Shown here piece after piece: positions 1-40,159 of a stretch of 40,159 bases of DNA (positions within the stretch are counted from its first letter, which is position 1; each line of letters starts with the position of its first letter). The stretch is from an uncultured Bacilli bacterium (GTDB lineage: Bacteria; Bacillota_I; Bacilli_A; RF39; UBA660). The stretch covers positions 1 through 40,159 of the forward strand of contig CANQFO010000001.1 in assembly GCA_947599755.1 (NCBI GenBank). The letters are read 5' to 3'. The notes under the pieces were generated by a model. The model did not search any database, was not told the DNA's origin, and worked only from the letters and a program-made list of their open reading frames with translations. A program made the translations under genes and the position numbers.

Positions 1-42
1 TTGAGATTTATTTCATCATTAGAATTAGTTGAGGTATAACTC

Positions 43-612
43 ATGAACAATAATGAAATTGTAAATTTAATATATGAGAAAGAATTAGAAATAAAAAAAT
101 TGAAAATTGAAATTGAAGAATTAAAAGATAAGTTGAATAAACCAATTATTAATGACACTGAATTATCTTTAACTAGAGAAGAAAAAGTCAAAGTATTTAT
201 GAATTACTTTAGAGGTAGAGATGATGTTTATCCATATTTATCAATAGATAAAAATAATCCTAAAATTAAATATTATATCCCAGCATGTGTAAATGAGTGG
301 AAGCAAGGTGTATGCAATAAAACGATGGGCAAAAAATGTAAGAATTGCCAGTACAGGGAAAATAAGCCTTTATCAAAGGAAGTTATCTATAATCACATGT
401 ATGGAAATAATCCAATAGGAATTTATCCTTTATTAGAAAATGATACTTGCTACTTTCTATCTTTAGATTTTGATAATAAAAATACTAATAATGATATTAA
501 AAATGACGTATTAGCATTCGCTAGTATCTGTGATGAATATAAAATACCAATTGCTATAGAACGCAGTAGATCAGGAAATGGAATTCATATTTGGATTCCA
601 TGTTCGATTTGA
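43..612 (+). pseudogene. Truncated N-terminal fragment of an archaeo-eukaryotic primase (AEP/PrimPol)-like protein, normally the N-terminus of a much larger helicase-type fusion protein
   Basis: Coiled-coil N-terminus, then AEP motif I DxD (LSLDFDNKN) and motif II sGxGxHxW (SRSGNGIHIWI). The frame stops at TGA 610-612 a few codons after motif II, with no downstream domains. SD GAGGT lies before ATG 43. Confidence 0.6.
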
Positions 613-775
613 GAGTATTCATCCTTTTCAAGATGGAAATGGTCGTATAGGAAAAATGATCATGTTCAGAGTAAGAGGTATGAAAGAGCATAAAACAAAT
701 GGTGAAAAAAGTTACTTAATAGATACTTGTCTAAATAGTCAAGATAATTATGAGAAGATGGTTAACTTTTTTTAG
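578..775 (+). pseudogene. Fic/DOC-family (AMPylase-type) domain remnant
   Basis: Canonical Fic active-site motif HPFxDGNGR (FESIHPFQDGNGRIGKMIMF). Only about 60 codons remain, with no N-terminal Fic helices and no credible RBS. Fic-like sequence starts around nt 596 in a different frame from the AEP fragment. Confidence 0.65.
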
Positions 776-879
776 AAGATGATGAATAGTGAATCATTTG
801 TTAAGAACGAATATGTTTTTAATAGAAAATAAAATTTATGAAAAGTAAAACAATGTAAATATAAGGAATGTGAATAGAT

Positions 880-1869
880 ATGAATATAAATTTATTTTTT
901 AACAAAATGGTTAGAGAACTTAATTTAGGAAATATAATTGAAAAACCTTTAAAGGTAACTGGTGGTCTAACACATAGGATGTTTAAGATAGTTACTGATA
1001 AAGGAAAATATATTGTTAAATTGTTAAATCCTAACATAATGAAAAGACCTACTGCAATGAGTAATTTTAATAGGGCTGATAAGTATGAAGAAATATTAAA
1101 AGAAAATGGTATTAAAGCAGTTTACTCACTAATATTTAATGATAAAAAAATGCAAGAAATTGCTGGGCAATACTTTTATGTATATGAGTGGTATGATGGT
1201 AAATCTTTAAAAGACGGTGAAATAACAAAATACCATTGTCAAGAAATGGGTAAAGTACTTGCAAAAATTCATAATATTGATTTAGTTAATAAAGAATTTA
1301 GTGATAATGAAAAAAATATAGATTTCAAATATTATATTAATTTATCCAAAGAAAAGAAATCACCAATATATGATTTAATATATGATAAATTAGATATTTT
1401 AAATGATAGTATGAATAAAGGTAATAAAGCAATTAAAAATTTACCAAATTATTTTTCTATTTGTCATAATGATATGGATTCTAAAAATGTAATGTGGTTA
1501 AATGATGATTATAAATTAATTGATTTAGAATGTCTAGGTTATTCTAATCCATATTTAGAATTATATGAACTAGCATTATGTTGGTCTGGTTATGAAAAGT
1601 GTAATATTAATTTTGATTTATTCAAAACATTCTTTAAAGCATATTTTGATAATACTAAACTAGATAAAAATGTAGATTGGGAAAGTATTTATTATGCAAA
1701 TAATGGAAGACTTGAATGGTTAGAATTTAATATAAAAAGATCATTAATGATTGATTGTGATACAAAAGAAGAACAAGAAATAGGAATAAATGAAGTAAAA
1801 GAAACAATAGAACATGTTATTTATTATGATAAAGTGAAAAATGATATACTAATGAATATAAATGAATAA
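880..1869 (+). CDS. Phosphotransferase-family kinase (APH/choline-kinase fold), substrate unknown
   Basis: Gly-rich N-lobe followed by Lys (VTGGLTHRMFKIVTDKGKYIVKLL). Brenner motif HxDxxxxN (CHNDMDSKNVMW) followed by IDLE (DxE metal site). Confidence 0.8.
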   Translation: MNINLFFNKMVRELNLGNIIEKPLKVTGGLTHRMFKIVTDKGKYIVKLLNPNIMKRPTAMSNFNRADKYEEILKENGIKAVYSLIFNDKKMQEIAGQYFYVYEWYDGKSLKDGEITKYHCQEMGKVLAKIHNIDLVNKEFSDNEKNIDFKYYINLSKEKKSPIYDLIYDKLDILNDSMNKGNKAIKNLPNYFSICHNDMDSKNVMWLNDDYKLIDLECLGYSNPYLELYELALCWSGYEKCNINFDLFKTFFKAYFDNTKLDKNVDWESIYYANNGRLEWLEFNIKRSLMIDCDTKEEQEIGINEVKETIEHVIYYDKVKNDILMNINE

Positions 1870-1884
1870 AGGAAAGTGGTAAAT

Positions 1885-2922
1885 ATGATAAAACCTGAAA
1901 TGTTAAAAAAGGGAGATAAAATTGCCGTTGTTAGTTTGTCTAGTGGGATGTTAGGCGATGATAAATTTATTCATAAATATTATATTGCTAAAAAAAGATT
2001 AGAAGAGGAATTTGGATTAGAAGTTGTTGCTATGCCAAATGCTTTAAAAGGTAGTAAATTCATATATGAATATCCTGAAGCAAGAGCAAAAGATTTAATG
2101 GATGCATTTAAAGATGATTCAATAAAAGGAATTTTTTGTGCTATTGGTGGAGATGATTCTATAAGATTATTACCATATATAGATTATGATGTGATAAGAA
2201 ATAATCCCAAAATATTTATGGGGTATTCAGATACTACAGTTAATCATTTAATGATGAATAAAGCTGGAATAGTATCTTTTTATGGACCATCAATAATGTG
2301 TGAATTTGGTGAATATGTAAAAATGTTTGATTATACAAGACAAGCAGTAGAAGATATCTTATTTAATAATTGTGAAAATTATGAAATAAAATCAAGTGAA
2401 GTTTGGTCAAATGATTTTGTTTCATGGAAAGAAGAAAATATGAATGTTGCTAAAAAAACTTTACCAGAGGAACATGGATATGAAATTTTACAGGGATCAG
2501 GTATTATAACTGGAAAATTACTAGGTGGATGTATTGATGTCTTTCCAATGGTAATTGGAACAGAAATATGGCCAACTAAAGCTGAATGGAAAGATAAAAT
2601 ATTGTTATTAGAAACAAGTGAAGAAAAGCCAAGTCCTGATTTAGTAACTTATTATTTAAGAAACTTAGGTGTTCAAGGAATATTTGATGTTATTAAAGGC
2701 ATTATAGTTGGAAAACCGCAAGATGAAAAATATTATGAAGAGTATAAAGAAGTTTATAAAAAAGTTTTAAAAGAATTTAATAAGGAAGAGTTACCAATAT
2801 TATATAATGTTAATATAGGACATGCTTATCCAATTGGGATATTACCACTTGGTACAGATATACAAATAGATTTTACTAATAAAAAAGTATACTTACTTGA
2901 ATCACCAACCAAAGAAAAATAA
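1885..2922 (+). CDS. S66-family LD-carboxypeptidase (LdcA/MccF-like)
   Basis: Ser nucleophile motif GYSDTT, conserved GGDD, Glu (LLETSEE) and His (IGHAYP) of the S66 triad. ATG 1885 sits behind an AAAGGAAAG SD; the ORF-track GTG 1876 is an alternative start. Confidence 0.85.
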   Translation: MIKPEMLKKGDKIAVVSLSSGMLGDDKFIHKYYIAKKRLEEEFGLEVVAMPNALKGSKFIYEYPEARAKDLMDAFKDDSIKGIFCAIGGDDSIRLLPYIDYDVIRNNPKIFMGYSDTTVNHLMMNKAGIVSFYGPSIMCEFGEYVKMFDYTRQAVEDILFNNCENYEIKSSEVWSNDFVSWKEENMNVAKKTLPEEHGYEILQGSGIITGKLLGGCIDVFPMVIGTEIWPTKAEWKDKILLLETSEEKPSPDLVTYYLRNLGVQGIFDVIKGIIVGKPQDEKYYEEYKEVYKKVLKEFNKEELPILYNVNIGHAYPIGILPLGTDIQIDFTNKKVYLLESPTKEK

Positions 2923-2960
2923 GATAAAGAATTGATAAGAAGGATAAATTGAGAGTTTGT

Positions 2961-3836
2961 TCAATAAATATTTTTTCTCAACTGCTTTTTTATCAATTTT
3001 GCATGAATAACAATTCGCCCACCTTGATTATTTTGACATGTAGATAACGTCAAAATTTTATCATTTACTCCAACTGTTGTATCAATAGAAGAAATGTTTC
3101 TTTTTTTCATGACATTAAGCCATTTTTTTTTAGTAGCATGATCGATAAAATCAGTTGTTATATAATATTTTTCACTTTGAATAGTATAAATTGAAAATAT
3201 TTGAAATATCATATTTTCTTTTAAAGTAGATAACCATATAACATAATTATCTTTATTATTTTGCCAATTACTGGAAAGCATATCTTTCAAAGAACCAAAC
3301 AAAGTTTTATCAAGTCTACCATGACCATATATTATAGTATTATCGCTCAAACAATCAATATTATTACGATAATCCATAAATATCCAACCTGCATGATTAA
3401 ATTCTCGATAAAAAGAATGATTAAGATAGTATTGATTATCCATCGCTTGAACAACAGGATAATGAATATTAGTATTTTTTATGTGAATAAATGCTACTGT
3501 ATCACTATTTTTAGAAGAAAGAATAGAAAAATTAACTTCATAAAAAGGAAATTTTACATAATACCAATAATTACTATTTAGATCACTATCTGGATTAACA
3601 AATTCTCCTTTATCAATAATTTGATTTAAATGAATATTATCGCTAATTTCCGACTTTATTTTTTTAATATTGGAATTATCTTGAAACCAATGAAATATAT
3701 TATATAGTGAGAAGATAATAATAATAAGACATAATATAAAAAAAATAGAAAATAGTATTGTACTTTTCTTACTTTTATTAAAACTATCAAATGATTGTGT
3801 CTCAAAATATTCTTCTATTTTAATATATTTTTTCAC
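2961..3836 (-). CDS. srtB: Class B sortase
   Basis: N-terminal TM anchor, class-B-type stretch (AFIHIKNTNIHYPVVQAMDNQYYLNH), catalytic His (IIYGHG), TLxTC motif (LTLSTCQ) and downstream Arg (GGRIV). GTG start with GAGGTGA SD. Confidence 0.85.
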   Translation of the reverse strand: MKKYIKIEEYFETQSFDSFNKSKKSTILFSIFFILCLIIIIFSLYNIFHWFQDNSNIKKIKSEISDNIHLNQIIDKGEFVNPDSDLNSNYWYYVKFPFYEVNFSILSSKNSDTVAFIHIKNTNIHYPVVQAMDNQYYLNHSFYREFNHAGWIFMDYRNNIDCLSDNTIIYGHGRLDKTLFGSLKDMLSSNWQNNKDNYVIWLSTLKENMIFQIFSIYTIQSEKYYITTDFIDHATKKKWLNVMKKRNISSIDTTVGVNDKILTLSTCQNNQGGRIVIHAKLIKKQLRKNIY

Positions 3837-3920
3837 TTTAACTCACCTCATTTTAAATTAAAATTATCATTTGTGAAAAAATATGGATATATATTATTTT
3901 ATGAAAAAAGGAGTATAATC

Positions 3921-4592
3921 ATGAAAAAAATGATATTTTCTATGATAGTTATATTAATAGCTATTACAAGCATACCAAATGTTTTTGCAGATAGTACATA
4001 TGGAACGGTCACAGATATTACAAAAAAAGCAGGAGATTCTCTTACTCAAGGCCAAGGAACGATAGAAACTAAAGGAGATACAACAACAATTAGATATTCT
4101 GCTGCAACATTCCAAATGTTACCAGAAGATCCTGATGCCACAGGCGGAGCTAGACCTGGACCAGCTGCTTGGATTGGTTTTGAAATAACTGAACCAGATG
4201 AAGGAAACTCCAAATTTAAGGTAACAACACCAGATAATAAAACAACATTAATTAGTGCTAAAAGTTATAAAGATTATGTAGGAATTACACCTAATAATTT
4301 AAAAAAAGCTCTTTTAGAAGGTAAAGTATTAACATATAAATATTCATTTGATTGGGATGAAAATAATACTAACGATCAGTATGTTATTATTGAAGTAGAT
4401 CCTACTGAAATTACTTTATTATCAGTAGGAGATAAAAAAGAAGTATGGTCTCCAACAATAGCAAAAAACACCTTAGCTGCTAATACAGAAGATAATCCAA
4501 ATACTTCAGATATTAATATATTTACAATATTAGGAATAATAGTAGTAAGTGGATTTGGACTAATTTATAGCTTTAAAAAAATATTCAATTAG
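3921..4592 (+). CDS. Small cell-wall-anchored surface protein with an NPxTx (sortase B-type) sorting signal
   Basis: ATG 3921 preceded by AAAGGAG, so the ORF-track 3795 extension is rejected. Signal peptide MKKMIFSMIVILIAITSIPNVFA. The C-terminus has NPNTS (nt 4494-4508), a hydrophobic helix and a KKIFN tail. It lies divergent to srtB. Confidence 0.7.
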   Translation: MKKMIFSMIVILIAITSIPNVFADSTYGTVTDITKKAGDSLTQGQGTIETKGDTTTIRYSAATFQMLPEDPDATGGARPGPAAWIGFEITEPDEGNSKFKVTTPDNKTTLISAKSYKDYVGITPNNLKKALLEGKVLTYKYSFDWDENNTNDQYVIIEVDPTEITLLSVGDKKEVWSPTIAKNTLAANTEDNPNTSDINIFTILGIIVVSGFGLIYSFKKIFN

Positions 4593-4886
4593 TCAATAAT
4601 CATCCATATAAATAAGATATTGAAATAAACAAAGTAATATAAAATAAAAGGAATTGTTCAAATAAATAACTTAATTTTAAAATAATCCATTTTTCATTCA
4701 TTTCTTGATAAGAAATTGAAAAATCAATAGAATCAAAAAATTATACATCTTAAAAATGGATGTATTTTTTATTATATAGGAAAAGGAATAAATAAAAAAC
4801 AACAAAAAAGTAGAGAATGAAATAAACAAATAAATAAGATTTTCCAAAAATTAAACAGGAAATGTACAACCGAACCAAAAGATATT

Positions 4887-4913
4887 TTGAATCCTAATAA
4901 ATTTTGATATAAT
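4887..4913 (+). promoter_or_regulatory. Candidate sigma-A promoter for mod/res (TTGAAT, 15 nt spacer, extended -10 TGaTATAAT)
   Basis: TTGAAT at 4887-4892, TG at 4905-4906 and TATAAT at 4908-4913, about 40 nt upstream of the mod ATG. The spacer is short, but the extended -10 may compensate. Confidence 0.35.
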
Positions 4914-4952
4914 AAAAGAAAGAAAAATTCCAATTTAAAATGGAGGGATAAA

Positions 4953-6656
4953 ATGGATTATAATAAATTAACCAAAGAACAATTAATTGAGTTATTAGAA
5001 GAAAACGAAAATAATAATGGTAAATATGGCTTAGTTTGGGATAGAGAAAAAGAACCAGAAAAAATTGTAGAAGAATGTGATAAAAAAATTCCAATCTTAA
5101 AAGAAATATTAGATAAAGAAATTAATAATAATGAGAACTATAATCTATTAATTGAAGGGGATAATTTTCATTCCTTAAGCGTACTAAATTATACTCATCG
5201 AGAAAATATTGATGTAATTTATATTGATCCTCCCTATAATACAGGAAATAAAGATTTTATGTATAATGATCGTTTTGTAGATATAGAAGACGGATATAAA
5301 CATAGTAAATGGTTAAATTTTATGGAAAAAAGATTAAAATTAGCGAAAGAACTATTAAAAAAAGGTGGAATTATTTTTATTAGTATAGACGATAATGAAC
5401 AAGCACAATTAAAATTATTATGTGATAAGATTTTTAATCCCAAAAATTTTATTGGAAATATCATTTGGCATAAAAAAACCCAGCCTTCATTTTTAACCAA
5501 AGAATTAATTAATGTAACAGAATATATCTTAGTATATAAAAGAGATGACTCAGTAAATTTTTTTGGTGGATACACGGATACCAATAAAGCAATTGAAATG
5601 TTAAATTTACCAAATAAACGATGTGAAAGAACCTTTAATAAAAACAATGTAGATATTGGAAATGGATATACAGGATATTTAAAAAAAGGAGTTTATGGGA
5701 ACGCAGAACTTACCGTTGAATTATTAGATGACATAGATGTCATTGATGGAATACCAGATAAAGATATCAGAATGATAGGAAGATTTAAATGGGGGCAAGA
5801 AAAAATTGATCAAGCAATCAAAGAAGGGGCAATTATTTATTTTAAAAGTATAAAAACATTAAGAGCAACCCTAAGTTATCAAGGAAATGTATCTGCTAAA
5901 ATTAAACCACCAATAAATCTTCAATCAAAATTAATTAATAAAATGGCAACCAATACAGATGCTTCAAATGAATTAAAATATTTATTTGATGGAATCAATC
6001 CGATGAGTTATCCAAAACCAACAAAATTAATTAAATTCTTAATCGATAGCGTAACCCATAATAATAAAAGTGCGATTATTTTAGATTTTTTTGCCGGATC
6101 AGGGACAACAGGACAAGCTGTATTAGAATTAAACAAAGAAGATGGAGGAAATAGACAATTTATTTTATGTACAAATAATGAAGGAAAAATTTGTGAACAG
6201 ATTACTTTAAAAAGATTAGAAAAAGTAATGAATGGATATAAAGAGTTTCAAGCTTTAGGAGGAAGTCTAAAATATTATCAATGTAATTTTGTAGAAAATA
6301 GCAACAATCGAGATCAATTATATTTTGATTTAACAGAAAAATGTATTCCAATGTTATGCATAAAAGATAATAATTTTATTGAGTATAAAAAAACAGATGA
6401 ATACAAGATTTATACAAATAAAAATAAAACAAAATATTCATGTGTATATTACTCATTATTTGGAGAAAAAGAAGAAGAATTTATCAAAGAATTAGAAAAT
6501 CTAAAAGGATCAAAAACAATTTATAAATTTACATTAGGAGATAGTGTTGATAAAAATAACTTTCAAAATATCTCTAATTATAAAATAGAACCAATTCCAT
6601 ATAAAATAGTAGAACTATATAAGAAAATAGTAAAAATGAGTAGGGAGAATCAGTAA
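4953..6656 (+). CDS. mod: Type III restriction-modification DNA methyltransferase (Mod, beta-class N6-adenine/N4-cytosine MTase)
   Basis: Motif IV DPPY (VIYIDPPYNTGN) is N-terminal. The SAM motif I FxGxG (LDFFAGSGTTGQA) is C-terminal, with a variable TRD between them, giving beta-class order. SD GGAGGG. The stop overlaps the res start (TAATG). Confidence 0.9.
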   Translation: MDYNKLTKEQLIELLEENENNNGKYGLVWDREKEPEKIVEECDKKIPILKEILDKEINNNENYNLLIEGDNFHSLSVLNYTHRENIDVIYIDPPYNTGNKDFMYNDRFVDIEDGYKHSKWLNFMEKRLKLAKELLKKGGIIFISIDDNEQAQLKLLCDKIFNPKNFIGNIIWHKKTQPSFLTKELINVTEYILVYKRDDSVNFFGGYTDTNKAIEMLNLPNKRCERTFNKNNVDIGNGYTGYLKKGVYGNAELTVELLDDIDVIDGIPDKDIRMIGRFKWGQEKIDQAIKEGAIIYFKSIKTLRATLSYQGNVSAKIKPPINLQSKLINKMATNTDASNELKYLFDGINPMSYPKPTKLIKFLIDSVTHNNKSAIILDFFAGSGTTGQAVLELNKEDGGNRQFILCTNNEGKICEQITLKRLEKVMNGYKEFQALGGSLKYYQCNFVENSNNRDQLYFDLTEKCIPMLCIKDNNFIEYKKTDEYKIYTNKNKTKYSCVYYSLFGEKEEEFIKELENLKGSKTIYKFTLGDSVDKNNFQNISNYKIEPIPYKIVELYKKIVKMSRENQ

Positions 6657-8938
6657 TGAAAGAGTTAAAAAGATATCAAGAAATTGCAGTGGATAAACTA
6701 ATCAAAAGAACAAAAGAATTTTTAGAAGAAGAAGGAAATGAAACAATTGTTTTTGCATCTCCTACTGGATCGGGAAAAACATTTATGGCCACTCAATATA
6801 TCAACAATTTAATTAAAGAAGTAAATGATGATCTTTGCTTTTTATGGGTTAGTATTGGAAAAGGAGAACTTCATCGCCAAAGTATGAAAAGTGTAAAACA
6901 AAATATAAGTGATTCAATAAACTGTTCAATTTTAGAAGATGATTTTTTTGGTTCTAGAACAAGACTAGAACAAAATGAAATTGTATTTTTAAATTGGGAA
7001 AAGATAAGATCAAAAGACAAAAAAACAGGAGAATGGAAAAACCTAGCGATGAAAGAACAAGAAACCAATAATTTTCCTGAAGTACTAGAAGCAACAAGAA
7101 GAATAGGTAGAAAAATTATCTTGATCATTGATGAAAGTCATGCCAGTGCTAATAGTGAAAGAGCCTTAGAAATTAGAGATAAAATTGTAAAACCAGAAAT
7201 TACGATTGAAATGAGTGCAACCCCTGTTTTAACAATGGATAGTGATAGCAGAATTATAGTAAAGGCAATCGACGTAATTGAAGAAGGAATGATCAAAAAA
7301 GAAGTACTCGTTAATCCAGATATAGAAAACATTATGGAAGATGAAATGGATTCTCAAAAATTAATTATTCAAAGCGCTATCAATAAAAGAAATGAATTAG
7401 TAAAATCTTATCAAGAAGAAAATACAAATATAAATCCCTTAGTATTAATTCAAATTCCAAATTCTAATACAGGAGAAGATAAAAAAAATGCTATGATCAA
7501 AATACTAAGAGAAAAAGGAATTACAGAACAAAATTCTAAATTAGCCATTTGGTTAAGCGATGAAAAAATAAATACAGAATCTGATACTCTTCTTCCGTTA
7601 GATAGTAAAATAGAATATTTAATTTTTAAACAAGCAATTGATACTGGCTGGGATTGTCCTAGAGCACAAATTTTAGTAAAATTCAGAGAAATAAAAAGTA
7701 CTACTTTTGAAATTCAAACAGTAGGTAGAATTCTAAGAATGCCAGAAGCTAAGCACTATTTACATGAAGAATTAAATAAAGCATATGTCTATACAAATAT
7801 TCAATCAATTATTGTAGAAAAAGAAATTTATAATCCAAATATTATAAAAAGTTTAGTATCCCATCGCTCAGAAAAATACCACCCCATAAAATTACTATCA
7901 TACTATAAACAAAGAATAGATAATGGAGATATCACTTCGAGTTTCTATCCTACATTCGAAAAAATTTTTTGCCAATATTTTGAAATCAACCAAGAAAAGT
8001 TACCAGATTATTATGAAAATATGGAAAAGTTAAAACAGAAAGGATTAAAAACAGATTTTAACAAAATGGATACCATGATAAAAGACGGACAAGTATCATC
8101 AGAAATATTAGATACATTAAAAGAAGAAATCAAAGGAGATATTTTTTCCGTAAATTTTAGTGAAAATGATTTAGAAGCACAATTTGAAAATATAATCAAA
8201 AATAATTTAAATGGCTTTGCTCCAAGAAGATCACTTTCCCCCGTAAAACAGGCAATTTATTTTACTTTTAAAAAACAATTAAATATCAATTGTGTAAAAG
8301 GAGGATCATTATATATCCAAAACATAATAGTAAAAAATCAATCTCTATTTGAGATGATTTTAGATAAAGCTACCAAGGCATATAAACAAGTTCACGAAGA
8401 AGAAGTAAAGAAAAAAAGCATAGAGAAGTTTAATCCAGAATGGGAAATTTCATCTACCAAAAATTATAATCCAAAAACTCATCAAAAATACAACTTAGAC
8501 TTATCACTATATCAACCACTATATATAAAAATAGACGATAATGGAGATCCAAATCAATTAGAAATAGATTTTATGAACTATATCAATTCCAAAAAAGAAT
8601 CAGTAGAATGGATATGGCAAAATGGAGAAGAACATATGGAATCTAATTTTGGTATTCAAAAAGAAAATGGTTCTACCTTTCAACCAGATTTTTTAATTCG
8701 ATTTAAAGATGGAAGAATTGGTATTTTTGATACAAAAGGTGGAGATAGAAAAACAGATGATCAAGAAAAAGCAAAAGCCTTAAGAAAATATATAAATGAA
8801 GAACGATTCAAAGGAAAAAATTTAATTGGAGGATTAGTAATAAAATCTGGCTCACAATTTAGAGTAAACATAAATGAAACATTTGAACCATTTGATGAAA
8901 ATCCTGATGCATGGCAATATTTTGAACAACTATTATAA
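6656..8938 (+). CDS. res: Type III restriction enzyme Res subunit (SF2 helicase plus C-terminal PD-(D/E)xK nuclease)
   Basis: Walker A (ASPTGSGKT), DEAH-type box (IIDESH), motif III (SATP), motif VI (QTVGRILRMP) and a C-terminal nuclease-like core (FQPDFLIRF...GIFDTKG). Translationally coupled to mod. Confidence 0.85.
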   Translation: MKELKRYQEIAVDKLIKRTKEFLEEEGNETIVFASPTGSGKTFMATQYINNLIKEVNDDLCFLWVSIGKGELHRQSMKSVKQNISDSINCSILEDDFFGSRTRLEQNEIVFLNWEKIRSKDKKTGEWKNLAMKEQETNNFPEVLEATRRIGRKIILIIDESHASANSERALEIRDKIVKPEITIEMSATPVLTMDSDSRIIVKAIDVIEEGMIKKEVLVNPDIENIMEDEMDSQKLIIQSAINKRNELVKSYQEENTNINPLVLIQIPNSNTGEDKKNAMIKILREKGITEQNSKLAIWLSDEKINTESDTLLPLDSKIEYLIFKQAIDTGWDCPRAQILVKFREIKSTTFEIQTVGRILRMPEAKHYLHEELNKAYVYTNIQSIIVEKEIYNPNIIKSLVSHRSEKYHPIKLLSYYKQRIDNGDITSSFYPTFEKIFCQYFEINQEKLPDYYENMEKLKQKGLKTDFNKMDTMIKDGQVSSEILDTLKEEIKGDIFSVNFSENDLEAQFENIIKNNLNGFAPRRSLSPVKQAIYFTFKKQLNINCVKGGSLYIQNIIVKNQSLFEMILDKATKAYKQVHEEEVKKKSIEKFNPEWEISSTKNYNPKTHQKYNLDLSLYQPLYIKIDDNGDPNQLEIDFMNYINSKKESVEWIWQNGEEHMESNFGIQKENGSTFQPDFLIRFKDGRIGIFDTKGGDRKTDDQEKAKALRKYINEERFKGKNLIGGLVIKSGSQFRVNINETFEPFDENPDAWQYFEQLL

Positions 8939-8939
8939 A

Positions 8940-9404
8940 TTATAAAGTATTTAAAATATAAATAGTTAAAGAAAGAATCGTTGCAAATAAAGACAAGAGT
9001 ACATAAGGATCCAACAACTTAGTACTTTTTTCATTCAATTGAAATGTTTCTTGGTAAAGGAACAGACCACTAACAAAAGTACCTAAACAAGATATAAATC
9101 CCAAAAAAGGATTTTTTAATCCAAAAAAGACAAACGAATAACCCTGATTAAATAAATAATTAATCAAAAGAGTATAAAGATAAGATTTAGGAATATTTCG
9201 AAATGAATATTTCAAAAAAATATGCGTCATACTAAGAGCAATACAAAAATAAACGATTGGCCAAACAATCCCATAAAAATAAGAAGGAGGAGCAAAAAAA
9301 GGTAACTTTAATTGCTGATAATAAGAATAATCTAGTGGAAAAAGGGATGAGAAAAACCAAGGAAAAAAACAAAGAATAAAAACCAAAAACTTCAAAAAAA
9401 TCAC
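8940..9404 (-). CDS. tspO: TspO/MBR-family (tryptophan-rich sensory protein-like) membrane protein
   Basis: Five-helix hydrophobic profile with a TspO-like stretch (LKLPFFAPPSYFYGIVWPIVYFCIALSM). The start is uncertain (GTG 9404 or TTG 9395; SD AAGAGG). Its stop lies 1 nt from the res stop. Confidence 0.65.
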   Translation of the reverse strand: MIFLKFLVFILCFFPWFFSSLFPLDYSYYQQLKLPFFAPPSYFYGIVWPIVYFCIALSMTHIFLKYSFRNIPKSYLYTLLINYLFNQGYSFVFFGLKNPFLGFISCLGTFVSGLFLYQETFQLNEKSTKLLDPYVLLSLFATILSLTIYILNTL

Positions 9405-9462
9405 CTCTTTCCATATTTTATGTTTTAGTATATAATAATATTAGTATTTTTAGGAGGAAGAA

Positions 9463-10614
9463 ATGGAAACGAAAATATTGTTAGATGACAAAAATATAAT
9501 AGTGATGAAATTACTTCATTATTTCATTACAGAAAAAAATTATAATCCAATTATTTTACAAGGAGTAGAAAACGAAATTTGGTTAGAAAATTTAGAAGAA
9601 AATTATAAAGTAGTAAGAATTGTTTCAGGATATATTCACAATGATGAACAATTTCATTTTGATAAATTTAAAACACAAAGAATTTTAAAAAAAATAAAGA
9701 AAAAGACTTTATCATTTAGCATGAATGTTTTTAGTATTTTTTTAGATTTAGGAGATAATGTAAAAGAAGAATTAAATGATAATCCTAATTTATTATGTGT
9801 AAAAATTCAAGATGAAGCAGATTTGAATAAAAATGATATGGTAAAAAAAGTTTTTCCAGATTTACCAACAAAATTAAAATATAATGAAAAAGGAATGGAA
9901 TTATTTGTAAAAATAACAAATGATATAAATAAACATAATCAAATTGATGCTAAAAAAATAGAAAAAGTATTCAAAAATAAGTTTCCAACAATAACCTATA
10001 CAATAATTGCTATAAATATTATCTTTTATTTAGTTCCAATTTTATTTGGCCAATATAACAATATCATTAATTCCTTTTGTATCCACGGACCTAGTATAAG
10101 AGCAGGACAATATTACCGATTAATTACAGGAATTTTCTTACATGGGGGACTACTTCATTTATTATTTAACTGTTATGCTTTAAACATCATTGGTAGCCAA
10201 TTAGAAAGCTTTCTAGGGAAACCAAAATTTTTAATGATTTATTTAATCAGTGGAATTAGTGGAGCATTATTCTCAATGATTTTTGGAGGAGATTATGCTT
10301 CTATAGGAGCAAGTGGAGCAATCTTTGGACTAATGGGATCACTTGTATACTTTGGCTATCACTATCGAGTATTTTTAGGAAATATTATAAAAAGTCAAAT
10401 TATTCCTTTAATTATTGTAAACTTAGGTTTAGGCTTTATCTTACAAGGAGTAGATAATTCTGCTCACATAGGAGGATTAATCGGGGGAGCAATAATTACC
10501 ATGGCTTTAGGAATAAAAGATAAGACAACTACATTTGAAAAAATTAACGGTTGGATCATCACAGCCATATTCTTAGCATTTACAGTTTATATGGCCTTTG
10601 TATATGCAGCATAA
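9463..10614 (+). CDS. Rhomboid-family intramembrane serine protease with N-terminal cytoplasmic domain (GluP/YqgP-like)
   Basis: Rhomboid motifs HGGLLHLLFN, catalytic GxSG (IGASGAIFGLMG) and catalytic His (SAHIGGLIGG). SD AGGAGG. Confidence 0.85.
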   Translation: METKILLDDKNIIVMKLLHYFITEKNYNPIILQGVENEIWLENLEENYKVVRIVSGYIHNDEQFHFDKFKTQRILKKIKKKTLSFSMNVFSIFLDLGDNVKEELNDNPNLLCVKIQDEADLNKNDMVKKVFPDLPTKLKYNEKGMELFVKITNDINKHNQIDAKKIEKVFKNKFPTITYTIIAINIIFYLVPILFGQYNNIINSFCIHGPSIRAGQYYRLITGIFLHGGLLHLLFNCYALNIIGSQLESFLGKPKFLMIYLISGISGALFSMIFGGDYASIGASGAIFGLMGSLVYFGYHYRVFLGNIIKSQIIPLIIVNLGLGFILQGVDNSAHIGGLIGGAIITMALGIKDKTTTFEKINGWIITAIFLAFTVYMAFVYAA

Positions 10615-10675
10615 AAATTATTGTAATTCTCACAAATAAATGATAAAATGAAATAAATAATAGTGAGGTGATTTT

Positions 10676-10930
10676 ATGCCACAAGAGAAAACGACTATGT
10701 TTAATGTAAAAGAAATCGACACAGAAATGATTAGAGTAACCATTCAAGAAGTATATGAAGCCCTAGAAGAAAGAGGATATAATCCAATAAATCAATTAGT
10801 TGGATACCTAATTAGTGGAGATCCAGGCTATATCTCAAGTTATAAAAATGCTAGAAATAAAATTCAAGAAATCGATCGTGCAAAAATTGTAGAAGTTTTA
10901 TTAAAAGAATTTCAAAAAAAGAACAAATGA
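10676..10930 (+). CDS. ireB: IreB-family regulatory phosphoprotein (UPF0297/YrzL)
   Basis: Conserved core VYEALEERGYNPINQLVGYLISGDPGYISS, about 84 aa long, immediately upstream of ruvX as in Bacilli. Confidence 0.8.
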   Translation: MPQEKTTMFNVKEIDTEMIRVTIQEVYEALEERGYNPINQLVGYLISGDPGYISSYKNARNKIQEIDRAKIVEVLLKEFQKKNK

Positions 10931-11370
10931 AATATTTAGGTTTAGATTTAGGAAGTAAAACACTAGGAATGGCAATTAGTGATAAAGAAGGAAAAATTGC
11001 CAGTAGCTACCAAATCATAAGACATAATGAAGAGTATGATCGATTAATAGAAAAAATAAAAACAATAGTCGAAGAACAAAAAATAGAAAAAATTGTCTTA
11101 GGATTTCCAAAAAATATGAACAATACTATTGGTCCAAAAGGAAAGCTTAGTTTAGACTTTAAAAAGAAACTAGAAGAAAACTTGACTATACCAATTGAAT
11201 TACAAGATGAACGATTAACAACTAAATCTGCCACAAATATTTTAATACAGGGTGGATTGTCTAGAAAAAAAAGAAAAAAAGTAATTGACAGCATAGCTGC
11301 AACTATCATATTACAAACATTTTTAGATAGGAGAGAAAAAAATGAGTCAGAGCACATTTACTATGATTGA
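10927..11370 (+). CDS. ruvX: Holliday junction resolvase-like nuclease RuvX (YqgF/YrrK)
   Basis: N-terminal YLGLDLGSKTLGMAISD motif and DERLTT motif. ATGA overlap with ireB. Confidence 0.9.
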   Translation: MKYLGLDLGSKTLGMAISDKEGKIASSYQIIRHNEEYDRLIEKIKTIVEEQKIEKIVLGFPKNMNNTIGPKGKLSLDFKKKLEENLTIPIELQDERLTTKSATNILIQGGLSRKKRKKVIDSIAATIILQTFLDRREKNESEHIYYD

Positions 11371-11635
11371 TGAAAGTGGAAAAGAAGTAGTATATGAGGT
11401 ATTATTTACATTTGAAAGTGATGAAACCAATAAAAATTATATTGTCTATACAGATAATAAAAAAGATGAAACAGGTAATATCGAAGTATATGCATCAATT
11501 TATGATCCAAAAGATCCAAAAAGCAAATTAGAAGCAATTGAAACCGATAAAGAATGGAAAGTAATTGAAACAATTCTAGAAACATTACAAGAAGAAATCA
11601 AAAATAAACAAAACGAAGAAAATAACGAGCAATAG
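11342..11635 (+). CDS. DUF1292-family small acidic protein (YrzB-like)
   Basis: Size, acidic composition, the pattern TMIDESGKEVVYEVLFTFESDETNKNYIVY, and the conserved position between ruvX and mltG. Confidence 0.7.
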   Translation: MSQSTFTMIDESGKEVVYEVLFTFESDETNKNYIVYTDNKKDETGNIEVYASIYDPKDPKSKLEAIETDKEWKVIETILETLQEEIKNKQNEENNEQ

Positions 11636-11662
11636 CTCTTTATTTTTTGAAAGAGGTAATTT

Positions 11663-12736
11663 ATGACAATAAAAAGGAGAAGGCCAAAACCACTATTGAT
11701 TATTTTAATCATAGTAGCATCAATAACATGCGTATTAGCAGGAACAATTATCTATTGGATGAGTCCCGTAAATTCAAAAAGTAATGCTCAAATAGAAGTG
11801 GTGATAAAACCAGGAACTAGTACAAAAGAAATTGGAAAATTATTAAAAGAAAAAAAAATCATTAAAAACCAATTATTTTTTCAAATTTATATAAAAATGC
11901 AAGGAAAAAGTTCTTTAAAAGCATCAACATATTTATTAAAAAAAAATATGTCATTAAAAAAAATTATTTCCATTTTAGAAAAAGGAAATAATTATAATCC
12001 AGATGCAGTAACAATAACCTTTAAAGAGGGACAAAGAATTACAGATTATTGTGAAATCATTGCGAAAAAGACAAATATTACTTACGAAGAAGCAATATCA
12101 ATAATGCAAGACAGAGAATATATAAAAACCTTAATTGATAAGTATTGGTTTTTAACAGATACTATTTTAAATGAACAAATATATTATCCACTAGAAGGGT
12201 ACTTATTACCCGATACATTTCAACTAAAAAATAAAGAAGTACAAATGAATGAAATCATTGAAATTCTATTAAATGAAACAAAAAATAAACTAGAAAAAGA
12301 AAAAGAAGCAATACAAAATAATATTCATGAAATAATAACACTAGCATCAATTGTAGAATTAGAAGGAACCAATAAAGAAAATAGGAAAATGATCGCAGGA
12401 ATATTAAATAATCGACTAACAGCGAAGATGAATTTAGGAAGTGACGTAACTACATATTATGCTCTACAATATCCCATGAAAAGTGATTTAACAAAAGAAC
12501 AATTTGAAACGATTAATCCCTATAATACAAGAGCAATCAATATGGCAGGAAAACTACCTATTGGTCCCATTTGTAATCCAAGTATATCAAGTATAGAAGC
12601 AGTAGTAGAACCAACAATAAGTGAATATTACTATTTTGTTGCTGATAAAAAAGGAAATATATATTATACAAAAACCTTATCAGAACATCAAAAAAAAGTA
12701 CAAGAAATTAAAGATAGAGGAGAATGGATATGGTAA
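11663..12736 (+). CDS. mltG: Endolytic murein transglycosylase MltG (YceG/YrrL)
   Basis: N-terminal TM and YceG motifs: LASIVELEG (catalytic Glu), LGSDVTTYYAL, YNTR...GKLPIGPICNPS. Confidence 0.9.
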   Translation: MTIKRRRPKPLLIILIIVASITCVLAGTIIYWMSPVNSKSNAQIEVVIKPGTSTKEIGKLLKEKKIIKNQLFFQIYIKMQGKSSLKASTYLLKKNMSLKKIISILEKGNNYNPDAVTITFKEGQRITDYCEIIAKKTNITYEEAISIMQDREYIKTLIDKYWFLTDTILNEQIYYPLEGYLLPDTFQLKNKEVQMNEIIEILLNETKNKLEKEKEAIQNNIHEIITLASIVELEGTNKENRKMIAGILNNRLTAKMNLGSDVTTYYALQYPMKSDLTKEQFETINPYNTRAINMAGKLPIGPICNPSISSIEAVVEPTISEYYYFVADKKGNIYYTKTLSEHQKKVQEIKDRGEWIW

Positions 12737-13338
12737 ATCAATATGGTCTAATCAAACAAATCAAAGAATATGCCGATAAAAATAACATTCCAATCATCAC
12801 TGATGAAGGAATAAGTTATATCACAAACTATATAATCAAACATCAAATAAAACAAGTGTTAGAAATTGGAACGGCAATTGGCTATTCAGCTATTAAAATG
12901 GCCTTATCCTATAAAGATGTAGAAATTACAAGTATTGAAAGAGATGAAAAAAGATATTTAGAAGCTCTAAAAAATATCAAAAAACTAGATTTAGAAGATA
13001 GAATTCACTTAATTTATAATGATGCCTTACTCGTAAACTTAAAAGATAAATTTGATTTAATTTTTATTGATGCAGCAAAGGCACAAAATATAAAATTTTT
13101 CGAAAAATTTGAACACAATCTATTACCAAATGGAACAATCATTACTGATAACATATTTTTTCATGGATTAGTCAAAAAAAATGAAGAAGAAATAGAAAGT
13201 AAAAACTTAAAAGCATTAGTTAGAAAAATAAAAGCATATATAGAATTTTTAGAAAAAAATTCATCATTTGAAACACAAATTTTAGAAATTGGCGATGGAA
13301 TTGCTGTAAGTAGAAGAACCAAAACAGAAGGTGATTAA
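12724..13338 (+). CDS. trmR: Class I SAM-dependent O-methyltransferase, YrrM/TrmR-like (tRNA ho5U methyltransferase family)
   Basis: SAM motif I (VLEIGTAIGYSA) and DLIFIDAAK. It holds the synteny position of B. subtilis yrrM. ATG 12730 fits the GAGGAG SD better than ATG 12724. Confidence 0.7.
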   Translation: MDMVNQYGLIKQIKEYADKNNIPIITDEGISYITNYIIKHQIKQVLEIGTAIGYSAIKMALSYKDVEITSIERDEKRYLEALKNIKKLDLEDRIHLIYNDALLVNLKDKFDLIFIDAAKAQNIKFFEKFEHNLLPNGTIITDNIFFHGLVKKNEEEIESKNLKALVRKIKAYIEFLEKNSSFETQILEIGDGIAVSRRTKTEGD

Positions 13339-14077
13339 ATTGGTAGGCAAAGAAAGAGAAAAACTATCAAAAATCATTTTAACCAAGTGGGTACCAATAC
13401 TAATAGGAGGAATCATCTTTATCATGGCATTTTGGATAATAACCAAAATAATTTCTCCCAAACAAGAAAATTCTTACCAAAATATACTAACGAATCAATC
13501 CAAAGATATTGTCTATGATATAGAAAATAACTCTATACAAAAAAATGATAAAGTACCAAGAATTAATTTAAATACAGAAAAAATTAATCAAATAAATAAA
13601 GAAATAGAAACCTCATATGAAGATTATTTAGCAAAATTTACAGACGGATATACTTATCAATATAATATTTCAAACAATATTTTATCAATTTTAATTACCT
13701 CAAAACAAAGATATAATGACGCTTTAAATTATGATATTACCTATAAATCTTATAATATTGATCTAGGCAATTTAGAACCGCTAAATCAAAAACAATTACT
13801 AAAAAAATTTAATATTACAGAAAAACAATTAAGATATTTTATAACTTATAAATTTGTAAATTATTATAATGACCTAATCAAAAAACAATATTTTACAGAA
13901 GAAGAATGTAATTATAATTGTTTCATTGAAAGCAAAAATATTTTTGATTACTTAGAAAATAATCAATACTATATAAATAATAATCATTTAGAAGTATATA
14001 AATATTTCAATATATTTACAGACTATAAGGAAGAAGAGTACTTTACAGAAGATTCATTTCATTTTATAATCAAATAA
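13331..14077 (+). CDS. Membrane-anchored hypothetical protein, paralog A (related to 16041-16796)
   Basis: GTG start overlaps the trmR stop by 8 nt. It has one N-terminal TM helix. The C-terminal region shares a colinear motif with the paralog (YFTEEECNYNCF...YL.N..YY / YFDPKECNYSCF...YLDNVTYY). Confidence 0.6.
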   Translation: MIKLVGKEREKLSKIILTKWVPILIGGIIFIMAFWIITKIISPKQENSYQNILTNQSKDIVYDIENNSIQKNDKVPRINLNTEKINQINKEIETSYEDYLAKFTDGYTYQYNISNNILSILITSKQRYNDALNYDITYKSYNIDLGNLEPLNQKQLLKKFNITEKQLRYFITYKFVNYYNDLIKKQYFTEEECNYNCFIESKNIFDYLENNQYYINNNHLEVYKYFNIFTDYKEEEYFTEDSFHFIIK

Positions 14078-14095
14078 CAAGAGAGGAAATAGAAG

Positions 14096-15169
14096 ATGAA
14101 GAAGATATATATATTAAATTGTCGAGGAGATATTTCTACTTGTTGTAGTGATTATGGATTAGCTAAAATACTATCAGTAATAAAAAAATGTTTTCAATTA
14201 ATGCAAATAATAATCCCAATAATTTTAGTGGTAATGATAACGATTCAATTAATTAAGATGATGGCAAATCCAGAAGAACAAAAGAATAAAAAAAATTTAA
14301 TGAATAAATTGATTGCTGCTTTAATTTGTTTTTTTCTACCAACAATAGTAAATCTTACATTAGAAGTAATTGCCATAGGAACAGAAAATGTATTATCGAA
14401 AAATTTTCAAGCTGCTATCTGTTGGGATGCCGCAGACGAAGTAAATGAAATGATTCAAGTAAGTAAAAGTGTTTACATATCTAATCATACGAAAAATTCC
14501 AAAAATTTATATAATGATCCAAGTAATTATGAAGAAGGAGAAGAAAGTAATTCAGAAAATAGTGAGGGAAAAGGAAATATTTTATTAATCGCTGGGCATT
14601 CTTATCCTCCTTATTGTAACAGCAAAGGAATAAGTGATTGCAGAGGAAAAATTTCATCAGGATATGATGAAACTGATCAAACACGAATTTTAGTCAAATT
14701 AATTAAGCAAGAATTAGATAACTTAGGGGTAAAATCAGATATTGCCAATGCTTTAATGGCACAAGATACCAATAAAATGAATAAATCATTTTATCTAGAA
14801 TGTAAAACAGGAAGTGAACTTTGTAAAAAATATAATTGGAAAAAATATAAATATGTTTTAGAAATTCATTTCAATGCATCAAGTGGTGCAACAGCGGCAG
14901 GAACACAGTTAGTAAAAGCAAATCGCAGTTATAGCACAAAAGCAGATCAAGCAATCGTTAATGCAGTAATCAAAAATACAGGAAAAAAACATTATTCAGA
15001 TTATATATATGGAGCATTTAATATTGGATATTTTACCTCTAGAAATGTACCAATTACTTATTTAGAAACAGAATTTTATGATAATAAAAGTGCAATGGAT
15101 AATTATAGTAAAAAGAAAGAACAAATAGCCAAAGATATTGCCAAAGCAATCCAAAAATATTATGGATAA
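14096..15169 (+). CDS. N-acetylmuramoyl-L-alanine amidase (Amidase_3 type) fused to an N-terminal two-TM CCSDYGL module
   Basis: The C-terminal half has Amidase_3-like Zn/catalytic positions (LLIAGHS, YDETDQT, LEIHFNAS, YLETEFYDN). The N-terminal ~115 aa has the CCSDYGL motif, TM1 IIIPIILVVMITIQLIK, an NPEE loop, TM2 and a CW motif. Confidence 0.8.
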   Translation: MKKIYILNCRGDISTCCSDYGLAKILSVIKKCFQLMQIIIPIILVVMITIQLIKMMANPEEQKNKKNLMNKLIAALICFFLPTIVNLTLEVIAIGTENVLSKNFQAAICWDAADEVNEMIQVSKSVYISNHTKNSKNLYNDPSNYEEGEESNSENSEGKGNILLIAGHSYPPYCNSKGISDCRGKISSGYDETDQTRILVKLIKQELDNLGVKSDIANALMAQDTNKMNKSFYLECKTGSELCKKYNWKKYKYVLEIHFNASSGATAAGTQLVKANRSYSTKADQAIVNAVIKNTGKKHYSDYIYGAFNIGYFTSRNVPITYLETEFYDNKSAMDNYSKKKEQIAKDIAKAIQKYYG

Positions 15170-15182
15170 AGGAGAGGGTTTA

Positions 15183-16031
15183 ATGAATTTATTTCAAATA
15201 CTAGCCTGTAATGATACGCTAGGAACATGTTGCAGTGATTATGGATTAGTATCACTAATTGACATAATTAGAACAGCTTTTTCCTATATTCAATTAATCA
15301 TTCCCATTATTTTAATTGTAATGATAACAGTACAATTAATTAAATTAACGATAAATCCAGAAGAAAAAAATGGAACAAAAAAAATAACCAATAAATTAAT
15401 AGGAGCAATCATTTGTTTTTTTCTACCAATATTAATCGATATCATAGTAGGATGGATGCCATCCAATCAACAATTTCAAGTAGCATCTTGTTGGCAAGAA
15501 GCAAAAATATCCCATGAAGTATTAAAACTTCAAAAAAGCACATATATCAAACAAAATGATGATACAGAAAGAAAATCTTTAATTATTAATCCAGGAAAAT
15601 ATAATCCAGGAAATCCAACAACGAGTGAAAATACAACAGGAAGTTCAAAAGGAAAAGAAATTGTAAATTATGCCAAAAAATTTGTTGGAAAAAATTATAT
15701 TTATGGTGGCTATTGGAATGGAGAATTACCTTATACAGGGACAGATTGCAGTGGATTTGTTCAAGGAATATACAAACACTTTGGAATAAATTTGCAAAGA
15801 ACAACCTATGCTCAATGGGACGATACAGGAAGTTATACTTTAGTAAATGAAGCAAATGTTCAAGCAGGAGACTTAATTATGTATGATGGACACGTTGCTA
15901 TCGCAACAGGAAACGGAAGGGAAATTGTTCATGCCCAATCCACCGCAACAGGAATAGTAATATCAAGTGACTATAAAACTTGCTCTAGTAAAGCAATTCT
16001 TGGCATTATGAGAATTAAAGGAATAAACTAG
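15183..16031 (+). CDS. NlpC/P60-family peptidoglycan endopeptidase fused to the same N-terminal two-TM CCSDYGL module
   Basis: NlpC/P60 catalytic Cys (GTDCSGFVQGIY) and His (YDGHVAIATG...IVHAQ). ATG 15183 follows an AAGGAGAGG SD, so the ORF-track 15138 extension is rejected. The N-terminal module is colinear with 14096-14440, including long DNA-level identities. Confidence 0.85.
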   Translation: MNLFQILACNDTLGTCCSDYGLVSLIDIIRTAFSYIQLIIPIILIVMITVQLIKLTINPEEKNGTKKITNKLIGAIICFFLPILIDIIVGWMPSNQQFQVASCWQEAKISHEVLKLQKSTYIKQNDDTERKSLIINPGKYNPGNPTTSENTTGSSKGKEIVNYAKKFVGKNYIYGGYWNGELPYTGTDCSGFVQGIYKHFGINLQRTTYAQWDDTGSYTLVNEANVQAGDLIMYDGHVAIATGNGREIVHAQSTATGIVISSDYKTCSSKAILGIMRIKGIN

Positions 16032-16040
16032 GAGGGGAAA

Positions 16041-16796
16041 ATGAAAAATGATAAAACGCAAAAAGAAAAGAAATTAAACACAAATTTCAAAAAAGGTATC
16101 ATTATCACCTTATCAGCAATTTTAATATTACTGATAGGGTATACATATTTTACAAGAAAAAACATGGAAAATTATAACAATATAAAAAAAGATAAAAGTA
16201 AATATATTGTATATAGTAGATATGAAAATACAAATGAGCAATATCCAAAAAGAATTCCTTATATAAATATAAACTCAGAACCAGTAGAAGCAGTAAATGA
16301 CGATATTCAAATACTATGTAATCAATATTTTGATATAGAAAAAAGCATGATAGACTATGAATATGATATTAATGGAATCATTCTATCAGTAGTAGTAAAA
16401 ATTTTAAATACAGAAACAGAATATGCCCCAAAACCATATTTTAGAACTTATAATATTAATTTAGATACAAAAAAAGTAATTGCAAATGAAGCTTTATTAG
16501 AATATTTTCAAGTAAATTCAAAAACAGTCGAAAAGAAAATTCAACAACAATTTGAAAAATTTTATAAAGAAATAATCATGAATGAATATTTTGATCCAAA
16601 AGAATGTAACTATTCATGCTTTTTAAAATGGAGAGACGTCGATAATTATTTAGATAATGTTACTTACTACGTAGAAAAAGGAAACTTAATCGCCTTTAAA
16701 CCATTTGTTTTTGAATCAATATTTGGAGAAGAAAATTATTTTAAAGATTCAGATTTTGAAATCCTGATCAAAAAGGCAGAGGAGATAAAAGAATAA
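16041..16796 (+). CDS. Membrane-anchored hypothetical protein, paralog B (related to 13331-14077)
   Basis: SD AGGAGGGG and one N-terminal TM. It shares the architecture and C-terminal ECNYxCF motif of paralog A. Confidence 0.6.
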   Translation: MKNDKTQKEKKLNTNFKKGIIITLSAILILLIGYTYFTRKNMENYNNIKKDKSKYIVYSRYENTNEQYPKRIPYININSEPVEAVNDDIQILCNQYFDIEKSMIDYEYDINGIILSVVVKILNTETEYAPKPYFRTYNINLDTKKVIANEALLEYFQVNSKTVEKKIQQQFEKFYKEIIMNEYFDPKECNYSCFLKWRDVDNYLDNVTYYVEKGNLIAFKPFVFESIFGEENYFKDSDFEILIKKAEEIKE

Positions 16797-16801
16797 AAAA
16801 A

Positions 16802-16830
16802 ATAGTAGAAGCTAATCTCTACTATTTTTT
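16802..16830. terminator. Bidirectional rho-independent terminator between convergent genes
   Basis: Hairpin ATAGTAGA-(8 nt loop)-TCTACTAT, with a T-run on the + strand and an A-run upstream that acts as a T-run for the - strand. Confidence 0.6.
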
Positions 16831-16857
16831 GATAAAATGATGAGGAAGCAGAACTGT

Positions 16858-18786
16858 TTAATCTGAGGAATTTAATATACTACGTGGAGCATTTTTACAA
16901 TAATATTCACATGCTTGTGTAGGAGTATACCCCTCTTGTTTAATTCGAAAATCATAAGAACCACCAGAATGTAGCCAATAATTACTTCCATCAAAATTAC
17001 GATAAATATTACCATTACCAAGAAGATCAAATGGATCTCCACCAAACCAACGATAACCATGGAATCCTGCTTTAGCAGAAGTATTTGAAGTCATTGGAAA
17101 ATTATCAACTTCTTCATTAGTACATACTCGATATACCCATGAATTAACAGGAATTTCATTTTTACAAGCTTTTATCCCATTAGCAGTAGTCCGATAATAA
17201 ATAGTTGCATGATCATCATGACCAGTATTTAAAGTAGCAGTTGCCCCTCCCACATAACTAGAACCATTATTTACATCAACCTTACATTGACAAGTATAAG
17301 AATAATAAGAATAACGTCGATAAGGTCGATCTATTAACTTATCAGGATTATTACTGGTATAACTACACTTTCTAGTAGAGTAATTCCACTTATAAATAGT
17401 AAATTGACTAACTTGTATATTCTGTGGATTTTGTGTACCAGGAGTAGAACAAGCTCCTTTATTACAAGCTCCTCCATTAACCGAAGATTTAGAACAAATG
17501 ATAGATGGATTATATTTATCAGTATCCGTCTTAGTCTGAATTAACAAACCATTCCCACAACTAACATTACAAGAACCACTATCCAAAGTAGAATTAGTTT
17601 CACTACAAGTTTTATATATTTGATAAGGAAATTTCTTTTCACTAACATTTCCAGCCGTATCTTTTAGAGTAACAGATATCGTTTTCTTAGTACCATCTAA
17701 TTGAGTTCCCATTGACAATTTTGTCTTAAACTGATTAATAGAAGTTTTTGTAGAAGAATTATCAACAGAATACTTTTTAACAATATTACTAAAAGAATCA
17801 TGATTATCAGAAATATCCGTTAAATCAAGATCTGCAGAGATATCATTATATTGACTATGACTAGAAACAAGTTGAGCACCATTAAATTTAGGAGCTTCAT
17901 TATCCAACCAAAATTCATCAGATAAAACATTTCCAGTAAGTTGATTGTTAGCCAAATCCTTTAATGGATCTAATCCATCGACATTTCCTGGAGAAATGAT
18001 CAATTGATACTTTCCAGATGCATTATCAGGAATAGGAATCCAAAAATTAACCTCTGTTTTTCGTTTAGAAAAATCACTTGGATAAGGAATAGAAAATTCG
18101 CCCCTTCCAGTAGAAAAACCAACAAATTGATTATCTTGATTTAAACGATTATCATCCCGAACGACATTACCAACTTTTTTCCATGTATAATAAAAAGAGC
18201 CAGTAAGTCCAGAATCATCCGTAACTGTTACCAAAACTTGACCATGATGATCACCACAATTAGCAGTAGCAGTTTTACACCAAATATTTTTACTCATCTT
18301 ATAACTACCTTTAGAAGAATTTGGATCAATAATAACATTAGGAGCAGAATTATCAGCACCATTACAACTAGAAGATTTATTTTTAGAACCACCTGAATAA
18401 ACAATTTGATTTTGACTATTTGTACAAGAAAGCGAATATTGATACTCATAATAATCATTAATTCTACGAACCAATACATAAGTATGATTATTGGAACAAC
18501 TAATATCATTCTCTTGAAAATCTTGCAACAAATTTTTACTCTTCAACTCATTATAACTAATAGTATAACAACTACTAGAATCTCCCTCAAACATATCATC
18601 AGCATAAGAATCAGTATAAAGTTTAGCACCAGTAAGCATAGCTTTCTCATAAGCTTCAAATTTCTTATTTTTATTATGTTCACGAATATTTGCAACCCCA
18701 GATAATGCGATTACAGAAAGAATTGATGCAATAGCAATCGCAACTAATAATTCTACTAAAGTAAATCCCTTATTATTTTTTTTCAT
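16858..18786 (-). CDS. Giant (642 aa) type IV prepilin-like protein with Ig-like middle region and Cys-rich C-terminal region
   Basis: Canonical prepilin N-terminal cleavage/methylation signal MKKNNKG|FTLVELLVAIAIASIL (Gly-1, Phe+1, Glu+5). SD AAGGAG. I counted 19 Cys. Ig-like signatures are VTVTDDSGL and TLKDTAGNVS. Confidence 0.8.
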   Translation of the reverse strand: MKKNNKGFTLVELLVAIAIASILSVIALSGVANIREHNKNKKFEAYEKAMLTGAKLYTDSYADDMFEGDSSSCYTISYNELKSKNLLQDFQENDISCSNNHTYVLVRRINDYYEYQYSLSCTNSQNQIVYSGGSKNKSSSCNGADNSAPNVIIDPNSSKGSYKMSKNIWCKTATANCGDHHGQVLVTVTDDSGLTGSFYYTWKKVGNVVRDDNRLNQDNQFVGFSTGRGEFSIPYPSDFSKRKTEVNFWIPIPDNASGKYQLIISPGNVDGLDPLKDLANNQLTGNVLSDEFWLDNEAPKFNGAQLVSSHSQYNDISADLDLTDISDNHDSFSNIVKKYSVDNSSTKTSINQFKTKLSMGTQLDGTKKTISVTLKDTAGNVSEKKFPYQIYKTCSETNSTLDSGSCNVSCGNGLLIQTKTDTDKYNPSIICSKSSVNGGACNKGACSTPGTQNPQNIQVSQFTIYKWNYSTRKCSYTSNNPDKLIDRPYRRYSYYSYTCQCKVDVNNGSSYVGGATATLNTGHDDHATIYYRTTANGIKACKNEIPVNSWVYRVCTNEEVDNFPMTSNTSAKAGFHGYRWFGGDPFDLLGNGNIYRNFDGSNYWLHSGGSYDFRIKQEGYTPTQACEYYCKNAPRSILNSSD

Positions 18787-18830
18787 TCTCTCAGCTCCTT
18801 ATAATAATAATAATAATCCATAAAAACCAA

Positions 18831-20390
18831 TTAATATTGATGATAACGTCGATAAATCATAAATAAAATCAGACATCCAATAAGAATTAAGCAAATACCA
18901 ATAATAGAAAAATAAATAGATGCTCTACTAAGAGTATTAGGAATTTGTATTACTTCATCTTTCATCACAACAGATCGAATAGAACTACCATCCACCGTAA
19001 AAGGAATACATTCCTCACTTAAAGCATATCCCTTAGGAGCAATTGTCTCACATAAAGTATAATCCCCATTTGGTAAATACAAATAATGAGGCTTATCGCC
19101 AGATTCAAACTTCCATGTTTTAGTATCATCTTGACGATTAGTAATCACTAAAGTAGCACCAGGAAGCTCTTTAGAATTAGCAATATCAATTTTACTAATT
19201 TTAACAAAATTAGATAGACGAAAACTAGTATTGACAATCTCATAAGGAACATAGCCTAATAAAAGGTTAGCATATTTCTGATACTTATTCCCTCCATAAT
19301 TATTCATAAGATTATTATTGCTTCCTTCACTAGTTACAGAAGAACTAGTAACTCGATATTGGTATCCTTCTAACTTAGTAAAATGACCAAATACATTGAC
19401 AGTAATAGAAGATAAATCCATCTCACGAATATCAGAAGAAATAGGAATATAAATTCGAAAAGAACCAGTAAAATGAGTTGTATCAGTAATTTTTTCTAAA
19501 TTAGAACGAACCAAATAAGCACCATAATGATTAGGATCATTCAATTCTATTGAATAAAACATAAAATTACTTTGATTGCTAGAAACACTAGGAACAATTT
19601 CACTAGTAATAATATATTTTTTTTCTTCATCAATAGTATAAGAAGGATCAACCTGAAGAGGCATCAAGGAAGAAGCTTCTTCTCCCTGATATAAATTAGC
19701 TTGATCAACAAGAGAAAGAATATAATTAAGATAAGAATATCCTTCCTTACTAGCAGCAGAAGAAATTATCTCTCTAACAGTAGAAGAATCAATATTATTT
19801 TGATTAGAAGAATCATAAAAATCACAAGCATGAATAGAATTTCCAGTATCAATACAATAAGAAGAAAGAGTAGTTTGATGTTCATATAAGTAAAGCCACA
19901 AAGCAATTTGAGTAATATATTGTTTAATAGAATTATCAGAAATATATCCATAGTTCAAATCAGAAAAAATACTATGATAAGAATTAGTAGAATTATATCC
20001 ATGAGCTAAAATATATAAAAGACCTTGATCAGAAACAGAAGTAGGATTATCATCCAATAACTCAATTTTTTCAGTATCTTTAGAAAAAGATAAATTTTTC
20101 ATAAGACTATATAAAGGATGAGAATTATCTTCCGTTCGATAATTACTAGGAAAATCAAAATTGTGCAAATAATTTTGGTAATTAGAACTATCTCCTAAAG
20201 AATTACGAATAAAATTAGTAATAGAAGAATAGTTAGGATGAAAATCTTGTTTTGGTAATAAAGAACGATTAATTCCCGTAGAAATAGCATAACTACTTTT
20301 AAAAAAAGTAGAAACGAAGAAGAAAAAGATAAAAAGACCAATCACTAAAAATCCACTGAGTAAAACCATAAATTTCTTATTTTTTATCAT
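18831..20390 (-). CDS. Cell-wall-anchored adhesin with TQxA (thioester-domain-like) N-terminal region and SpaA/Cna-B-type domain
   Basis: ATG at 20390 follows an AGGAGA SD, so the ORF-track extension to 20741 is rejected. Signal/TM MIKNKKFMVLLSGFLVIGLF. GLLYILAHGY then ITQIALW match the TQxA(I/V)W signature. SpaA-like stretch: ELPGATLVITN...LPNGDYTLCETIAPKGYAL. C-terminus: IPNTL, TM helix, RRYHQY. Confidence 0.75.
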   Translation of the reverse strand: MIKNKKFMVLLSGFLVIGLFIFFFFVSTFFKSSYAISTGINRSLLPKQDFHPNYSSITNFIRNSLGDSSNYQNYLHNFDFPSNYRTEDNSHPLYSLMKNLSFSKDTEKIELLDDNPTSVSDQGLLYILAHGYNSTNSYHSIFSDLNYGYISDNSIKQYITQIALWLYLYEHQTTLSSYCIDTGNSIHACDFYDSSNQNNIDSSTVREIISSAASKEGYSYLNYILSLVDQANLYQGEEASSLMPLQVDPSYTIDEEKKYIITSEIVPSVSSNQSNFMFYSIELNDPNHYGAYLVRSNLEKITDTTHFTGSFRIYIPISSDIREMDLSSITVNVFGHFTKLEGYQYRVTSSSVTSEGSNNNLMNNYGGNKYQKYANLLLGYVPYEIVNTSFRLSNFVKISKIDIANSKELPGATLVITNRQDDTKTWKFESGDKPHYLYLPNGDYTLCETIAPKGYALSEECIPFTVDGSSIRSVVMKDEVIQIPNTLSRASIYFSIIGICLILIGCLILFMIYRRYHQY

Positions 20391-20452
20391 ACAGACATCT
20401 CCTATCTTCTTAAGTATACCATATCTAAAAAAAATAGACAAAGAAAAATAAC

Positions 20453-20481
20453 TTGCTAGGAAAAAAAAACAATTATATAAT
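20453..20481 (+). promoter_or_regulatory. Candidate sigma-A promoter for the U32 gene pair (TTGCTA-17 nt-TATAAT)
   Basis: TTGCTA at 20453-20458, exact 17-nt spacer, consensus TATAAT at 20476-20481, about 20 nt upstream of the GAGGTGA SD and ATG 20503. Confidence 0.45.
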
Positions 20482-20502
20482 AAGAGGAAAAAGAGGTGAA
20501 GT

Positions 20503-21366
20503 ATGAAACTAGTAATTGATCCACTAACAATAAAAGATTCCATCCTAAAAAAAGCAGATGGAATAATTCTTTCCCTAAAAGATTTTTCAGTGCAAAGTGA
20601 AAAAGTATATACAATAGAACAAATCAAAGATTTAAAAAAACAATATCCTAATATAGAAATATTTGTAAATATAAATAAGATTATATATAATAAAGATCTA
20701 AAAAAATTAGAAAAAATATTATTAGAATTAGAAAAAATCAATATTCAAGCAGTATTGTTTTATGACTTATCTATATTACAAATCAAAAAAGAAAAAAATT
20801 TAAAAATAGATTTAGTATGGAGTCAAACCCATATGGTAAATAATAAAAACACCTGTAATTTTTATCAAAAAAAAGGCGTAAAATATGCACTAATAAGTAA
20901 AGAAATTACTTTAGAAGAAATAAAAGAAATCCAAAAAGAAAGCAACATGCTCCTAATGATAGAAGTAGTAGGAAGACCAAGTATTGCCTTCTCAAAGAGA
21001 AAACTATTAACCAACTTTTATAAAAATATCCAAAAACCAAAGAAAAACAAATTAGAAATTACAGAAAAACAAACCAATCAAAAATATGAATTATCAGAAA
21101 CAGAAGAAGGAACCAGTTTGATAAGAAAAGAAATCACAAATGCAACCCAAATAATCAAAGAACTAAACAAAGAGAAAATATCATATATTATCATGAGAGA
21201 ATATGGAATAGAAAAAACAATATGGGAAGAATTAATAAATGATACAAAGATCTATCTACAAAATAATTGTCAAAATGAAGAATATATTGAAAAATATAAA
21301 ATACTAGGAAAAAATACAAACTTCTTTTTTCAAAAAACAATTTATCAGGTGAAGAAAAATGACTAA
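20503..21366 (+). CDS. Peptidase U32-family protein, YrrN-like (TrhP1-type partner of tRNA U34 hydroxylation)
   Basis: TIM-barrel-like U32 N-terminal pattern and the synteny position of yrrN. The Cys-rich U32 signature is absent at the expected site (IEVVGRPSIAFSKRK). Overlaps the next gene by 8 nt. Confidence 0.65.
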   Translation: MKLVIDPLTIKDSILKKADGIILSLKDFSVQSEKVYTIEQIKDLKKQYPNIEIFVNINKIIYNKDLKKLEKILLELEKINIQAVLFYDLSILQIKKEKNLKIDLVWSQTHMVNNKNTCNFYQKKGVKYALISKEITLEEIKEIQKESNMLLMIEVVGRPSIAFSKRKLLTNFYKNIQKPKKNKLEITEKQTNQKYELSETEEGTSLIRKEITNATQIIKELNKEKISYIIMREYGIEKTIWEELINDTKIYLQNNCQNEEYIEKYKILGKNTNFFFQKTIYQVKKND

Positions 21367-22534
21367 AATAGAATTATTAGCGCCTGCAGGAGATTTAGAG
21401 AGATTAAAAATAAATCTTTTATATGGTGCAGATGCTGTCTATATTGGAGGAGAAAAATATAGCCTAAGAGCAAATGCAACAAATTTTACTTTAGAAGAAA
21501 TAAAAGAAGGTACTACATTTGCTCATCAACGAAAAAAGAAAGTATATTTAACCCTAAATATTGTATTTCATAATGAAGATATGGAAGAAGTAGATCAATA
21601 TATTGAACAGACTGTAAAAGCAGGAATTGATGCTTTCATTGTAAGTGATCCTTTCATTATTTCACATATCAAAAAGAAATATAAAAATGTAGAAGTCCAT
21701 CTATCCACTCAAAATTCCACAACAAATACAAAAGCAGTAGAATTTTTTAAAGAAGAAGGAGTAGATAGAGTCGTTTTAGCAAGAGAACTATCTAAAGAAC
21801 AAATCAAAGAAATCATTGATCAAACAAAAATGGATATTGAAGTATTTATTCATGGAGCAATGTGTACATGCATAAGTGGAAGATGTGCATTATCAAACTA
21901 TGTAACCAATCGAGATGCTAACCGTGGTGGATGTGCACAAGTCTGTCGCTTTGCTTTTGACAGCGAGGATGGAACTTTTACCATGGCAACAAAAGATTTA
22001 AATATGGCAAGATATATAAAAGATTTAATAGAAATTGGAGTGACTTCACTAAAAATAGAAGGTAGAATGAGATCAATTTATTATCTCGCAACAGTAATTG
22101 GAAGTTATAGAGCATTAATTGATGCTTATTATAATCATACTTTAACAACAAAAAAAATAGAAAAATACGAAAAAATTTTAGCACAAGTTGCAAACAGAGA
22201 AACAACTAGCCAATATTTTTTAAAAGAAGCAGATGATATGGATCAATATTTTACAGGAAGACAAGAATTATCCAATCAAGATTATTTAGGGCAAGTAATA
22301 GGTTATAATAAAGAGAAAAAAAGAATAATAATAAAGGAAAGAAATTATTTTAAAGTAGGAGATCAAGTAGAACTATTTACACCATCAGGAAACAATTATT
22401 CATTTAAAATAGAAAAAATATATGATGAAGAAGAAAACTCTTTAGAAATTGCAAGACATCCTGATCAAGTTTTACAAATTCCGTTTGAAAAAGAAGTAGA
22501 AGAATATTCCATGATGAGAAAAAATAATCGATAA
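21359..22534 (+). CDS. Peptidase U32-family protein, YrrO/TrhP-like (prephenate-dependent tRNA ho5U synthesis family)
   Basis: Full U32 signature E-x-F-x2-G-A-x-C-x4-G-x-C-x-x-S (EVFIHGAMCTCISGRCALSNY). LLAPAGD N-terminus. Synteny with yrrO. Confidence 0.85.
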   Translation: MTKIELLAPAGDLERLKINLLYGADAVYIGGEKYSLRANATNFTLEEIKEGTTFAHQRKKKVYLTLNIVFHNEDMEEVDQYIEQTVKAGIDAFIVSDPFIISHIKKKYKNVEVHLSTQNSTTNTKAVEFFKEEGVDRVVLARELSKEQIKEIIDQTKMDIEVFIHGAMCTCISGRCALSNYVTNRDANRGGCAQVCRFAFDSEDGTFTMATKDLNMARYIKDLIEIGVTSLKIEGRMRSIYYLATVIGSYRALIDAYYNHTLTTKKIEKYEKILAQVANRETTSQYFLKEADDMDQYFTGRQELSNQDYLGQVIGYNKEKKRIIIKERNYFKVGDQVELFTPSGNNYSFKIEKIYDEEENSLEIARHPDQVLQIPFEKEVEEYSMMRKNNR

Positions 22535-22556
22535 AAAACCAAAAGGAAGTGCTGAG

Positions 22557-23696
22557 ATGAACAATTTAGAAATTGCCAAAAATAATTTTTTAAAAGCAGA
22601 AGAAATTTTAAGTCCATATGCCACAAAAAGTAGTGAAGCAATAAGACTAAGAGAAGAAAAAAATGATATAAGGCCAGCATTTTTTCATGATATAGATCGC
22701 ATGATTCATGCTTTAAGCTATACAAGATATATTGATAAAACACAAGTATATTCCTTTAAGGAAAATGATCATATCTCAAAAAGAATGGTTCATGTTCAAT
22801 TAGTAAGTAAAATTGCCAGGACAATCGGAAGAGCATTATTATTAAATATTGACTTAATCGAAGCAATTGCTCTTGGTCATGATATAGGACATACTCCATT
22901 AGGCCATGCCGGAGAAAAAATGCTAAATGAAATTTCAAGAAAAGAACAAAAAGAAAACTTTTCTCATAATATTCAAAGTGTAAGAAATTATATGTACATA
23001 GAAAACAAAGGAGAAGGGTTAAACTTATCCATTCAAGTATTAGACGGTATTATGTGTCATAATGGAGAAATTTTATCCAATGAATATAAACCAAAGAAAA
23101 AAACAAAAGAAGAATTTCTAAAAGAATATCAAGAATCCTATCAAAATAGAAAAAAGAGTCAAATAAACACTCCAATGACTTTAGAAGGATGTGTAGTAAG
23201 AATTAGTGATATGATTGCATATATCGGAAGAGATATAGAAGATGCAATTAATTTAGGTCTATTCAATCGAAAAGATTTACCAAAAGAAATTGTAAATGTT
23301 TTAGGAAACAATAACAAAGAAATAGTCAATACGATTATATTAGACATTATTGAAAATAGTCTAAATAAACCTTATATTAAAATGAGTAAAAAAGTCTACG
23401 ATGCCTTATTTGCATTAAAACAATTTAATAATCAATATATATATAGTAAAAGTATGACCAAAAAAGAAAGAGAATATTATAAAGTAGGAATGAATAAAAT
23501 ATTTAACAGATACTTAAAAGATGTTGAAGAAGAAAATCAAAATAGCATTATTTTCAAAATCTTTTTAAAAGATCAAAATAAAAAATATCAGCAAGAAACT
23601 CCTCCAAAAAGAATAGTAATAGACTTTATTGCAGGAATGACAGATGATTTATTTAGAAAAGAAATAAAAGAACTTGAAAAATTAGAAAAAAAGTGA
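22557..23696 (+). CDS. HD-domain dNTP triphosphohydrolase-like protein (dGTPase family)
   Basis: HD motif block ALGHDIGHTPLGHAGE, HNIQS and the downstream DxxxY(I)GRD (ISDMIAYIGRDIEDA), typical of dGTPase-like HD proteins. Confidence 0.8.
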   Translation: MNNLEIAKNNFLKAEEILSPYATKSSEAIRLREEKNDIRPAFFHDIDRMIHALSYTRYIDKTQVYSFKENDHISKRMVHVQLVSKIARTIGRALLLNIDLIEAIALGHDIGHTPLGHAGEKMLNEISRKEQKENFSHNIQSVRNYMYIENKGEGLNLSIQVLDGIMCHNGEILSNEYKPKKKTKEEFLKEYQESYQNRKKSQINTPMTLEGCVVRISDMIAYIGRDIEDAINLGLFNRKDLPKEIVNVLGNNNKEIVNTIILDIIENSLNKPYIKMSKKVYDALFALKQFNNQYIYSKSMTKKEREYYKVGMNKIFNRYLKDVEEENQNSIIFKIFLKDQNKKYQQETPPKRIVIDFIAGMTDDLFRKEIKELEKLEKK

Positions 23697-23743
23697 TATA
23701 ATCAACACTGCTTTCTGAAAAGAAATTAGAAATTTCTACCATC

Positions 23744-23772
23744 TTGCAAAAGTAAAAAAAATGTGATATACT
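23744..23772 (+). promoter_or_regulatory. Candidate sigma-A promoter for greA (TTGCAA-17 nt-TATACT with extended -10 TG)
   Basis: TTGCAA at 23744-23749, 17-nt spacer ending in TGa, TATACT at 23767-23772, about 65 nt upstream of the greA ATG. Confidence 0.5.
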
Positions 23773-23838
23773 ATCGCAAGTTGAGTCTAGAAGGACACAA
23801 AAAAAGAAAACAGAAAAAGATAAAATGAGGTGAATAAA

Positions 23839-24309
23839 ATGGGAAATAAAAATACAGTATATTTAACCCAAGAAGGATTAGATGAATTAAAAAAGGAGTT
23901 AGACAATTTAATCAACGTAAGAAGGCCTGAAAATATTCAAGCAATCAAAGAAGCAAGAGCCCTAGGAGACTTATCAGAAAATGCAGAATATGATGCAGCA
24001 AGAAATGAACAAGCACAAATAGAAGGCAGAATTAAACAATTAGAAAAAATGTTAGAAAATGTCTCTATTATTTCCGAAGTATCAAAAGACAAAGTAGGAA
24101 TTGGAAATACTGTATCCATAAAATATGTAGAAGATGATGAAGAAGATGAATATAAAATTGTAGGTAGCCAAGAAGCAGATCCTTTCGAAAGTAAAATATC
24201 AAATGAAAGTCCAATTGCCAAAGCCCTATTTGAACATAAAGTAGGAGATATTGTTACAGTAGAAAGTCCTAATGGATCCTACCAAGTAGAAATTATAGAA
24301 ATTAAATAA
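23839..24309 (+). CDS. greA: Transcription elongation factor GreA
   Basis: Hallmark N-terminus (LTQEGLDELKKELDNL...RPE...IKEARALGDLSENAEYDAARNEQ) and C-terminal FKBP-like domain (SPIAKALFEHKVGD). ATG 23839 follows a GAGGTGA SD; the ORF-track GTG 23830 is less likely. Confidence 0.95.
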   Translation: MGNKNTVYLTQEGLDELKKELDNLINVRRPENIQAIKEARALGDLSENAEYDAARNEQAQIEGRIKQLEKMLENVSIISEVSKDKVGIGNTVSIKYVEDDEEDEYKIVGSQEADPFESKISNESPIAKALFEHKVGDIVTVESPNGSYQVEIIEIK

Positions 24310-24330
24310 AAGATATATGTCTAAATTATA

Positions 24331-24360
24331 GGTACTGATTTTTTAAATCAGTACCTTTAC
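24331..24360 (+). terminator. Rho-independent terminator of greA
   Basis: GGTACTGATT / AATCAGTACC perfect 10-bp stem with a short T-rich loop, followed by TTT. Confidence 0.7.
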
Positions 24361-24813
24361 TTTAACAGTAAAAATGAGCAAACCTATATAGAATAAGGAC
24401 TAGCTCATTTTTCATTTGTTGTGTATCAAAGTTTATTTTCTAAAATTTTGTAAATAAATATCATGTTCAATTTTAATACGATTATAGTTCCTTAAAGAAC
24501 CAATAATATAAGAGTTAGAATATTTTTTATCTAAATATTATCTAAAAACATTTAAATAAAAAATTTTGGGAATAATAAAGAAAACATAAAAAATGAAGAA
24601 AATAAAAGAATTTATGCAAATGATCGAGTTAGAGACACTACTGATTTAAAAAATGTAATAATGTTAAATGAAAGACTAAATTTTACTTCCTTATCTTTAA
24701 ACGCAATTTACTTTTTCATTTAACATATTTTTTTTAAAAAAATAAGATTTCCCTTTTCCTTTAATCAAAAATAGAGTATACTAAAAAAGAATAAGATACA
24801 AGGAGAATTGCCT

Positions 24814-26394
24814 ATGATTATTAGAAAACCTTATGCTTTTTTAATCAAACATTTTAAAAAAATACATATTGTTTTATTACTATTATGTGCCTATATTTAT
24901 TATAAAAATATGCAAACAAGTTCTTTCCTAAAAGAATTTTTAAATTTAGGAACATATGATGCTTATTATGAACCAATTAGTAAATACATTCCCTTTTTTG
25001 CTTTAATTCTTCTATTATTAATGATTGGAATAAATATTATCCTAGTAATTTTACTAAAACATAAACAAAAACCATGGAAATTATATTTATTCCCAATAGC
25101 AGTATACTCAATAATGTTCATTACAGATATTATCATTAGAAGTTTCTTCCAAACCTTTACAGGAACATACAAAGTAGCAAGCGTAAGAGCAATGAGAGAC
25201 TTTGTTTATATACTAACAGTAGGACAATTTCCTGTATTTATGATTTTATTAATTAGAATATTAGGAGTAGATTTAAATAAATTTAATTTTAAAGCAGATG
25301 AAGAATATTTAGAATTAGAAAGCAAAGACCAAGAAGAATTAGAAATTAATATTGATTTTGATAAAGAAAGTATGAAAAGAACTTGGAAAAGACTTCTAAG
25401 AAATTCAAATTATGTCTATCAAGAACATAAAAAATTAATTAATACGTTAATCATAATTATCTTAATCATTATCCTAAAAAATACTTATACTTATATTTTT
25501 GTAACCCATAAAGCATATAAACAAGGAGAAAGCTTTAATGCAAATGGTTATACAATTACAATCCATGATGCTTATTATACAGATAAAAACTATACAGGAA
25601 AAATCATTTCTCAAAAAAGTAGTTTTATTATTTTGGACTTAAGTATCAAAAATAACTTAACAAAAAGAACCATTGATTTAAATAAATATCATATTATGAA
25701 TGGAACAAGTAACTATACAACAACATTTCAAACTTATCAAACAGAATTTCAAGATTTTGGAAAAACAGCCAAAAACGAAGAATTAAAAAAAGATCAAACC
25801 CTAAACCTCATTATAATATTTAAAGTAGATAAAAGTTTAAAGAAAAATCGTTTTGTTTTATATTATCAAGAATTACAAAATAGAAGTTCCTATTTAAGAA
25901 AAATAAAATTAAAAGTAAAAGATGTATCAAAAATTGAAAAAGAAAAGGCTAAAAAACTTGGAGAAGATTTAACTTTTACAGTAGAGAAGAAAGAAGAAAC
26001 AATTAGTTTTGATCAGGTATCCATTCTTGATCAAGTTGAATATAGCTATCGGATATGTAACACTGCAGAATGCAATACTTCACAAAAAACACAAAGTGCA
26101 ACTCCAGGTACAAAAATATTAAAAATTGCTTTTGCATCGATAGAATATGAAGGTAAAGATATGATTGACTTTTCAATGAAATATGGTAAAATTAAATACA
26201 TAGATAGTAACAATAAAGAGAAGATAATTCCAATTGAAAATCCAATTCCTAGAACATATTATGGAAAATATTTATATATAAAAGTTCCCCAAGAGATCGA
26301 GCAAGCAAAAGATATTGAGATTATCTATACAGTTAGAAATCATCAATACATATACAGTTTAAATGAGGAAGAAGAAGGAGAAGAGTATGAATAA
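24814..26394 (+). CDS. Polytopic membrane protein with extracellular beta-sandwich (DUF4352-like) domains; first gene of the Tad-like cluster
   Basis: ATG 24814 lies 7 nt after an AGGAGA SD. Several N-terminal TM helices, an acidic linker and another TM precede a pattern typical of DUF4352-like Ig folds (FIILDLSIKNN...LNLIIIFKVDK). The family call is from memory only. Confidence 0.55.
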   Translation: MIIRKPYAFLIKHFKKIHIVLLLLCAYIYYKNMQTSSFLKEFLNLGTYDAYYEPISKYIPFFALILLLLMIGINIILVILLKHKQKPWKLYLFPIAVYSIMFITDIIIRSFFQTFTGTYKVASVRAMRDFVYILTVGQFPVFMILLIRILGVDLNKFNFKADEEYLELESKDQEELEINIDFDKESMKRTWKRLLRNSNYVYQEHKKLINTLIIIILIIILKNTYTYIFVTHKAYKQGESFNANGYTITIHDAYYTDKNYTGKIISQKSSFIILDLSIKNNLTKRTIDLNKYHIMNGTSNYTTTFQTYQTEFQDFGKTAKNEELKKDQTLNLIIIFKVDKSLKKNRFVLYYQELQNRSSYLRKIKLKVKDVSKIEKEKAKKLGEDLTFTVEKKEETISFDQVSILDQVEYSYRICNTAECNTSQKTQSATPGTKILKIAFASIEYEGKDMIDFSMKYGKIKYIDSNNKEKIIPIENPIPRTYYGKYLYIKVPQEIEQAKDIEIIYTVRNHQYIYSLNEEEEGEEYE

Positions 26395-28204
26395 AAAGGT
26401 AAAAAAATATTTAAAAATATTAATAACAATAATAATTGTTGGCTTATTTATCTGGTTTATTATCTTATCACCATGGCTTAAATTTAAAAACTATGAAAAA
26501 CAGATGAAAGAAGCAGGAAAAAGATATTTTGAAATTAATCACTCTGAATTACCGACAGGAAATAGAGTAAAAACAATAACTCTACAAGATTTATATTATA
26601 AATCATATATCAAAGAAGACTTTTATATTCCTTATACAAAAAATGCTTGTTCAATAAAAGATAGTTGGGTAAAAGTAAAAAAAGAAGCAAATGGAGAGTA
26701 TGGATATTATGTATATTTAAAATGTGGAGTCATTTCTTCAAAAATTGATCATGAAGGACCAACAATTACCTTAAATGGAAAAAAAGAAATTACGCTCAAT
26801 AAAGGAGAAAATTATCAAGATGAAGGAATAAAAAGTGTGCGAGATCAAACAGATGGAGAAATGAAAATATCAGATGTAACAATAAAATCTAATGTAAATA
26901 CAAGTGAAGTAGGAATATACAAAGTAACATACACAGCTTTAGATAGTTTAAACAACAAAACACAAATAACAAGAACAATAAAAGTAGTACAACCATTAAA
27001 AAATGCCGTCAAAGAACAAACTCAACAAGCAGATTATTATGTTGGATCAAATCCTAATAATTATATATATTTCTCAGGAATGTTATTTAGAATTGTTGGA
27101 TTAGATGGAGACGATGTCAAAATTATTGCTGATGAAGATATAGCAAATGTAAATTATGAAGGAATAGAAAAATGGTTAGATGATTATTATTATAATCATT
27201 TAACTGAAAAAGCAAAAAAATTAATTGTAAAAAATAAATATTGTAATATGGATTTAACGGATACAACACTAGATACAACAGAATGCACAACTTACACAAA
27301 AGAAAGAAATTTATACATCATTTCAGCAGAAGATATCAATAAAGCTAGTGCAAACGATGGGAATTATTTAAAACCAACAACAATGTCTTGGATTGCTAAT
27401 AAAAAAGATAAAGATAATGCTTATTTAACAAGAGATCGCTTTTATGATGATGCCTATGGAAAAAACTTTATTACAGAAAATATAGAAAATAATTATGGAG
27501 TAAGACCAGTAATTACGATAAAAGGGGATACATTAATTAAAACTGGAGATGGCACAGAAGATAATCCATATACCTTAGGAGAATTTACATATGGAAAGGC
27601 AAACGATTTAATCAATACAAGATATTCTGGTGAATATATTAATTATTCTGGTATGTTATGGAGAATTATTGAAACAGAAAGCGATGGGACAACAAAAATA
27701 ATCTCTAATGAAACACTTAGTGATGATTATGATAAAATTACTGTATTATCAGATGACAATTATGACGATAATACAAAACAATATAATCCAAAAGAAAAAG
27801 GAAATGTTGGATATTATATTAATAATAATGCTGGAGAATATGTAGAAACGAAATATTTTGTCAATCATACCATTGAAGTTCCTATTTATTCCTCAAAGAT
27901 TAAATATAAGGAAGAAACAACAACAAAAAAATACAAAGTAAAATTATCTGCTCCTAATATGTATGAAATGTTTTCTGCATACACTACTCATACTACACAT
28001 ATGGGATTAAAATCCCATTGGTTAATAAACTCTGGAAAAAAAGATAATAGAATAGGAGCAATGACCGATATAGGAGTAATTGTTAATGAACCAATAGGAG
28101 AGTATGATAAGTATGGAATCAGAGTAGTTGCCTATTTAAATAAAAATATAAGCATTAGTAATGGAAAAGGAACGGAAGAAAAACCATATATCATTGCAAA
28201 ATAA
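26387..28204 (+). CDS. Membrane-anchored pilin-head-like protein with Ig-like domain and two tandem GVRPV-type repeat domains
   Basis: ATG 26387 (SD AAGGAGAAG) overlaps the upstream stop by 8 nt. After the N-terminal TM comes a head region colinear with the 642-aa prepilin. An Ig-like segment follows (HEGPTITLNG...YKVTYTALDSLNN). There are two repeats (YFSGMLFRIVG...GVRPVITIKG...EDNPYTL and NYSGMLWRIIE...GIRVVAYLNK...EEKPYII). Confidence 0.6.
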   Translation: MNKKVKKYLKILITIIIVGLFIWFIILSPWLKFKNYEKQMKEAGKRYFEINHSELPTGNRVKTITLQDLYYKSYIKEDFYIPYTKNACSIKDSWVKVKKEANGEYGYYVYLKCGVISSKIDHEGPTITLNGKKEITLNKGENYQDEGIKSVRDQTDGEMKISDVTIKSNVNTSEVGIYKVTYTALDSLNNKTQITRTIKVVQPLKNAVKEQTQQADYYVGSNPNNYIYFSGMLFRIVGLDGDDVKIIADEDIANVNYEGIEKWLDDYYYNHLTEKAKKLIVKNKYCNMDLTDTTLDTTECTTYTKERNLYIISAEDINKASANDGNYLKPTTMSWIANKKDKDNAYLTRDRFYDDAYGKNFITENIENNYGVRPVITIKGDTLIKTGDGTEDNPYTLGEFTYGKANDLINTRYSGEYINYSGMLWRIIETESDGTTKIISNETLSDDYDKITVLSDDNYDDNTKQYNPKEKGNVGYYINNNAGEYVETKYFVNHTIEVPIYSSKIKYKEETTTKKYKVKLSAPNMYEMFSAYTTHTTHMGLKSHWLINSGKKDNRIGAMTDIGVIVNEPIGEYDKYGIRVVAYLNKNISISNGKGTEEKPYIIAK

Positions 28205-28219
28205 GTGTAGGTGGTAAGG

Positions 28220-29047
28220 ATGAAAAAGCGAAGGCGAAATCAAAAAAGAAATATAGATCAGAGAAAAAAAAGATTAATAATCACTTTTTTTCCTCTGATC
28301 CTTTGCTGTATTATCATCCCATTATTTTGGATCAATAAAATAAATTTTAAAACAAAAGAAATTTATCAAGTAGAAAGTAGAATAGAAAAAATAAAAGAAT
28401 TAAAAAAGAAAGATACCGAAGATTATAAAACAATTGGTTGGATAAAAGTTCAAGGAACGAATATTGATATACCTGTAATTGCCTATTTAAATGGAGACTT
28501 ATCTACTGATTTAGAAAATTATGCTTGGAATTTAAATTCAAACGAGAAATTTTATAATAAAATTAATATTAGAGGTCATAATATCTTAAATTTATCTTCT
28601 CAACCAGAAGTAGGATTAAAATATTTTTTAAGGTTTGATGATTTGATGTCTTTTGTTTATTATGATTTTGCAAAAAAAAATAAATATATTCAATATACTG
28701 TAGATGGTAAAGATTATATATATAAAATTTTTTCTGTAGGATTTGAATCAAGTTACTATGTTGATTCATATCATGATGGAAAACATTCGAAGAAAGAATT
28801 AAAAGAATTGATTAAAAGATATAAAGAAATAAGCCTATATCAATATGATATTGATGTAGAAGAAAAAGATAAATTCATTTCTTTGATTACTTGTACAAGA
28901 TTTAATGGATTTAAACAAGATTTTATCGTCAATGCAAGATTAGTAAGAGAAAATGAAAAATTAACTGACTATAGCATAAAAACAACCAAAGAATATAAAG
29001 AGGTAAAAAAAGTTTTGGAAGGTGAGGAAAAAAATGAAAGAGCATAG
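28220..29047 (+). CDS. Divergent sortase (class B-like) embedded in the Tad-like cluster
   Basis: Basic N-terminus plus TM, GWIKVQGTNIDIPVI, catalytic His (NIRGHNILN), Cys motif (ISLITCTRF) and Arg (FIVNARLV). ATG 28220 follows an AGGTGG SD. Confidence 0.7.
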   Translation: MKKRRRNQKRNIDQRKKRLIITFFPLILCCIIIPLFWINKINFKTKEIYQVESRIEKIKELKKKDTEDYKTIGWIKVQGTNIDIPVIAYLNGDLSTDLENYAWNLNSNEKFYNKINIRGHNILNLSSQPEVGLKYFLRFDDLMSFVYYDFAKKNKYIQYTVDGKDYIYKIFSVGFESSYYVDSYHDGKHSKKELKELIKRYKEISLYQYDIDVEEKDKFISLITCTRFNGFKQDFIVNARLVRENEKLTDYSIKTTKEYKEVKKVLEGEEKNERA

Positions 29048-31856
29048 TAAAAAAATAAAAAATGGATGGATTATTTTTATCTTACTATTAGTTTTAATTA
29101 TACCAAATGAAGTAAAAGCAAAAATTGATTGTAATGATCCTGCAGAGTTAATTTCAAAATATAATATCGATATTAATAAAAAGAATAAAAAAAGCACCAA
29201 AAAATATACAATATCGGCATTTTTAGATTCTAGTAGTATTGCTAATCGTTGTAAAAATAAAAAATGCGAATTAGAAATTTCCTTAGAAAATGAAGATGGA
29301 ACTTCAAAATATATTGATACACTAGTATTAGAAAAAGGGGATGAAAAAGATAGAAAAGATTCAGGGGCATTTGAAGTTCAATGGAGGGATGAGGACGGAG
29401 AAAAATACTTTGTTGTGAATATTGTGTTAAAAACAGACAAAGATTGTCCTGGTTTAAAGGTAATTTATAGAGTAAATAAAGCAGGTGATGATACTGTTTC
29501 TATACCATATGGAAATGTTGATTATAGTGATTTAGATGCTAACGATATTAATGAGATGAGTGATGTAAATTGTGATGCTAATGAATTTAATAGAAAATTC
29601 TGTGATGCAAGATTGTTAGCCTTACAACCTATTAATCATGATAAAAGTGGAGATCTTCAATCTGGTAAGGATAAAATGAAAGATACTTCAGTCAATAAAT
29701 TAACGTGTAATTATAATGTTGCATCAAATGAAATCAAAGAGTGGAATACGAATGAAAATGGTGATGATGGATATTACTTGAATAAGCAATATTATTATGC
29801 TAAGTCAACGGTAACTACACAATTAGATGAGCGATATGAATACCATTATGATTCAAAGAATCCAACATACGGTGATCCCTTAACTTGTACTAGAACATGT
29901 GAAGAGGCAGTAACGGTAGAGTATGGGCCTCCAGTAGCAGTAAGAGCAGGTTTGTGTTTTCAATATAAAGTAAAGGTAACTAGTCGAGTAGTTTGTAAGG
30001 TAACAGATAAACCAAAAAAACCAGATAATAATGCTTATAATCTTTGTACGCCAGTTCCACTTTGTACCAATGCTACTCATGATTATGTGAGTAATCAGGC
30101 AGGACCAAATGAGGATTTTGAACAATGTATTCAAAAATGTGATGGTGGAAAATATAGTCAAAAATGTAGTTTGAAGTGTTATCAAGAAGTATATGGAAAG
30201 AAAAATAATCAAAAGACTAAATTAGCCTTGCTAGAAGATGCTAGTGTAAGTCGATTAGCAACAAGTAGCACTTGGAATAGAGAGAAATGTATAGAAGCGA
30301 GTTCCGAAAAAAGAGACCAACTGGGCGGAAACAGTTATGATACAAATTTAGATAATAAAAATGACGGGTTATATTCTTATGGATGTTATTATAGAAATTA
30401 TGATAATGACGGGAATGTTACAAGTATTTCTTATCAGCGGAGTTCTACTATTAAGGAGTGGAACCTTGAAAAAGGTGGAGCAACTTGGTATTGGTATTAT
30501 AACCATAAAAATTATTTAAGCCCTACTCGATATGAACCAGATACTGAAGGAATATATCGACGTGTTATAGGCAGTGGGCACTGTACAGATATATGTTGGT
30601 GGTCAGGATGTGATAATGATCAGCAATATTTAAATAGTGCAGACATAGATTATGATAAAAAAACAAATAAAGAAATATATGCCCATGCTAAATCATCATG
30701 TAGTGCTAAAGCTACATGTAATACAACAACAACAGAATATACGATTGCAGTAAAATATGATACTGAAGATAAAGATGGAAAAGTAACAACAGAAAAAGTA
30801 TATTTCCCATATACCAAAAATCAAAATAGCAAATTTACATTAGGATCAGGAAAAAATTCCGGTGTAGTAAATAATAAAGCAATATTACAATATGATGGAT
30901 GTTATAGAACAAATGAAGCAAATAAGTGGTATATGACAGAATGGACAATTCCAATGACTTGGCAAGATAAGGATTTAGATGCAAATTATGATGGAAATGG
31001 AAATGGTTTAACTCCAAAAGAATATCAATTCTGTATGAAGAGAAATTTAAGAAGTGTAAATACAAAATGGTGGGATTGCTACCAAACATACGCAGCATCC
31101 AATAAAACAGCAGAAGATAGACAAAAACTAACATCTTGCTATAATGCATCTGGTGCTAAAGATTATAAAGATTTTAATAATGGAGATTCAAATGGTTATA
31201 ACATAGAAGCAACAACAAAAGATTTTGGTTACTTTGAGTGGAATTTCAACATTCAATGTTTCTATGCAGCATCAACAAGTTCAGTTAGTAATGATGATTC
31301 ATCTTGCAATTGCATAAACGGAACAGAATCTTGTTGTCCACCAAAAATAGATATAGATAATTGTCCTGGAGAAGATTGTCCACATCCAGATTCATATACG
31401 ATAAGAAGCGTAGAATTAACAGATCTATTCCCAAGTACACAAAATAGAAAAATAGAATATAGAACAACAGAAACAGGAAGACAAGTAGGATTTAACTGGA
31501 CAAGTGATGCAACAATTAATACAAGTAAAAACCCATTTTATGGAAGTTCATATGCAAAAAAACCAAATGATTTAATTACAACAATTCAATCACTTGGAGA
31601 TAGCATTTACACACAAGATGACAAATATTTAGAGTATGAATTCACCTTAACACCTGAAAAATTACAACAGATAAGAAAAGAAACAAGAGATACTTTACAT
31701 GGAGAGTATAGTAATTTTGATTATTGGAAAACTAAAACAACAGTATACAAGAATTTCAATTCATCTTCTAAAGCACAATTTTATACTAGTCCATTAATTA
31801 CTAGCTTAGGTGGTAGAAAAGTAACACCTGGTTGCAATACAAAGGATTGCAAATAG
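29034..31856 (+). CDS. Large secreted cysteine-rich protein (about 940 aa, 37 Cys), function unknown
   Basis: ATG 29034 follows a GGAAGGTGAGG SD and overlaps the sortase gene by 14 nt. Signal peptide ...WIIFILLLVLIIPNEVKA|K. Cys appear in paired patterns (CIQKCDGGKYSQKCSLKC, CNCINGTESCCPP...NCPGEDCP, C-terminal GCNTKDCK). No C-terminal TM or sorting signal. Confidence 0.7.
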   Translation: MKEHSKKIKNGWIIFILLLVLIIPNEVKAKIDCNDPAELISKYNIDINKKNKKSTKKYTISAFLDSSSIANRCKNKKCELEISLENEDGTSKYIDTLVLEKGDEKDRKDSGAFEVQWRDEDGEKYFVVNIVLKTDKDCPGLKVIYRVNKAGDDTVSIPYGNVDYSDLDANDINEMSDVNCDANEFNRKFCDARLLALQPINHDKSGDLQSGKDKMKDTSVNKLTCNYNVASNEIKEWNTNENGDDGYYLNKQYYYAKSTVTTQLDERYEYHYDSKNPTYGDPLTCTRTCEEAVTVEYGPPVAVRAGLCFQYKVKVTSRVVCKVTDKPKKPDNNAYNLCTPVPLCTNATHDYVSNQAGPNEDFEQCIQKCDGGKYSQKCSLKCYQEVYGKKNNQKTKLALLEDASVSRLATSSTWNREKCIEASSEKRDQLGGNSYDTNLDNKNDGLYSYGCYYRNYDNDGNVTSISYQRSSTIKEWNLEKGGATWYWYYNHKNYLSPTRYEPDTEGIYRRVIGSGHCTDICWWSGCDNDQQYLNSADIDYDKKTNKEIYAHAKSSCSAKATCNTTTTEYTIAVKYDTEDKDGKVTTEKVYFPYTKNQNSKFTLGSGKNSGVVNNKAILQYDGCYRTNEANKWYMTEWTIPMTWQDKDLDANYDGNGNGLTPKEYQFCMKRNLRSVNTKWWDCYQTYAASNKTAEDRQKLTSCYNASGAKDYKDFNNGDSNGYNIEATTKDFGYFEWNFNIQCFYAASTSSVSNDDSSCNCINGTESCCPPKIDIDNCPGEDCPHPDSYTIRSVELTDLFPSTQNRKIEYRTTETGRQVGFNWTSDATINTSKNPFYGSSYAKKPNDLITTIQSLGDSIYTQDDKYLEYEFTLTPEKLQQIRKETRDTLHGEYSNFDYWKTKTTVYKNFNSSSKAQFYTSPLITSLGGRKVTPGCNTKDCK

Positions 31857-31871
31857 AAGGAGGAAATAAAA

Positions 31872-32303
31872 ATGAATAAAGGAATGTTAACAGTAGGAAT
31901 TATTATACTAGCAGTGATTGCATTAGCTCTAATTAACTTTATTACTGGATTTTCAAATGGTAGTGAATTAGATTACTACCTAGTAAAAGAAACAACAGAA
32001 GCGGCTATGGAAGATGCACTAGATATGGAATTTTACAGTGAAAATTATCTTTATCGAATGGATAAAGAAAAATTTGTAGAAAGTTTCCTTCGTCGCTTTG
32101 CAGATAGCGTTGATAGAACGCGTACATATAAAGTAGCTTTTTATGCAATAAACGAAGTTCCTCCCAAAGTAAGTGTTAAAGTAGATTCACAAACTTCATT
32201 AAGTTTTTCTGGAGAAACAGCAAATATTAGCACAAATTATGATGCAATTCTTGAAGCAGATTATAAAAATGATATCTATGCCAAAGCAGAATTCAACAAA
32301 TAA
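31872..32303 (+). CDS. Small N-terminally anchored protein, possible pseudopilin/TadE-F-like component
   Basis: SD GAAGGAGG. The N-terminus MNKG-MLTVGIIILAVIALALINF (short polar leader, Gly, hydrophobic helix) precedes a ~110-aa soluble domain. It lies immediately upstream of cpaB. Confidence 0.4.
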   Translation: MNKGMLTVGIIILAVIALALINFITGFSNGSELDYYLVKETTEAAMEDALDMEFYSENYLYRMDKEKFVESFLRRFADSVDRTRTYKVAFYAINEVPPKVSVKVDSQTSLSFSGETANISTNYDAILEADYKNDIYAKAEFNK

Positions 32304-32336
32304 AAGAAAAAATGAAAAAAGAAAGGAAGGGATAAA

Positions 32337-33143
32337 ATGGGGAATGCAACCAATGGAATAAAAAAATTTTTATCCAATAAAAACACAGTGACAGTACTCG
32401 GTGTAATAGTAGCAATTGCAATATTATATATTGGTTATAATGTACGTGTACGATCAGCAATCAATCCAGTTAATGTACCATATGCCAGAGTACAAATTAA
32501 TGCAGGAGAACAAATCACATCAGATATGGTAGGAGTAAAACAAATTCCACCCTCAATGTTAGAAGGAGATGTATTAGTAAATCAAGGAGATATTATTGAT
32601 AAATATAGTAATATTGATACAGCAATACCAGAAGGAAGTTTATTTTACAAAAGAGCAGTGGTAGAAAGAGATCAACTACCAGATAGTATTATATTAGATT
32701 ATCCTAAAGGTTACGTTTTATATAATATGGCCGTAGATACAGAAAGTACATATGGTAATTCAGTATTTCCTGGAAACTATATTGATATTTATCTAAAAGC
32801 AGTCAATAAAATAGAAGAAGGAACTGCCTTAAATGCAGATGCAAATAAAATTATGTTAGGAAAATTAGTATCTAACGTAAAAGTAATTGCCGTAAAAGAT
32901 GCCTCAGGACAAGCAGTATTTTCAAATGTAGATGAACAAAGAACACCGGCAATGGTTGTTTTTGCAGTACCAGAAGAATATTATATTTTATTAAAAAAAG
33001 CAGAATTTTTAAGAACATATGATTCAACATTAATTCCAGTTCCAACAAATGAAAGCTTAAAAGATGAGCCAGGAGAATTAGCAATTACCAGTGAACAATT
33101 AAAAGACTGGATTAATGCAGTTACTGTTTGGACAGAAACATAA
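32337..33143 (+). CDS. cpaB: Flp pilus assembly protein CpaB/RcpC-like (SAF domain)
   Basis: N-terminal TM, SAF-type segment (VPYARVQINAGEQITSDMVGVKQIPPSML) and an RcpC-like C-terminal region (VKVIAVKD...). Positioned directly before the Tad ATPase. Confidence 0.7.
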   Translation: MGNATNGIKKFLSNKNTVTVLGVIVAIAILYIGYNVRVRSAINPVNVPYARVQINAGEQITSDMVGVKQIPPSMLEGDVLVNQGDIIDKYSNIDTAIPEGSLFYKRAVVERDQLPDSIILDYPKGYVLYNMAVDTESTYGNSVFPGNYIDIYLKAVNKIEEGTALNADANKIMLGKLVSNVKVIAVKDASGQAVFSNVDEQRTPAMVVFAVPEEYYILLKKAEFLRTYDSTLIPVPTNESLKDEPGELAITSEQLKDWINAVTVWTET

Positions 33144-33173
33144 ACGATAAAAGATAAAAGGGTGTGAAAAAAA

Positions 33174-34658
33174 GTGACAGAAAGTATCTTTGATAAACTC
33201 GATTTTGGACCATTTCGTTCCTTATTAGATAACGATGATATAACCGATATCTCTTATGACAATAACGGACAAATTTGGATTCGTTCACTAACACAGGGAT
33301 CAATGAGAGTAGAAGTAGAAGGAGCAACACCAGAATTTGTAGAAAAATTAGCATTTCAATGCTCCAATGTAATGGGAACAACATTTAATAATGCCAAACC
33401 ATTTCTAGATGCAGAATCAGCAGAATTACGATTAAACTTTGTTCATCCTTCGATTGCAACCAATGGAATTGCTCTAGTAATTCGTAAAACTCCAGCTAAA
33501 ATCAGACTAGAAAAAGAAAAATTATTAAAAGAAGATTATTTCACACAAGATATTCATGATTTATTAATTAAATGTGTGGAAGGACATTGTAATGTTATTG
33601 TTTGTGGAGAAACTGGTTCAGGAAAAACAGAATTTGTAAAATACCTAGCAAGCCATACCAAAACTAATGAAAAAATTATTACCATAGAAGATACTTTGGA
33701 ACTACACTTAGATAAAATTTTTCCTCAAAGAGATATAGTCGCAATGAAAACAAATAACGTTGCAAGTTATACAGATGTTTTAGTAACATGTATGCGTCAA
33801 AATCCAAAATGGATTTTATTATCCGAAGTACGTAGTGCAGAAGCAGTATCAGCAGTAAGAAATTCAATCTCATCAGGACACAATATTTTATCAACCATTC
33901 ATGCTGATAAAGCATCCGCAATACCATATCGTTTATATAGTTTGATGGAAACTGATCTAGATGTAAATCAATTTTTAACAACCATTTATCGATATATCCA
34001 ATTAGGAGTGCATATAAAAGCATATTATAGTAAAAAATATGGAAAATTTCATCGTGAAATAGATGAAGTAACAGAATTTTATGTAGATGACAATAATAAA
34101 CCACAATCTAGAATCATTTATCAAAAAATCTTTGGAAAAGAACCCATCATGAGAAAACCAAGTCCCCATTTATTAGAATATTTAGAAAATCAAAATATAG
34201 ATGTTTCAAATATTATTTCAGAATTACCAGATGAAATGCCTCTTACTGAAATAGATCCAGAATTAAAACAGTCAGAACAAGAAGGAAAAATTGAAACATC
34301 CCAAATGCAAAATGCAAACTTACCAGAAGAAATAAAAATTCAACCCCCACAACCAGTAGAAATAAAAAATCAAATGCTAGAAGAGAGTAAAAATGATCAA
34401 ACACAAATTCAGACAAATAATATTCAACAAGAAAATATTGCTACCACAACTACTCCAAATGTAGATATTCAATCAATACCAAAAGAACAACAAATTATAC
34501 AACAACCAATTTTAACCCCACAGGTAGAATTACCACCTATACAAACGAATCCGATTGCTCAACAACCAGTCATACAGCAACCAATATTGCAACCTAATCA
34601 ACAAGAAATGCAAACAACAGCACCAATACAAAAACTATCAGAACAAAATCAAGGATAG
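33174..34658 (+). CDS. tadA: Tad/CpaF-type secretion ATPase (T2SS-E/VirB11 superfamily) with Q/P/I-rich C-terminal extension
   Basis: Walker A (VCGETGSGKTE), Asp box (IITIEDTLEL), Walker B (WILLSEVRSAEA) and His box (SGHNILSTIHA). GTG start. The last ~140 aa are low complexity (IQQPILTPQVELPPIQTNPIAQQPVIQQPILQPNQQ). Confidence 0.9.
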   Translation: MTESIFDKLDFGPFRSLLDNDDITDISYDNNGQIWIRSLTQGSMRVEVEGATPEFVEKLAFQCSNVMGTTFNNAKPFLDAESAELRLNFVHPSIATNGIALVIRKTPAKIRLEKEKLLKEDYFTQDIHDLLIKCVEGHCNVIVCGETGSGKTEFVKYLASHTKTNEKIITIEDTLELHLDKIFPQRDIVAMKTNNVASYTDVLVTCMRQNPKWILLSEVRSAEAVSAVRNSISSGHNILSTIHADKASAIPYRLYSLMETDLDVNQFLTTIYRYIQLGVHIKAYYSKKYGKFHREIDEVTEFYVDDNNKPQSRIIYQKIFGKEPIMRKPSPHLLEYLENQNIDVSNIISELPDEMPLTEIDPELKQSEQEGKIETSQMQNANLPEEIKIQPPQPVEIKNQMLEESKNDQTQIQTNNIQQENIATTTTPNVDIQSIPKEQQIIQQPILTPQVELPPIQTNPIAQQPVIQQPILQPNQQEMQTTAPIQKLSEQNQG

Positions 34659-34672
34659 AAAGGAGTGAATAT

Positions 34673-35575
34673 ATGTATTTTGAAGAATTAATTATCATTG
34701 CCGTTATTGCAATAGGAATTGTATTATATAGAAACTATGAAGGACAAAATATAGGAAAATATATTACAACCCAAGTTCAACAAGTATATAATAAATTTGC
34801 TCCATATTCATTTAAAGTAACTAGAGAAAAAACAAAAGAATTAGGTCAAGAATATACTCCAAGACAATATGCAATTCAAGTAACAGTAATCGCAGGATTT
34901 ACAGCAATAATTACTTACTTATATTTTTATAATATAATTATTAGTATTGTCTATGTTGTAATATCAATTATGTTTGTTCCCTATCTTACTTATTTACGTT
35001 GTAAAAAAGTATATAGTGAATTTATATTTGAACAAATTCAAACTTATACTTCTAATGTAATTATGGAATTTGCCACTACTCAATCTTTTGTTAAATCATT
35101 AGAAGGAGTAATCAATTCAGGAATATTAGAAGATCCAGTAAAAAAAGATGTCCAATATATGATTGATTTATCTTATCAAAATGGTACCATTGATGAAGCA
35201 CTAAGTTATATGAGTAATCTATATCCATATTATATTGTAAAAAATATGCACCAATTATTTTTACAAATTACCAAAGAAGGAGCAAGAAATTCAGCAGAAT
35301 CATTAGATAATATGCAATTGGATATTGATATGTTAGTAGAAGGTGTATACCGAGATAGAATAGAAAGAGCAACATTCCATAAACAATTTTTACAATTTGG
35401 AATTATGCTATATCTATTGGTAATGTTAGTACAATATTTAGTAGGAACAGAGACTTATTTAGTTTTACTAGATCAATGGTATGTTCAATTTTTACTACAT
35501 GCAGTATTAATTATCAATACCTATTTCCTTCTAAAAGGAGAAAAATATTATAATGAGAATGTAGGTGCAGAATAA
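34673..35575 (+). CDS. tadB: TadB-like inner-membrane platform protein (T2SS-F family)
   Basis: Topology is TM, 2 TM, a helical cytoplasmic domain (...SFVKSLEGV...IDEALSYMSN...), then C-terminal TMs. The position after tadA and the TAATG overlap with the next gene support the call. Confidence 0.6.
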   Translation: MYFEELIIIAVIAIGIVLYRNYEGQNIGKYITTQVQQVYNKFAPYSFKVTREKTKELGQEYTPRQYAIQVTVIAGFTAIITYLYFYNIIISIVYVVISIMFVPYLTYLRCKKVYSEFIFEQIQTYTSNVIMEFATTQSFVKSLEGVINSGILEDPVKKDVQYMIDLSYQNGTIDEALSYMSNLYPYYIVKNMHQLFLQITKEGARNSAESLDNMQLDIDMLVEGVYRDRIERATFHKQFLQFGIMLYLLVMLVQYLVGTETYLVLLDQWYVQFLLHAVLIINTYFLLKGEKYYNENVGAE

Positions 35576-36366
35576 TGGAAGTATTAATCTCAGGAGCAAT
35601 CATTTTATTTATACTAATCTATAATAATACTATTGATAAAAATAAATTTTTTGCTGATAATGAAAAATATCTAGAAGTTTTTCGTGAAGAAGATTATAAC
35701 TTTTTAGTCTATGCAAAATACGGAGACGATGTTAATGTAGATCAATTATATATGAAAAGAATTACCAATACTTTTATCACCTTCGTTGTCGTCTTAGCAT
35801 TTACGGTAAGTGGAGGAAGTTCAAAATTTTTCTTAAACGTAATTTTATCTGCAGTAATCGCCGTAGTAATCTTTAAATCCAACTACATGCAATTAAAAAG
35901 TTATTATAAAGCTCATTTACATGATGTAGACGTAATGTTACCATATTATTTAAAAAGTTTAGAAATTTTAATCCAACATTATACAGTTCCTGTAGCCCTA
36001 GGAAAATCAATTGATGATGCTCCTGAAATATTCAAACCAGGACTAAGAAAATTAATTGATCGAATCAATTCAGGAGATTCAACAATAGATCCATACATGG
36101 AATTTGCTAATACCTATCCAGTAAGAGATTCCATGAGAATGATGAGACTTCTATATCGTTTAGGATTAGGTTCACAAGAAAAAAAGCAAGAAAGATTAAT
36201 GATGTTTTCAAAAACTGTTTCCAATTTACAAAATAAAGCCAGAGAAACTAAATATAAAGAAAGACTAAATCATATGGAAAGTCAAACCATGGTTATGTTA
36301 GTAGTAACTGGTATTGGTGTTATGTTAATTATTTTAATTGCTATGTTAATGATGTTTAATGTTTAA
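35575..36366 (+). CDS. tadC: TadC-like inner-membrane platform protein (T2SS-F family)
   Basis: Same TM/helical-domain/TM layout (LPYYLKSLEILIQHYTVPVALGKSIDDAP...) and translationally coupled to tadB. Confidence 0.6.
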   Translation: MEVLISGAIILFILIYNNTIDKNKFFADNEKYLEVFREEDYNFLVYAKYGDDVNVDQLYMKRITNTFITFVVVLAFTVSGGSSKFFLNVILSAVIAVVIFKSNYMQLKSYYKAHLHDVDVMLPYYLKSLEILIQHYTVPVALGKSIDDAPEIFKPGLRKLIDRINSGDSTIDPYMEFANTYPVRDSMRMMRLLYRLGLGSQEKKQERLMMFSKTVSNLQNKARETKYKERLNHMESQTMVMLVVTGIGVMLIILIAMLMMFNV

Positions 36367-36430
36367 ATCACAAAAATTTAAGTAAATAAACATATAGAGT
36401 GTACAATATAGAAAAAAAATATAAAAAATA

Positions 36431-36459
36431 TTGATAAAAAAAAATAAATTTGGTACAAT
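36431..36459 (+). promoter_or_regulatory. Internal sigma-A promoter in front of the pilin-like ORF (TTGATA-17 nt-TACAAT, extended -10 TGg)
   Basis: TTGATA at 36431-36436, 17-nt spacer ending in TGG, TACAAT at 36454-36459, then the AGGAAAGGA SD and ATG 36493. Confidence 0.5.
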
Positions 36460-36492
36460 AAAAATAAGATTAGGAAAGGATGTGAAAAAGCA

Positions 36493-36666
36493 ATGAAAGC
36501 AGCATCAGGAGAATTAAATTTGACAGTAATTACAATAATCGCAGTTACTGCTGTACTTACATTTTTTATGACATTTTTATGGCCACGTGTTAAAGATACG
36601 ATAAACAATGGTTGGGATAATATTGAAAATGTTCCAGATCAAGATCAAAGAGGCTCAGGGCGTTAG
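36493..36666 (+). CDS. 57-aa Flp/Tad-type pilin-like protein (absent from the supplied ORF track)
   Basis: Hand translation gives MKAASGELNLTVITIIAVTAVLTFFMTFLWPRVKDTINNGWDNIENVPDQDQRGSGR* with TAG at 36664-36666. It has a short polar leader ending in Gly, a ~22-aa hydrophobic helix and a short polar tail. It has its own promoter and SD and sits between tadC and the tadE-like gene. Confidence 0.55.
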   Translation: MKAASGELNLTVITIIAVTAVLTFFMTFLWPRVKDTINNGWDNIENVPDQDQRGSGR

Positions 36667-36684
36667 TTAAGAAGGTGGAGCTAA

Positions 36685-37167
36685 ATGAATGAGGCAACAG
36701 GAGGAGTAATCAGTTTAACAATGATTGCAGTATTTATTGCAATCATATCTGGTTATTTAGCATTTAATGTTAGTTACATGAAAGCATTTCGAACCAAAAA
36801 TAGGATTATATCTTATTTTGAAGAATATGAAGGAAACTGTCTAGATCAAAATACAGATTGTGCCAAAAAAATCAAGCAATATATGCATGATACTGGGTAT
36901 AATGTAGCAGGAGATGCCTTAAATCGGAGCCTAATAAATAGTTATAATTTACCACAAACACAAGAATATGGTTGTGTTGATGATGGATATTGTTGGATTA
37001 AGACACCTGTTTCAGGATCTAATCCAAATACCAAAGGAATGGGAAAAGCTACATTTAAAATTATAACAGCAATCAACATTGATATACCAATAATTAATAA
37101 AATATTGCCAAGATTAAAAATATTTCATGTATCAGGAGATACAAAACAAATTGTTTTACGATCTTAA
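36685..37167 (+). CDS. TadE/pseudopilin-like protein
   Basis: SD GAAGGTGGAG. The N-terminus MNEATGG-VISLTMIAVFIAIISGYLAF is TadE-like (polar leader, Gly, hydrophobic helix). The small Cys-containing globular domain has 4 Cys. Confidence 0.45.
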   Translation: MNEATGGVISLTMIAVFIAIISGYLAFNVSYMKAFRTKNRIISYFEEYEGNCLDQNTDCAKKIKQYMHDTGYNVAGDALNRSLINSYNLPQTQEYGCVDDGYCWIKTPVSGSNPNTKGMGKATFKIITAINIDIPIINKILPRLKIFHVSGDTKQIVLRS

Positions 37168-37184
37168 GATTAAGGTGATGAAAA

Positions 37185-38231
37185 GTGAATGTAATTGTTG
37201 CAAATGAAAAGCAAAATCTATTATCTAATTTAGATATTGATATTATTAAAAGTATTTCTGGTTCATATGATACAAATGAAATAATAGAAATGTTTAAAAA
37301 CTTTTTTTATAGTAGAATGATTTTAGATGTAACTGCATTAAAAGATTATAGTAATGTAGAAACTTATAAAAAATTAAAAAATGGATTAGATGTAGAAAAA
37401 ATTATTTTCTTTTTACCAGAAGGAAGTAAAATATGTACATCTAATTTTTTAGCACAATTAATTTCCATAGGAATATATAATTTTACCACTAATATTGAGG
37501 GAATTAAATATTTATTAAAAAAGCCAAATACATACAAAGATGTAGAACATATTGAAAAATTAGGAATGGCATCTTCAGAAAATACAGTAGGAAATTTTTC
37601 AACAAATCAACCTAATCAATCTAATCAACCTAACCAATCATCCAATCAATCAATAGGAAGAAAAAATCGAATAATAGGATTTAGAAACGTAACTGAACAT
37701 GCTGGTGCAACAACACTAATTTATATGTTAAAGAAAGAATTAGCAAAAGAATTAGGAGAAAAAGTAGTAGGAATAGAAGTAAATTCCAGAGATTTTCAAG
37801 TTTTTAATGATAAAAATTTAATTTCAACTACTCAAGCAGAATTAAAAAATACAATAGCAAATCAAAAAAATGCTCAAATTATTTTGGTTGATCTAAACAA
37901 TGATACAGATGATGCAGTATGCCAAGAAATCATTTATTTAATTGAACCAAGTATTATTAAATTAAATAAATTAATTCGAAAAAACAAAATGATATTTTCC
38001 AAAATAAAAGGAAAAAGAGTGATGTTAAATAAAAGTTTATTATCAAATAAAGATGTCAATGATTTTGAATATGAAGCAGGATTCAAAGTATTTTACAATA
38101 TGCCACCCTTAGATGATAGAAAACAAAATGCAATAATCAATGATTTCTTATCAAGAATTGGTTTATTAAATCAACCAATAGGCGAAAAAAAAGATAATTC
38201 TAATAAAATATTTGGATTGTTTAGGCGCTAA
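37185..38231 (+). CDS. tadZ: TadZ/CpaE-like protein (receiver-like N-domain plus ParA/MinD-like domain with degenerate P-loop)
   Basis: GTG start with AAGGTGA SD. An N-terminal ~130 aa flavodoxin-like segment and an N/Q/S/P linker precede IIGFRNVTEHAGATTLIYMLKKELAK. That segment occupies the place of the deviant Walker A (GGxGxTT) but lacks the signature Lys residues. Confidence 0.5.
   Translation: MNVIVANEKQNLLSNLDIDIIKSISGSYDTNEIIEMFKNFFYSRMILDVTALKDYSNVETYKKLKNGLDVEKIIFFLPEGSKICTSNFLAQLISIGIYNFTTNIEGIKYLLKKPNTYKDVEHIEKLGMASSENTVGNFSTNQPNQSNQPNQSSNQSIGRKNRIIGFRNVTEHAGATTLIYMLKKELAKELGEKVVGIEVNSRDFQVFNDKNLISTTQAELKNTIANQKNAQIILVDLNNDTDDAVCQEIIYLIEPSIIKLNKLIRKNKMIFSKIKGKRVMLNKSLLSNKDVNDFEYEAGFKVFYNMPPLDDRKQNAIINDFLSRIGLLNQPIGEKKDNSNKIFGLFRR
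37605..37652 (+). repeat. Imperfect 9-nt tandem repeat (AATCAACCT-like) encoding an NQPNQSNQPNQSSNQS linker inside the tadZ-like gene
   Basis: Direct reading gives aatcaacct aatcaatct aatcaacct aaccaatca tccaatcaatca. Confidence 0.6.
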
Positions 38232-38288
38232 TAATTGACAAAAAAAAAGATATAAGGTATGATAGAGATATCGAAGGAGAGGTTATTT

Positions 38289-38633
38289 ATGTCAAATTTA
38301 TTTCAAATTGGAGCAGATTTAGATAGTTGTGGAGGACTATTACCAATTGTAAGAGTATTAAAAAAAGGAGTAATGCCAGTTGTTCAAATTGTTATTCCAA
38401 TCCTTTTAATTGTTTTCGCAACAGTTGATTTAGGAAAAGCAGTTATTTCTAGTGAAGAAAAAGAAGTAAAAGCAGCCCAAGGAAGATTAATTAAAAGATT
38501 TATTTATGCAGCAGCAATTTTCTTTGTAGTATCTCTTGTAACAGTAGTAATGAATTTAGTATCAAAAGGTGGAGAAGGAGATACAGAAAGCTGGAAAAAC
38601 TGTTGGGCCTCTGCATATATAGTAGAAAAATAA
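38289..38633 (+). CDS. Free-standing two-TM small membrane protein (third copy of the module fused to the two hydrolases); VirB2/T4SS-pilin-like topology
   Basis: ATG 38289 follows an AAGGAGAGG SD, so the ORF-track 38259 extension is rejected. The sequence is colinear with the N-termini of the 14096 and 15183 proteins: LFQI..., Cys-Gly, amphipathic helix, TM1 VQIVIPILLIVF, SSEEKE loop, TM2 and a C-terminal CW. Confidence 0.6.
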   Translation: MSNLFQIGADLDSCGGLLPIVRVLKKGVMPVVQIVIPILLIVFATVDLGKAVISSEEKEVKAAQGRLIKRFIYAAAIFFVVSLVTVVMNLVSKGGEGDTESWKNCWASAYIVEK

Positions 38634-38643
38634 AAAAGGTAAA

Positions 38644-38675
38644 AATAGTAAAGGAACAATTGCTATTTTTTTTTT
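38644..38675 (+). terminator. Rho-independent terminator after the small two-TM gene
   Basis: AATAGTAA / TTGCTATT 8-bp stem (one G-U pair) with a 7-8 nt loop, followed by roughly 9-10 consecutive T residues. Confidence 0.5.
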
Positions 38676-38814
38676 ATTTTGCTATAATAAATATGATAGA
38701 ATAGAAAAAGTATCGAAAATAAAACAGAAAAAACTAGTAAAAAGAAAAATATATGATATAATATAGAACAAAAACGTGCAAACAATAGGTGATAAGGTTA
38801 AGAGGTGATATTTG

Positions 38815-40159
38815 ATGAATGACAATTCTTCTGCAGGAATTAAAAACGATTTAATTAGAACCTTATGCTCTTGGGTATTAGATAGACCTGCTTTTGCACT
38901 ATTAGGAATAATTTTTAAAATTTTCTTCAATGTAGCAACAGTAGAAATCTTTTCAAACAGTACAATCAAAAACTTTTATAATCGAGTTCAATTAATTATT
39001 GGAGTTTTTATGTTATTTTTCCTTGCCTTAAAGTTTTTACAAGGAATCATGAATCCTGATAAATTTGTGGATAAACAAAGTGGATTTGGTTCAGTGATTA
39101 CAAGAATTATCATTGCCCTAGTAATGCTTGTTGCATTAGTACCAATTAATATTCCAAATGCTCAAACAGAATATGAAATAGAACTAAATAATAATGGATT
39201 ATTATTTGGAACTCTTTATTCCTTGCAAAATCGTCTCTTATCGAATAATACTTTAGGAAGATTAATCTTAGGAACCAATGATAGTGGAGTAACAGATTCC
39301 GTATCACAAGGAGAAAAATTGCAACAATCAACCAATATATTTACAAGTACAATTTTAAAAGCATTTGTAAGGATTAATTTAAAAGAAAAAATTATAAGAG
39401 AAGCAGATGGAAAAGATCCAGAAATGTTTAATGAAAACAGAATGTGTGAAGATATTGATGATGAAATATTAGACGTATATACTAAAGTAGATGCAAGTCC
39501 AAGTGAAATTTTAGATATCATTAATATTAGTTGTACCCAAGCAAACTCAGGAGGATTAATTGCCTGGGCAAAAGACAAATGGACAAGACTTTGGGGAGAT
39601 GATCGATATGTATTTGCTTATATACCAATACTACCAATGATAACTGCCTTAGCATTTTCCTTTATTATTCTAGGATTTATTATTGATATTGTAGTTCGTT
39701 CAGTAAAATTAGCAGTATTAAGATTAATTGCTCCAATTCCCATTATTTCATATGTCGATCCAAAATCTTCAAAAGACGGAGCTTTTGCTTCATGGGTAAA
39801 AGCACTAACCTCTACCTACGCAGACTTATTTATTCGGTTAGCCCTAATTTACTTTGTTTTATTCTTAATGATGGATATGATAACAAATGGAATTATCATT
39901 AATAATGGAAGTGGTATAGTAGGAGCACTATCTTGGGTTTTCATTTTCTTAGGCTTATTCTTCTTCCTAAGAATGGCACCTAAATTCATCAAAGACATAT
40001 TAGGATTAAAAGGAAATATGACAAATATTGGACTTTCTGCTATGTTAGGTGGAACAGCTGCATTAATCGGTGGTGCAGGAGTAAAAGGAGCATTAGCCGC
40101 TAGTATGAATGCAGCAGATACACAAACTATGGCCTATAATCAAGGAAAACAAGCACCAG
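38815..40159 (+). CDS. Polytopic membrane protein, VirB6/TrbL-like; 5' partial view, runs off the window end (absent from the ORF track)
   Basis: ATG 38815 lies 7 nt after an AAGAGGTGA SD. By hand translation, 448 codons are open to the window end. Multiple TM helices surround a ~200-aa extracytoplasmic loop. The central segment VRSVKLAVLRLIAPIPIISYVDPK...WVKALTSTYADLFIRLALIYF and the Gly/Ala-rich tail resemble TrbL/VirB6-type conjugal channel proteins. Confidence 0.55.
   Translation, partial: MNDNSSAGIKNDLIRTLCSWVLDRPAFALLGIIFKIFFNVATVEIFSNSTIKNFYNRVQLIIGVFMLFFLALKFLQGIMNPDKFVDKQSGFGSVITRIIIALVMLVALVPINIPNAQTEYEIELNNNGLLFGTLYSLQNRLLSNNTLGRLILGTNDSGVTDSVSQGEKLQQSTNIFTSTILKAFVRINLKEKIIREADGKDPEMFNENRMCEDIDDEILDVYTKVDASPSEILDIINISCTQANSGGLIAWAKDKWTRLWGDDRYVFAYIPILPMITALAFSFIILGFIIDIVVRSVKLAVLRLIAPIPIISYVDPKSSKDGAFASWVKALTSTYADLFIRLALIYFVLFLMMDMITNGIIINNGSGIVGALSWVFIFLGLFFFLRMAPKFIKDILGLKGNMTNIGLSAMLGGTAALIGGAGVKGALAASMNAADTQTMAYNQGKQAP

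Follow-up and report, generated by a model that had tools for sequence, protein, structure and literature searches.

Introduction

VirB2/TrbC-type pilins of type IV secretion systems (T4SSs; PF18895, NCBIfam NF045849) are two-helix hydrophobic hairpins with a short basic loop and a predicted N-out/C-out topology. In VirB2/TraA pili, both termini lie on the exterior of the fibre. To our knowledge, there is no evidence that any T4SS of monoderm Bacilli builds a pilus. A 2025 review describes VirB2 as absent from Gram-positive systems, with the exception of Patescibacteria, and all known Gram-positive VirB1 homologues as membrane-anchored (PMC12857230). These VirB1-like hydrolases, such as PrgK of pCF10, TraG of pIP501, CwlT of ICEBs1 and Orf14 of Tn916, are extracellular, have NlpC/P60, CHAP or amidase-type domains, are encoded in the transfer operon and are held by a plain transmembrane (TM) or lipoprotein anchor. 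Modular type IV pilins, such as PilB from Streptococcus sanguinis, combine a pilin module with a functional C-terminal module, the activity of which is displayed by the filament or machine (PMC8179133). Housekeeping wall endopeptidases and amidases, such as LytE and CwlO of B. subtilis and MepS of E. coli, are either secreted, bound to the wall or made as lipoproteins, with FtsEX or NlpI as their controlling factors.

We analysed a 40,159-nt stretch of DNA (contig CANQFO010000001.1, hereafter the window) from a low-GC, uncultured gut Bacilli lineage. Two adjacent genes, A and B, encode wall hydrolases with a pilin-like module at their N-terminus, and a third gene, C, encodes a free-standing copy of this module (Table 1). 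The predicted hairpin and topology correspond to those of VirB2/TrbC-type pilins, and C is likewise small and located directly upstream of VirB6-, VirB3- and VirB4-like genes. In contrast, the pilin of A and B is the N-terminal module of a 280–360-aa enzyme encoded away from the T4SS, without an obvious cleaved signal peptide and with an invariant, predicted extracytoplasmic cysteine pair. The description of a small free-standing protein beside VirB6, VirB3 and VirB4 genes fits C, but not A and B (282–357 aa, mltG operon). Head-to-tail cyclisation, a feature of the T-pilin, is impossible for A and B because of their C-terminal cargo.

Their domains, fold matches and predicted C-out topology place A and B, like the VirB1-like proteins, among hydrolases held outside by an anchor. 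Their anchor, however, is homologous to a pilin, and they are encoded in the mltG operon. They also share the logic of the modular type IV pilins, but belong to an unrelated superfamily (VirB2-like hairpin versus type IV prepilin); moreover, the cargo of PilB is an adhesin domain rather than a wall hydrolase, and polymerisation of A and B is hypothetical. LytE, CwlO and MepS are structurally the closest group to the catalytic domain of B, yet none of them has a two-TM pilin-like anchor or a partner of the type of the X proteins described below.

Table 1. Features of the window and their coordinates.
Feature	Position (nt)	Residues (aa)	Strand	Remarks
ruvX	10927–11370		+	Pfam
DUF1292	11342–11635		+	Pfam
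mltG/YceG	11663–12736		+	Pfam
O-methyltransferase	12724–13338		+	Pfam; overlaps X1 by 8 nt
X1, bitopic membrane protein	13331–14077		+	248 aa; topology from hydropathy and charge
Gene A, Amidase_3 enzyme	14096–15169		+	357 aa; originally predicted position confirmed
Gene A, pilin-like module	14096–14446	1–117	+	PF18895 match at nt 14177–14353
Gene A, Amidase_3 domain	14579–15157	162–354	+	Pfam; preceded by a low-complexity linker
Gene B, NlpC/P60 enzyme	15183–16031		+	282 aa from ATG start
Gene B, pilin-like module	15183–15533	1–117	+	PF18895 match at nt 15261–15443
Gene B, disordered linker		118–150	+
Gene B, NlpC/P60 domain		151–282	+	Pfam match at nt 15687–16010
X2, bitopic membrane protein	16041–16796		+	251 aa; outer domain with a putative RsiV/DUF3298-like fold
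Context directly upstream of C	31872–38231		+	DUF5411, RcpC/CpaB-like, two polytopic membrane proteins, 160-aa and 348-aa proteins
VirB11/TadA-type ATPase, upstream of C	33174–34658		+
Gene C, free-standing pilin-like protein	38289–38633		+	114 aa; start backed by a ribosome-binding site
VirB6-like polytopic membrane protein	38815–40159		+	Extends past window end; TrbL_4 24.5 bits (cut-off 27)

Domain architecture of the enzymes

The domain identities showed A to be a putative N-acetylmuramoyl-L-alanine amidase and B a putative NlpC/P60 endopeptidase. The open reading frame listed for B began at TTG 15138; the ATG at 15183 carries a ribosome-binding site (aaaggagagggttta-ATG) and was taken as the start. 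The NLPC_P60 model of Pfam matched aa 169–276 of B. The DCSGF motif was kept in 97 relatives, in which the candidate catalytic histidines H250 and H237 were invariant and at least 90% conserved, respectively. In the AlphaFold2 model of B, the catalytic domain had a pLDDT above 90, and the module was folded into helices at residues 20–57, 64–91 and 94–117 with a loop at 58–63. A Foldseek search with this model retrieved only NlpC/P60 structures (MepS, LytE, an NlpC/P60 domain of C. innocuum and the C. difficile autolysin Acd33800) and nothing meaningful for the helical hairpin. Full-length A had no match in a phmmer search of the PDB. The genes of the cassette, formed by A, B and the flanking X1 and X2, are spaced by gaps of 9–18 nt within the window.

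A pilin-like module in three copies

The N-termini of A and B were 42% identical over 159 aa (E 8e-32), with a collinear module of approximately 115 residues, and both were 30–31% identical to C (E about 1e-12). The original prediction of a collinear two-TM module in adjacent Amidase_3 and NlpC/P60 genes, with a diverged stand-alone third copy, was therewith confirmed, and all of its motifs (CCSDYGL, a P-containing TM1, the NPEE loop, FFLP and CW) were found. Significance in a profile alignment had been named beforehand as a check. Alignment of a fused-module profile (24 sequences) with a C-type profile (37 sequences) in hhalign gave a probability of 99.0% and an E-value of 5.5e-18 over the full length, and homology of the three copies was shown at this level of comparison. 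Searches of all stop-to-stop open reading frames with both profile HMMs found exactly three copies in the window. A fourth copy at the N-terminus of the VirB6-like protein is not claimed (hhalign probability 14%, HMM E 0.48–0.52 in relatives).

The resemblance to VirB2/TrbC-like T4SS pilins, suggested earlier on the basis of hairpin topology, was borne out by Pfam. PF18895 (T4SS_pilin) matched aa 28–86 of A with 32.0 bits and aa 27–87 of B with 29.2 bits, above the gathering threshold of 26.6, and C alone scored 14.8 bits, below this threshold. Among 73 representatives of the fused proteins, 32 matched PF18895 at E ≤ 0.001. Below threshold, the hairpin also matched the model of the 'pilin-like conjugal transfer protein' Mbov_0395 and three transmembrane models (pLS20_p028, Mbov_0396 and MMCAP2_0566). 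PDB sequences matched the module profile only in TM5–TM6 of chemokine receptors, which was dismissed as spurious. The module had been called novel-looking, which did not hold, as it is already covered by PF18895 and public data hold precomputed annotations of PF18895 plus enzyme for the fused architecture.

Cys17, Pro41, Pro82 and Cys103-Trp104 (B numbering) were invariant in the 24-sequence module alignment. The two cysteines and two prolines were also invariant across the 73 fused representatives, and the 97-member family of B kept the same module residues, except for Pro82, which was conserved at 90% or more. In C-type pilins, the cysteine pair and the first proline were likewise invariant; C itself ends approximately eight residues past the conserved Cys-Trp. 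The extracellular N-tail and the cytoplasmic loop were the best-kept parts of the module (mean pairwise identity 67% and 63%), compared with 33% for the linker. The whole pilin, non-membrane parts included, is conserved in the fusions.

The loop had a net charge of +2.1 and was positive in 23 of 24 sequences, with −0.8 for the N-tail and −0.7 for the segment after TM2. In the paralogues of T4SS loci, the module is preceded by a Sec signal peptide plus soluble extension, and its N-terminus is therefore expected to be outside. The predicted topology has the N-terminus outside, the basic loop inside and the C-terminus outside.

Identical DNA stretches in A and B had been attributed to duplication or gene conversion. 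The longest identical run was 19 nt at an overall nucleotide identity of 62%, and 37 of 52 identical residues shared a codon (31.4 ± 3.3 expected, P = 0.054). The aligned genes indicate an old duplication, and a recent gene conversion between them was not supported by the codon sharing or the run length; the identical runs can be explained by conserved motifs and biased codon usage. Tandem paralogues in the related loci L019 and L021 had modules 96.5–97.7% identical at the DNA level; the catalytic parts were 76% identical in the L019 pair, the one measured.

Family size and genomic setting

The fusion family comprised 2006 clusters at 50% identity, and the module was always N-terminal. B-type enzymes formed 440 clusters at 90% identity. 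Full-length relatives of A numbered 128 at 90% clustering, with the module present in 108 of the 120 listed. The partner domains in the 73 representatives were NLPC_P60 (40), C39_2 (11), CHAP (6), C70 (6) and Amidase_5 (3), and more rarely Amidase_3 (2), GDSL (2), ATLF, M23 and C92 (1 each).

The cassette was located directly after ruvX–DUF1292–mltG–O-methyltransferase in the window and in all 21 contexts with enough flank. These were 17 GTDB species representatives, recovered by a genome scan with the motif of a 6-sequence module alignment, and L001–L003 and L023. Fused genes were inside a T4SS locus in none of the 21 contexts. All records were titled uncultured Bacilli, Mollicutes, Tenericutes or Firmicutes bacterium, or plain uncultured bacterium. 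The B-type enzyme was found in 17 of 17 species from the scan, which used the module's own motif, and identity to B split into two clades (45–62% and 32–36%), as did the neighbouring genes. Cassette copy number (1–3) and enzyme type varied at the fixed locus, and free modules without an enzyme occurred there in L022 and L018. A promoter and terminator scan of 10.5–21.5 kb was uninformative on operon structure, with counts not above those of shuffled sequence. Family size and synteny were shown by these homology searches and context comparisons. Across the lineage, A and B form with X a conserved cassette of the chromosome. We found no description of this arrangement in the literature, nor of a fusion of pilin module and hydrolase.

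In tblastn searches of 72,556 plasmids and 50,697 phage records, the module had no match, and B matched through its catalytic domain only. This bears on the idea of a phage lysis cassette remnant, in which an endolysin would have been joined to the hairpin as its holin-like or signal-anchor-release element. The catalytic domains do match phage endolysin and tail-lysin PHROGs, and small two-TM proteins are typical of holins. However, no holin PHROG matched the module (the sole sub-threshold match, of B aa 42–93, was to a 'membrane protein' family, E 0.0012), the flanks of the cassette are housekeeping genes without phage genes, the locus is syntenic across species, and the module is PF18895 with its closest relative in a T4SS locus. 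We rejected the holin–endolysin reading as extremely improbable, since the PHROG, phage-record, flank and PF18895 evidence largely refutes it.

The flanking X proteins

X1 and X2 belong to the same feature as A and B and are paralogues (30% identity, E 6e-27). X1 has a K/R-rich cytoplasmic tail, one TM and an outer domain of approximately 200 aa with an invariant C-x3-C. Neither protein matched a Pfam or NCBIfam family, and the DUF3298 and DUF4163 models were unmatched in X1, X2 and 20 family members. In the PDB, the X profile matched 3cyg_A (E 0.0085). A model of X2 of moderate quality (two-sequence input, pLDDT 66) matched 3cyg (E 1.5e-5) and the RsiV–lysozyme structure 5jen (E 8e-5) with TM-scores of 0.41–0.48; 3cyg, 5jen, 3s5t and 4e72 were taken as the solved RsiV/DUF3298-fold members for comparison. 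The X proteins are predicted to have the layout of RsiV and DUF4163–DUF3298 proteins (cytoplasmic N-terminus, single TM, outer alpha/beta domain), but lack an anti-sigma domain, and their invariant C-x3-C is not known from RsiV. RsiV, an anti-sigma-V factor and lysozyme receptor, binds a wall hydrolase (PMC5014341).

Context comparisons showed that X co-occurs with the fused genes regardless of the enzyme (amidase, NlpC/P60, CHAP, C39-like or ATLF-like). The ratio of X to enzyme was not 1:1, with one X for two enzymes in L019 and L021. No X homologues were found in the T4SS loci of relatives.

T4SSs of Xanthomonas have X-Tfe/X-Tfi pairs, which served as the model for reading A and B, by analogy, as contact-dependent antibacterial toxins with a constant N-terminal trafficking module, variable wall-degrading domains and X as the cognate immunity protein. 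We consider this improbable. As in polymorphic toxin systems, one constant module at the N-terminus is combined with varying C-terminal domains (at least 10 different ones in the 73 representatives), the number and type of enzymes vary at the fixed locus, and the adjacent membrane-anchored extracytoplasmic protein may have a fold like that of RsiV, which binds a wall hydrolase (PMC5014341). Yet there is no toxin-specific adjacent immunity gene: a single X family stands beside five enzyme folds, which implies that X is not fold-specific, and one X may serve two enzymes. The presence of the B-type enzyme in all scanned species, its division into the same clades as the neighbouring genes, and a housekeeping, syntenic and not strain-variable locus also argue against toxins, as do enzymes that remain tethered to the producer's membrane.

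The type IV secretion locus

C is the T4SS copy of the module. It had 752 relatives, the best 120 listed being mostly 100–126 aa, and 37 aligned C-type proteins were 65–85% identical to each other. As predicted, C adjoins a VirB6-like gene, the product of which scored just under the TrbL_4 cut-off and was 52% identical to a 712-aa TrbL_4 protein of L004/L005. In these loci, the latter is followed by TraC-like, VirB4-like, SpoIID and VirD4-like genes, and in relatives with a 74% identical C, the order is VirB6-like, TraC-like, VirB4-like, SpoIID hydrolase and VirD4-like. TraC-like (PF26593) was read as VirB3-like. The gene order upstream of C was also conserved in L004/L005, and a Tad-like module adjoins this conserved chromosomal T4SS.

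The T4SS loci of relatives contained arrays of one to three pilin paralogues, some with added domains. Their hydrolases, either SpoIID or Amidase_3+NlpC/P60 together with a glucosaminidase, had simple single-TM anchors and lacked the pilin module. The amidase domain of A was 54–57% identical to T4SS-locus hydrolases, versus 43% to many module-bearing orthologues. In the window, a stretch of 22 kb on one conserved backbone separates T4SS and cassette. This backbone recurred in at least five other species over the whole extent of their loci, which stop short of the T4SS genes; in more distant species, the T4SS was not adjacent to the cassette. An association of the module with secretion loci, as originally proposed, is seen for the C-type copies, but not for the fused genes, which were in the mltG operon in 21 of 21 contexts.

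In a sharper form of the earlier idea, drawn from the analogy with modular type IV pilins, A and B might be modular T4SS pilins: the module would be recognised by the chromosomal T4SS, co-assembling with C or docking on the VirB6-like channel, and the hydrolase at the machine or fibre would open the thick wall of either the producer itself or a cell that it touches. We regard this as possible, albeit unlikely. It is consistent with the retention of the entire pilin in the fusions, aligned end to end with C (probability 99%) and best conserved in its non-membrane parts, with free modules at the same locus as the fusions, with the amidase domain common to A and the T4SS-locus hydrolases, and with the 22-kb distance on one conserved backbone. 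The pilin arrays, some members of which have extra domains, imply that modularity is habitual in the family, and C-terminal cargo would be geometrically possible since both termini are outside in VirB2/TraA pili. These points are countered by the absence of fusions from the T4SS locus (0 of 21 contexts), the separate hydrolases of the T4SS loci, the lack of an X homologue there, the non-adjacent T4SS of more distant species and the review's account of VirB2 as missing from Gram-positive systems outside Patescibacteria (PMC12857230). The earlier suggestion of CwlT-like docking to a secretion machine was not supported by gene location or by the hydrolase content of the T4SS loci, although whole-pilin conservation and amidase kinship leave room for such a link. 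We are more doubtful still of the elaborate version, in which the fusions would be 'modular VirB2-like pilins', extracted by the T4SS and placed or polymerised with C to show wall-cutting enzymes on the channel or fibre, breaching the cell's own or a neighbour's wall, with RsiV-like X proteins restraining the enzymes until assembly.

Tethered wall hydrolases as the preferred explanation

We give a probability of roughly 0.5 to A and B being membrane-tethered wall hydrolases, for which a pilin paralogue was co-opted as an anchor. Each enzyme has a complete VirB2-like 'T4SS_pilin' at its N-terminus in place of a signal peptide and wall-binding domains, and this module is paralogous to the product of C, which belongs to the type IV secretion locus on the same chromosome. 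The second helix may act as an internal signal-anchor, with the enzyme outside on a flexible linker of 30–100 residues. The presumed substrate is the cell's own wall near the membrane, which would be cut during growth, turnover or separation. Besides anchoring, the module would probably mediate a specific interaction, with copies of itself or with X, a putative partner or regulator.

A location next to mltG points to a role in metabolism of the cell's own wall. Domain identity, predicted topology, synteny, family size, absence from plasmids and phages, the separate hydrolases of the T4SS and the tracking of the fusion by X were also counted in favour of housekeeping. Counted against a plain anchor were a module conservation that appears to exceed the need of an anchor (N-tail and loop in particular), the invariant cysteines and prolines, the free modules in L022 and L018, the near-identical tandem modules in L019 and L021, and an amidase of A nearer to T4SS-locus hydrolases than to many module-bearing orthologues. 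Together, these points suggest that the module does something pilin-like.

Implications

Two protein families, the pilin–hydrolase fusions and their X partners, are now defined for annotation. Small size and separable domains make the topology, activity, X binding and co-assembly of the proteins accessible in a surrogate host. Beside its VirB6, VirB3, VirB4 and VirD4 genes, a whole lineage of gut Bacilli has retained a strongly conserved pilin-like gene, while reviews deny VirB2-type pilins in Gram-positive T4SSs except in Patescibacteria (PMC12857230). In hundreds of species-level clusters, this lineage has also put the pilin to use at the N-terminus of its wall hydrolases. Should anchoring be the module's sole function, a part of a secretion system has been domesticated into cell-wall housekeeping. 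If the module still contacts the T4SS, it would reveal a route of a monoderm machine through a thick wall and offer a way to ask whether machines of this kind form fibres. Were A and B indeed modular pilins, Bacilli T4SSs would have a pilus-like function and a new route of hydrolase delivery.

Three copies of a pilin-like module

Four closely packed plus-strand genes occupied 13.3–16.8 kb of the window (table below). Genes A and B encode a pilin-like module fused to an Amidase_3 or an NlpC/P60 enzyme, respectively, and are flanked by paralogous genes for single-TM membrane proteins (X1, X2). A free-standing pilin-like gene (C) lies further downstream. ATG 15183, directly preceded by aaaggagagggttta, was taken as the start of B, and the listed TTG at 15138 was rejected.

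Coordinates of the X genes and the three module-bearing genes in the window
Gene	Position	Strand	Content
X1	13331–14077	+	ORF, first of four packed genes
A	14096–15169	+	Amidase_3 at aa 162–354, E 7e-14
B	15183–16031	+	NLPC_P60 at aa 169–276, E 1.5e-15
X2	16041–16796	+	ORF, last of four packed genes
C	38289–38633	+	free 114-aa protein, module copy

A and B were collinear over their first ~115 residues (42% identity across 159 aa, E 8e-32), and C aligned over its full length with both (30–31% identity, E about 1e-12). Comparison of the profile of 24 fused modules with that of 37 C-type proteins gave a probability of 99.0% (E 5.5e-18), and HMMs from both profiles found exactly three module copies in the window. 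The predicted sharing of an N-terminal module by A and B, with a third copy in C, is therefore real and far beyond chance.

The VirB2-like pilin family PF18895 (T4SS_pilin; cut-off 26.6 bits) matched A (32.0 bits) and B (29.2 bits) above threshold and C (14.8 bits) below it. Sub-threshold NCBIfam matches included Mbov_0395 (“pilin-like conjugal transfer protein”) and, in their N-terminal regions, the transmembrane proteins pLS20_p028, Mbov_0396 and MMCAP2_0566, all three annotated as conjugation-system or ICE-element proteins. Contrary to the original prediction, the module is thus not novel, since Pfam already covers it in A and B; the proposed VirB2/TrbC-like hairpin was correct. An N-terminal motif, M-x-N-L-F-Q-I-[LG], was common to fused modules and C-type pilins (window 14096–14120, 15183–15207 and 38289–38313) and as conserved as the catalytic core. 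It could be a processing site or a recognition tag.

The modules of A and B shared 62% DNA identity, with a longest identical run of 19 nt. The same codon was used at 37 of 52 identical residues (expected from the window's codon usage, 31.4 ± 3.3; P = 0.054). Another species (L006; L-numbers denote genome contexts of relatives, with coordinates counted within them) carried separate A-type and B-type orthologues, so the duplication is old. Of the two origins suggested for A and B, duplication therefore stood as an old event, and recent gene conversion was not supported. Module-restricted homogenisation or shuffling did occur in relatives. The modules of tandem paralogues in L019 (9116–10888) and L021 (9038–10810) were 96.5–97.7% identical in nucleotides, with runs of up to 283 nt, while the catalytic parts of the L019 pair were 76% identical; in L018 (9634–10846) a free 115-aa module had the same core as that of the adjoining fused gene.

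The fusion family

Full-length relatives formed 128 (A) and 440 (B) clusters at 90% identity, and for many of them PF18895 and enzyme matches were already precomputed in public data. When the A and B modules served as profile queries in an exhaustive search, 2006 clusters (50% identity) scored E ≤ 1e-3; for 338 of these, E was ≤ 1e-10. Among the 150 best matches listed, the module lay at the N-terminus or a few residues from it. The C-terminal domains of 73 long representatives were diverse: NLPC_P60 (40), Peptidase_C39_2 (11), CHAP (6), Peptidase_C70 (6), Amidase_5 (3), Amidase_3 (2), GDSL lipase (2), ATLF (1), M23 (1) and C92 (1). Four residues never varied in fused representatives: the CC pair's second Cys, a Pro in each helix, and the Cys after helix 2. 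In the 24-module alignment the Trp following this last Cys was invariant too. All 77 short representatives were nearer to the fused type than to the C type; some 25 stop right after Cys-Trp and are therefore genuine free modules.

An AlphaFold2 model of B (97-sequence alignment, mean pLDDT 79) comprised a long helix (20–57), a loop (58–63, NPEEKN), two further helices (64–91 and 94–117, with Cys-Trp in the second), a disordered linker (118–150) and a confident NlpC/P60 domain. Foldseek retrieved NlpC/P60 enzymes only (C. innocuum NlpC/P60 domain, MepS, LytE, Acd33800). The loop was basic (charge +2.1, positive in 23 of 24 modules), both flanks were slightly acidic, and in T4SS-locus paralogues a Sec signal peptide plus soluble extension precedes the module. 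We therefore predict an N-out, loop-in, C-out topology with the enzyme outside, which is the accepted topology of VirB2. The invariant Cys pair would then lie on the outer face, where it might form a disulfide.

Genomic location of the fused genes

A genome-collection scan yielded 17 species representatives, all uncultured MAGs, nearly all titled Bacilli, Mollicutes, Tenericutes or Firmicutes bacterium; isolate or sample names of several indicated gut sources. Gene order was the same in all 17: TspO, rhomboid, ruvX, DUF1292, YceG/MltG, O-methyltransferase, the cassette (1–3 module-enzyme genes and 0–2 X genes), two U32 peptidases, HD and greA. In a more distant species (A 38% identical, 1.5-Mb contig) the U32–greA block was relocated, but the order methyltransferase, module-amidase, X, SDR, module-CHAP, module-CHAP, X was kept. 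A further context read methyltransferase, X, module-amidase (545 aa), U32. In L022 (URHJ01000017.1, UMGS995) a free 131-aa module (9980–10375) alone occupied the cassette position, with neither enzyme nor X gene and 65 nt to the next gene.

In the window, two large minus-strand surface-protein genes (16858–20741) lay between X2 and the U32 genes, an insertion absent from all 17 other species. The first product (642 aa) had a type IV prepilin N-terminal methylation motif, and a 233-aa protein in L011 weakly matched its N-terminus (E 2e-7). The second (636 aa) was of thioester-domain/SpaA-fold type; the listed ORF runs into the U32 ORF (20503–21366), so its true start is probably further downstream.

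None of the genome contexts examined had fused genes inside a T4SS locus, and tblastn found no match to the module in 72,556 plasmids. A phage-lysis role was rejected, as 50,697 phage records likewise gave no tblastn match. The T4SS-locus hydrolases of relatives were either SpoIID or the combination of a glucosaminidase with an Amidase_3+NlpC/P60 enzyme; they had an ordinary single-TM anchor and lacked the module. One such hydrolase (P0209; L024 8001–9578), directly after VirB4, comprised a single TM, Amidase_3, NlpC/P60 and a C-terminal domain. Several observations point to one reading: the fused genes lie in a housekeeping locus, occur almost throughout the lineage and are missing from T4SS loci and mobile elements, and the T4SS loci have hydrolases of their own. 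We therefore favour A and B as hydrolases that a co-opted pilin anchors in the membrane and that work on the wall of the cell itself.

The same observations weigh against docking of the fusions to the T4SS, as originally proposed. Other features leave some room for the fusions still interacting with the T4SS or with C. Mean pairwise identity was 67% in the N-tail and 63% in the loop, against 33% in the linker and 72% in the catalytic domain; the module thus shows the conservation of a functional protein. Modules without an enzyme still occur at the cassette locus, and those of paralogues are homogenised. In addition, the amidase domain of A was 54–57% identical to that of T4SS-locus hydrolases such as P0209, against 43% for many module-bearing orthologues. 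On balance we consider such an interaction unlikely, though by no means negligible, and the docking proposal correspondingly doubtful.

The X family

X1 and X2 (30% identity) share a K/R-rich cytoplasmic tail, one TM and a ~200-aa outer domain with an invariant C-x3-C, and matched no Pfam or NCBIfam model. A 20-member X profile matched PDB entry 3cyg (E 0.0085) over the “GGAHG...TYNIDL” region. A moderate model (pLDDT 66, two sequences) matched 3cyg (E 1.5e-5) and the RsiV–lysozyme complex 5jen (E 8e-5), followed more weakly by DUF3298 structures. RsiV, which is anchored in the membrane, serves as receptor for a wall hydrolase (PMC5014341). No X homologue was found in the T4SS loci examined, and X was absent where the free module alone remained (L022). 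A toxin–immunity system with X as the immunity protein would fit the variable C-termini. This explanation was weakened by the syntenic locus and by the lack of specificity of X for one enzyme fold: X adjoins module-enzymes of five folds, including C39-like and ATLF-like ones on other contigs.

C and the chromosomal T4SS

C is a pilin-like gene of a real T4SS. The downstream ORF (38815 to the window end) encodes a polytopic membrane protein near the TrbL_4 threshold (24.5 of 27 bits). Relatives L004 and L005 (C 74% identical) had the order DUF5411, CpaB-like, VirB11/TadA-type ATPase, two membrane proteins, small proteins, C, a second pilin-like gene (158 aa), TrbL_4 protein (712 aa), a 103-aa protein, TraC-like protein (PF26593, read as VirB3-like), VirB4-like ATPase, SpoIID protein (786 aa), a 259-aa protein and VirD4-like coupling protein. 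In window 31872–40159 and L004/L005 1–20339, the T4SS genes (pilin-like, VirB6-, VirB3-, VirB4-like, SpoIID, VirD4-like) directly adjoin a Tad-like module made up of DUF5411, a CpaB-like protein, a VirB11/TadA-type ATPase and two polytopic membrane proteins. The region follows greA on a backbone common to several species. It resembles a conserved part of the chromosome more than a mobile element; no relaxase gene was seen within its available stretches (window, L004, L005).

The 37 aligned C-type proteins, drawn from the 120 best matches, were 65–85% identical and kept the N-terminal Cys and the C-terminal Cys-Trp. Their chains end a few residues after the latter, and a fused protein is thus a whole pilin-like protein plus linker and enzyme. 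T4SS loci of relatives (L004 10422–10898; L024 1048–2883) held arrays of 2–3 pilin-like paralogues, in some of which the module is preceded by a Sec signal peptide and by 60–200 aa of N-terminal extension; this layout is reminiscent of the arrays of VirB2 reported for Patescibacteria. At its N-terminus the VirB6-like protein has a hairpin (window 38815–39130, VQLIIGVFMLFFLALKFLQGIMNPDKF...) that weakly resembled the module (hhalign probability 14%), and NCBIfam models of VirB6-like ICE proteins also aligned to the module region of A. The two may be anciently related, although the likeness is not significant here.

The window contained two sortase genes (2961–3836, minus strand; 28211–29047). 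The second, flanked on one side by large Ig-like surface proteins and on the other by a 944-aa protein, lay shortly before the Tad-like/T4SS region, so three kinds of surface-fibre machinery are concentrated there. Elsewhere, the TOTE conflict system's archaeo-eukaryotic primase domain (PF22548) had a strong match in an ORF at 43–612 (E 9.5e-44), which spanned only positions 1–132 of the 230-position profile. A DNA methylase (N6_N4_Mtase) and an adjoining ResIII/SNF2-type helicase-nuclease gene (4953–8938) look like a type III-like restriction-modification pair.

Known parts are PF18895, Amidase_3, NlpC/P60 and the membrane-anchored VirB1-like hydrolases of Gram-positive T4SSs (PMC12857230). 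We found no literature description of the pilin–enzyme fusion as a family, of its fixed place in the mltG operon, of its pairing with X, or of a Bacilli lineage whose chromosome keeps a conserved T4SS that includes pilin-like genes. Conceptually, the fusions come closest to the modular type IV pilins of Streptococcus sanguinis (PMC8179133). VirB2 homologues have been reviewed as absent from Gram-positive systems except Patescibacteria (PMC12857230), a statement with which a chromosomal T4SS with pilin-like genes in Bacilli fits awkwardly.

Follow-up and report, generated by a model that had tools for sequence, protein, structure and literature searches.

In this study, we analysed thirteen co-directional genes (g1 to g13) of an uncultured Bacilli bacterium of the RF39 lineage, within a window that denotes the whole 40,159-nt stretch of DNA examined. 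We propose that these genes are probably the proximal half of a ~30-kb chromosomal supercluster of 23-25 genes, which joins a Tad-type system to a type IV secretion system (T4SS) and would serve contact-dependent transfer. As judged from sequence comparisons, the supercluster shares homology and gene order, from g5 on, with the conjugation operon carried by the pLS20 plasmid family of Bacillus subtilis; it is fixed in the chromosome, has no in-cluster relaxase and would represent a chromosomal form of a type of machine that is already known but still poorly understood. Three modules are predicted: g1-g4 form a surface module, g5-g12 would assemble a Tad-type type IV filament, and a monoderm T4SS starts at g13.

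Extent of the gene array

The array had been described as a self-contained Tad/Flp pilus locus of thirteen same-strand genes, closed by a terminator at 38644. The thirteen genes were borne out as tightly packed ORFs on the + strand spanning 24814 to 38633, with a coding fraction of 0.979 and successive intergenic gaps of -8, 6, -14, 15, 33, 30, 14, -1, 126, 18, 17 and 27 nt. The 8-nt, 14-nt and TAATG overlaps are real, given internal ATG starts at 26387 and 29034, and Shine-Dalgarno-like sequences precede most of the genes. In the window genome, the upstream boundary of the cluster is the intrinsic terminator of greA (24330..24356, + strand), found by the terminator scan as a 12-bp stem with a T tract and folding at -17.4 kcal/mol. 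The AT-rich spacer of about 450 bp that had been noticed past it measures 457 nt with 20.6% GC. The GC content is 27.8% in the block and 26.3% upstream, and no tRNA or other Rfam match was found in the window.

The downstream boundary, on the other hand, did not hold. At 38644 there is just a hairpin rich in A/U with a run of T after it, which fails the scan for G+C-rich terminators. Indeed, the array continues past 38633, since a same-strand ORF begins at 38815 and leaves the window at its end (38815..40159, + strand); it is the 5′ part of a gene for a VirB6/TrbL-like polytopic channel protein. A promoter-like site (TTGCTA-17-TATAAT with TG, 38660..38688, + strand) stands 3′ of the weak hairpin and is a possible internal promoter. 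Because both elements lie between g13 and the VirB6-like gene, separate transcription of the two halves is possible. A second promoter-like site (TTGATA-17-TACAAT with TG, 36431..36459, + strand), a consensus match only, lies in the 126-nt gap preceding g10.

The hairpin and the promoter-like site that follow g13 are what would be expected of a stand-alone Tad/Flp adhesion pilus locus lying beside an unrelated T4SS, with synteny reflecting the shared ancestry of close genomes. We consider this reading unlikely, in the first place because the junction gene g13 (38259..38633, + strand), which had been counted in the Tad locus, itself encodes a 124-aa VirB2-like T4SS pilin with two TM helices and is the first gene of the T4SS half. 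The match to PF18895 is weak in g13 (E 0.05) and in its orthologues; genes at 14096-16031 of the window belong to the same family and pass the Pfam cut-off.

The Tad-like core and its ATPase

For each of the genes g6 to g12, the evidence supports the earlier description of the core as Tad-like, divergent and of monoderm type. The core is preceded by g5 (31872..32303, + strand), a DUF5411 protein (PF17424 at 1.3e-46 in Pfam) that consists of an N-terminal TM helix and a domain of ~110 aa and is a candidate minor pilin or assembly factor. The protein g6 (32337..33143, + strand) is a CpaB/RcpC-like SAF-domain protein with a single N-terminal TM helix. It matches PF16976 (RcpC, 29.5 bits) and PF08666 (SAF, 22.8 bits), each barely over the Pfam cut-off, and TIGR03177 under the cut-off (32.6 bits), and its family HMM finds Ralstonia CpaB at 1.7e-6.

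Two very divergent proteins, g8 (34673..35575, + strand) and g9 (35575..36366, + strand), are the TadB-like and TadC-like platform proteins. The earlier claim of two T2SS-F platform proteins stands in part: both products miss Pfam T2SSF and all NCBIfam models, but they are linked to the family by profile-profile and fold comparisons. Neither g8 nor 23 diverse relatives have a Pfam or NCBIfam match; the sole meaningful PDB fold matches of the g8 AF2 model (pLDDT 84.8) in Foldseek are the cytoplasmic domains of EpsF and OutF (TM 0.60-0.68). In hhalign, g8 reaches the family of pLS20 p38 at 66%, and the p38 family reaches canonical TadB at 95%. For g9, hhalign gives 73% (E 3e-5) against canonical TadB and TadC and 58% against the p39 family, and its HMM finds the R. 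albus T2SSF protein at 4.5e-5. This remote evidence, moderate for direct hhalign (58-73%) and with weak E-values for Foldseek, points to platform proteins.

The candidate major pilin, g10 (36493..36666, + strand), is a 57-aa Flp-like protein. An alignment of 14 loci gives a conserved N-terminus, MK(A/E)ATG-ELN(L/M)T, followed by ~20 hydrophobic residues, and homologues in relatives measure 48-68 aa. It has no Pfam match, and G-ELN(L/M)T stands where canonical Flp has G-xxxxEY, a motif that g10 is missing. The 160-aa pseudopilin-like g11 (36685..37167, + strand), of which relatives have one or two copies, begins with an M-R/N-D/E-A-x-G-G leader and a hydrophobic helix, and in the window carries a domain with 4 Cys. 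Both g10 and g11 have a conserved M-K/R-x-A-x-G leader and a hydrophobic helix. Finally, g12 (37185..38231, + strand) is a cytoplasmic protein with a receiver-like N domain and a MinD/ParA-like C domain whose P-loop is degenerate (..EHAGATT..). Its AF2 model (pLDDT 72.6) retrieves BcsQ, MinD, ParA and Get3 in Foldseek at prob about 1.0, together with receiver domains; these hits, with weak E-values, suggest a TadZ/CpaE architecture. No sequence-level match of g12 to PDB or TadZ was found and, like g8 and g9, it matches none of the curated sequence models.

In canonical Tad/Flp (type IVc) loci, the same parts are found: CpaB/RcpC, TadZ, TadA, TadB, TadC, a short pilin and pseudopilins. Bifidobacterium has a monoderm version of these pili. 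The essentially complete Tad-like parts list of the window counts in favour of the stand-alone pilus. Canonical loci differ in that their proteins are recognised by the Pfam T2SSF and Flp models, which the window proteins miss, and in that they lie outside T4SS and encode an A24 prepilin peptidase, which we found neither in the window nor in any related locus examined. The gene order had been called unusual. While this applies to the position of the TadZ-like gene, a pilin after tadC is normal in monoderm Tad loci, as in R. albus and pXO1. In R. albus pRUMAL01, the order is tadZ-tadA-tadB-tadC-small ORF-A24 peptidase and no annotated T4SS genes lie within 10 kb, again as a stand-alone pilus would have it. 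pXO1-type plasmids of B. anthracis/B. cereus have the same cpaB, AAA (TadZ-like), CpaF/VirB11-family ATPase, TadB-like and TadC-like genes as the window. Their order is cpaB-tadZ-cpaF-tadB, followed further on by three small pilin-like genes (~67 aa), so that the TadZ-like gene precedes the ATPase, whereas in the window system it follows it; the second platform gene of pXO1 is frameshifted in the record examined.

The secretion ATPase g7 (33174..34658, + strand) belongs to the CpaF/VirB11 family and ends in a 149-aa tail rich in Q, I and P. It matches Pfam T2SSE at 97.5 bits and the NCBIfam models VirB11, TadA and FlaI at 117, 105 and 94 bits, all under the cut-offs; against PDB, FlaI, CpaF and VirB11 are about equally near, and its best plasmid matches are 'tadA/VirB11' genes of the pLS20 family. 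In the ATPase tree, the RF39 clade groups with pLS20, E. faecium and Lactococcus at 98% bootstrap and pXO1 is sister to this clade, also at 98%, while VirB11/TrbB fall outside the RF39 and conjugative-plasmid clade. Described earlier as a CpaF/TadA, g7 thus groups with neither canonical CpaF nor VirB11, and its grouping with Gram-positive conjugative-plasmid ATPases (98%) comes near the conjugative clustering that had been named as speaking against the Tad assignment. A conjugation-associated clade also argues against a stand-alone adhesion pilus.

The VirB11 score, the highest of the NCBIfam models, raises the question of whether g7 could be a VirB11-type T4SS ATPase with T4SS-specific membrane partners and no filament, its Tad likeness being ancestral and not functional. 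This would agree with the pLS20 literature, in which gene 37 is a 'putative VirB11', genes 38-41 are 'unknown' and pilus components are not reported (PMC8557374), with Gram-positive conjugation systems having been described in 2024 as apparently without a pilus (PMC11730352), and with g10 lacking the Flp motif and the loci lacking a prepilin peptidase. We nevertheless find it very unlikely. Beyond the position of VirB11/TrbB in the tree, VirB11 systems are not known to use CpaB/RcpC, a TadZ-type MinD/receiver protein, paired T2SS-F-like platforms or short leader-glycine-hydrophobic-helix proteins, all of which are present and conserved here, and the annotated cpaB, AAA (TadZ-like), CpaF/VirB11 and three 67-aa pilin-like genes of pXO1 also speak against it.

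Conservation with a T4SS and relation to pLS20

In related MAG contigs, the order HD-greA-g1..g13 is followed by T4SS_pilin-like, TrbL_4, TraC-like and VirB4-like genes (AAA_10, P-loop_TraG and DUF87 domains) and a SpoIID-domain protein. TrbL_4 (PF19597) scores 24.5 bits in the window gene and 35.6 bits in locus L001. The same-strand continuation in relatives comprises a VirB3-sized small protein, TraC-like, VirB4, a SpoIID/C39-like wall hydrolase, a VirB8-like protein and, further downstream, VirD4 (T4SS-DNA_transf at 1.3e-55, TraG-D_C, TrwB); a DUF6273 protein is also part of this module. The reading as a self-contained locus is consequently not supported, the block being the proximal part of a conserved supercluster with a complete monoderm T4SS.

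We followed the cluster in 65 GTDB species loci, all from one lineage of uncultured low-GC gut Bacilli. Gene order from g4/g5 through g13 into the T4SS is the same in these loci as far as their DNA extends, and both g7 and VirB4 are present in all loci spanning the two anchors (51/51). With respect to the thirteen-gene neighbourhood as a whole, the order from g5 to VirD4 is kept in the 65 loci wherever their DNA covers it, but g1-g3 were unseen in L092 and L096. The block occurs in two chromosomal contexts, HD-greA and ABC transporter/DAG kinase, and the adjacency persists through this change and through the divergence of the VirB6-like protein to 25-30% identity, which counts against a stand-alone pilus. 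With every example drawn from a single lineage, however, vertical inheritance alone could explain some of this synteny.

Profile matches to pLS20 are collinear in both halves: g5 to p36 (9e-4), g7 to p37 (3e-54), g8 to p38 and g9 to p39 in the first, and TrbL to p49 (2e-7), VirB4 to p52 (2e-36), a 261-aa protein to p53 and VirD4 to p48 (1e-64) in the second. In addition, p36 matches DUF5411 under the Pfam cut-off (1.4e-5), and p45, the counterpart of g13, matches T4SS_pilin over it (32.1 bits, cut-off 26.6). The pLS20 family (genes 34-54) and the window system thus have in common a large surface protein, the DUF5411-like p36, the CpaF/VirB11-family ATPase p37, the p38 and p39 membrane proteins of ~250-270 aa, small single-TM proteins, the T4SS_pilin p45, VirD4, VirB6, a small protein, VirB4, a VirB8-like protein and a wall hydrolase. 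E. faecium pJHP10_2 is a relative of this operon and likewise collinear. That Bacillus and Enterococcus conjugative plasmids repeat the combination and its order as one conjugation operon again goes against an unrelated pilus. The two systems also differ: VirD4 is upstream of VirB6 in the pLS20 family and last in the window-type system, which has in addition CpaB, a TadZ-like protein, a sortase, DUF6273 proteins and the Cys-rich giant; searches of the pLS20 family turned up neither a CpaB-like nor a TadZ-like protein.

Collinearity with self-transmissible plasmids, together with a complete T4SS that includes the VirD4 coupling protein, would also be seen in a still-mobile pLS20-type integrative conjugative element or integrated plasmid that transfers itself and uses the Tad-like genes for ordinary mating-pair formation. 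One distant locus has, moreover, a weak match to a CD1107-like mobile-element protein family. We regard this reading as quite improbable. Whereas the pLS20-family systems are plasmid-borne and come with a MobP2 relaxase, an oriT, surface exclusion and control by quorum sensing, that of the window resides in the chromosome and its cluster holds no relaxase or integrase, every ORF of the L007 cluster being accounted for. From greA to the rhodanese gene and in the flanks examined, there is no relaxase, integrase, replication gene or tRNA/att-like boundary. With a GC content near that of its flank and no tRNA/Rfam match, the block is not a recent insertion, and its position next to greA is fixed in several species. 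Furthermore, when species are compared, the percent identities of g8, g9 and g12 rise and fall with those of VirB4 and TrbL (Spearman 0.71-0.91), and VirB4 retains 78-97% identity; this co-divergence and conservation suggest long vertical inheritance under purifying selection.

Surface genes and proposed mode of action

Upstream of g5, four genes had been put forward as a novel accessory set. The first, g1 (24814..26394, + strand), encodes a 526-aa polytopic membrane protein with 4 predicted TM helices and a C-terminal ectodomain weakly resembling DUF4352. The second, g2 (26387..28204, + strand), is an N-terminally anchored surface protein with Bact_surface_Ig-like (PF16403, 4.8e-19) and DUF6273 (PF19789, 3.5e-6) domains; a second DUF6273 protein belongs to the T4SS half in all relatives. 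The third, g3 (28211..29047, + strand), is a membrane-anchored, weakly class-B-like sortase with an SLITC active-site motif, which matches PF04203 at 31 bits (cut-off 26.6) and TIGR03064 under the cut-off (47 bits); no LPXTG-type substrate was found among g1-g13. The fourth, g4 (29034..31856, + strand), is a 940-aa secreted protein with a signal peptide, 37 Cys and no known domain in Pfam or NCBIfam.

The idea of a four-gene set was not upheld. Among the distant-group loci, L092 and L096 are the two that extend far enough upstream, and g1, g2 and the g3 sortase were unseen in both; the small protein at the sortase position has no sortase match. The gene g1 is present in L001 and L004, and it is the only one of these three to reappear in a third metagenome locus, L103. 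In the deeply diverged group, the g4-type giant is the sole upstream gene whose type and position are retained, and Cys-rich giants (733-1450 aa, 25-54 Cys) lie there immediately upstream of the DUF5411 gene. The adhesin gene of pLS20-type operons has the same position (in pLS20, gene 34 encodes a thioester adhesin and precedes p36 and p37), and g4 is probably an adhesin.

Gene content, collinearity, conservation and co-divergence were observed directly, and from them we infer the following mechanism. The ATPase and the platform pair would drive the polymerisation of a short Flp-like fibre that crosses the wall. CpaB would act as an envelope scaffold and the TadZ-like protein as a localiser, and the surface module may tip or assist the fibre. 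The fibre would make or tighten contact with another cell, and the VirD4/VirB4/VirB6 channel would then move a substrate, DNA or protein, into the contacted cell. With fibre contact coupled to a T4SS channel, the function would be contact-dependent transfer and not simple adhesion.

Parts of this arrangement are known elsewhere. A Tad-like, 'secretion-related' DUF5411 operon of 8-9 genes, predicted in Clostridia (Roseburia, Ruminococcus and Eubacterium), reported with no mention of a T4SS and in this respect favouring a stand-alone pilus, likewise has CpaF, PilC/GspF-like, DUF5411 and surface/invasion-type proteins in Gram-positive gut bacteria, but its platform proteins are recognisable as PilC/GspF (PMC9523054). 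Patescibacteria, also reduced-genome uncultured bacteria, have chromosome-fixed, mostly relaxase-less, monoderm-type (MPF_FATA-like) T4SS with VirB2-like T4SS_pilin paralogues, for which an exapted non-conjugative role was proposed; they belong to another phylum, an integrated Tad-like module is unreported and their type IV pili are encoded separately (PMC12102498). Finally, the thin-pilus systems of IncI R64/TP114 and the systems of the PAPI-1 island, while type IVb and not Tad-like and carried by mobile elements with relaxases in diderm hosts, are also cases in which a type IV filament machine serves VirB4/VirD4 DNA transfer (PMC12857230, PMC9045228).

Extent and surroundings of the array

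The preliminary description placed thirteen same-strand genes (g1 to g13) between greA and a terminator at 38644, and read them as a divergent Tad/Flp-type pilus locus with four accessory genes. Its upstream part was borne out by the ORF table and the terminator scan. Indeed, thirteen plus-strand ORFs fill 97.9% of 24814-38633, and greA (23830-24309; GreA_GreB_N and GreA_GreB domains) is followed by a clear terminator hairpin (24330-24356) and by an AT-rich spacer of 457 nt (24357-24813; 20.6% GC). With internal ATG starts taken at 26387 and 29034, the gaps from g1 to g13 are -8, 6, -14, 15, 33, 30, 14, -1, 126, 18, 17 and 27 nt. The spacer, which measures ~100-115 nt in the related loci L001 and L004, shows no Rfam match and no ORF of note, and may contain lineage-specific regulatory sequence.

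The downstream boundary had to be given up. The A/U-rich hairpin and T run found 3′ of g13 are rejected by the terminator scan, a promoter-like site lies at 38660-38688, and a further plus-strand ORF starts at 38815 and is still open where the window ends (40159). This ORF is the 5′ part of a gene for a VirB6/TrbL-like polytopic channel protein (TrbL_4, 24.5 bits in the window and 35.6 bits for its L001 counterpart; cut-off 27). The last gene of the array, g13 (38259-38633), is a member of the VirB2-like T4SS_pilin family, with a weak match (E 0.05).

On contigs carrying close homologues of the g7 ATPase, the same HD-greA-g1...g13 order is found, and T4SS genes then follow on the same strand. 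These encode, in order, at least one further T4SS_pilin-like protein, a TrbL_4 (VirB6-like) protein of 700-740 aa, a protein of ~106 aa, a TraC-like protein, a VirB4-like ATPase (AAA_10, P-loop_TraG, DUF87), a wall hydrolase (SpoIID and Peptidase_C39_2), a VirB8-like protein of ~260 aa (261 aa) and a VirD4 coupling protein (17986-20412 in the related locus L007; T4SS-DNA_transf 1.3e-55, TraG-D_C, TrwB_AAD_bind), then a DUF6273 protein and a rhodanese gene. VirB4 is outside the window because the contig ends. VirD4 is present in 49/65 loci, the others being truncated, and its retention speaks for a machine that exports recruited DNA or protein rather than for mere uptake or adhesion. A still-mobile integrative and conjugative element would be in keeping with this conjugation-type gene set. 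We regard such an element as quite unlikely, as no relaxase-like ORF was found between greA and the rhodanese gene or in the flanks examined.

The surroundings of the array were also considered. Its GC equals that of the flanks (~26% throughout the window), the Rfam scan of the window gave no match and no tRNA, there is neither a relaxase nor an integrase in the cluster or next to it, and the genes that precede it have housekeeping functions: mltG (YceG), an O-methyltransferase, two U32 peptidases, an HD protein and greA (11663-24309). On these grounds a recently acquired horizontal island was rejected. The mltG-O-methyltransferase-U32-U32-HD-greA order follows the yrrL-yrrM-yrrN-yrrO-...-greA neighbourhood of B. 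subtilis. In the middle of it are inserted two minus-strand surface-protein genes and, ~9 kb upstream of the cluster, two plus-strand genes (14096-15169 and 15138-16031) in which T4SS_pilin (VirB2-like, 2-TM) N-domains are fused to wall hydrolases (Amidase_3 and NlpC/P60, respectively). Their pilin matches (32.0 and 29.1 bits) are above the Pfam cut-off, and iterated searches group them with g13 in one family; a role in T4SS-associated wall remodelling, or as effectors, is conceivable.

A Tad-like core and its conjugative relatives

The g7 protein (33174-34658) carries a T2SSE domain (PF00437, 97.5 bits) typical of TadA/CpaF-type hexameric ATPases, and matches CpaF (2.5e-18) and FlaI (4.8e-20) in the PDB. 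The preliminary description had placed it with CpaF/TadA, and here the assignment must be shifted. In tblastn searches against 72,556 plasmids, its best matches (~35% identity) lay in the B. subtilis pLS20 family, in genes named 'tadA / putative VirB11', followed by genes from Priestia, Lactococcus, Enterococcus and the B. cereus group, while canonical CpaF and VirB11/TrbB scored lower. Consistently, a neighbour-joining tree (294 columns, 100 bootstraps) grouped the RF39-type ATPases with those of pLS20, E. faecium pJHP10_2 and Lactococcus pJM4A at 98%, and joined pXO1 to them also at 98%. Both canonical CpaF/TadA and VirB11/TrbB fall outside this conjugation-associated clade. A ComG-type competence pilus was rejected, since ComGA scores g7 below VirB11, TadA and FlaI, and g7 is surrounded by T4SS genes and not by com genes. 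The C-terminal 149 aa of g7 (34209-34658) form a low-complexity tail rich in Q, I, P and E. Its length differs hugely between species, whole proteins ranging from 384 to 866 aa (7761-8915 in the metagenome locus L103 and 10885-13485 in L096, a locus of a distant group), which is unusual for secretion ATPases and lowers the apparent ATPase identity between relatives.

Two further genes of the core lie upstream of the ATPase gene. g5 is a DUF5411 protein (1.3e-46). g6, a CpaB/RcpC SAF-domain protein, passes the cut-offs for RcpC (PF16976, 29.5 bits; cut-off 28.8) and SAF (PF08666, 22.8 bits; cut-off 21), and its HMM matches Ralstonia CpaB at 1.7e-6, a marginal but consistent result.

The products of g8 (34673-35575) and g9 (35575-36366) had been described as T2SS-F platform proteins. 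At face value this does not hold, because neither has a significant match in Pfam or NCBIfam. Pfam T2SSF is likewise unmatched by all 24 g8-family members examined (g8 and 23 diverse relatives, the latter drawn from the 246 family members found among 1.84 billion representatives), and sequence-profile searches of the PDB with the g8 and g9 families returned no usable match. The AlphaFold2 model of g8, built on a diverse alignment (mean pLDDT 84.8), gave its sole sensible Foldseek superpositions against the PDB on T2SS-F cytoplasmic domains, those of EpsF (3c1q, 2vmb) and OutF (5nbg), with probabilities of 0.77-0.84, TM-scores of 0.60-0.68 on the target, an rmsd of 3-4 Å and weak E-values, as is expected for a small helical bundle. 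Profile-profile alignment (hhalign) against small alignments from annotated Tad loci and plasmids linked g9 to canonical TadB and TadC (73%, E 3e-5), g8 to the pLS20 p38 family (66%, 6e-5), g9 to the p39 family (58%, 1e-4) and the p38 family to canonical TadB (95%, 2e-8); the small family alignments were needed because hhalign of g9 with single sequences is weak. Altogether, we infer that g8 and g9 are extremely divergent TadB/TadC-type platform proteins, a remote assignment reached without a family-model match.

Downstream of the platform genes, g10 (36493-36666) encodes 57 aa (48-68 aa across species). Its N-terminus, MK(A/E)ATG-ELN(L/M)T, is strongly conserved and precedes ~20 hydrophobic residues. 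The protein has no E-Y at +5/+6 and no significant Pfam or NCBIfam match, and is Flp-like in size and layout only. g11 (36685-37167) starts with M-R/N-D/E-A-x-G-G, followed by a hydrophobic helix and a domain that holds four Cys in the window protein. Both N-termini look like class-III-type signal peptides, even though the Flp G/xxxxEY motif is absent. No A24 prepilin peptidase (TadV/CpaA) was found among the Pfam-scanned ORFs of the window or inside the cluster in related loci. The window also encodes a 642-aa protein (16858-18786, minus strand) with a canonical N_methyl type IV pilin motif (PF07963, 1.3e-9), which points to a prepilin peptidase encoded somewhere in the genome. It adjoins a 636-aa SpaA (prealbumin-like fold) protein (18831-20741, minus strand), and the pair would imply a second, different surface-fibre system.

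Like g11, g12 (37185-38231) has no significant Pfam or NCBIfam match. Its AlphaFold2 model (pLDDT 72.6) combines a receiver-like N domain with a MinD/ParA/BcsQ-like C domain; in Foldseek, the latter matched MinD, ParA and BcsQ (probability ~1.0, E 3e-3 to 2e-2), and receiver folds were also matched. The P-loop (Walker A) is degenerate. At the sequence level links to TadZ are negligible: hhalign against single pXO1 and Ralstonia TadZ sequences is weak (E 0.012-0.037), and the PDB profile search with the g12 family gave no usable match. As modelled, g12 has a TadZ/CpaE architecture, again a remote assignment.

We also found that the conjugation operon of pLS20 (NC_015148) is collinear with this system. 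An adhesin gene (p34) lies upstream of p36, which matches DUF5411 (1.4e-5), and next come the p37 ATPase (g7 HMM, 3e-54), the membrane pair p38 (g8 HMM, 1.3e-4) and p39 (g9 HMM, 7.8e-5), and the small single-TM proteins p40 and p41. Further on are p45 (T4SS_pilin, 32.1 bits; cut-off 26.6), p48 (VirD4, 1e-64), p49 (VirB6, 2e-7), p52 (VirB4, 1.6e-36) and p53, a VirB8 matched by the 261-aa protein (4e-4). The order of a DUF5411-like protein, a CpaF/VirB11-family ATPase and a p38/p39-type membrane pair is thus shared. Genes listed as 'unknown' in pLS20 can be re-annotated accordingly: p36 as DUF5411, the p38 family as TadB-like and p45 as T4SS_pilin (9446-9826, 11049-12586, 14035-14265). To date, p38 to p41 are listed as unknown and pLS20 is said to encode neither VirB2 nor pilus components (Val-Calvo et al. 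2021, PMC8557374), and Gram-positive conjugation systems are described as lacking pilus components (PMC11730352, PMC8557374). DUF5411 has been noted beside CpaF and PilC/GspF in Clostridia (PMC9523054), and IncI plasmids and PAPI-1 provide examples of T4P-assisted T4SSs (PMC12857230).

The plasmid pXO1 has annotated cpaB, an AAA (TadZ-like) gene, CpaF/VirB11, three 67-aa pilin-like genes and a 310-aa protein with a weak T2SSF match. Its second platform gene lies in the unannotated gap that follows the 310-aa TadB-like gene (5050-5962) and encodes a TadC-like protein with a ELPEYLIPMLQLL... motif. As a frameshift or stop interrupts the reading frame, this gene is probably a pseudogene in the examined B. 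anthracis record.

It could be argued that g7 and its neighbours are a VirB11 module that builds no fibre, as the 'putative VirB11' label of the plasmid homologues would have it. Given the pilin-like proteins and the platform-like pair encoded beside the ATPase, and the position of VirB11/TrbB in the tree, we consider this very unlikely. By homology, in operons of the pLS20 type the 'VirB11 plus unknown genes' segment could instead be read as a Tad-like filament-assembly module, of which the window locus, with CpaB and a TadZ-like protein, would be an expanded and better-preserved form.

Conservation across species and proposed role

The best 120 homologues listed were close relatives (70-92% identity) without names or Pfam domains; as they saturated the lists, distant relatives were reached through locus scans. 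The VirB6-like protein was used to scan GTDB, each species being represented by one genome. This gave 66 loci, or 65 after dropping the L001 duplicate, all in MAGs titled uncultured Tenericutes, Mollicutes, Mycoplasmatota, Bacilli or Candidatus Faecimonas, with one closed 1.31-Mb chromosome; from such titles we take the lineage to be RF39. Iterated profile searches of all ORFs showed a single order in every long-enough locus: g4/g5-g6-g7-g8-g9-g10-g11 (one or two copies)-g12-g13-[pilin-like or DUF6273 protein]-VirB6-106aa-TraC-like-VirB4-hydrolase-VirB8-like-VirD4. Hence the block first described is conserved from g4/g5 to g13, and it does not end there but runs into the T4SS. The order is kept even in a deep group where the VirB6-like protein is only 25-32% identical and where HD-greA is replaced in the flanks by an ABC transporter and a DAG kinase. 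The sole interruption among loci with full ORF tables inspected is a 467-aa ORF between the TadZ-like and VirB2-like genes of L063, the closed 1.31-Mb genome (6244-7647, minus strand), which may be an insertion element.

An adhesion pilus working independently beside the T4SS would also account for a Tad-like core and surface proteins. It is nonetheless an unlikely account. g7 and VirB4 are both present in 51/51 loci reaching both anchors, and g8, g9 and g12 diverge in step with VirB4 and VirB6 (Spearman 0.71-0.91 between identities). Most probably, g1 to g13 make up one half, with the Tad-like and surface proteins, of a composite Tad-like/T4SS machine related to the pLS20-type conjugation apparatus but chromosomal and expanded. 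In such a machine, the ATPase and platform would assemble a short Flp-like fibre, and fibre and T4SS would act together in contact-dependent transfer. We tentatively propose, as one joint claim that is possible but far from assured, that a conjugation-derived T4SS, fused physically and genetically with a Tad-type filament machine, has become a domesticated core organelle, passed on vertically, in a whole reduced-genome gut Bacilli lineage, where it serves obligate cell-cell interaction, and that, by homology, pLS20-type systems build a Tad-like conjugative fibre from genes 36-41.

If this is true, the organelle would deliver substrate or DNA to neighbouring bacteria, or acquire it from them, in parallel with the T4SS of Patescibacteria, and pLS20-type Gram-positive conjugation systems, long considered pilus-less, would carry a Tad-like conjugative fibre. 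Such a fibre would bear on how these systems find and hold their partners. Patescibacteria have chromosomal, mostly relaxase-less monoderm-type T4SSs with VirB2-like paralogues (PMC12102498). That a relaxase-less T4SS/Tad composite keeps VirB4 78-97% identical over dozens of species suggests, by analogy with the chromosomal T4SS of these epibionts, that the machine may be central to the biology of this uncultured small-genome gut lineage. The literature searched offered nothing relevant on T4SSs, Tad systems or pili in RF39.

The surface module and other genes of the window

The surface proteins, with the pilin and adhesin candidates, offer a concrete handle for the study or cultivation of the lineage. 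g1 has four TM helices and an ectodomain that weakly resembles DUF4352. g2 is an anchored protein with Bact_surface_Ig-like and DUF6273 domains, g3 a sortase (31 bits, cut-off 26.6; SLITC motif) and g4 a 940-aa protein with a signal peptide and 37 Cys, which matches no known domain among Pfam and NCBIfam models. No LPXTG, NPxTG or SPxTG motif with a TM tail occurs in any of g1 to g13, and a sortase-assembled (LPXTG) pilus was rejected because of this absence of sorting signals.

The four upstream genes had been presented as accessory to the Tad core, and their co-conservation is confirmed for one of them. In the deep group, a Cys-rich giant (733-1450 aa, 25-54 Cys) lies directly upstream of the DUF5411 gene, while g1, g2 and the sortase are absent at L092 and L096, where a small protein without a sortase match occupies the sortase position; in L103, g1 alone of the three recurs. 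Thus, only the giant secreted protein is deeply co-conserved, in type and position and not in detectable sequence.

A second sortase gene, with a stronger match than g3 (PF04203, 48 bits), lies at 2961-3836 on the minus strand. Finally, the start of the window is a small defence-gene neighbourhood, with an AEP-TOTE primase-domain protein of a TOTE conflict system (43-612, plus strand) and a type III restriction-modification pair (4953-8938, plus strand), N6_N4_Mtase then ResIII/SWI2_SNF2 helicase.

Follow-up and report, generated by a model that had tools for sequence, protein, structure and literature searches.

Sortases normally attach surface proteins to the cell wall. In Gram-positive bacteria, surface display by sortases is usually regarded as one toolkit and the type IV filament and secretion machines as another, and also in bifidobacteria the sortase-type and the Tad pili are treated as separate systems. 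We know of no Tad locus that contains a sortase. Class B sortases, e.g., SrtB of S. aureus and B. anthracis and SrtB of C. perfringens and C. difficile (PDB 5b23, 5gyj), are anchored at the N-terminus and carry the catalytic Cys in a TC motif, with an Arg on the next strand. Pilus-polymerising class B sortases, i.e., Spy0129 of S. pyogenes (PDB 3psq) and SrtG1 of the S. pneumoniae type II pilus (PDB 4y4q), are encoded in surface-appendage clusters, together with pilins that carry sorting signals and Lys pilin motifs, and with no ATPase motor. Tad/Flp (type IVc) loci, including the tad locus of the monoderm Bifidobacterium breve, encode a CpaB-like protein, a CpaF-clade ATPase, two membrane proteins, and small pilin-like proteins in one same-strand cluster. 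In addition, a DUF5411-CpaF-PilC operon has been predicted in Roseburia, Ruminococcus and Eubacterium (Miller et al. 2022, PMC9523054). This operon and the tadA region of pLS20 have a common core, in which the genes for DUF5411, CpaB, the ATPase, two membrane proteins, and pilin-like proteins are directly preceded by that of a giant secreted protein. They have no sortase; instead, the metagenome relatives encode a tail-anchored protein of 215 aa, and pLS20 encodes a thioester adhesin.

The window, i.e., the whole analyzed stretch of 40,159 nucleotides from an uncultured Bacilli bacterium, contains a cluster that has this core and a set of genes resembling that of Tad/Flp loci, and that contains a sortase gene in addition. 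The gene order is g1 - g2 (Ig-like) - sortase - g4 - DUF5411 - CpaB - ATPase, followed by further genes:

24814..26394, + strand: g1, with which the cluster begins, a polytopic membrane protein whose extracellular domain weakly matches DUF4352
26387..28204, + strand: g2, a 605-aa N-terminally anchored surface protein (Bact_surface_Ig-like and DUF6273)
28220..29047, + strand: the sortase gene, 275 aa
29034..31856, + strand: g4, a 940-aa Cys-rich secreted protein with a Sec signal (...EVKA, cleavage before K) and without an anchor
31872..32303, + strand: the DUF5411 protein, 143 aa, N-terminally anchored, pilin-like
32337-33143, + strand: a CpaB/RcpC-like protein, core motor gene
33174-34658, + strand: an ATPase of the FlaI/CpaF/VirB11 clade, core motor gene
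34673-35575 and 35575-36366, + strand: two conserved membrane proteins, core motor genes
36493..40158, + strand: downstream genes for a 57-aa pilin-like, a 160-aa pilin-like, a 348-aa, a VirB2-like 124-aa, and a TrbL/VirB6-like protein, the last of which extends past the end of the window

The sequence-only reading of the window had placed a sortase gene inside a Tad-type operon, between an Ig-like protein and a Cys-rich giant protein, with an overlap of 14 nt with the latter. The ORF proved to be real at its coordinates, and both starts, the overlap, and both neighbours (the Ig-like/DUF6273 protein upstream and the 940-aa Cys-rich secreted protein downstream) were confirmed. The start codon of the sortase gene (ATG 28220) is preceded by GGTGG/AGG, the stop codon is TAG at 29045-29047, and the start codon of g4 (ATG 29034) is preceded by GGTGAGG. 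No terminator-like site was found on the + strand within 24356-38800.

The sortase has a basic N-terminus, a transmembrane helix at about residues 19-41, a class B-like catalytic domain, and a family-specific C-terminal extension of about 35 aa. At the N-terminus, MKKRRRNQKRNIDQRKKR precedes a hydrophobic helix, and the AF2 model (pLDDT 85.9) has a helix at residues 7-41. According to the positive-inside rule, this N-terminal segment would be a membrane anchor, and thus the catalytic domain is predicted to face outward. The protein scored 31.0 bits with the Pfam family Sortase (PF04203, peptidase C60; gathering score 26.6), and the profile was covered completely (1-125 of 125). In contrast, the score with the NCBIfam SrtB equivalog TIGR03064 was 47.3 bits, far under the cut-off of 153.75. 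The best matches of a PDB sequence search were all SrtB proteins, with 5b23 in first place (E 3e-11). The structural comparison of the model with the PDB by Foldseek gave the same picture: the top 19 matches were all class B, 5b23 was again leading (E 5e-13, TM 0.78 on target), Spy0129 and SrtG1 were found at ranks 4 and 18, and the best 50 of the 118 matches at E<=0.001 were all sortases. Public records list the gene as 'class B sortase'. The earlier description as a divergent class B-like sortase was supported: the fold is that of class B sortases, which are the best matches both in sequence and in structure, whereas the equivalog cut-off was missed. Judged from sequence and model, the protein is a separate subfamily near class B.

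The three catalytic residues named beforehand (His, Cys, and Arg) were conserved. In 80 sortase orthologues, with an overall identity of just 32-53%, His120 (GHN) and Cys225 (TC) were invariant, and Arg240 (NARLV) was an Arg in 71 and a Lys in nine sequences. T224, N121, N124, and P129 were likewise invariant. In the HMMER alignment the Cys and the Arg aligned column for column with the solved SrtBs, but the His was placed seven positions off. In the AF2 model H120 lies directly after a strand at residues 114-119, which was taken as the equivalent of the sortase strand beta-4. The protein is apparently a cysteine transpeptidase of the sortase fold, and putatively active. The catalytic His is followed by an invariant stretch, GHNxxNLSxxP, which is family-specific and adjoins the active site. 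This segment, which together with the C-terminal extension distinguishes the enzyme from the known class B sortases, hints at an altered specificity.

The conservation of the arrangement was analyzed with a locus scan seeded with the neighbouring DUF5411 gene. It yielded 75 species loci with a flank that reaches the sortase position, and in all 75 the sortase was present at the same position. The carriers are all uncultured small-genome gut Bacilli; their public names include 'Mycoplasma sp. CAG:877', 'Candidatus Faecimonas', and 'Tenericutes', which we take to be the GTDB order RF39. A search for RNA evidence revealed that the sequence is present only in DNA runs from a rabbit gut metagenome. 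The sortase ORF was followed by an overlapping g4 ORF in 78 of 79 cases, always with the identical frame relation. A sister lineage (four loci, of which three are distinct, because L082 and L083 share one DUF5411 protein) has retained g1-g2-sortase-g4-DUF5411 in a different neighbourhood (cdsA-rseP-thioredoxin). In locus L026 the trio sortase-g4-DUF5411 is duplicated without g1 and g2, the same duplication is probably present in L011 and L013, which are split by the assembly, and L031 has a second copy of g4-DUF5411. The conserved overlap with g4 and the duplication of the trio point to a local partner for the sortase.

More distant relatives of the machine gave a different result. None of 24 metagenome loci with DUF5411, CpaB, and the ATPase contained a sortase, the pLS20 plasmid relative is also without one, and the sortase, the DUF5411 protein, and the TadB-like protein had no tblastn match in 72,556 plasmids. 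The co-occurrence with Tad genes therefore holds for the own lineage (75 of 75 loci) and the sister lineage, but does not extend to the distant loci or to pLS20. A lack of the sortase in orthologous Tad loci, which the sequence-only reading had named as a refutation, was hence observed for the more distant relatives. As the sortase is absent from the distant relatives, it is, on this comparison of loci, a lineage-specific fixed add-on, dispensable for the core machine, and not a core part of it. In the sortase-less relatives, in which g1 is found too, a 215-aa tail-anchored Cys protein (p215) is encoded just before the giant protein, i.e., at the place of the sortase. That p215 is a degenerate sortase was rejected (hhalign probability 0.7%). 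The ATPase of the window had its best plasmid matches in pLS20-type plasmids (34.8% identity), and it is the counterpart of the only pLS20 protein that matched the family profiles built from the cluster.

A passenger sortase, which entered by one insertion in the clade ancestor and was retained through linkage although functionally unrelated to the cluster, would agree with the absence from the more distant relatives, but it is very improbable, because the gene was kept in every locus examined, at identities down to 32% and in two lineages that differ in the chromosomal surroundings of the cluster, with a conserved overlap and invariant active-site residues.

The label 'Tad-type' for the machine was justified only in part. 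In its favour, the CpaB-like protein reached 29.5 bits with RcpC (gathering score 28.8) and has a SAF domain in addition, and the ATPase scored 97.5 bits with T2SSE. However, the CpaB-like protein scored 32.6 with the NCBIfam CpaB model, and thus did not reach the cut-off of 71, and the ATPase remained under the cut-offs of all equivalogs (VirB11 116.7, TadA-family 105.1, FlaI 94.1 bits); its PDB matches to FlaI, CpaF, and VirB11 were of about the same quality. For the two 'TadB/C' membrane proteins, no match was found with Pfam T2SSF or in a PDB profile search, and they fit TadB/TadC (GspF-like) by size, position, and topology only. The 57-aa pilin-like protein begins with MKAASGELNLTV..., and with MKAATGELNLTV in most orthologues, and the G/XXXXEY site of Flp pilins was not found in it. 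In contrast to Tad/Flp loci, no match to an A24 (TadV-type) prepilin peptidase was found among the cluster proteins, and VirB2/VirB6-like genes follow. That the sortase replaces the absent prepilin peptidase was rejected on topology, because the short leaders face the cytoplasm and the sortase domain the exterior.

The substrate was searched for with a scan for a C-terminal TM segment and a basic tail. As the sequence-only reading had claimed, g2 and g4 do not have a C-terminal sorting signal, and no canonical sorting-signal protein was found among all ORFs of 78 related loci. Also, pilins with a Lys pilin motif and a sorting signal that adjoin the sortase were not detected among the cluster proteins. 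The enzyme thus differs from class B sortases in that no NPxTx or (S/P)PxTG substrate is encoded next to it and that its context is neither of the isd type nor that of pilins. In contrast to the clusters of Spy0129 and SrtG1, the genes for the appendage belong to the type IV filament or T4SS kind and include no sorting signal. Within the window only two proteins fit a sorting signal, and they are encoded 8-24 kb away, one of them beside a second sortase of the same genome:

2961..3836, - strand: a canonical class B sortase (138 bits to B. anthracis SrtB)
3921-4592, + strand: the presumptive substrate of the canonical SrtB (NPNTS, TM, KK), adjoining it
18831..20390, - strand: the IPNTL adhesin (SpaA/CnaB-type domain, weak thioester domain, TM, RRYHQY tail)

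About even chances are given to the following explanation, i.e., that the sortase is dedicated to the machine and acts on a protein of its own locus, g4 in the first place, via a non-canonical signal. The enzyme is a fixed component of the 'surface' half of the chromosomal cluster and is translated in tandem with g4, and it would be dedicated to the Tad-like or type-IV-secretion-like machine. It would capture a surface protein encoded in the locus by a signal that contains neither a TM segment nor a basic tail. The captured protein would be fixed covalently, either to the m-DAP peptidoglycan or to a pilin-like partner anchored in the membrane, e.g., the DUF5411 protein, so that a giant surface protein with no anchor of its own would stay on the cell or the filament. 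Wall anchoring and the ligation of a tip adhesin, both suggested in the sequence-only reading, are hypothetical functions. The enzymatic activity, the substrate, the recognition motif, the acceptor, and the chemistry are inferred. The canonical SrtB and its adjacent NPNTS substrate in the same genome were counted toward a division of labour between the two enzymes. It speaks against a dedicated sortase that relatives of the machine work without one and that the catalytic Arg is a Lys in nine of the 80 sequences.

The likeliest substrate would be g4, which carries a conserved motif, G-x-[LP]-G-[CV]-N-N, 1-38 residues before its C-terminus (a relative has G-T-P-G-V-N-N-E). The G[CV]NN part is missing in about 16 of 75 g4 orthologues, the g4 of the window reads GCNT (C-terminus ...VTPGCNTKDCK), and a similar Cys-loop C-terminus was found also in the giant proteins of sortase-less relatives. 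In addition, g4 lacks a TM retention signal, which to our knowledge is present in all known sortase substrates. The protein has invariant Cys residues, a conserved core, and a variable N-terminal region of about 250 aa; it had no Pfam match, and its AF2 model was poor (pLDDT 62) and gave no fold match. That g4 is a thioester adhesin was not supported, in view of the missing Pfam match and an hhalign probability of 0.2% with the thioester protein of pLS20. The second candidate would be g2, which has a C-terminus of the form G-x-G-T-x-x-x-P-Y-x-I-x-K (last 20 residues in the window ...GKGTEEKPYIIAK) and a weak BLAST similarity to a 642-aa prepilin (E 0.07 over 86 aa). A mirror-tree test did not discriminate between the partners: the partial correlations with the sortase were 0.54 for g2, 0.51 for g11, 0.46 for g1, and 0.42 for g4, and g4 was thus not singled out. 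The PPKVS stretch of the DUF5411 protein was considered as an (S/P)PxTG-like signal or pilin motif, but it is equally conserved in sortase-less lineages, and thus is not a sortase-linked motif. DUF5411 proteins of other lineages have long adhesin-like C-terminal extensions on the same module. That these represent g4 fused in cis (Rosetta-stone) was rejected: the g4 profile had no match in 150 DUF5411 representatives, the extensions are Big_2, Flg_new or Gly-rich domains, and the sister lineage carries both a long DUF5411 protein and g4.

A possible, although clearly less probable, alternative is a general-purpose sortase that resides in the locus and anchors canonical sorting-signal proteins encoded elsewhere, e.g., the IPNTL adhesin, and that became linked to the cluster through the contact function which these adhesins would share with it. 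Both triad and fold are indeed ordinary, the public name is that of a class B sortase, and sortases of the srtA/B type as well as the m-DAP peptidoglycan pathway are reported as general features of RF39 (PMC10868615). The IPNTL adhesin is a canonical substrate in the window that has no sortase gene next to it, and it had been proposed as a candidate substrate also in the sequence-only reading. This proposal was not supported: the adhesin was not found within 10 kb of the sortase in any of the 78 related loci, where the sortase is universal. The canonical SrtB would be the simpler candidate enzyme for it, because its adjacent NPNTS substrate shares the PNT core. The distance to the SrtB equivalog cut-off, the conserved overlap with g4, and the duplicated trio also argue against a general-purpose enzyme and for a local partner.

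Unlikely is a further alternative, in which the sortase fold is used without transpeptidation, either as a protease that trims a protein of the locus (e.g., the g4 tail after NN) or as a membrane tether that holds g4 via its reactive Cys. The enzyme would then do the job of p215 in the sortase-less relatives. The positional swap of the two families fits this idea, as do the short and variable g4 tails past the NN motif (1-38 aa), the nine sequences with a Lys instead of Arg240, and the scan of the locus ORFs, in which no acceptor or canonical signal was evident. However, p215 is unrelated to sortases, so that the notion of the same job rests on position only, and an invariant His and Cys together with a near-invariant Arg are expected for a working transpeptidase. 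We know of no precedent for a sortase-fold protein that is used without transpeptidation.

The reading of a dedicated sortase has a more specific form, which we regard as rather improbable. It states that the sortase covalently joins secreted g4 (or g2) to a pilin-like, membrane-anchored part of the type IV filament-like machine, e.g., the DUF5411 protein, by a C-terminal signal without the usual TM segment and tail. If true, this would be a hybrid of two Gram-positive pilus principles, i.e., a sortase isopeptide link on an ATPase-driven filament, and it would involve a new kind of sortase recognition signal.

Taken together, a sortase subfamily has become a fixed and co-translated component of such a machine across a clade of abundant, uncultured, genome-reduced gut bacteria, in a locus without a normal substrate. 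If the enzyme is dedicated to the cluster, it would represent a new sortase specificity, which is potentially useful as a ligation tool, and it would explain how a surface protein of 900-1100 aa without an anchor is attached. It would also offer a handle on how the auxotrophic carriers contact their hosts or other cells.

The protein encoded at 28220-29047 had been described from the sequence alone as a divergent class B-like sortase, and this assignment was borne out. The Pfam Sortase profile was matched over its full length with 31.0 bits (gathering score 26.6), and class B alone of the NCBIfam sortase models responded, with 47.3 bits, far under its cut-off of 153.75. PDB sequence searches yielded only SrtB enzymes, both with the single sequence (5b23 of C. 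perfringens, E 3e-11) and with the family profile (C. difficile SrtB, E 3e-18). An AlphaFold2 model was built on 43 family members (mean pLDDT 85.9), and its best 19 PDB structure matches were class B sortases throughout. The model consists of an N-terminal helix (7-41), the barrel and, as a feature specific to the family, a C-terminal strand and helix (253-267); the first helix lies behind a very basic N-terminus and is predicted to be a membrane anchor. The features needed in the following are:

28220-29047, forward strand: sortase gene, ATG behind GGTGG/AGG, stop codon TAG at 29045-29047
29034-31856, forward strand: g4, Cys-rich secreted protein (940 aa), start ATG at 29034 preceded by GGTGAGG
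24330-24356, forward strand: terminator-like site after greA
2961-3836, reverse strand: second sortase, a textbook SrtB (138 bits against B. anthracis SrtB)
3795-4592, as ORF: NPNTS protein, adjoining the canonical SrtB
18831-20390, reverse strand: IPNTL adhesin with a SpaA/CnaB-type domain and a weak thioester domain

The start of g4 lies before the stop codon of the sortase gene, so that the two overlap by 14 nt, as the sequence-only reading had proposed. The terminator-like site after greA is the only one on the forward strand between 24.2 and 38.8 kb, and the region from there onward would thus fit one long operon. The G+C content of the window is about 26%, and its sequence is contained in DNA runs of a rabbit gut metagenome. 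A further pair of adjacent large ORFs (4953-8938; 567 and 760 aa) looks by eye like a putative DNA methyltransferase and a helicase-type restriction subunit, i.e., a type III-like restriction-modification pair.

The cluster consists of g1 (polytopic membrane protein), g2 (Ig-like and DUF6273 domains), the sortase, g4, a DUF5411 protein, CpaB and an ATPase, followed by VirB2-like and TrbL/VirB6-like genes. The label "Tad-type" was reasonable but loose: CpaB/RcpC barely passed Pfam, the ATPase resembles FlaI, CpaF and VirB11 to about the same degree, the two membrane proteins had no match in Pfam or by PDB profile search, and a prepilin peptidase is absent from the cluster. "Tad-like / T4SS-associated" would be the safer name.

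In a collection of 5.8 billion proteins, 394 relatives of the sortase were found at E<=0.001. Identity was 44-60% among the 120 matches listed; the few that carry a name are called "class B sortase" and come from Bacilli/Firmicutes MAGs. The gene order was the same in three contexts inspected directly, down to the upstream housekeeping genes U32-U32-HD-greA. For an unbiased linkage test, a one-genome-per-species collection was scanned with the DUF5411 protein, not the sortase, as seed. A relative was encoded on 230 stretches, and the best 78 of the 230 were examined. Co-occurrence with the Tad genes held in other genomes: each of the 75 loci with sufficient flank has the sortase, about 3.7 kb upstream of DUF5411, and the three remaining loci were cut within 1.2 kb of DUF5411. 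An overlapping g4 ORF followed 78 of 79 sortase ORFs, in a constant frame relation. The loci include "Mycoplasma sp. CAG:877", "Candidatus Faecimonas" (placed by NCBI in Bacilli incertae sedis), "uncultured Tenericutes/Mycoplasmatota" and "Bacilli bacterium", which point to an uncultured, genome-reduced gut lineage that we take to be GTDB order RF39. The sortase (mean distance 0.83), g4 (1.06), g1 and g2 are among the fastest-evolving proteins of the cluster, and the motor proteins change little (0.23-0.29). In one locus (L026) the sortase-g4-DUF5411 trio is duplicated without g1-g2, L011 and L013, taken together as one split assembly, probably show the same duplication, and L031 has an additional g4-DUF5411 copy. 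Elsewhere, too, the cluster varies in its surface half (L008, L021, L050, L066), and the variants across all these loci comprise two to three CpaB paralogues, an extra g4 paralogue of 1268 aa or a second sortase-g4-DUF5411 set.

The search for a substrate covered all ORFs of the window and the 78 loci and asked for a hydrophobic segment near the C-terminus with a short basic tail behind it. No canonical sorting-signal protein was found in the 78 loci, and the only two fits were the NPNTS and IPNTL proteins of the window. The sortase's neighbours thus lack a C-terminal sorting signal, as had been claimed; the extracellular proteins of the cluster are N-terminally anchored, except g4, which is free. 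The gene of the canonical SrtB and that of a 223-aa secreted protein ending in EDNPNTS, a TM segment and KKIFN stand head to head (2961-4592), and the two would be a classic sortase-substrate pair of the same genome. The IPNTL adhesin had been named as a possible substrate of the cluster sortase. Because it lies 8 kb away, did not turn up close to the sortase in the other species of the 78 loci and has the PNT core in common with the NPNTS protein, we consider the canonical SrtB the simpler choice of enzyme for this adhesin. Next to the adhesin (the two together at 16858-20390, reverse strand) lies a protein of 642 aa that has the N-terminus of a textbook type IV prepilin, KGFTLVELLVAIAI, and the Pfam domain N_methyl; its BLAST similarity to g2 is weak (E 0.07).

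We give about an even chance to a sortase dedicated to a protein of the cluster via a non-canonical signal. The conserved overlap, the trio duplication without g1-g2 and a C-terminal motif all point to g4 as candidate substrate. The motif, G-x-[LP]-G-[CV]-N-N, occurs in 59 of 75 g4 orthologues, 1-38 residues (median 11) from the protein end, and as CNN in a sister lineage. Against g4, the motif is not universal (the window g4 reads GCNT), giant proteins of sortase-less loci also have Cys-loop C-termini, and some of them share the final ~150 residues of g4. No family or fold match was found for g4, and its AlphaFold2 model was poor (pLDDT 62). The end of g2 has a conserved G-x-G-T-x-x-x-P-Y-x-[IV] in both sortase-bearing lineages, a type often met at the ends of domains, and sortase-less loci contain shorter g2-like proteins. 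A mirror-tree test did not discriminate among the partner candidates. That the sortase generally anchors proteins whose genes lie elsewhere is about half as probable as a dedicated role, and a use of the sortase fold other than for transpeptidation is unlikely.

The HMMER alignment to solved SrtBs upheld the proposed catalytic Cys and Arg columns but placed the His 7 positions off. H120 (GHN) and C225 (TC) are unchanged in all 80 orthologues compared (from 78 loci, 32-53% identical to the window protein), and position 240 is occupied by Arg in 71 of them and by Lys in nine; N121, N124, P129, T224, W74 and W103 are likewise invariant. Sortase strand beta-4 bears the catalytic His at its end. 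Because H120 immediately follows strand 114-119 of the model, which is taken to be the beta-4 equivalent, the GHN His is read as the catalytic one, followed by a family-specific conserved GHNxxNLSxxP segment beside the active site.

The DUF5411 family is wide, with 583 clusters in a profile search of 1.84 billion representatives. In many lineages (P0251-P0390, representative proteins) it is often an N-terminal pilin-like module with an adhesin-type extension of 200-1500 aa, containing Big_2, Listeria-Bacteroides repeat or ALK/LTK Gly-rich domains; in the window lineage it is short. The sister lineage also has g1-g2-sortase-g4-DUF5411-CpaB-ATPase, with the sortase and g4 adjacent and not overlapping, a DUF5411 protein of 560-740 aa, and cdsA-rseP and a divergent thioredoxin as flanks. 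The thioredoxin-fold gene, PedC-like, stands in divergent orientation at the cluster head (L082 1817-2245, L084 96-509, L085 1915-2328), and its product may help the Cys-rich giant protein to form disulfides.

A more distant lineage, represented by metagenome loci with the leader "MKESFWGY", probably corresponds to the operon predicted by Miller et al. (PMC9523054) in Roseburia, Ruminococcus and Eubacterium. It retains g1, the giant secreted protein, DUF5411, CpaB, the ATPase, two membrane proteins and pilin-like and VirB2-like genes. The sortase is absent from all 24 of its metagenome loci whose upstream sequence extends for 5.5 kb or more, and a ~215-aa protein occupies the place of g2 and sortase between g1 and the giant protein. 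Members of this family, as at L094 6200-6883, L095 6525-7160 and 39 further metagenome loci, carry a signal peptide, four invariant Cys and an acidic linker, and are anchored by a C-terminal TM segment with a basic tail; they always stand immediately before the giant protein in sortase-less relatives and are unrelated to sortases. The best plasmid matches of the window ATPase (34.8% identity) are on pLS20-type Bacillus plasmids, where it is annotated as tadA. In pLS20 (L166 6477-12586) it follows a thioester-domain adhesin with signal peptide and without sorting signal, is the sole match to the cluster's family profiles, and precedes two membrane-protein genes similar in size to the window's pair; no sortase was found in this region. 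Absence from orthologous loci, which the sequence-only reading had named as a refutation, therefore holds for distant relatives, not within the clade; the sortase is an addition fixed in one lineage and does not belong to the core of the machine. That it is a mere passenger, as its absence from distant relatives might suggest, is very improbable beside its linkage in every sufficiently long locus of the clade.

Full-text searches found no paper in which a Tad or type IV filament locus is connected with a sortase. In the parts seen of reviews and Bifidobacterium papers, sortase-dependent pili and Tad pili are given as distinct structures. The sole find for RF39 and sortase was a survey noting srtA/B-type genes and an m-DAP peptidoglycan pathway in RF39 (PMC10868615), and the sole find for DUF5411 was the prediction by Miller et al., in which the word sortase is absent.

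Taken together, the comparisons of sequences and loci confirmed a divergent class B-like sortase subfamily, catalytically intact as judged by its conserved residues, which, throughout a clade of gut Bacilli, is fixed in a Tad-like/T4SS-like cluster and predicted to be co-translated with it. The arrangement is thus far more than a single-genome curiosity.

Follow-up and report, generated by a model that had tools for sequence, protein, structure and literature searches.

According to recent reviews, T4SSs of Gram-positive bacteria have neither VirB11-type ATPases nor pili (PMC12857230, PMC12102498). Gram-positive tad-like loci without a recognisable pilin have been on record since 2011 (PMC3244431), and an operon combining CpaF, PilC/GspF and DUF5411 was flagged in 2022 as lacking a pilin (PMC9523054). 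Genes 36-41 of plasmid pLS20 are listed as 'unknown' genes of its T4SS operon (PMC8557374). In the Tad-like cluster of TANB77, the TadB/C-like proteins are recognisable by structure only and are followed by several short pilin-like genes without detectable homology (PMC11680825). Type IV filament genes are also found beside a conjugative T4SS in IncI R64, whose thin pilus assists mating and is required for mating in liquid (as cited in PMC12102498). Here we analyse a 40,159-nt stretch of DNA (the window) in which a 57-codon gene joins a Tad-like gene module to T4SS genes. Judging from its sequence and surroundings, we lean modestly towards a new family of major pilin-like subunits, marked by an atypical leader, and away from a canonical Flp pilin.

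A small gene behind a conserved internal promoter

The ORF at 36493-36666 on the plus strand starts with ATG and encodes the product MKAASGELNLTVITIIAVTAVLTFFMTFLWPRVKDTINNGWDNIENVPDQDQRGSGR, which we propose belongs to a new family of major pilin-like subunits. A sequence-only reading of this DNA had called it a gene absent from the supplied ORF track, and had made that claim depend on conservation of the ORF in homologous loci. The frame is uninterrupted and begins with ATG in 78/78 copies recovered from related loci, with products of 47-76 aa. Codons for invariant residues vary synonymously among the copies: Gly6 is written GGT in 44 and GGA in 31, Asn9 is AAC in 45 and AAT in 30, and Thr11 and Ala17 use four codons each. 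Among uncultured gut Bacilli, at least 151 species-level genomes contain relatives, with the gene retained in single copy on the chromosome, and the family comprises at least 639 clusters at 50% identity. The gene lies between the platform and pilin-like genes in every locus compared, and the gene order around it is kept in ~60 species. A sister branch carries two tandem paralogues of the small protein, with Cys-rich tails and an adjoining thioredoxin gene. The family has no Pfam or NCBIfam model, Rfam holds no family matching the gene region, and a tblastn search of plasmids with one family member returned no match. With its intact frame, synonymous variation and conserved expression signals, the 57-aa ORF is confirmed as a genuine gene.

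Upstream of the ORF lies a sigma-70-type promoter (36431-36459, plus strand) with a -35 element TTGATA (36431-36436), a 17-nt spacer and an extended -10 element TGgTACAAT (36451-36459; TG at 36451-36452, TACAAT at 36454-36459), from which transcription is predicted to start near 36466. The Shine-Dalgarno sequence AGGAAAGGA (36472-36480, plus strand) follows, 12 nt before the ATG at 36493. Promoter-like sites within the window are no more frequent than chance in this AT-rich region (50 found against 55 ± 7 expected), so the significance of the match comes from comparison across loci. Among 74 distinct upstream regions, 68 have an extended -10 of the form TGnTAYAMT whose end falls 30-41 nt upstream of the ATG (background 2.8% per 100 nt), 58 pair it with a TTGHHW -35 element (background 0.8%), and an SD-type motif is present in 73. 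The promoter and SD described by the sequence-only reading thus lie where it placed them and are conserved, in 58-68 and 73 of the 74 regions, respectively. Its dismissal of the antisense ORF (36378-36608, minus strand) as spurious also held, as the longest open stretch in that frame ranges from 32 to 112 codons across loci and the frame is not conserved. The next gene begins 19 nt past the stop codon (median 20 nt across loci), and no conserved terminator follows the 57-aa gene in these loci, so the promoter should serve the downstream genes as well; a conserved promoter lies inside the locus with the 57-aa gene as its first cistron, and this gene is not insulated from those that follow.

Genes of this type can be missed by gene callers, as happened both in the ORF track supplied for this window and in Listeria plasmid pLIS8.

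Leader, helix and tail of the 57-aa protein

The protein is predicted to be bitopic, with a six-residue leader and a hydrophobic helix, after which come a short amphipathic stretch and an exposed tail that varies, all encoded on the plus strand. The putative leader, MKAASG (36493-36510), is invariant at M1, K2, A3, A4 and G6 among 75 distinct sequences. It is followed by an ELNLTVIT motif and the hydrophobic helix (residues 7-29, 36511-36579), the single hydrophobic segment at residues 8-29 giving a helix of ~22 residues, and then by a WP.[IV]K..I..(Q)W.N segment (residues 30-45) and a hypervariable tail (together 36580-36663). Conservation falls steeply along the chain: pairwise identity is 93% over residues 1-17, 65% over residues 18-29, 57% in the WP segment and 9% in the tail, which itself varies from 2 to 31 aa, while adjacent machinery proteins are 71-74% identical in the same comparison. 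This gradient from a conserved N-terminus to a variable tail resembles that of a pilin and counts in favour of our pilin-like reading. The tail is probably extracytoplasmic, and the Cys-rich tails encoded beside a thioredoxin gene in the sister branch point to an exposed C-terminus.

The leader pattern M-[KR]-x-A-x-G is common to the 57-aa protein and its ~150-aa neighbours, and a search of all six frames of the window found it only at 36493 and 36685. We infer that the 57-aa protein may be cleaved after G6 by a peptidase encoded elsewhere; the invariance of the whole putative leader would also fit an uncleaved, functional N-terminus.

A Tad-like module continuous with T4SS genes

Five plus-strand genes upstream of the 57-aa gene make up what appears to be the core of a Tad-like type IV filament system. 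The first encodes a DUF5411 protein of 143 aa whose N-terminus contains a TM helix (31872-32303; Pfam 1.3e-46). Its MNK[GAS]|MLTV start was considered as a prepilin site and set aside, since it is not conserved in the sister branch. The second encodes a 268-aa CpaB-like protein with SAF and RcpC domains (32337-33143), scoring 29.5 bits for RcpC (cutoff 28.8) and 22.8 for SAF (cutoff 21); its TIGR03177 match, at 4.8e-8, is below that model's cutoff. Next comes the gene for a secretion ATPase of 494 aa that belongs to the CpaF/VirB11 family and has a C-terminal tail rich in Q and P (33174-34658; Pfam T2SSE, PF00437, 8.6e-28). Its sub-family is ambiguous, as none of the NCBIfam models VirB11, TadA, FlaI and TrbB reaches its cutoff, and its closest plasmid relatives are Firmicutes CpaF/VirB11 proteins. 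No TadZ/CpaE was detected in the locus, where cpaB and the ATPase gene have no gene between them.

The two remaining genes encode polytopic proteins, one of 300 aa (34673-35575), a candidate divergent T2SSF platform protein of the TadB/PilC type, and one of 263 aa (35575-36366), a second platform-like protein by its TM layout. We assign both through homologues on a Priestia plasmid. By hhalign, the 300-aa family matches a Priestia protein of 305 aa with 97.3% probability (E = 2.3e-11, 237 columns), and the 263-aa family matches one of 279 aa with 97.4% probability (E = 1.2e-11). The 305-aa protein is annotated 'type II secretion system F family' and reaches Pfam T2SSF (PF00482) at E = 3.4e-5 and 24.2 bits, against a cutoff of 25.2; homologues on pXO1 and pLS20 give weak T2SSF matches as well. 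This Priestia intermediate is the sole clear link to T2SSF. Neither window protein matches Pfam T2SSF directly, and profile comparisons were not significant between the two window membrane proteins (22%), with pLS20 genes 38 and 39, or with TadB and TadC of Ralstonia. A deep search with the 300-aa protein recovered only ~80%-identical relatives without Pfam labels, and its AlphaFold2 model, built on a shallow alignment, had a pLDDT of 55 and was unusable, which made a Foldseek search with that model meaningless. The two proteins are therefore best described as a T2SSF-like platform pair identified indirectly, in two steps through Priestia. The T2SSE ATPase, this Priestia-linked pair and a CpaB above Pfam cutoffs are the basis for reading the module as a type IV filament system.

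Downstream, the plus strand continues with a gene for a 160-aa pilin-like protein (36685-37167) that starts MNEATGG, shares the leader and is a candidate minor pilin. AlphaFold2 modelled it with a pLDDT of 82 and a pTM of 0.74 as a helix at residues 3-47, two short helices and a beta-sheet of four strands. A Foldseek search with this model gave no significant match in the PDB, solved pilins included (best E = 0.06), and we therefore describe the protein as pilin-like in layout and make no claim about its fold. A conserved 348-aa protein without a Pfam, NCBIfam or PDB match follows (37185-38231). As a candidate TadZ/CpaE it was rejected, as no relationship emerged with CpaE, with a 274-aa Priestia protein or with any PDB entry. 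The next gene encodes a 124-aa VirB2/T4SS_pilin-like protein (38259-38633) with a weak PF18895 match (E = 0.051), and its orthologues are weakly flagged as T4SS_pilin too. The T4SS module begins with a TrbL/VirB6-like polytopic protein whose frame starts at 38816 and runs off the window end at 40159; orthologues of this protein have 665-704 aa and match TrbL_4/DUF8208, and their genes are followed by genes for TraC-like, VirB4-like and CHAP hydrolase proteins. By this gene content, the putative Tad-like filament module belongs integrally to a Gram-positive T4SS locus.

Comparison with pilin families and processing signals

The sequence-only reading had likened the 57-aa product to Flp-family major pilins. 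In size and layout the likeness stands: like Flp-type pilins (~50-80 aa, one N-terminal hydrophobic helix, no globular domain), the 57-aa protein is short, has a single hydrophobic helix and is encoded in a Tad-like context. It also shares with type IV pilins in general a short charged leader, an invariant Gly, a subsequent hydrophobic helix of ~20 residues, and a conserved N-terminus with a variable C-terminus (from 93% to 9% identity). Membership of the Flp family was not borne out. Aligned to the Flp model (PF04964), the protein gave no match at E ≤ 1; no N_methyl or other curated Pfam pilin family and no NCBIfam pilin model matched, and an HMM of the 57-aa family scored a bona fide Ralstonia Flp no better than shuffled sequences (113/1000). 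Flp sites are defined by G/xxxxEY, with Glu at +5 and Tyr at +6 (PMC10710030, PMC3244431), and bacterial type IV pilins are stated to keep Glu5 without exception (PMC10710030). Here, the invariant Gly6 is followed by E-L-N-L-T-V, which puts Thr at +5 and Val at +6 and leaves neither Glu5 nor Tyr6. The leader is thus atypical just as had been noted, with Glu directly after the Gly and no Tyr. The PilFind rule, which requires [GAS]-x4-[DE] and then at least 14 uncharged residues (PMC3244431), fits no placement in MKAASGELNLTV or in the neighbour MNEATGGVISLT.

Searches beyond Flp were similarly negative. A PDB sequence search found no solved pilin; its results were confined to TM-helix noise, ATP synthase subunit b among them. 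The VirB2/TrbC/T4SS_pilin models PF18895 and PF04956 did not match the protein, which has one TM segment and no two-TM hairpin. The position of the gene was likewise not the one expected for a pilin gene: canonically this is the 5′ end, before tadV, whereas here the platform genes come first and the small gene opens a downstream unit that continues into the T4SS genes.

The locus has no TadV-type peptidase: none of the window ORFs scanned (40 kb) matched Peptidase_A24, and no polytopic ORF with a GxGD[VIL]K or GGGD motif was found in the window or within ±10 kb at ~80 loci. A Gly at position -1 was reportedly shown by Strom and Lory in 1991 to be the main determinant of prepilin peptidase cleavage. 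The window contains a canonical G|FTLVE prepilin-like protein (16858-18786), and the genome should therefore encode a prepilin peptidase of that kind. We also considered the locus sortase, a rhomboid (9463-10614) and CPBP/Rce1-like proteases as processing enzymes and found nothing in their favour.

Counterparts on Gram-positive plasmids

Modules homologous to this one occur on pLS20, pXO1 and plasmids of Enterococcus and Listeria, the homology running through DUF5411 (pLS20 gene 36 matches at 1.4e-5), the ATPase and, by way of Priestia, the platform pair. The pXO1 module, unlike the window locus, has TadZ/CpaE. In these plasmids, DUF5411, a CpaF/VirB11 ATPase, two polytopic proteins and a ~120-aa protein with an N-terminal TM segment are followed, within a T4SS operon, by syntenic single-TM ORFs of ~48-67 aa listed as 'unknown'. 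Examples are pLS20 gene 41 (47 aa), 48- and 50-aa ORFs of Enterococcus pJH-T4, tandem MLD[QS]NT.R ORFs of Listeria pLIS8 and tandem 67-68-aa ORFs of pXO1. In architecture the small plasmid proteins match the 57-aa protein: their aromatic-Pro pair falls at the identical spacing (residues 30-31), and they have a P.[IVL] segment. Sequence similarity is weak, though reproducible: for five plasmid proteins, only 0-10 per 1000 composition-matched shuffles reached the score that the 57-aa family HMM gave the protein itself, and the reverse test gave 1/1000, while pLS20 gene 41 was not significant (84/1000 shuffles). Their N-termini differ, reading MLDQN.DR or MQENNVSR without a Gly, or in pXO1 forming a 21-residue leader that ends in ENG. 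Since plasmid counterparts lack a Gly before the helix, cleavage at Gly cannot be general across the wider group, and since they too are uncharacterised, the comparison assigns no function to the 57-aa protein. The lactococcal mutagenesis papers concern systems that do not carry this module.

Discussion

From context and sequence pattern we infer a pilin function for the 57-aa protein. As major subunit of a thin fibre of the Tad-like (type IV filament) kind, it would be pulled from the membrane and polymerised by the ATPase of the CpaF/VirB11 family together with the two T2SSF-like platform proteins encoded just upstream, and the ~150-aa same-leader protein encoded downstream would act as a minor or priming pilin. 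Such a filament module would probably give the T4SS adhesion, mating contact or a pseudopilus spanning the cell wall.

Against this reading stands chiefly the possibility that the protein is an uncleaved, non-polymerising bitopic subunit of the ATPase/platform/T4SS complex, serving as an assembly, gating or stabilising factor. We regard this as unlikely, though a rival to be taken seriously: it would account for the invariance of the entire N-terminus, putative leader included, for the lack of a peptidase in the locus, and for plasmid counterparts that have no Gly site yet keep invariant N-termini of their own, and it agrees with the absence of the Flp motif and Glu5, of profile matches and of sequence matches to solved pilins, and with pLS20 genes 36-41 being merely 'unknown' T4SS-operon genes (PMC8557374). 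A fixed subunit would not, however, be expected to carry a tail that is hypervariable in sequence and length and sometimes Cys-rich while its partners stay 71-74% identical, and the tandem paralogues, the promoter-proximal place with a strong SD and a leader common to lollipop-shaped ~150-aa proteins fit structural subunits better.

The other explanations fare worse. A canonical Flp-family (type IVc) pilin, cleaved by a TadV-type enzyme at a G/xxxxEY-like site, would match the size, the single hydrophobic helix and the CpaB and CpaF-family neighbours; as regards family membership it is already refuted by the missing PF04964 match, the absent motif, Glu5 and Tyr6, the failure of the HMM on a real Flp and the lack of tadV in the locus, and we hold it to be very improbable. 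Hardly more credible is the idea of a peptide exported for signalling or antimicrobial action, or of a toxin or holin-like peptide acting on membranes, in either case unrelated to filaments. Small size, a strong promoter and a short leader ending in Gly (Gly-Gly in neighbours) would suit such a peptide, but double-glycine leaders are far longer than six residues, no immunity or transporter genes lie nearby, the gene holds a fixed place between platform and pilin-like genes in every locus and is retained in single copy on the chromosome of at least 151 species, and the 22-residue hydrophobic helix and WP.IK segment resemble those of the syntenic plasmid proteins. That the plus-strand frame is a chance ORF, or that the antisense frame at 36378-36608 is the real gene, draws on the shortness of the ORF in an AT-rich region and on promoter-like sites that are not enriched within the window alone; conservation of the peptide with synonymous variation and of the expression signals, and not of the antisense frame, already refutes this, and we give it practically no weight.

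Extending the pilin-like reading, we tentatively envisage an overlooked Tad-like filament module across a class of Gram-positive T4SSs, comprising the chromosomal systems of uncultured small-genome gut Bacilli and the pLS20, pXO1, Enterococcus and Listeria plasmids, whose ~50-aa subunits would form a new pilin family with a non-canonical N-terminus, lacking Glu5 and placing Glu at +1 behind a leader of six residues; it is conceivable, at a similarly low level of confidence, that the fibre works as a mating pilus in Gram-positive bacteria, by analogy with R64's thin pilus. At the level of sequence, the CpaF/VirB11-ATPase module contradicts the review statement that these systems have no VirB11-type ATPase, and the statement that they have no pili can be put to the test through genes 36-41 of pLS20, for which Bacillus subtilis offers a tractable host. 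The 57-aa family is also a concrete candidate for the missing subunit of pilin-less Gram-positive tad-like loci (PMC3244431, PMC9523054). Made by gut Bacilli that are abundant and uncultured, this conserved, hypervariable and probably surface-exposed product could play a part in colonisation, in contact between cells of small-genome organisms and in host recognition.

Among known systems, the protein resembles the Flp/Tad pilins, such as Caulobacter PilA and Ralstonia Flp (L087 1740-1916), in being essentially one hydrophobic-then-polar helix without a globular domain; it is also very small, as cleavage after Gly6 would leave 51 aa, where mature CcPilA has 45 (PMC10710030). The loci share a CpaF-family ATPase, two TadB/TadC-like platform proteins, CpaB and larger pseudopilin-like proteins with the same leader. 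Unlike Flp/Tad pilins, the 57-aa protein lacks the Flp motif, Glu5 and Tyr6, has Glu at +1, shows no HMM relationship and has a leader of 6 residues as opposed to ~14-25, and its locus differs in having neither tadV nor tadZ, in placing the small gene after the platform genes instead of first, and in its fusion to a T4SS. The TANB77 cluster likewise comes from uncultured gut Firmicutes and encodes CpaB, a CpaF-like ATPase and TadB/C-like proteins, but its pilin-like proteins have 143-236 aa and belong to a different family, it also has TadZ/CpaE, and its description mentions neither a T4SS association nor a ~50-aa subunit (PMC11680825). The closest functional analogy is the R64 thin pilus (type IVb, PilS/PilV), with its type IV filament genes beside a conjugative T4SS. 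R64 differs in being Gram-negative and in having a canonical type IVb prepilin with a globular domain, Glu5 and a dedicated peptidase, and the likeness is one of function, with no sequence kinship claimed. Like VirB2, TrbC and T4SS_pilin proteins, finally, the 57-aa protein is a small hydrophobic protein of a T4SS locus, but VirB2-type pilins are two-helix hairpins whereas this protein has one TM helix, and a T4SS_pilin-like protein is encoded by its own gene at 38259-38633.

A small gene conserved at the peptide level behind an internal promoter

The mechanical ORF list holds a 57-codon ORF on the plus strand (ATG at 36493, stop ending at 36666) and a 76-codon antisense ORF (36378–36608, minus strand). 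The sequence-only reading had proposed the former as an unannotated Flp-like pilin gene with its own promoter, and all of the plus-strand elements it described in 36431–36666 are present: a −35 TTGATA (36431–36436), a 17-nt spacer, an extended −10 TG (36451–36452), a −10 TACAAT (36454–36459) and the Shine-Dalgarno (SD) sequence AGGAAAGGA (36472–36480). The antisense ORF, which it had dismissed as spurious, does not keep its frame across loci. A word-indexed search turned up 13 called homologues, in which residues 1–17 are invariant (MKAA[ST]GELNLTVITI.A) and the C-termini variable. When each species was represented by a single genome, relatives appeared in 151 genomes, every one an uncultured gut MAG bearing the label Bacilli, Mollicutes, Tenericutes or Erysipelotrichaceae; a carrier with a name is Candidatus Faecimonas, filed under Bacilli incertae sedis. 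At E ≤ 1e-3 an exhaustive profile search returned 639 clusters (50% identity; 210 of them have E ≤ 1e-10), the match starting at residue 1 of the protein in nearly all. The ATG start and the frame were intact in 78 of 78 recovered copies (47–76 aa), with no frame disruption in homologous loci. Several synonymous codons are used at invariant residues (G6, GGT 44 and GGA 31; N9, AAC 45 and AAT 30; T11 and A17, four codons each among recovered copies), so it is the peptide that is under selection. No Rfam family matched the region.

On the window's own sequence the promoter match does not stand out (8 kb contains 50 promoter-like sites vs 55 ± 7 in shuffles), and its significance must come from other loci. 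There the claim of a dedicated promoter held: TGnTAYAMT ends 30–41 nt 5′ of the ATG in 68 of 74 distinct upstream regions (background 2.8% per 100 nt), 58 of the 74 add TTGHHW at 17–18 nt spacing (background 0.8%), and 73 of 74 carry a GAAAGGA-type SD, the remainder of the 67–142-nt upstream spacer being divergent between loci. Because the gap to the next gene is short (median 20 nt across loci, 19 nt in the window) and a search across loci found no conserved hairpin after the small ORF, this is a promoter internal to an operon that serves the genes downstream as well; the small ORF is the first cistron behind it and probably the one with the highest expression. A second promoter-like extended −10 site (TTGCTA-17-TATAAT with TG; 38660–38688, plus strand) sits in the 183-nt gap 5′ of the TrbL/VirB6-like gene, where the ~150-aa gene present in other loci is absent from the window.

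A Tad-like core within a type IV secretion locus

Comparison of loci showed a gene order kept in dozens of species: an Ig-like surface protein, a sortase-like protein, a ~950-aa Cys-rich secreted protein, DUF5411, CpaB (SAF + RcpC), a T2SSE ATPase, a 300-aa and a ~265-aa membrane protein, the small ORF, one or two ~150-aa proteins, a ~340-aa protein, a VirB2/T4SS_pilin-like protein, (a ~150-aa protein), a TrbL/VirB6-like protein (starting at 38816 and truncated by the window end), a ~105-aa protein, a TraC-like protein, a VirB4-like ATPase and a CHAP/glucosaminidase hydrolase. The window's 300-aa (34673–35575) and 263-aa (35575–36366) membrane proteins gave no direct T2SSF match and no significant similarity to canonical TadB and TadC; an AlphaFold2 model of the former was of unusable quality. 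The best plasmid relatives of the ATPase carry the label “CpaF/VirB11 family” and come from Firmicutes plasmids, the top one lying on a Priestia koreensis plasmid with the same gene order (Ig-like, DUF5411, SAF/CpaB, CpaF/VirB11 ATPase, “type II secretion system F family protein”, second membrane protein, DUF4320 protein). The 300-aa family matched the first of the two Priestia membrane proteins (97.3% probability, E = 2e-11) and the 263-aa family the second (97.4%, E = 1e-11), and Pfam T2SSF matches the Priestia protein at E = 3.4e-5, its pXO1 homologue at 0.014 and gene 38 of the conjugative plasmid pLS20 at 0.19. With this bridge, the T2SSE ATPase and CpaB, the machinery core is Tad-like, with a divergent T2SSF pair. 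It lacks two canonical parts: TadZ was not detected in the locus, and an A24 peptidase was found neither in the window nor in the ±10 kb around about 80 loci. Elsewhere in the window, a 641-aa protein with a large Cys-rich body (16858–18786, minus strand) starts like a canonical type IV prepilin (MKKNNKG|FTLVELLVAIA; N_methyl 1.3e-9), which implies that the genome encodes a PilD/ComC-type peptidase elsewhere; it adjoins a 636-aa SpaA-domain surface protein (18831–20741, minus strand).

The ~150-aa proteins have M[RK][DE]A.GG as their first residues and then a hydrophobic helix (window copy, 160 aa, 36685–37167: MNEATGGVISLTMIAVF), so that leader length and an M-[KR]-x-A-x-G skeleton are common to them and the small ORF; across the window's six frames this pattern is confined to 36493 and 36685. 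A confident AlphaFold2 model of the 160-aa protein (pLDDT 82, pTM 0.74) has a helix at 3–47, a pair of short helices and a four-stranded sheet, a predicted pilin-like “lollipop” layout, and Foldseek of the model against the PDB gave no significant match.

The C-terminal ~140 residues of the ATPase (33174–34658) form a long Q/P/I-rich low-complexity extension, and the length of the ATPase ranges from 365 to 641 aa across loci. The sortase-like protein (28211–29047, plus strand; weak PF04203) precedes the Cys-rich, secreted 944-aa protein (29022–31856, plus strand), in which no Pfam domain was found; neither this protein nor the upstream Ig-like 613-aa and 528-aa proteins has a C-terminal LPXTG sorting signal. 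Two adjacent proteins (14096–15169 and 15138–16031, plus strand), about 20 kb away from the T4SS locus, show an unusual fusion of an N-terminal T4SS_pilin domain (VirB2-like, PF18895) to a cell-wall hydrolase, Amidase_3 in one and NlpC/P60 in the other. Defence genes unrelated to the small ORF lie at 43–612 and 4953–8938; they encode a protein with a TOTE-system AEP primase domain and, as a type III-like restriction-modification pair, an N6_N4 methylase and a ResIII helicase.

Conservation within the family and its sister branch

Mean pairwise identity of the small protein declines from 93% at residues 1–17 to 65% in the hydrophobic helix (18–29), 57% at residues 30–45 (WP.[IV]K..I...W.N) and 9% in the tail of 2–31 residues, compared with 71–74% for the adjacent membrane proteins. 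Searches of Pfam, NCBIfam and PDB sequences returned no match. A sister branch (MKEATGELN[MS]TV...) has members of 70–107 aa with Cys-rich tails, often as two tandem paralogues, and a thioredoxin/PedC-like gene beside the locus, which together argue for a C-terminus that would be extracytoplasmic. In the stretches concerned (L088–L090, 525–1682, minus strand; L086, 1–26), an Rce1-like/CPBP intramembrane protease flanks the sister-branch locus along with the thioredoxin/PedC-like gene, and a CPBP protease is also present on the margin of the Enterococcus plasmid module. Speculatively, the protease is a candidate processing enzyme and the thioredoxin may serve the Cys-rich tails.

Counterparts on conjugative plasmids

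Genes 36–41 of pLS20 parallel the window module: gene 36 matches DUF5411 at 1.4e-5, gene 37 is an ATPase, genes 38 and 39 are polytopic, gene 40 (120 aa) has an N-terminal TM helix and gene 41 (47 aa) is single-TM. These were described as “unknown” apart from the ATPase, read as VirB11 (PMC8557374). Enterococcus pJH-T4 has 48- and 50-aa ORFs in a similar arrangement, Listeria pLIS8 two tandem MLD[QS]NT.R ORFs, one unannotated, and pXO1 two tandem 67–68-aa ORFs starting ...ENG|MLIALAV.... The unannotated pLIS8 ORF (48 aa, MLDQNTTRLLFAVLGVIVFG..., 8074–8220, plus strand) overlaps the 5′ end of a CDS annotated as 92 aa, whose true start is likely the internal MLDSNTDR, a further case in which a member of the small-protein family was missed or mis-called.

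The plasmid proteins keep the layout of the window ORF, including aromatic-Pro at residues 30–31 (window, LWPRVKDTINNGWDN; Enterococcus 48-aa, HWPEIKLLIRNFYDN). Scored with the family HMM against 1000 composition-matched shuffles per protein, Lis_56 reached 11.2 bits and Ent_48 7.6 bits (0/1000 shuffles each), pXO1_67 4.5 and Lis_48 5.3 bits (8/1000 each) and Ent_50 6.4 bits (10/1000); pLS20 gene 41 (0.4 bits, 84/1000) and a Ralstonia Flp (0.5 bits, 113/1000) were not significant. In reverse, the window ORF scored 6.6 bits with a plasmid-derived HMM (1/1000). The similarity is weak, though consistent, and is backed by synteny, and homology is likely. Unlike the window family, the plasmid proteins lack a Gly in their N-termini, which are invariant but of other sequence; this weakens the case for Gly cleavage across the wider group. 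VirD4 follows in the plasmid modules, unlike the chromosomal loci (L001, L003 and others), where neither a VirD4-type coupling protein nor a relaxase was seen in the ~10 kb downstream of the small gene; by analogy with the relaxase-less T4SS of Patescibacteria, the chromosomal system may be non-conjugative.

A candidate filament subunit

We somewhat favor a pilin-like mechanism, in which the small protein would insert N-in/C-out and might be cleaved after Gly6 by a peptidase of the prepilin type whose gene lies elsewhere. Cleavage by prepilin peptidases depends chiefly on Gly at −1. The ATPase and platform would then polymerize the subunit into a thin, helix-only fibre with the variable tail as its surface, in the manner of the 45-residue Caulobacter Tad pilin (PMC10710030), and with the ~150-aa proteins as minor pilins. 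The invariant leader, the lack of a peptidase in the locus and the Gly-less plasmid counterparts would also suit a fixed small subunit of a membrane complex, but such a subunit is harder to reconcile with a hypervariable tail, tandem paralogues, a promoter-proximal gene and a leader common to the lollipop-shaped proteins, and we regard it as the main, though less likely, alternative. Since the filament module sits inside a T4SS locus, the proposed fibre probably serves that system by making contact or by crossing the cell wall, with the R64 thin pilus as a functional analogy (PMC12102498).

Relation to known systems

The Flp likeness put forward earlier stands for size and, probably, mode of action, and fails for family membership: there is no profile match, no G/xxxxEY motif, no Glu5/Tyr6 and no in-locus TadV. 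A VirB2-type identity was also rejected. We found no literature on the small-protein family, or on pLS20 genes 38–41 as a type IV filament module, and recent reviews describe VirB11 homologues and pili as absent from Gram-positive T4SSs (PMC12857230; PMC12102498). The small protein is a candidate type IV filament subunit whose N-terminus is atypical, and the system around it is a Tad-like/T4SS composite. In context it is similar to Gram-positive tad-like loci that are “pilin-less” (PMC3244431), to a DUF5411 operon found in Clostridia (PMC9523054) and to the TANB77 cluster (PMC11680825).
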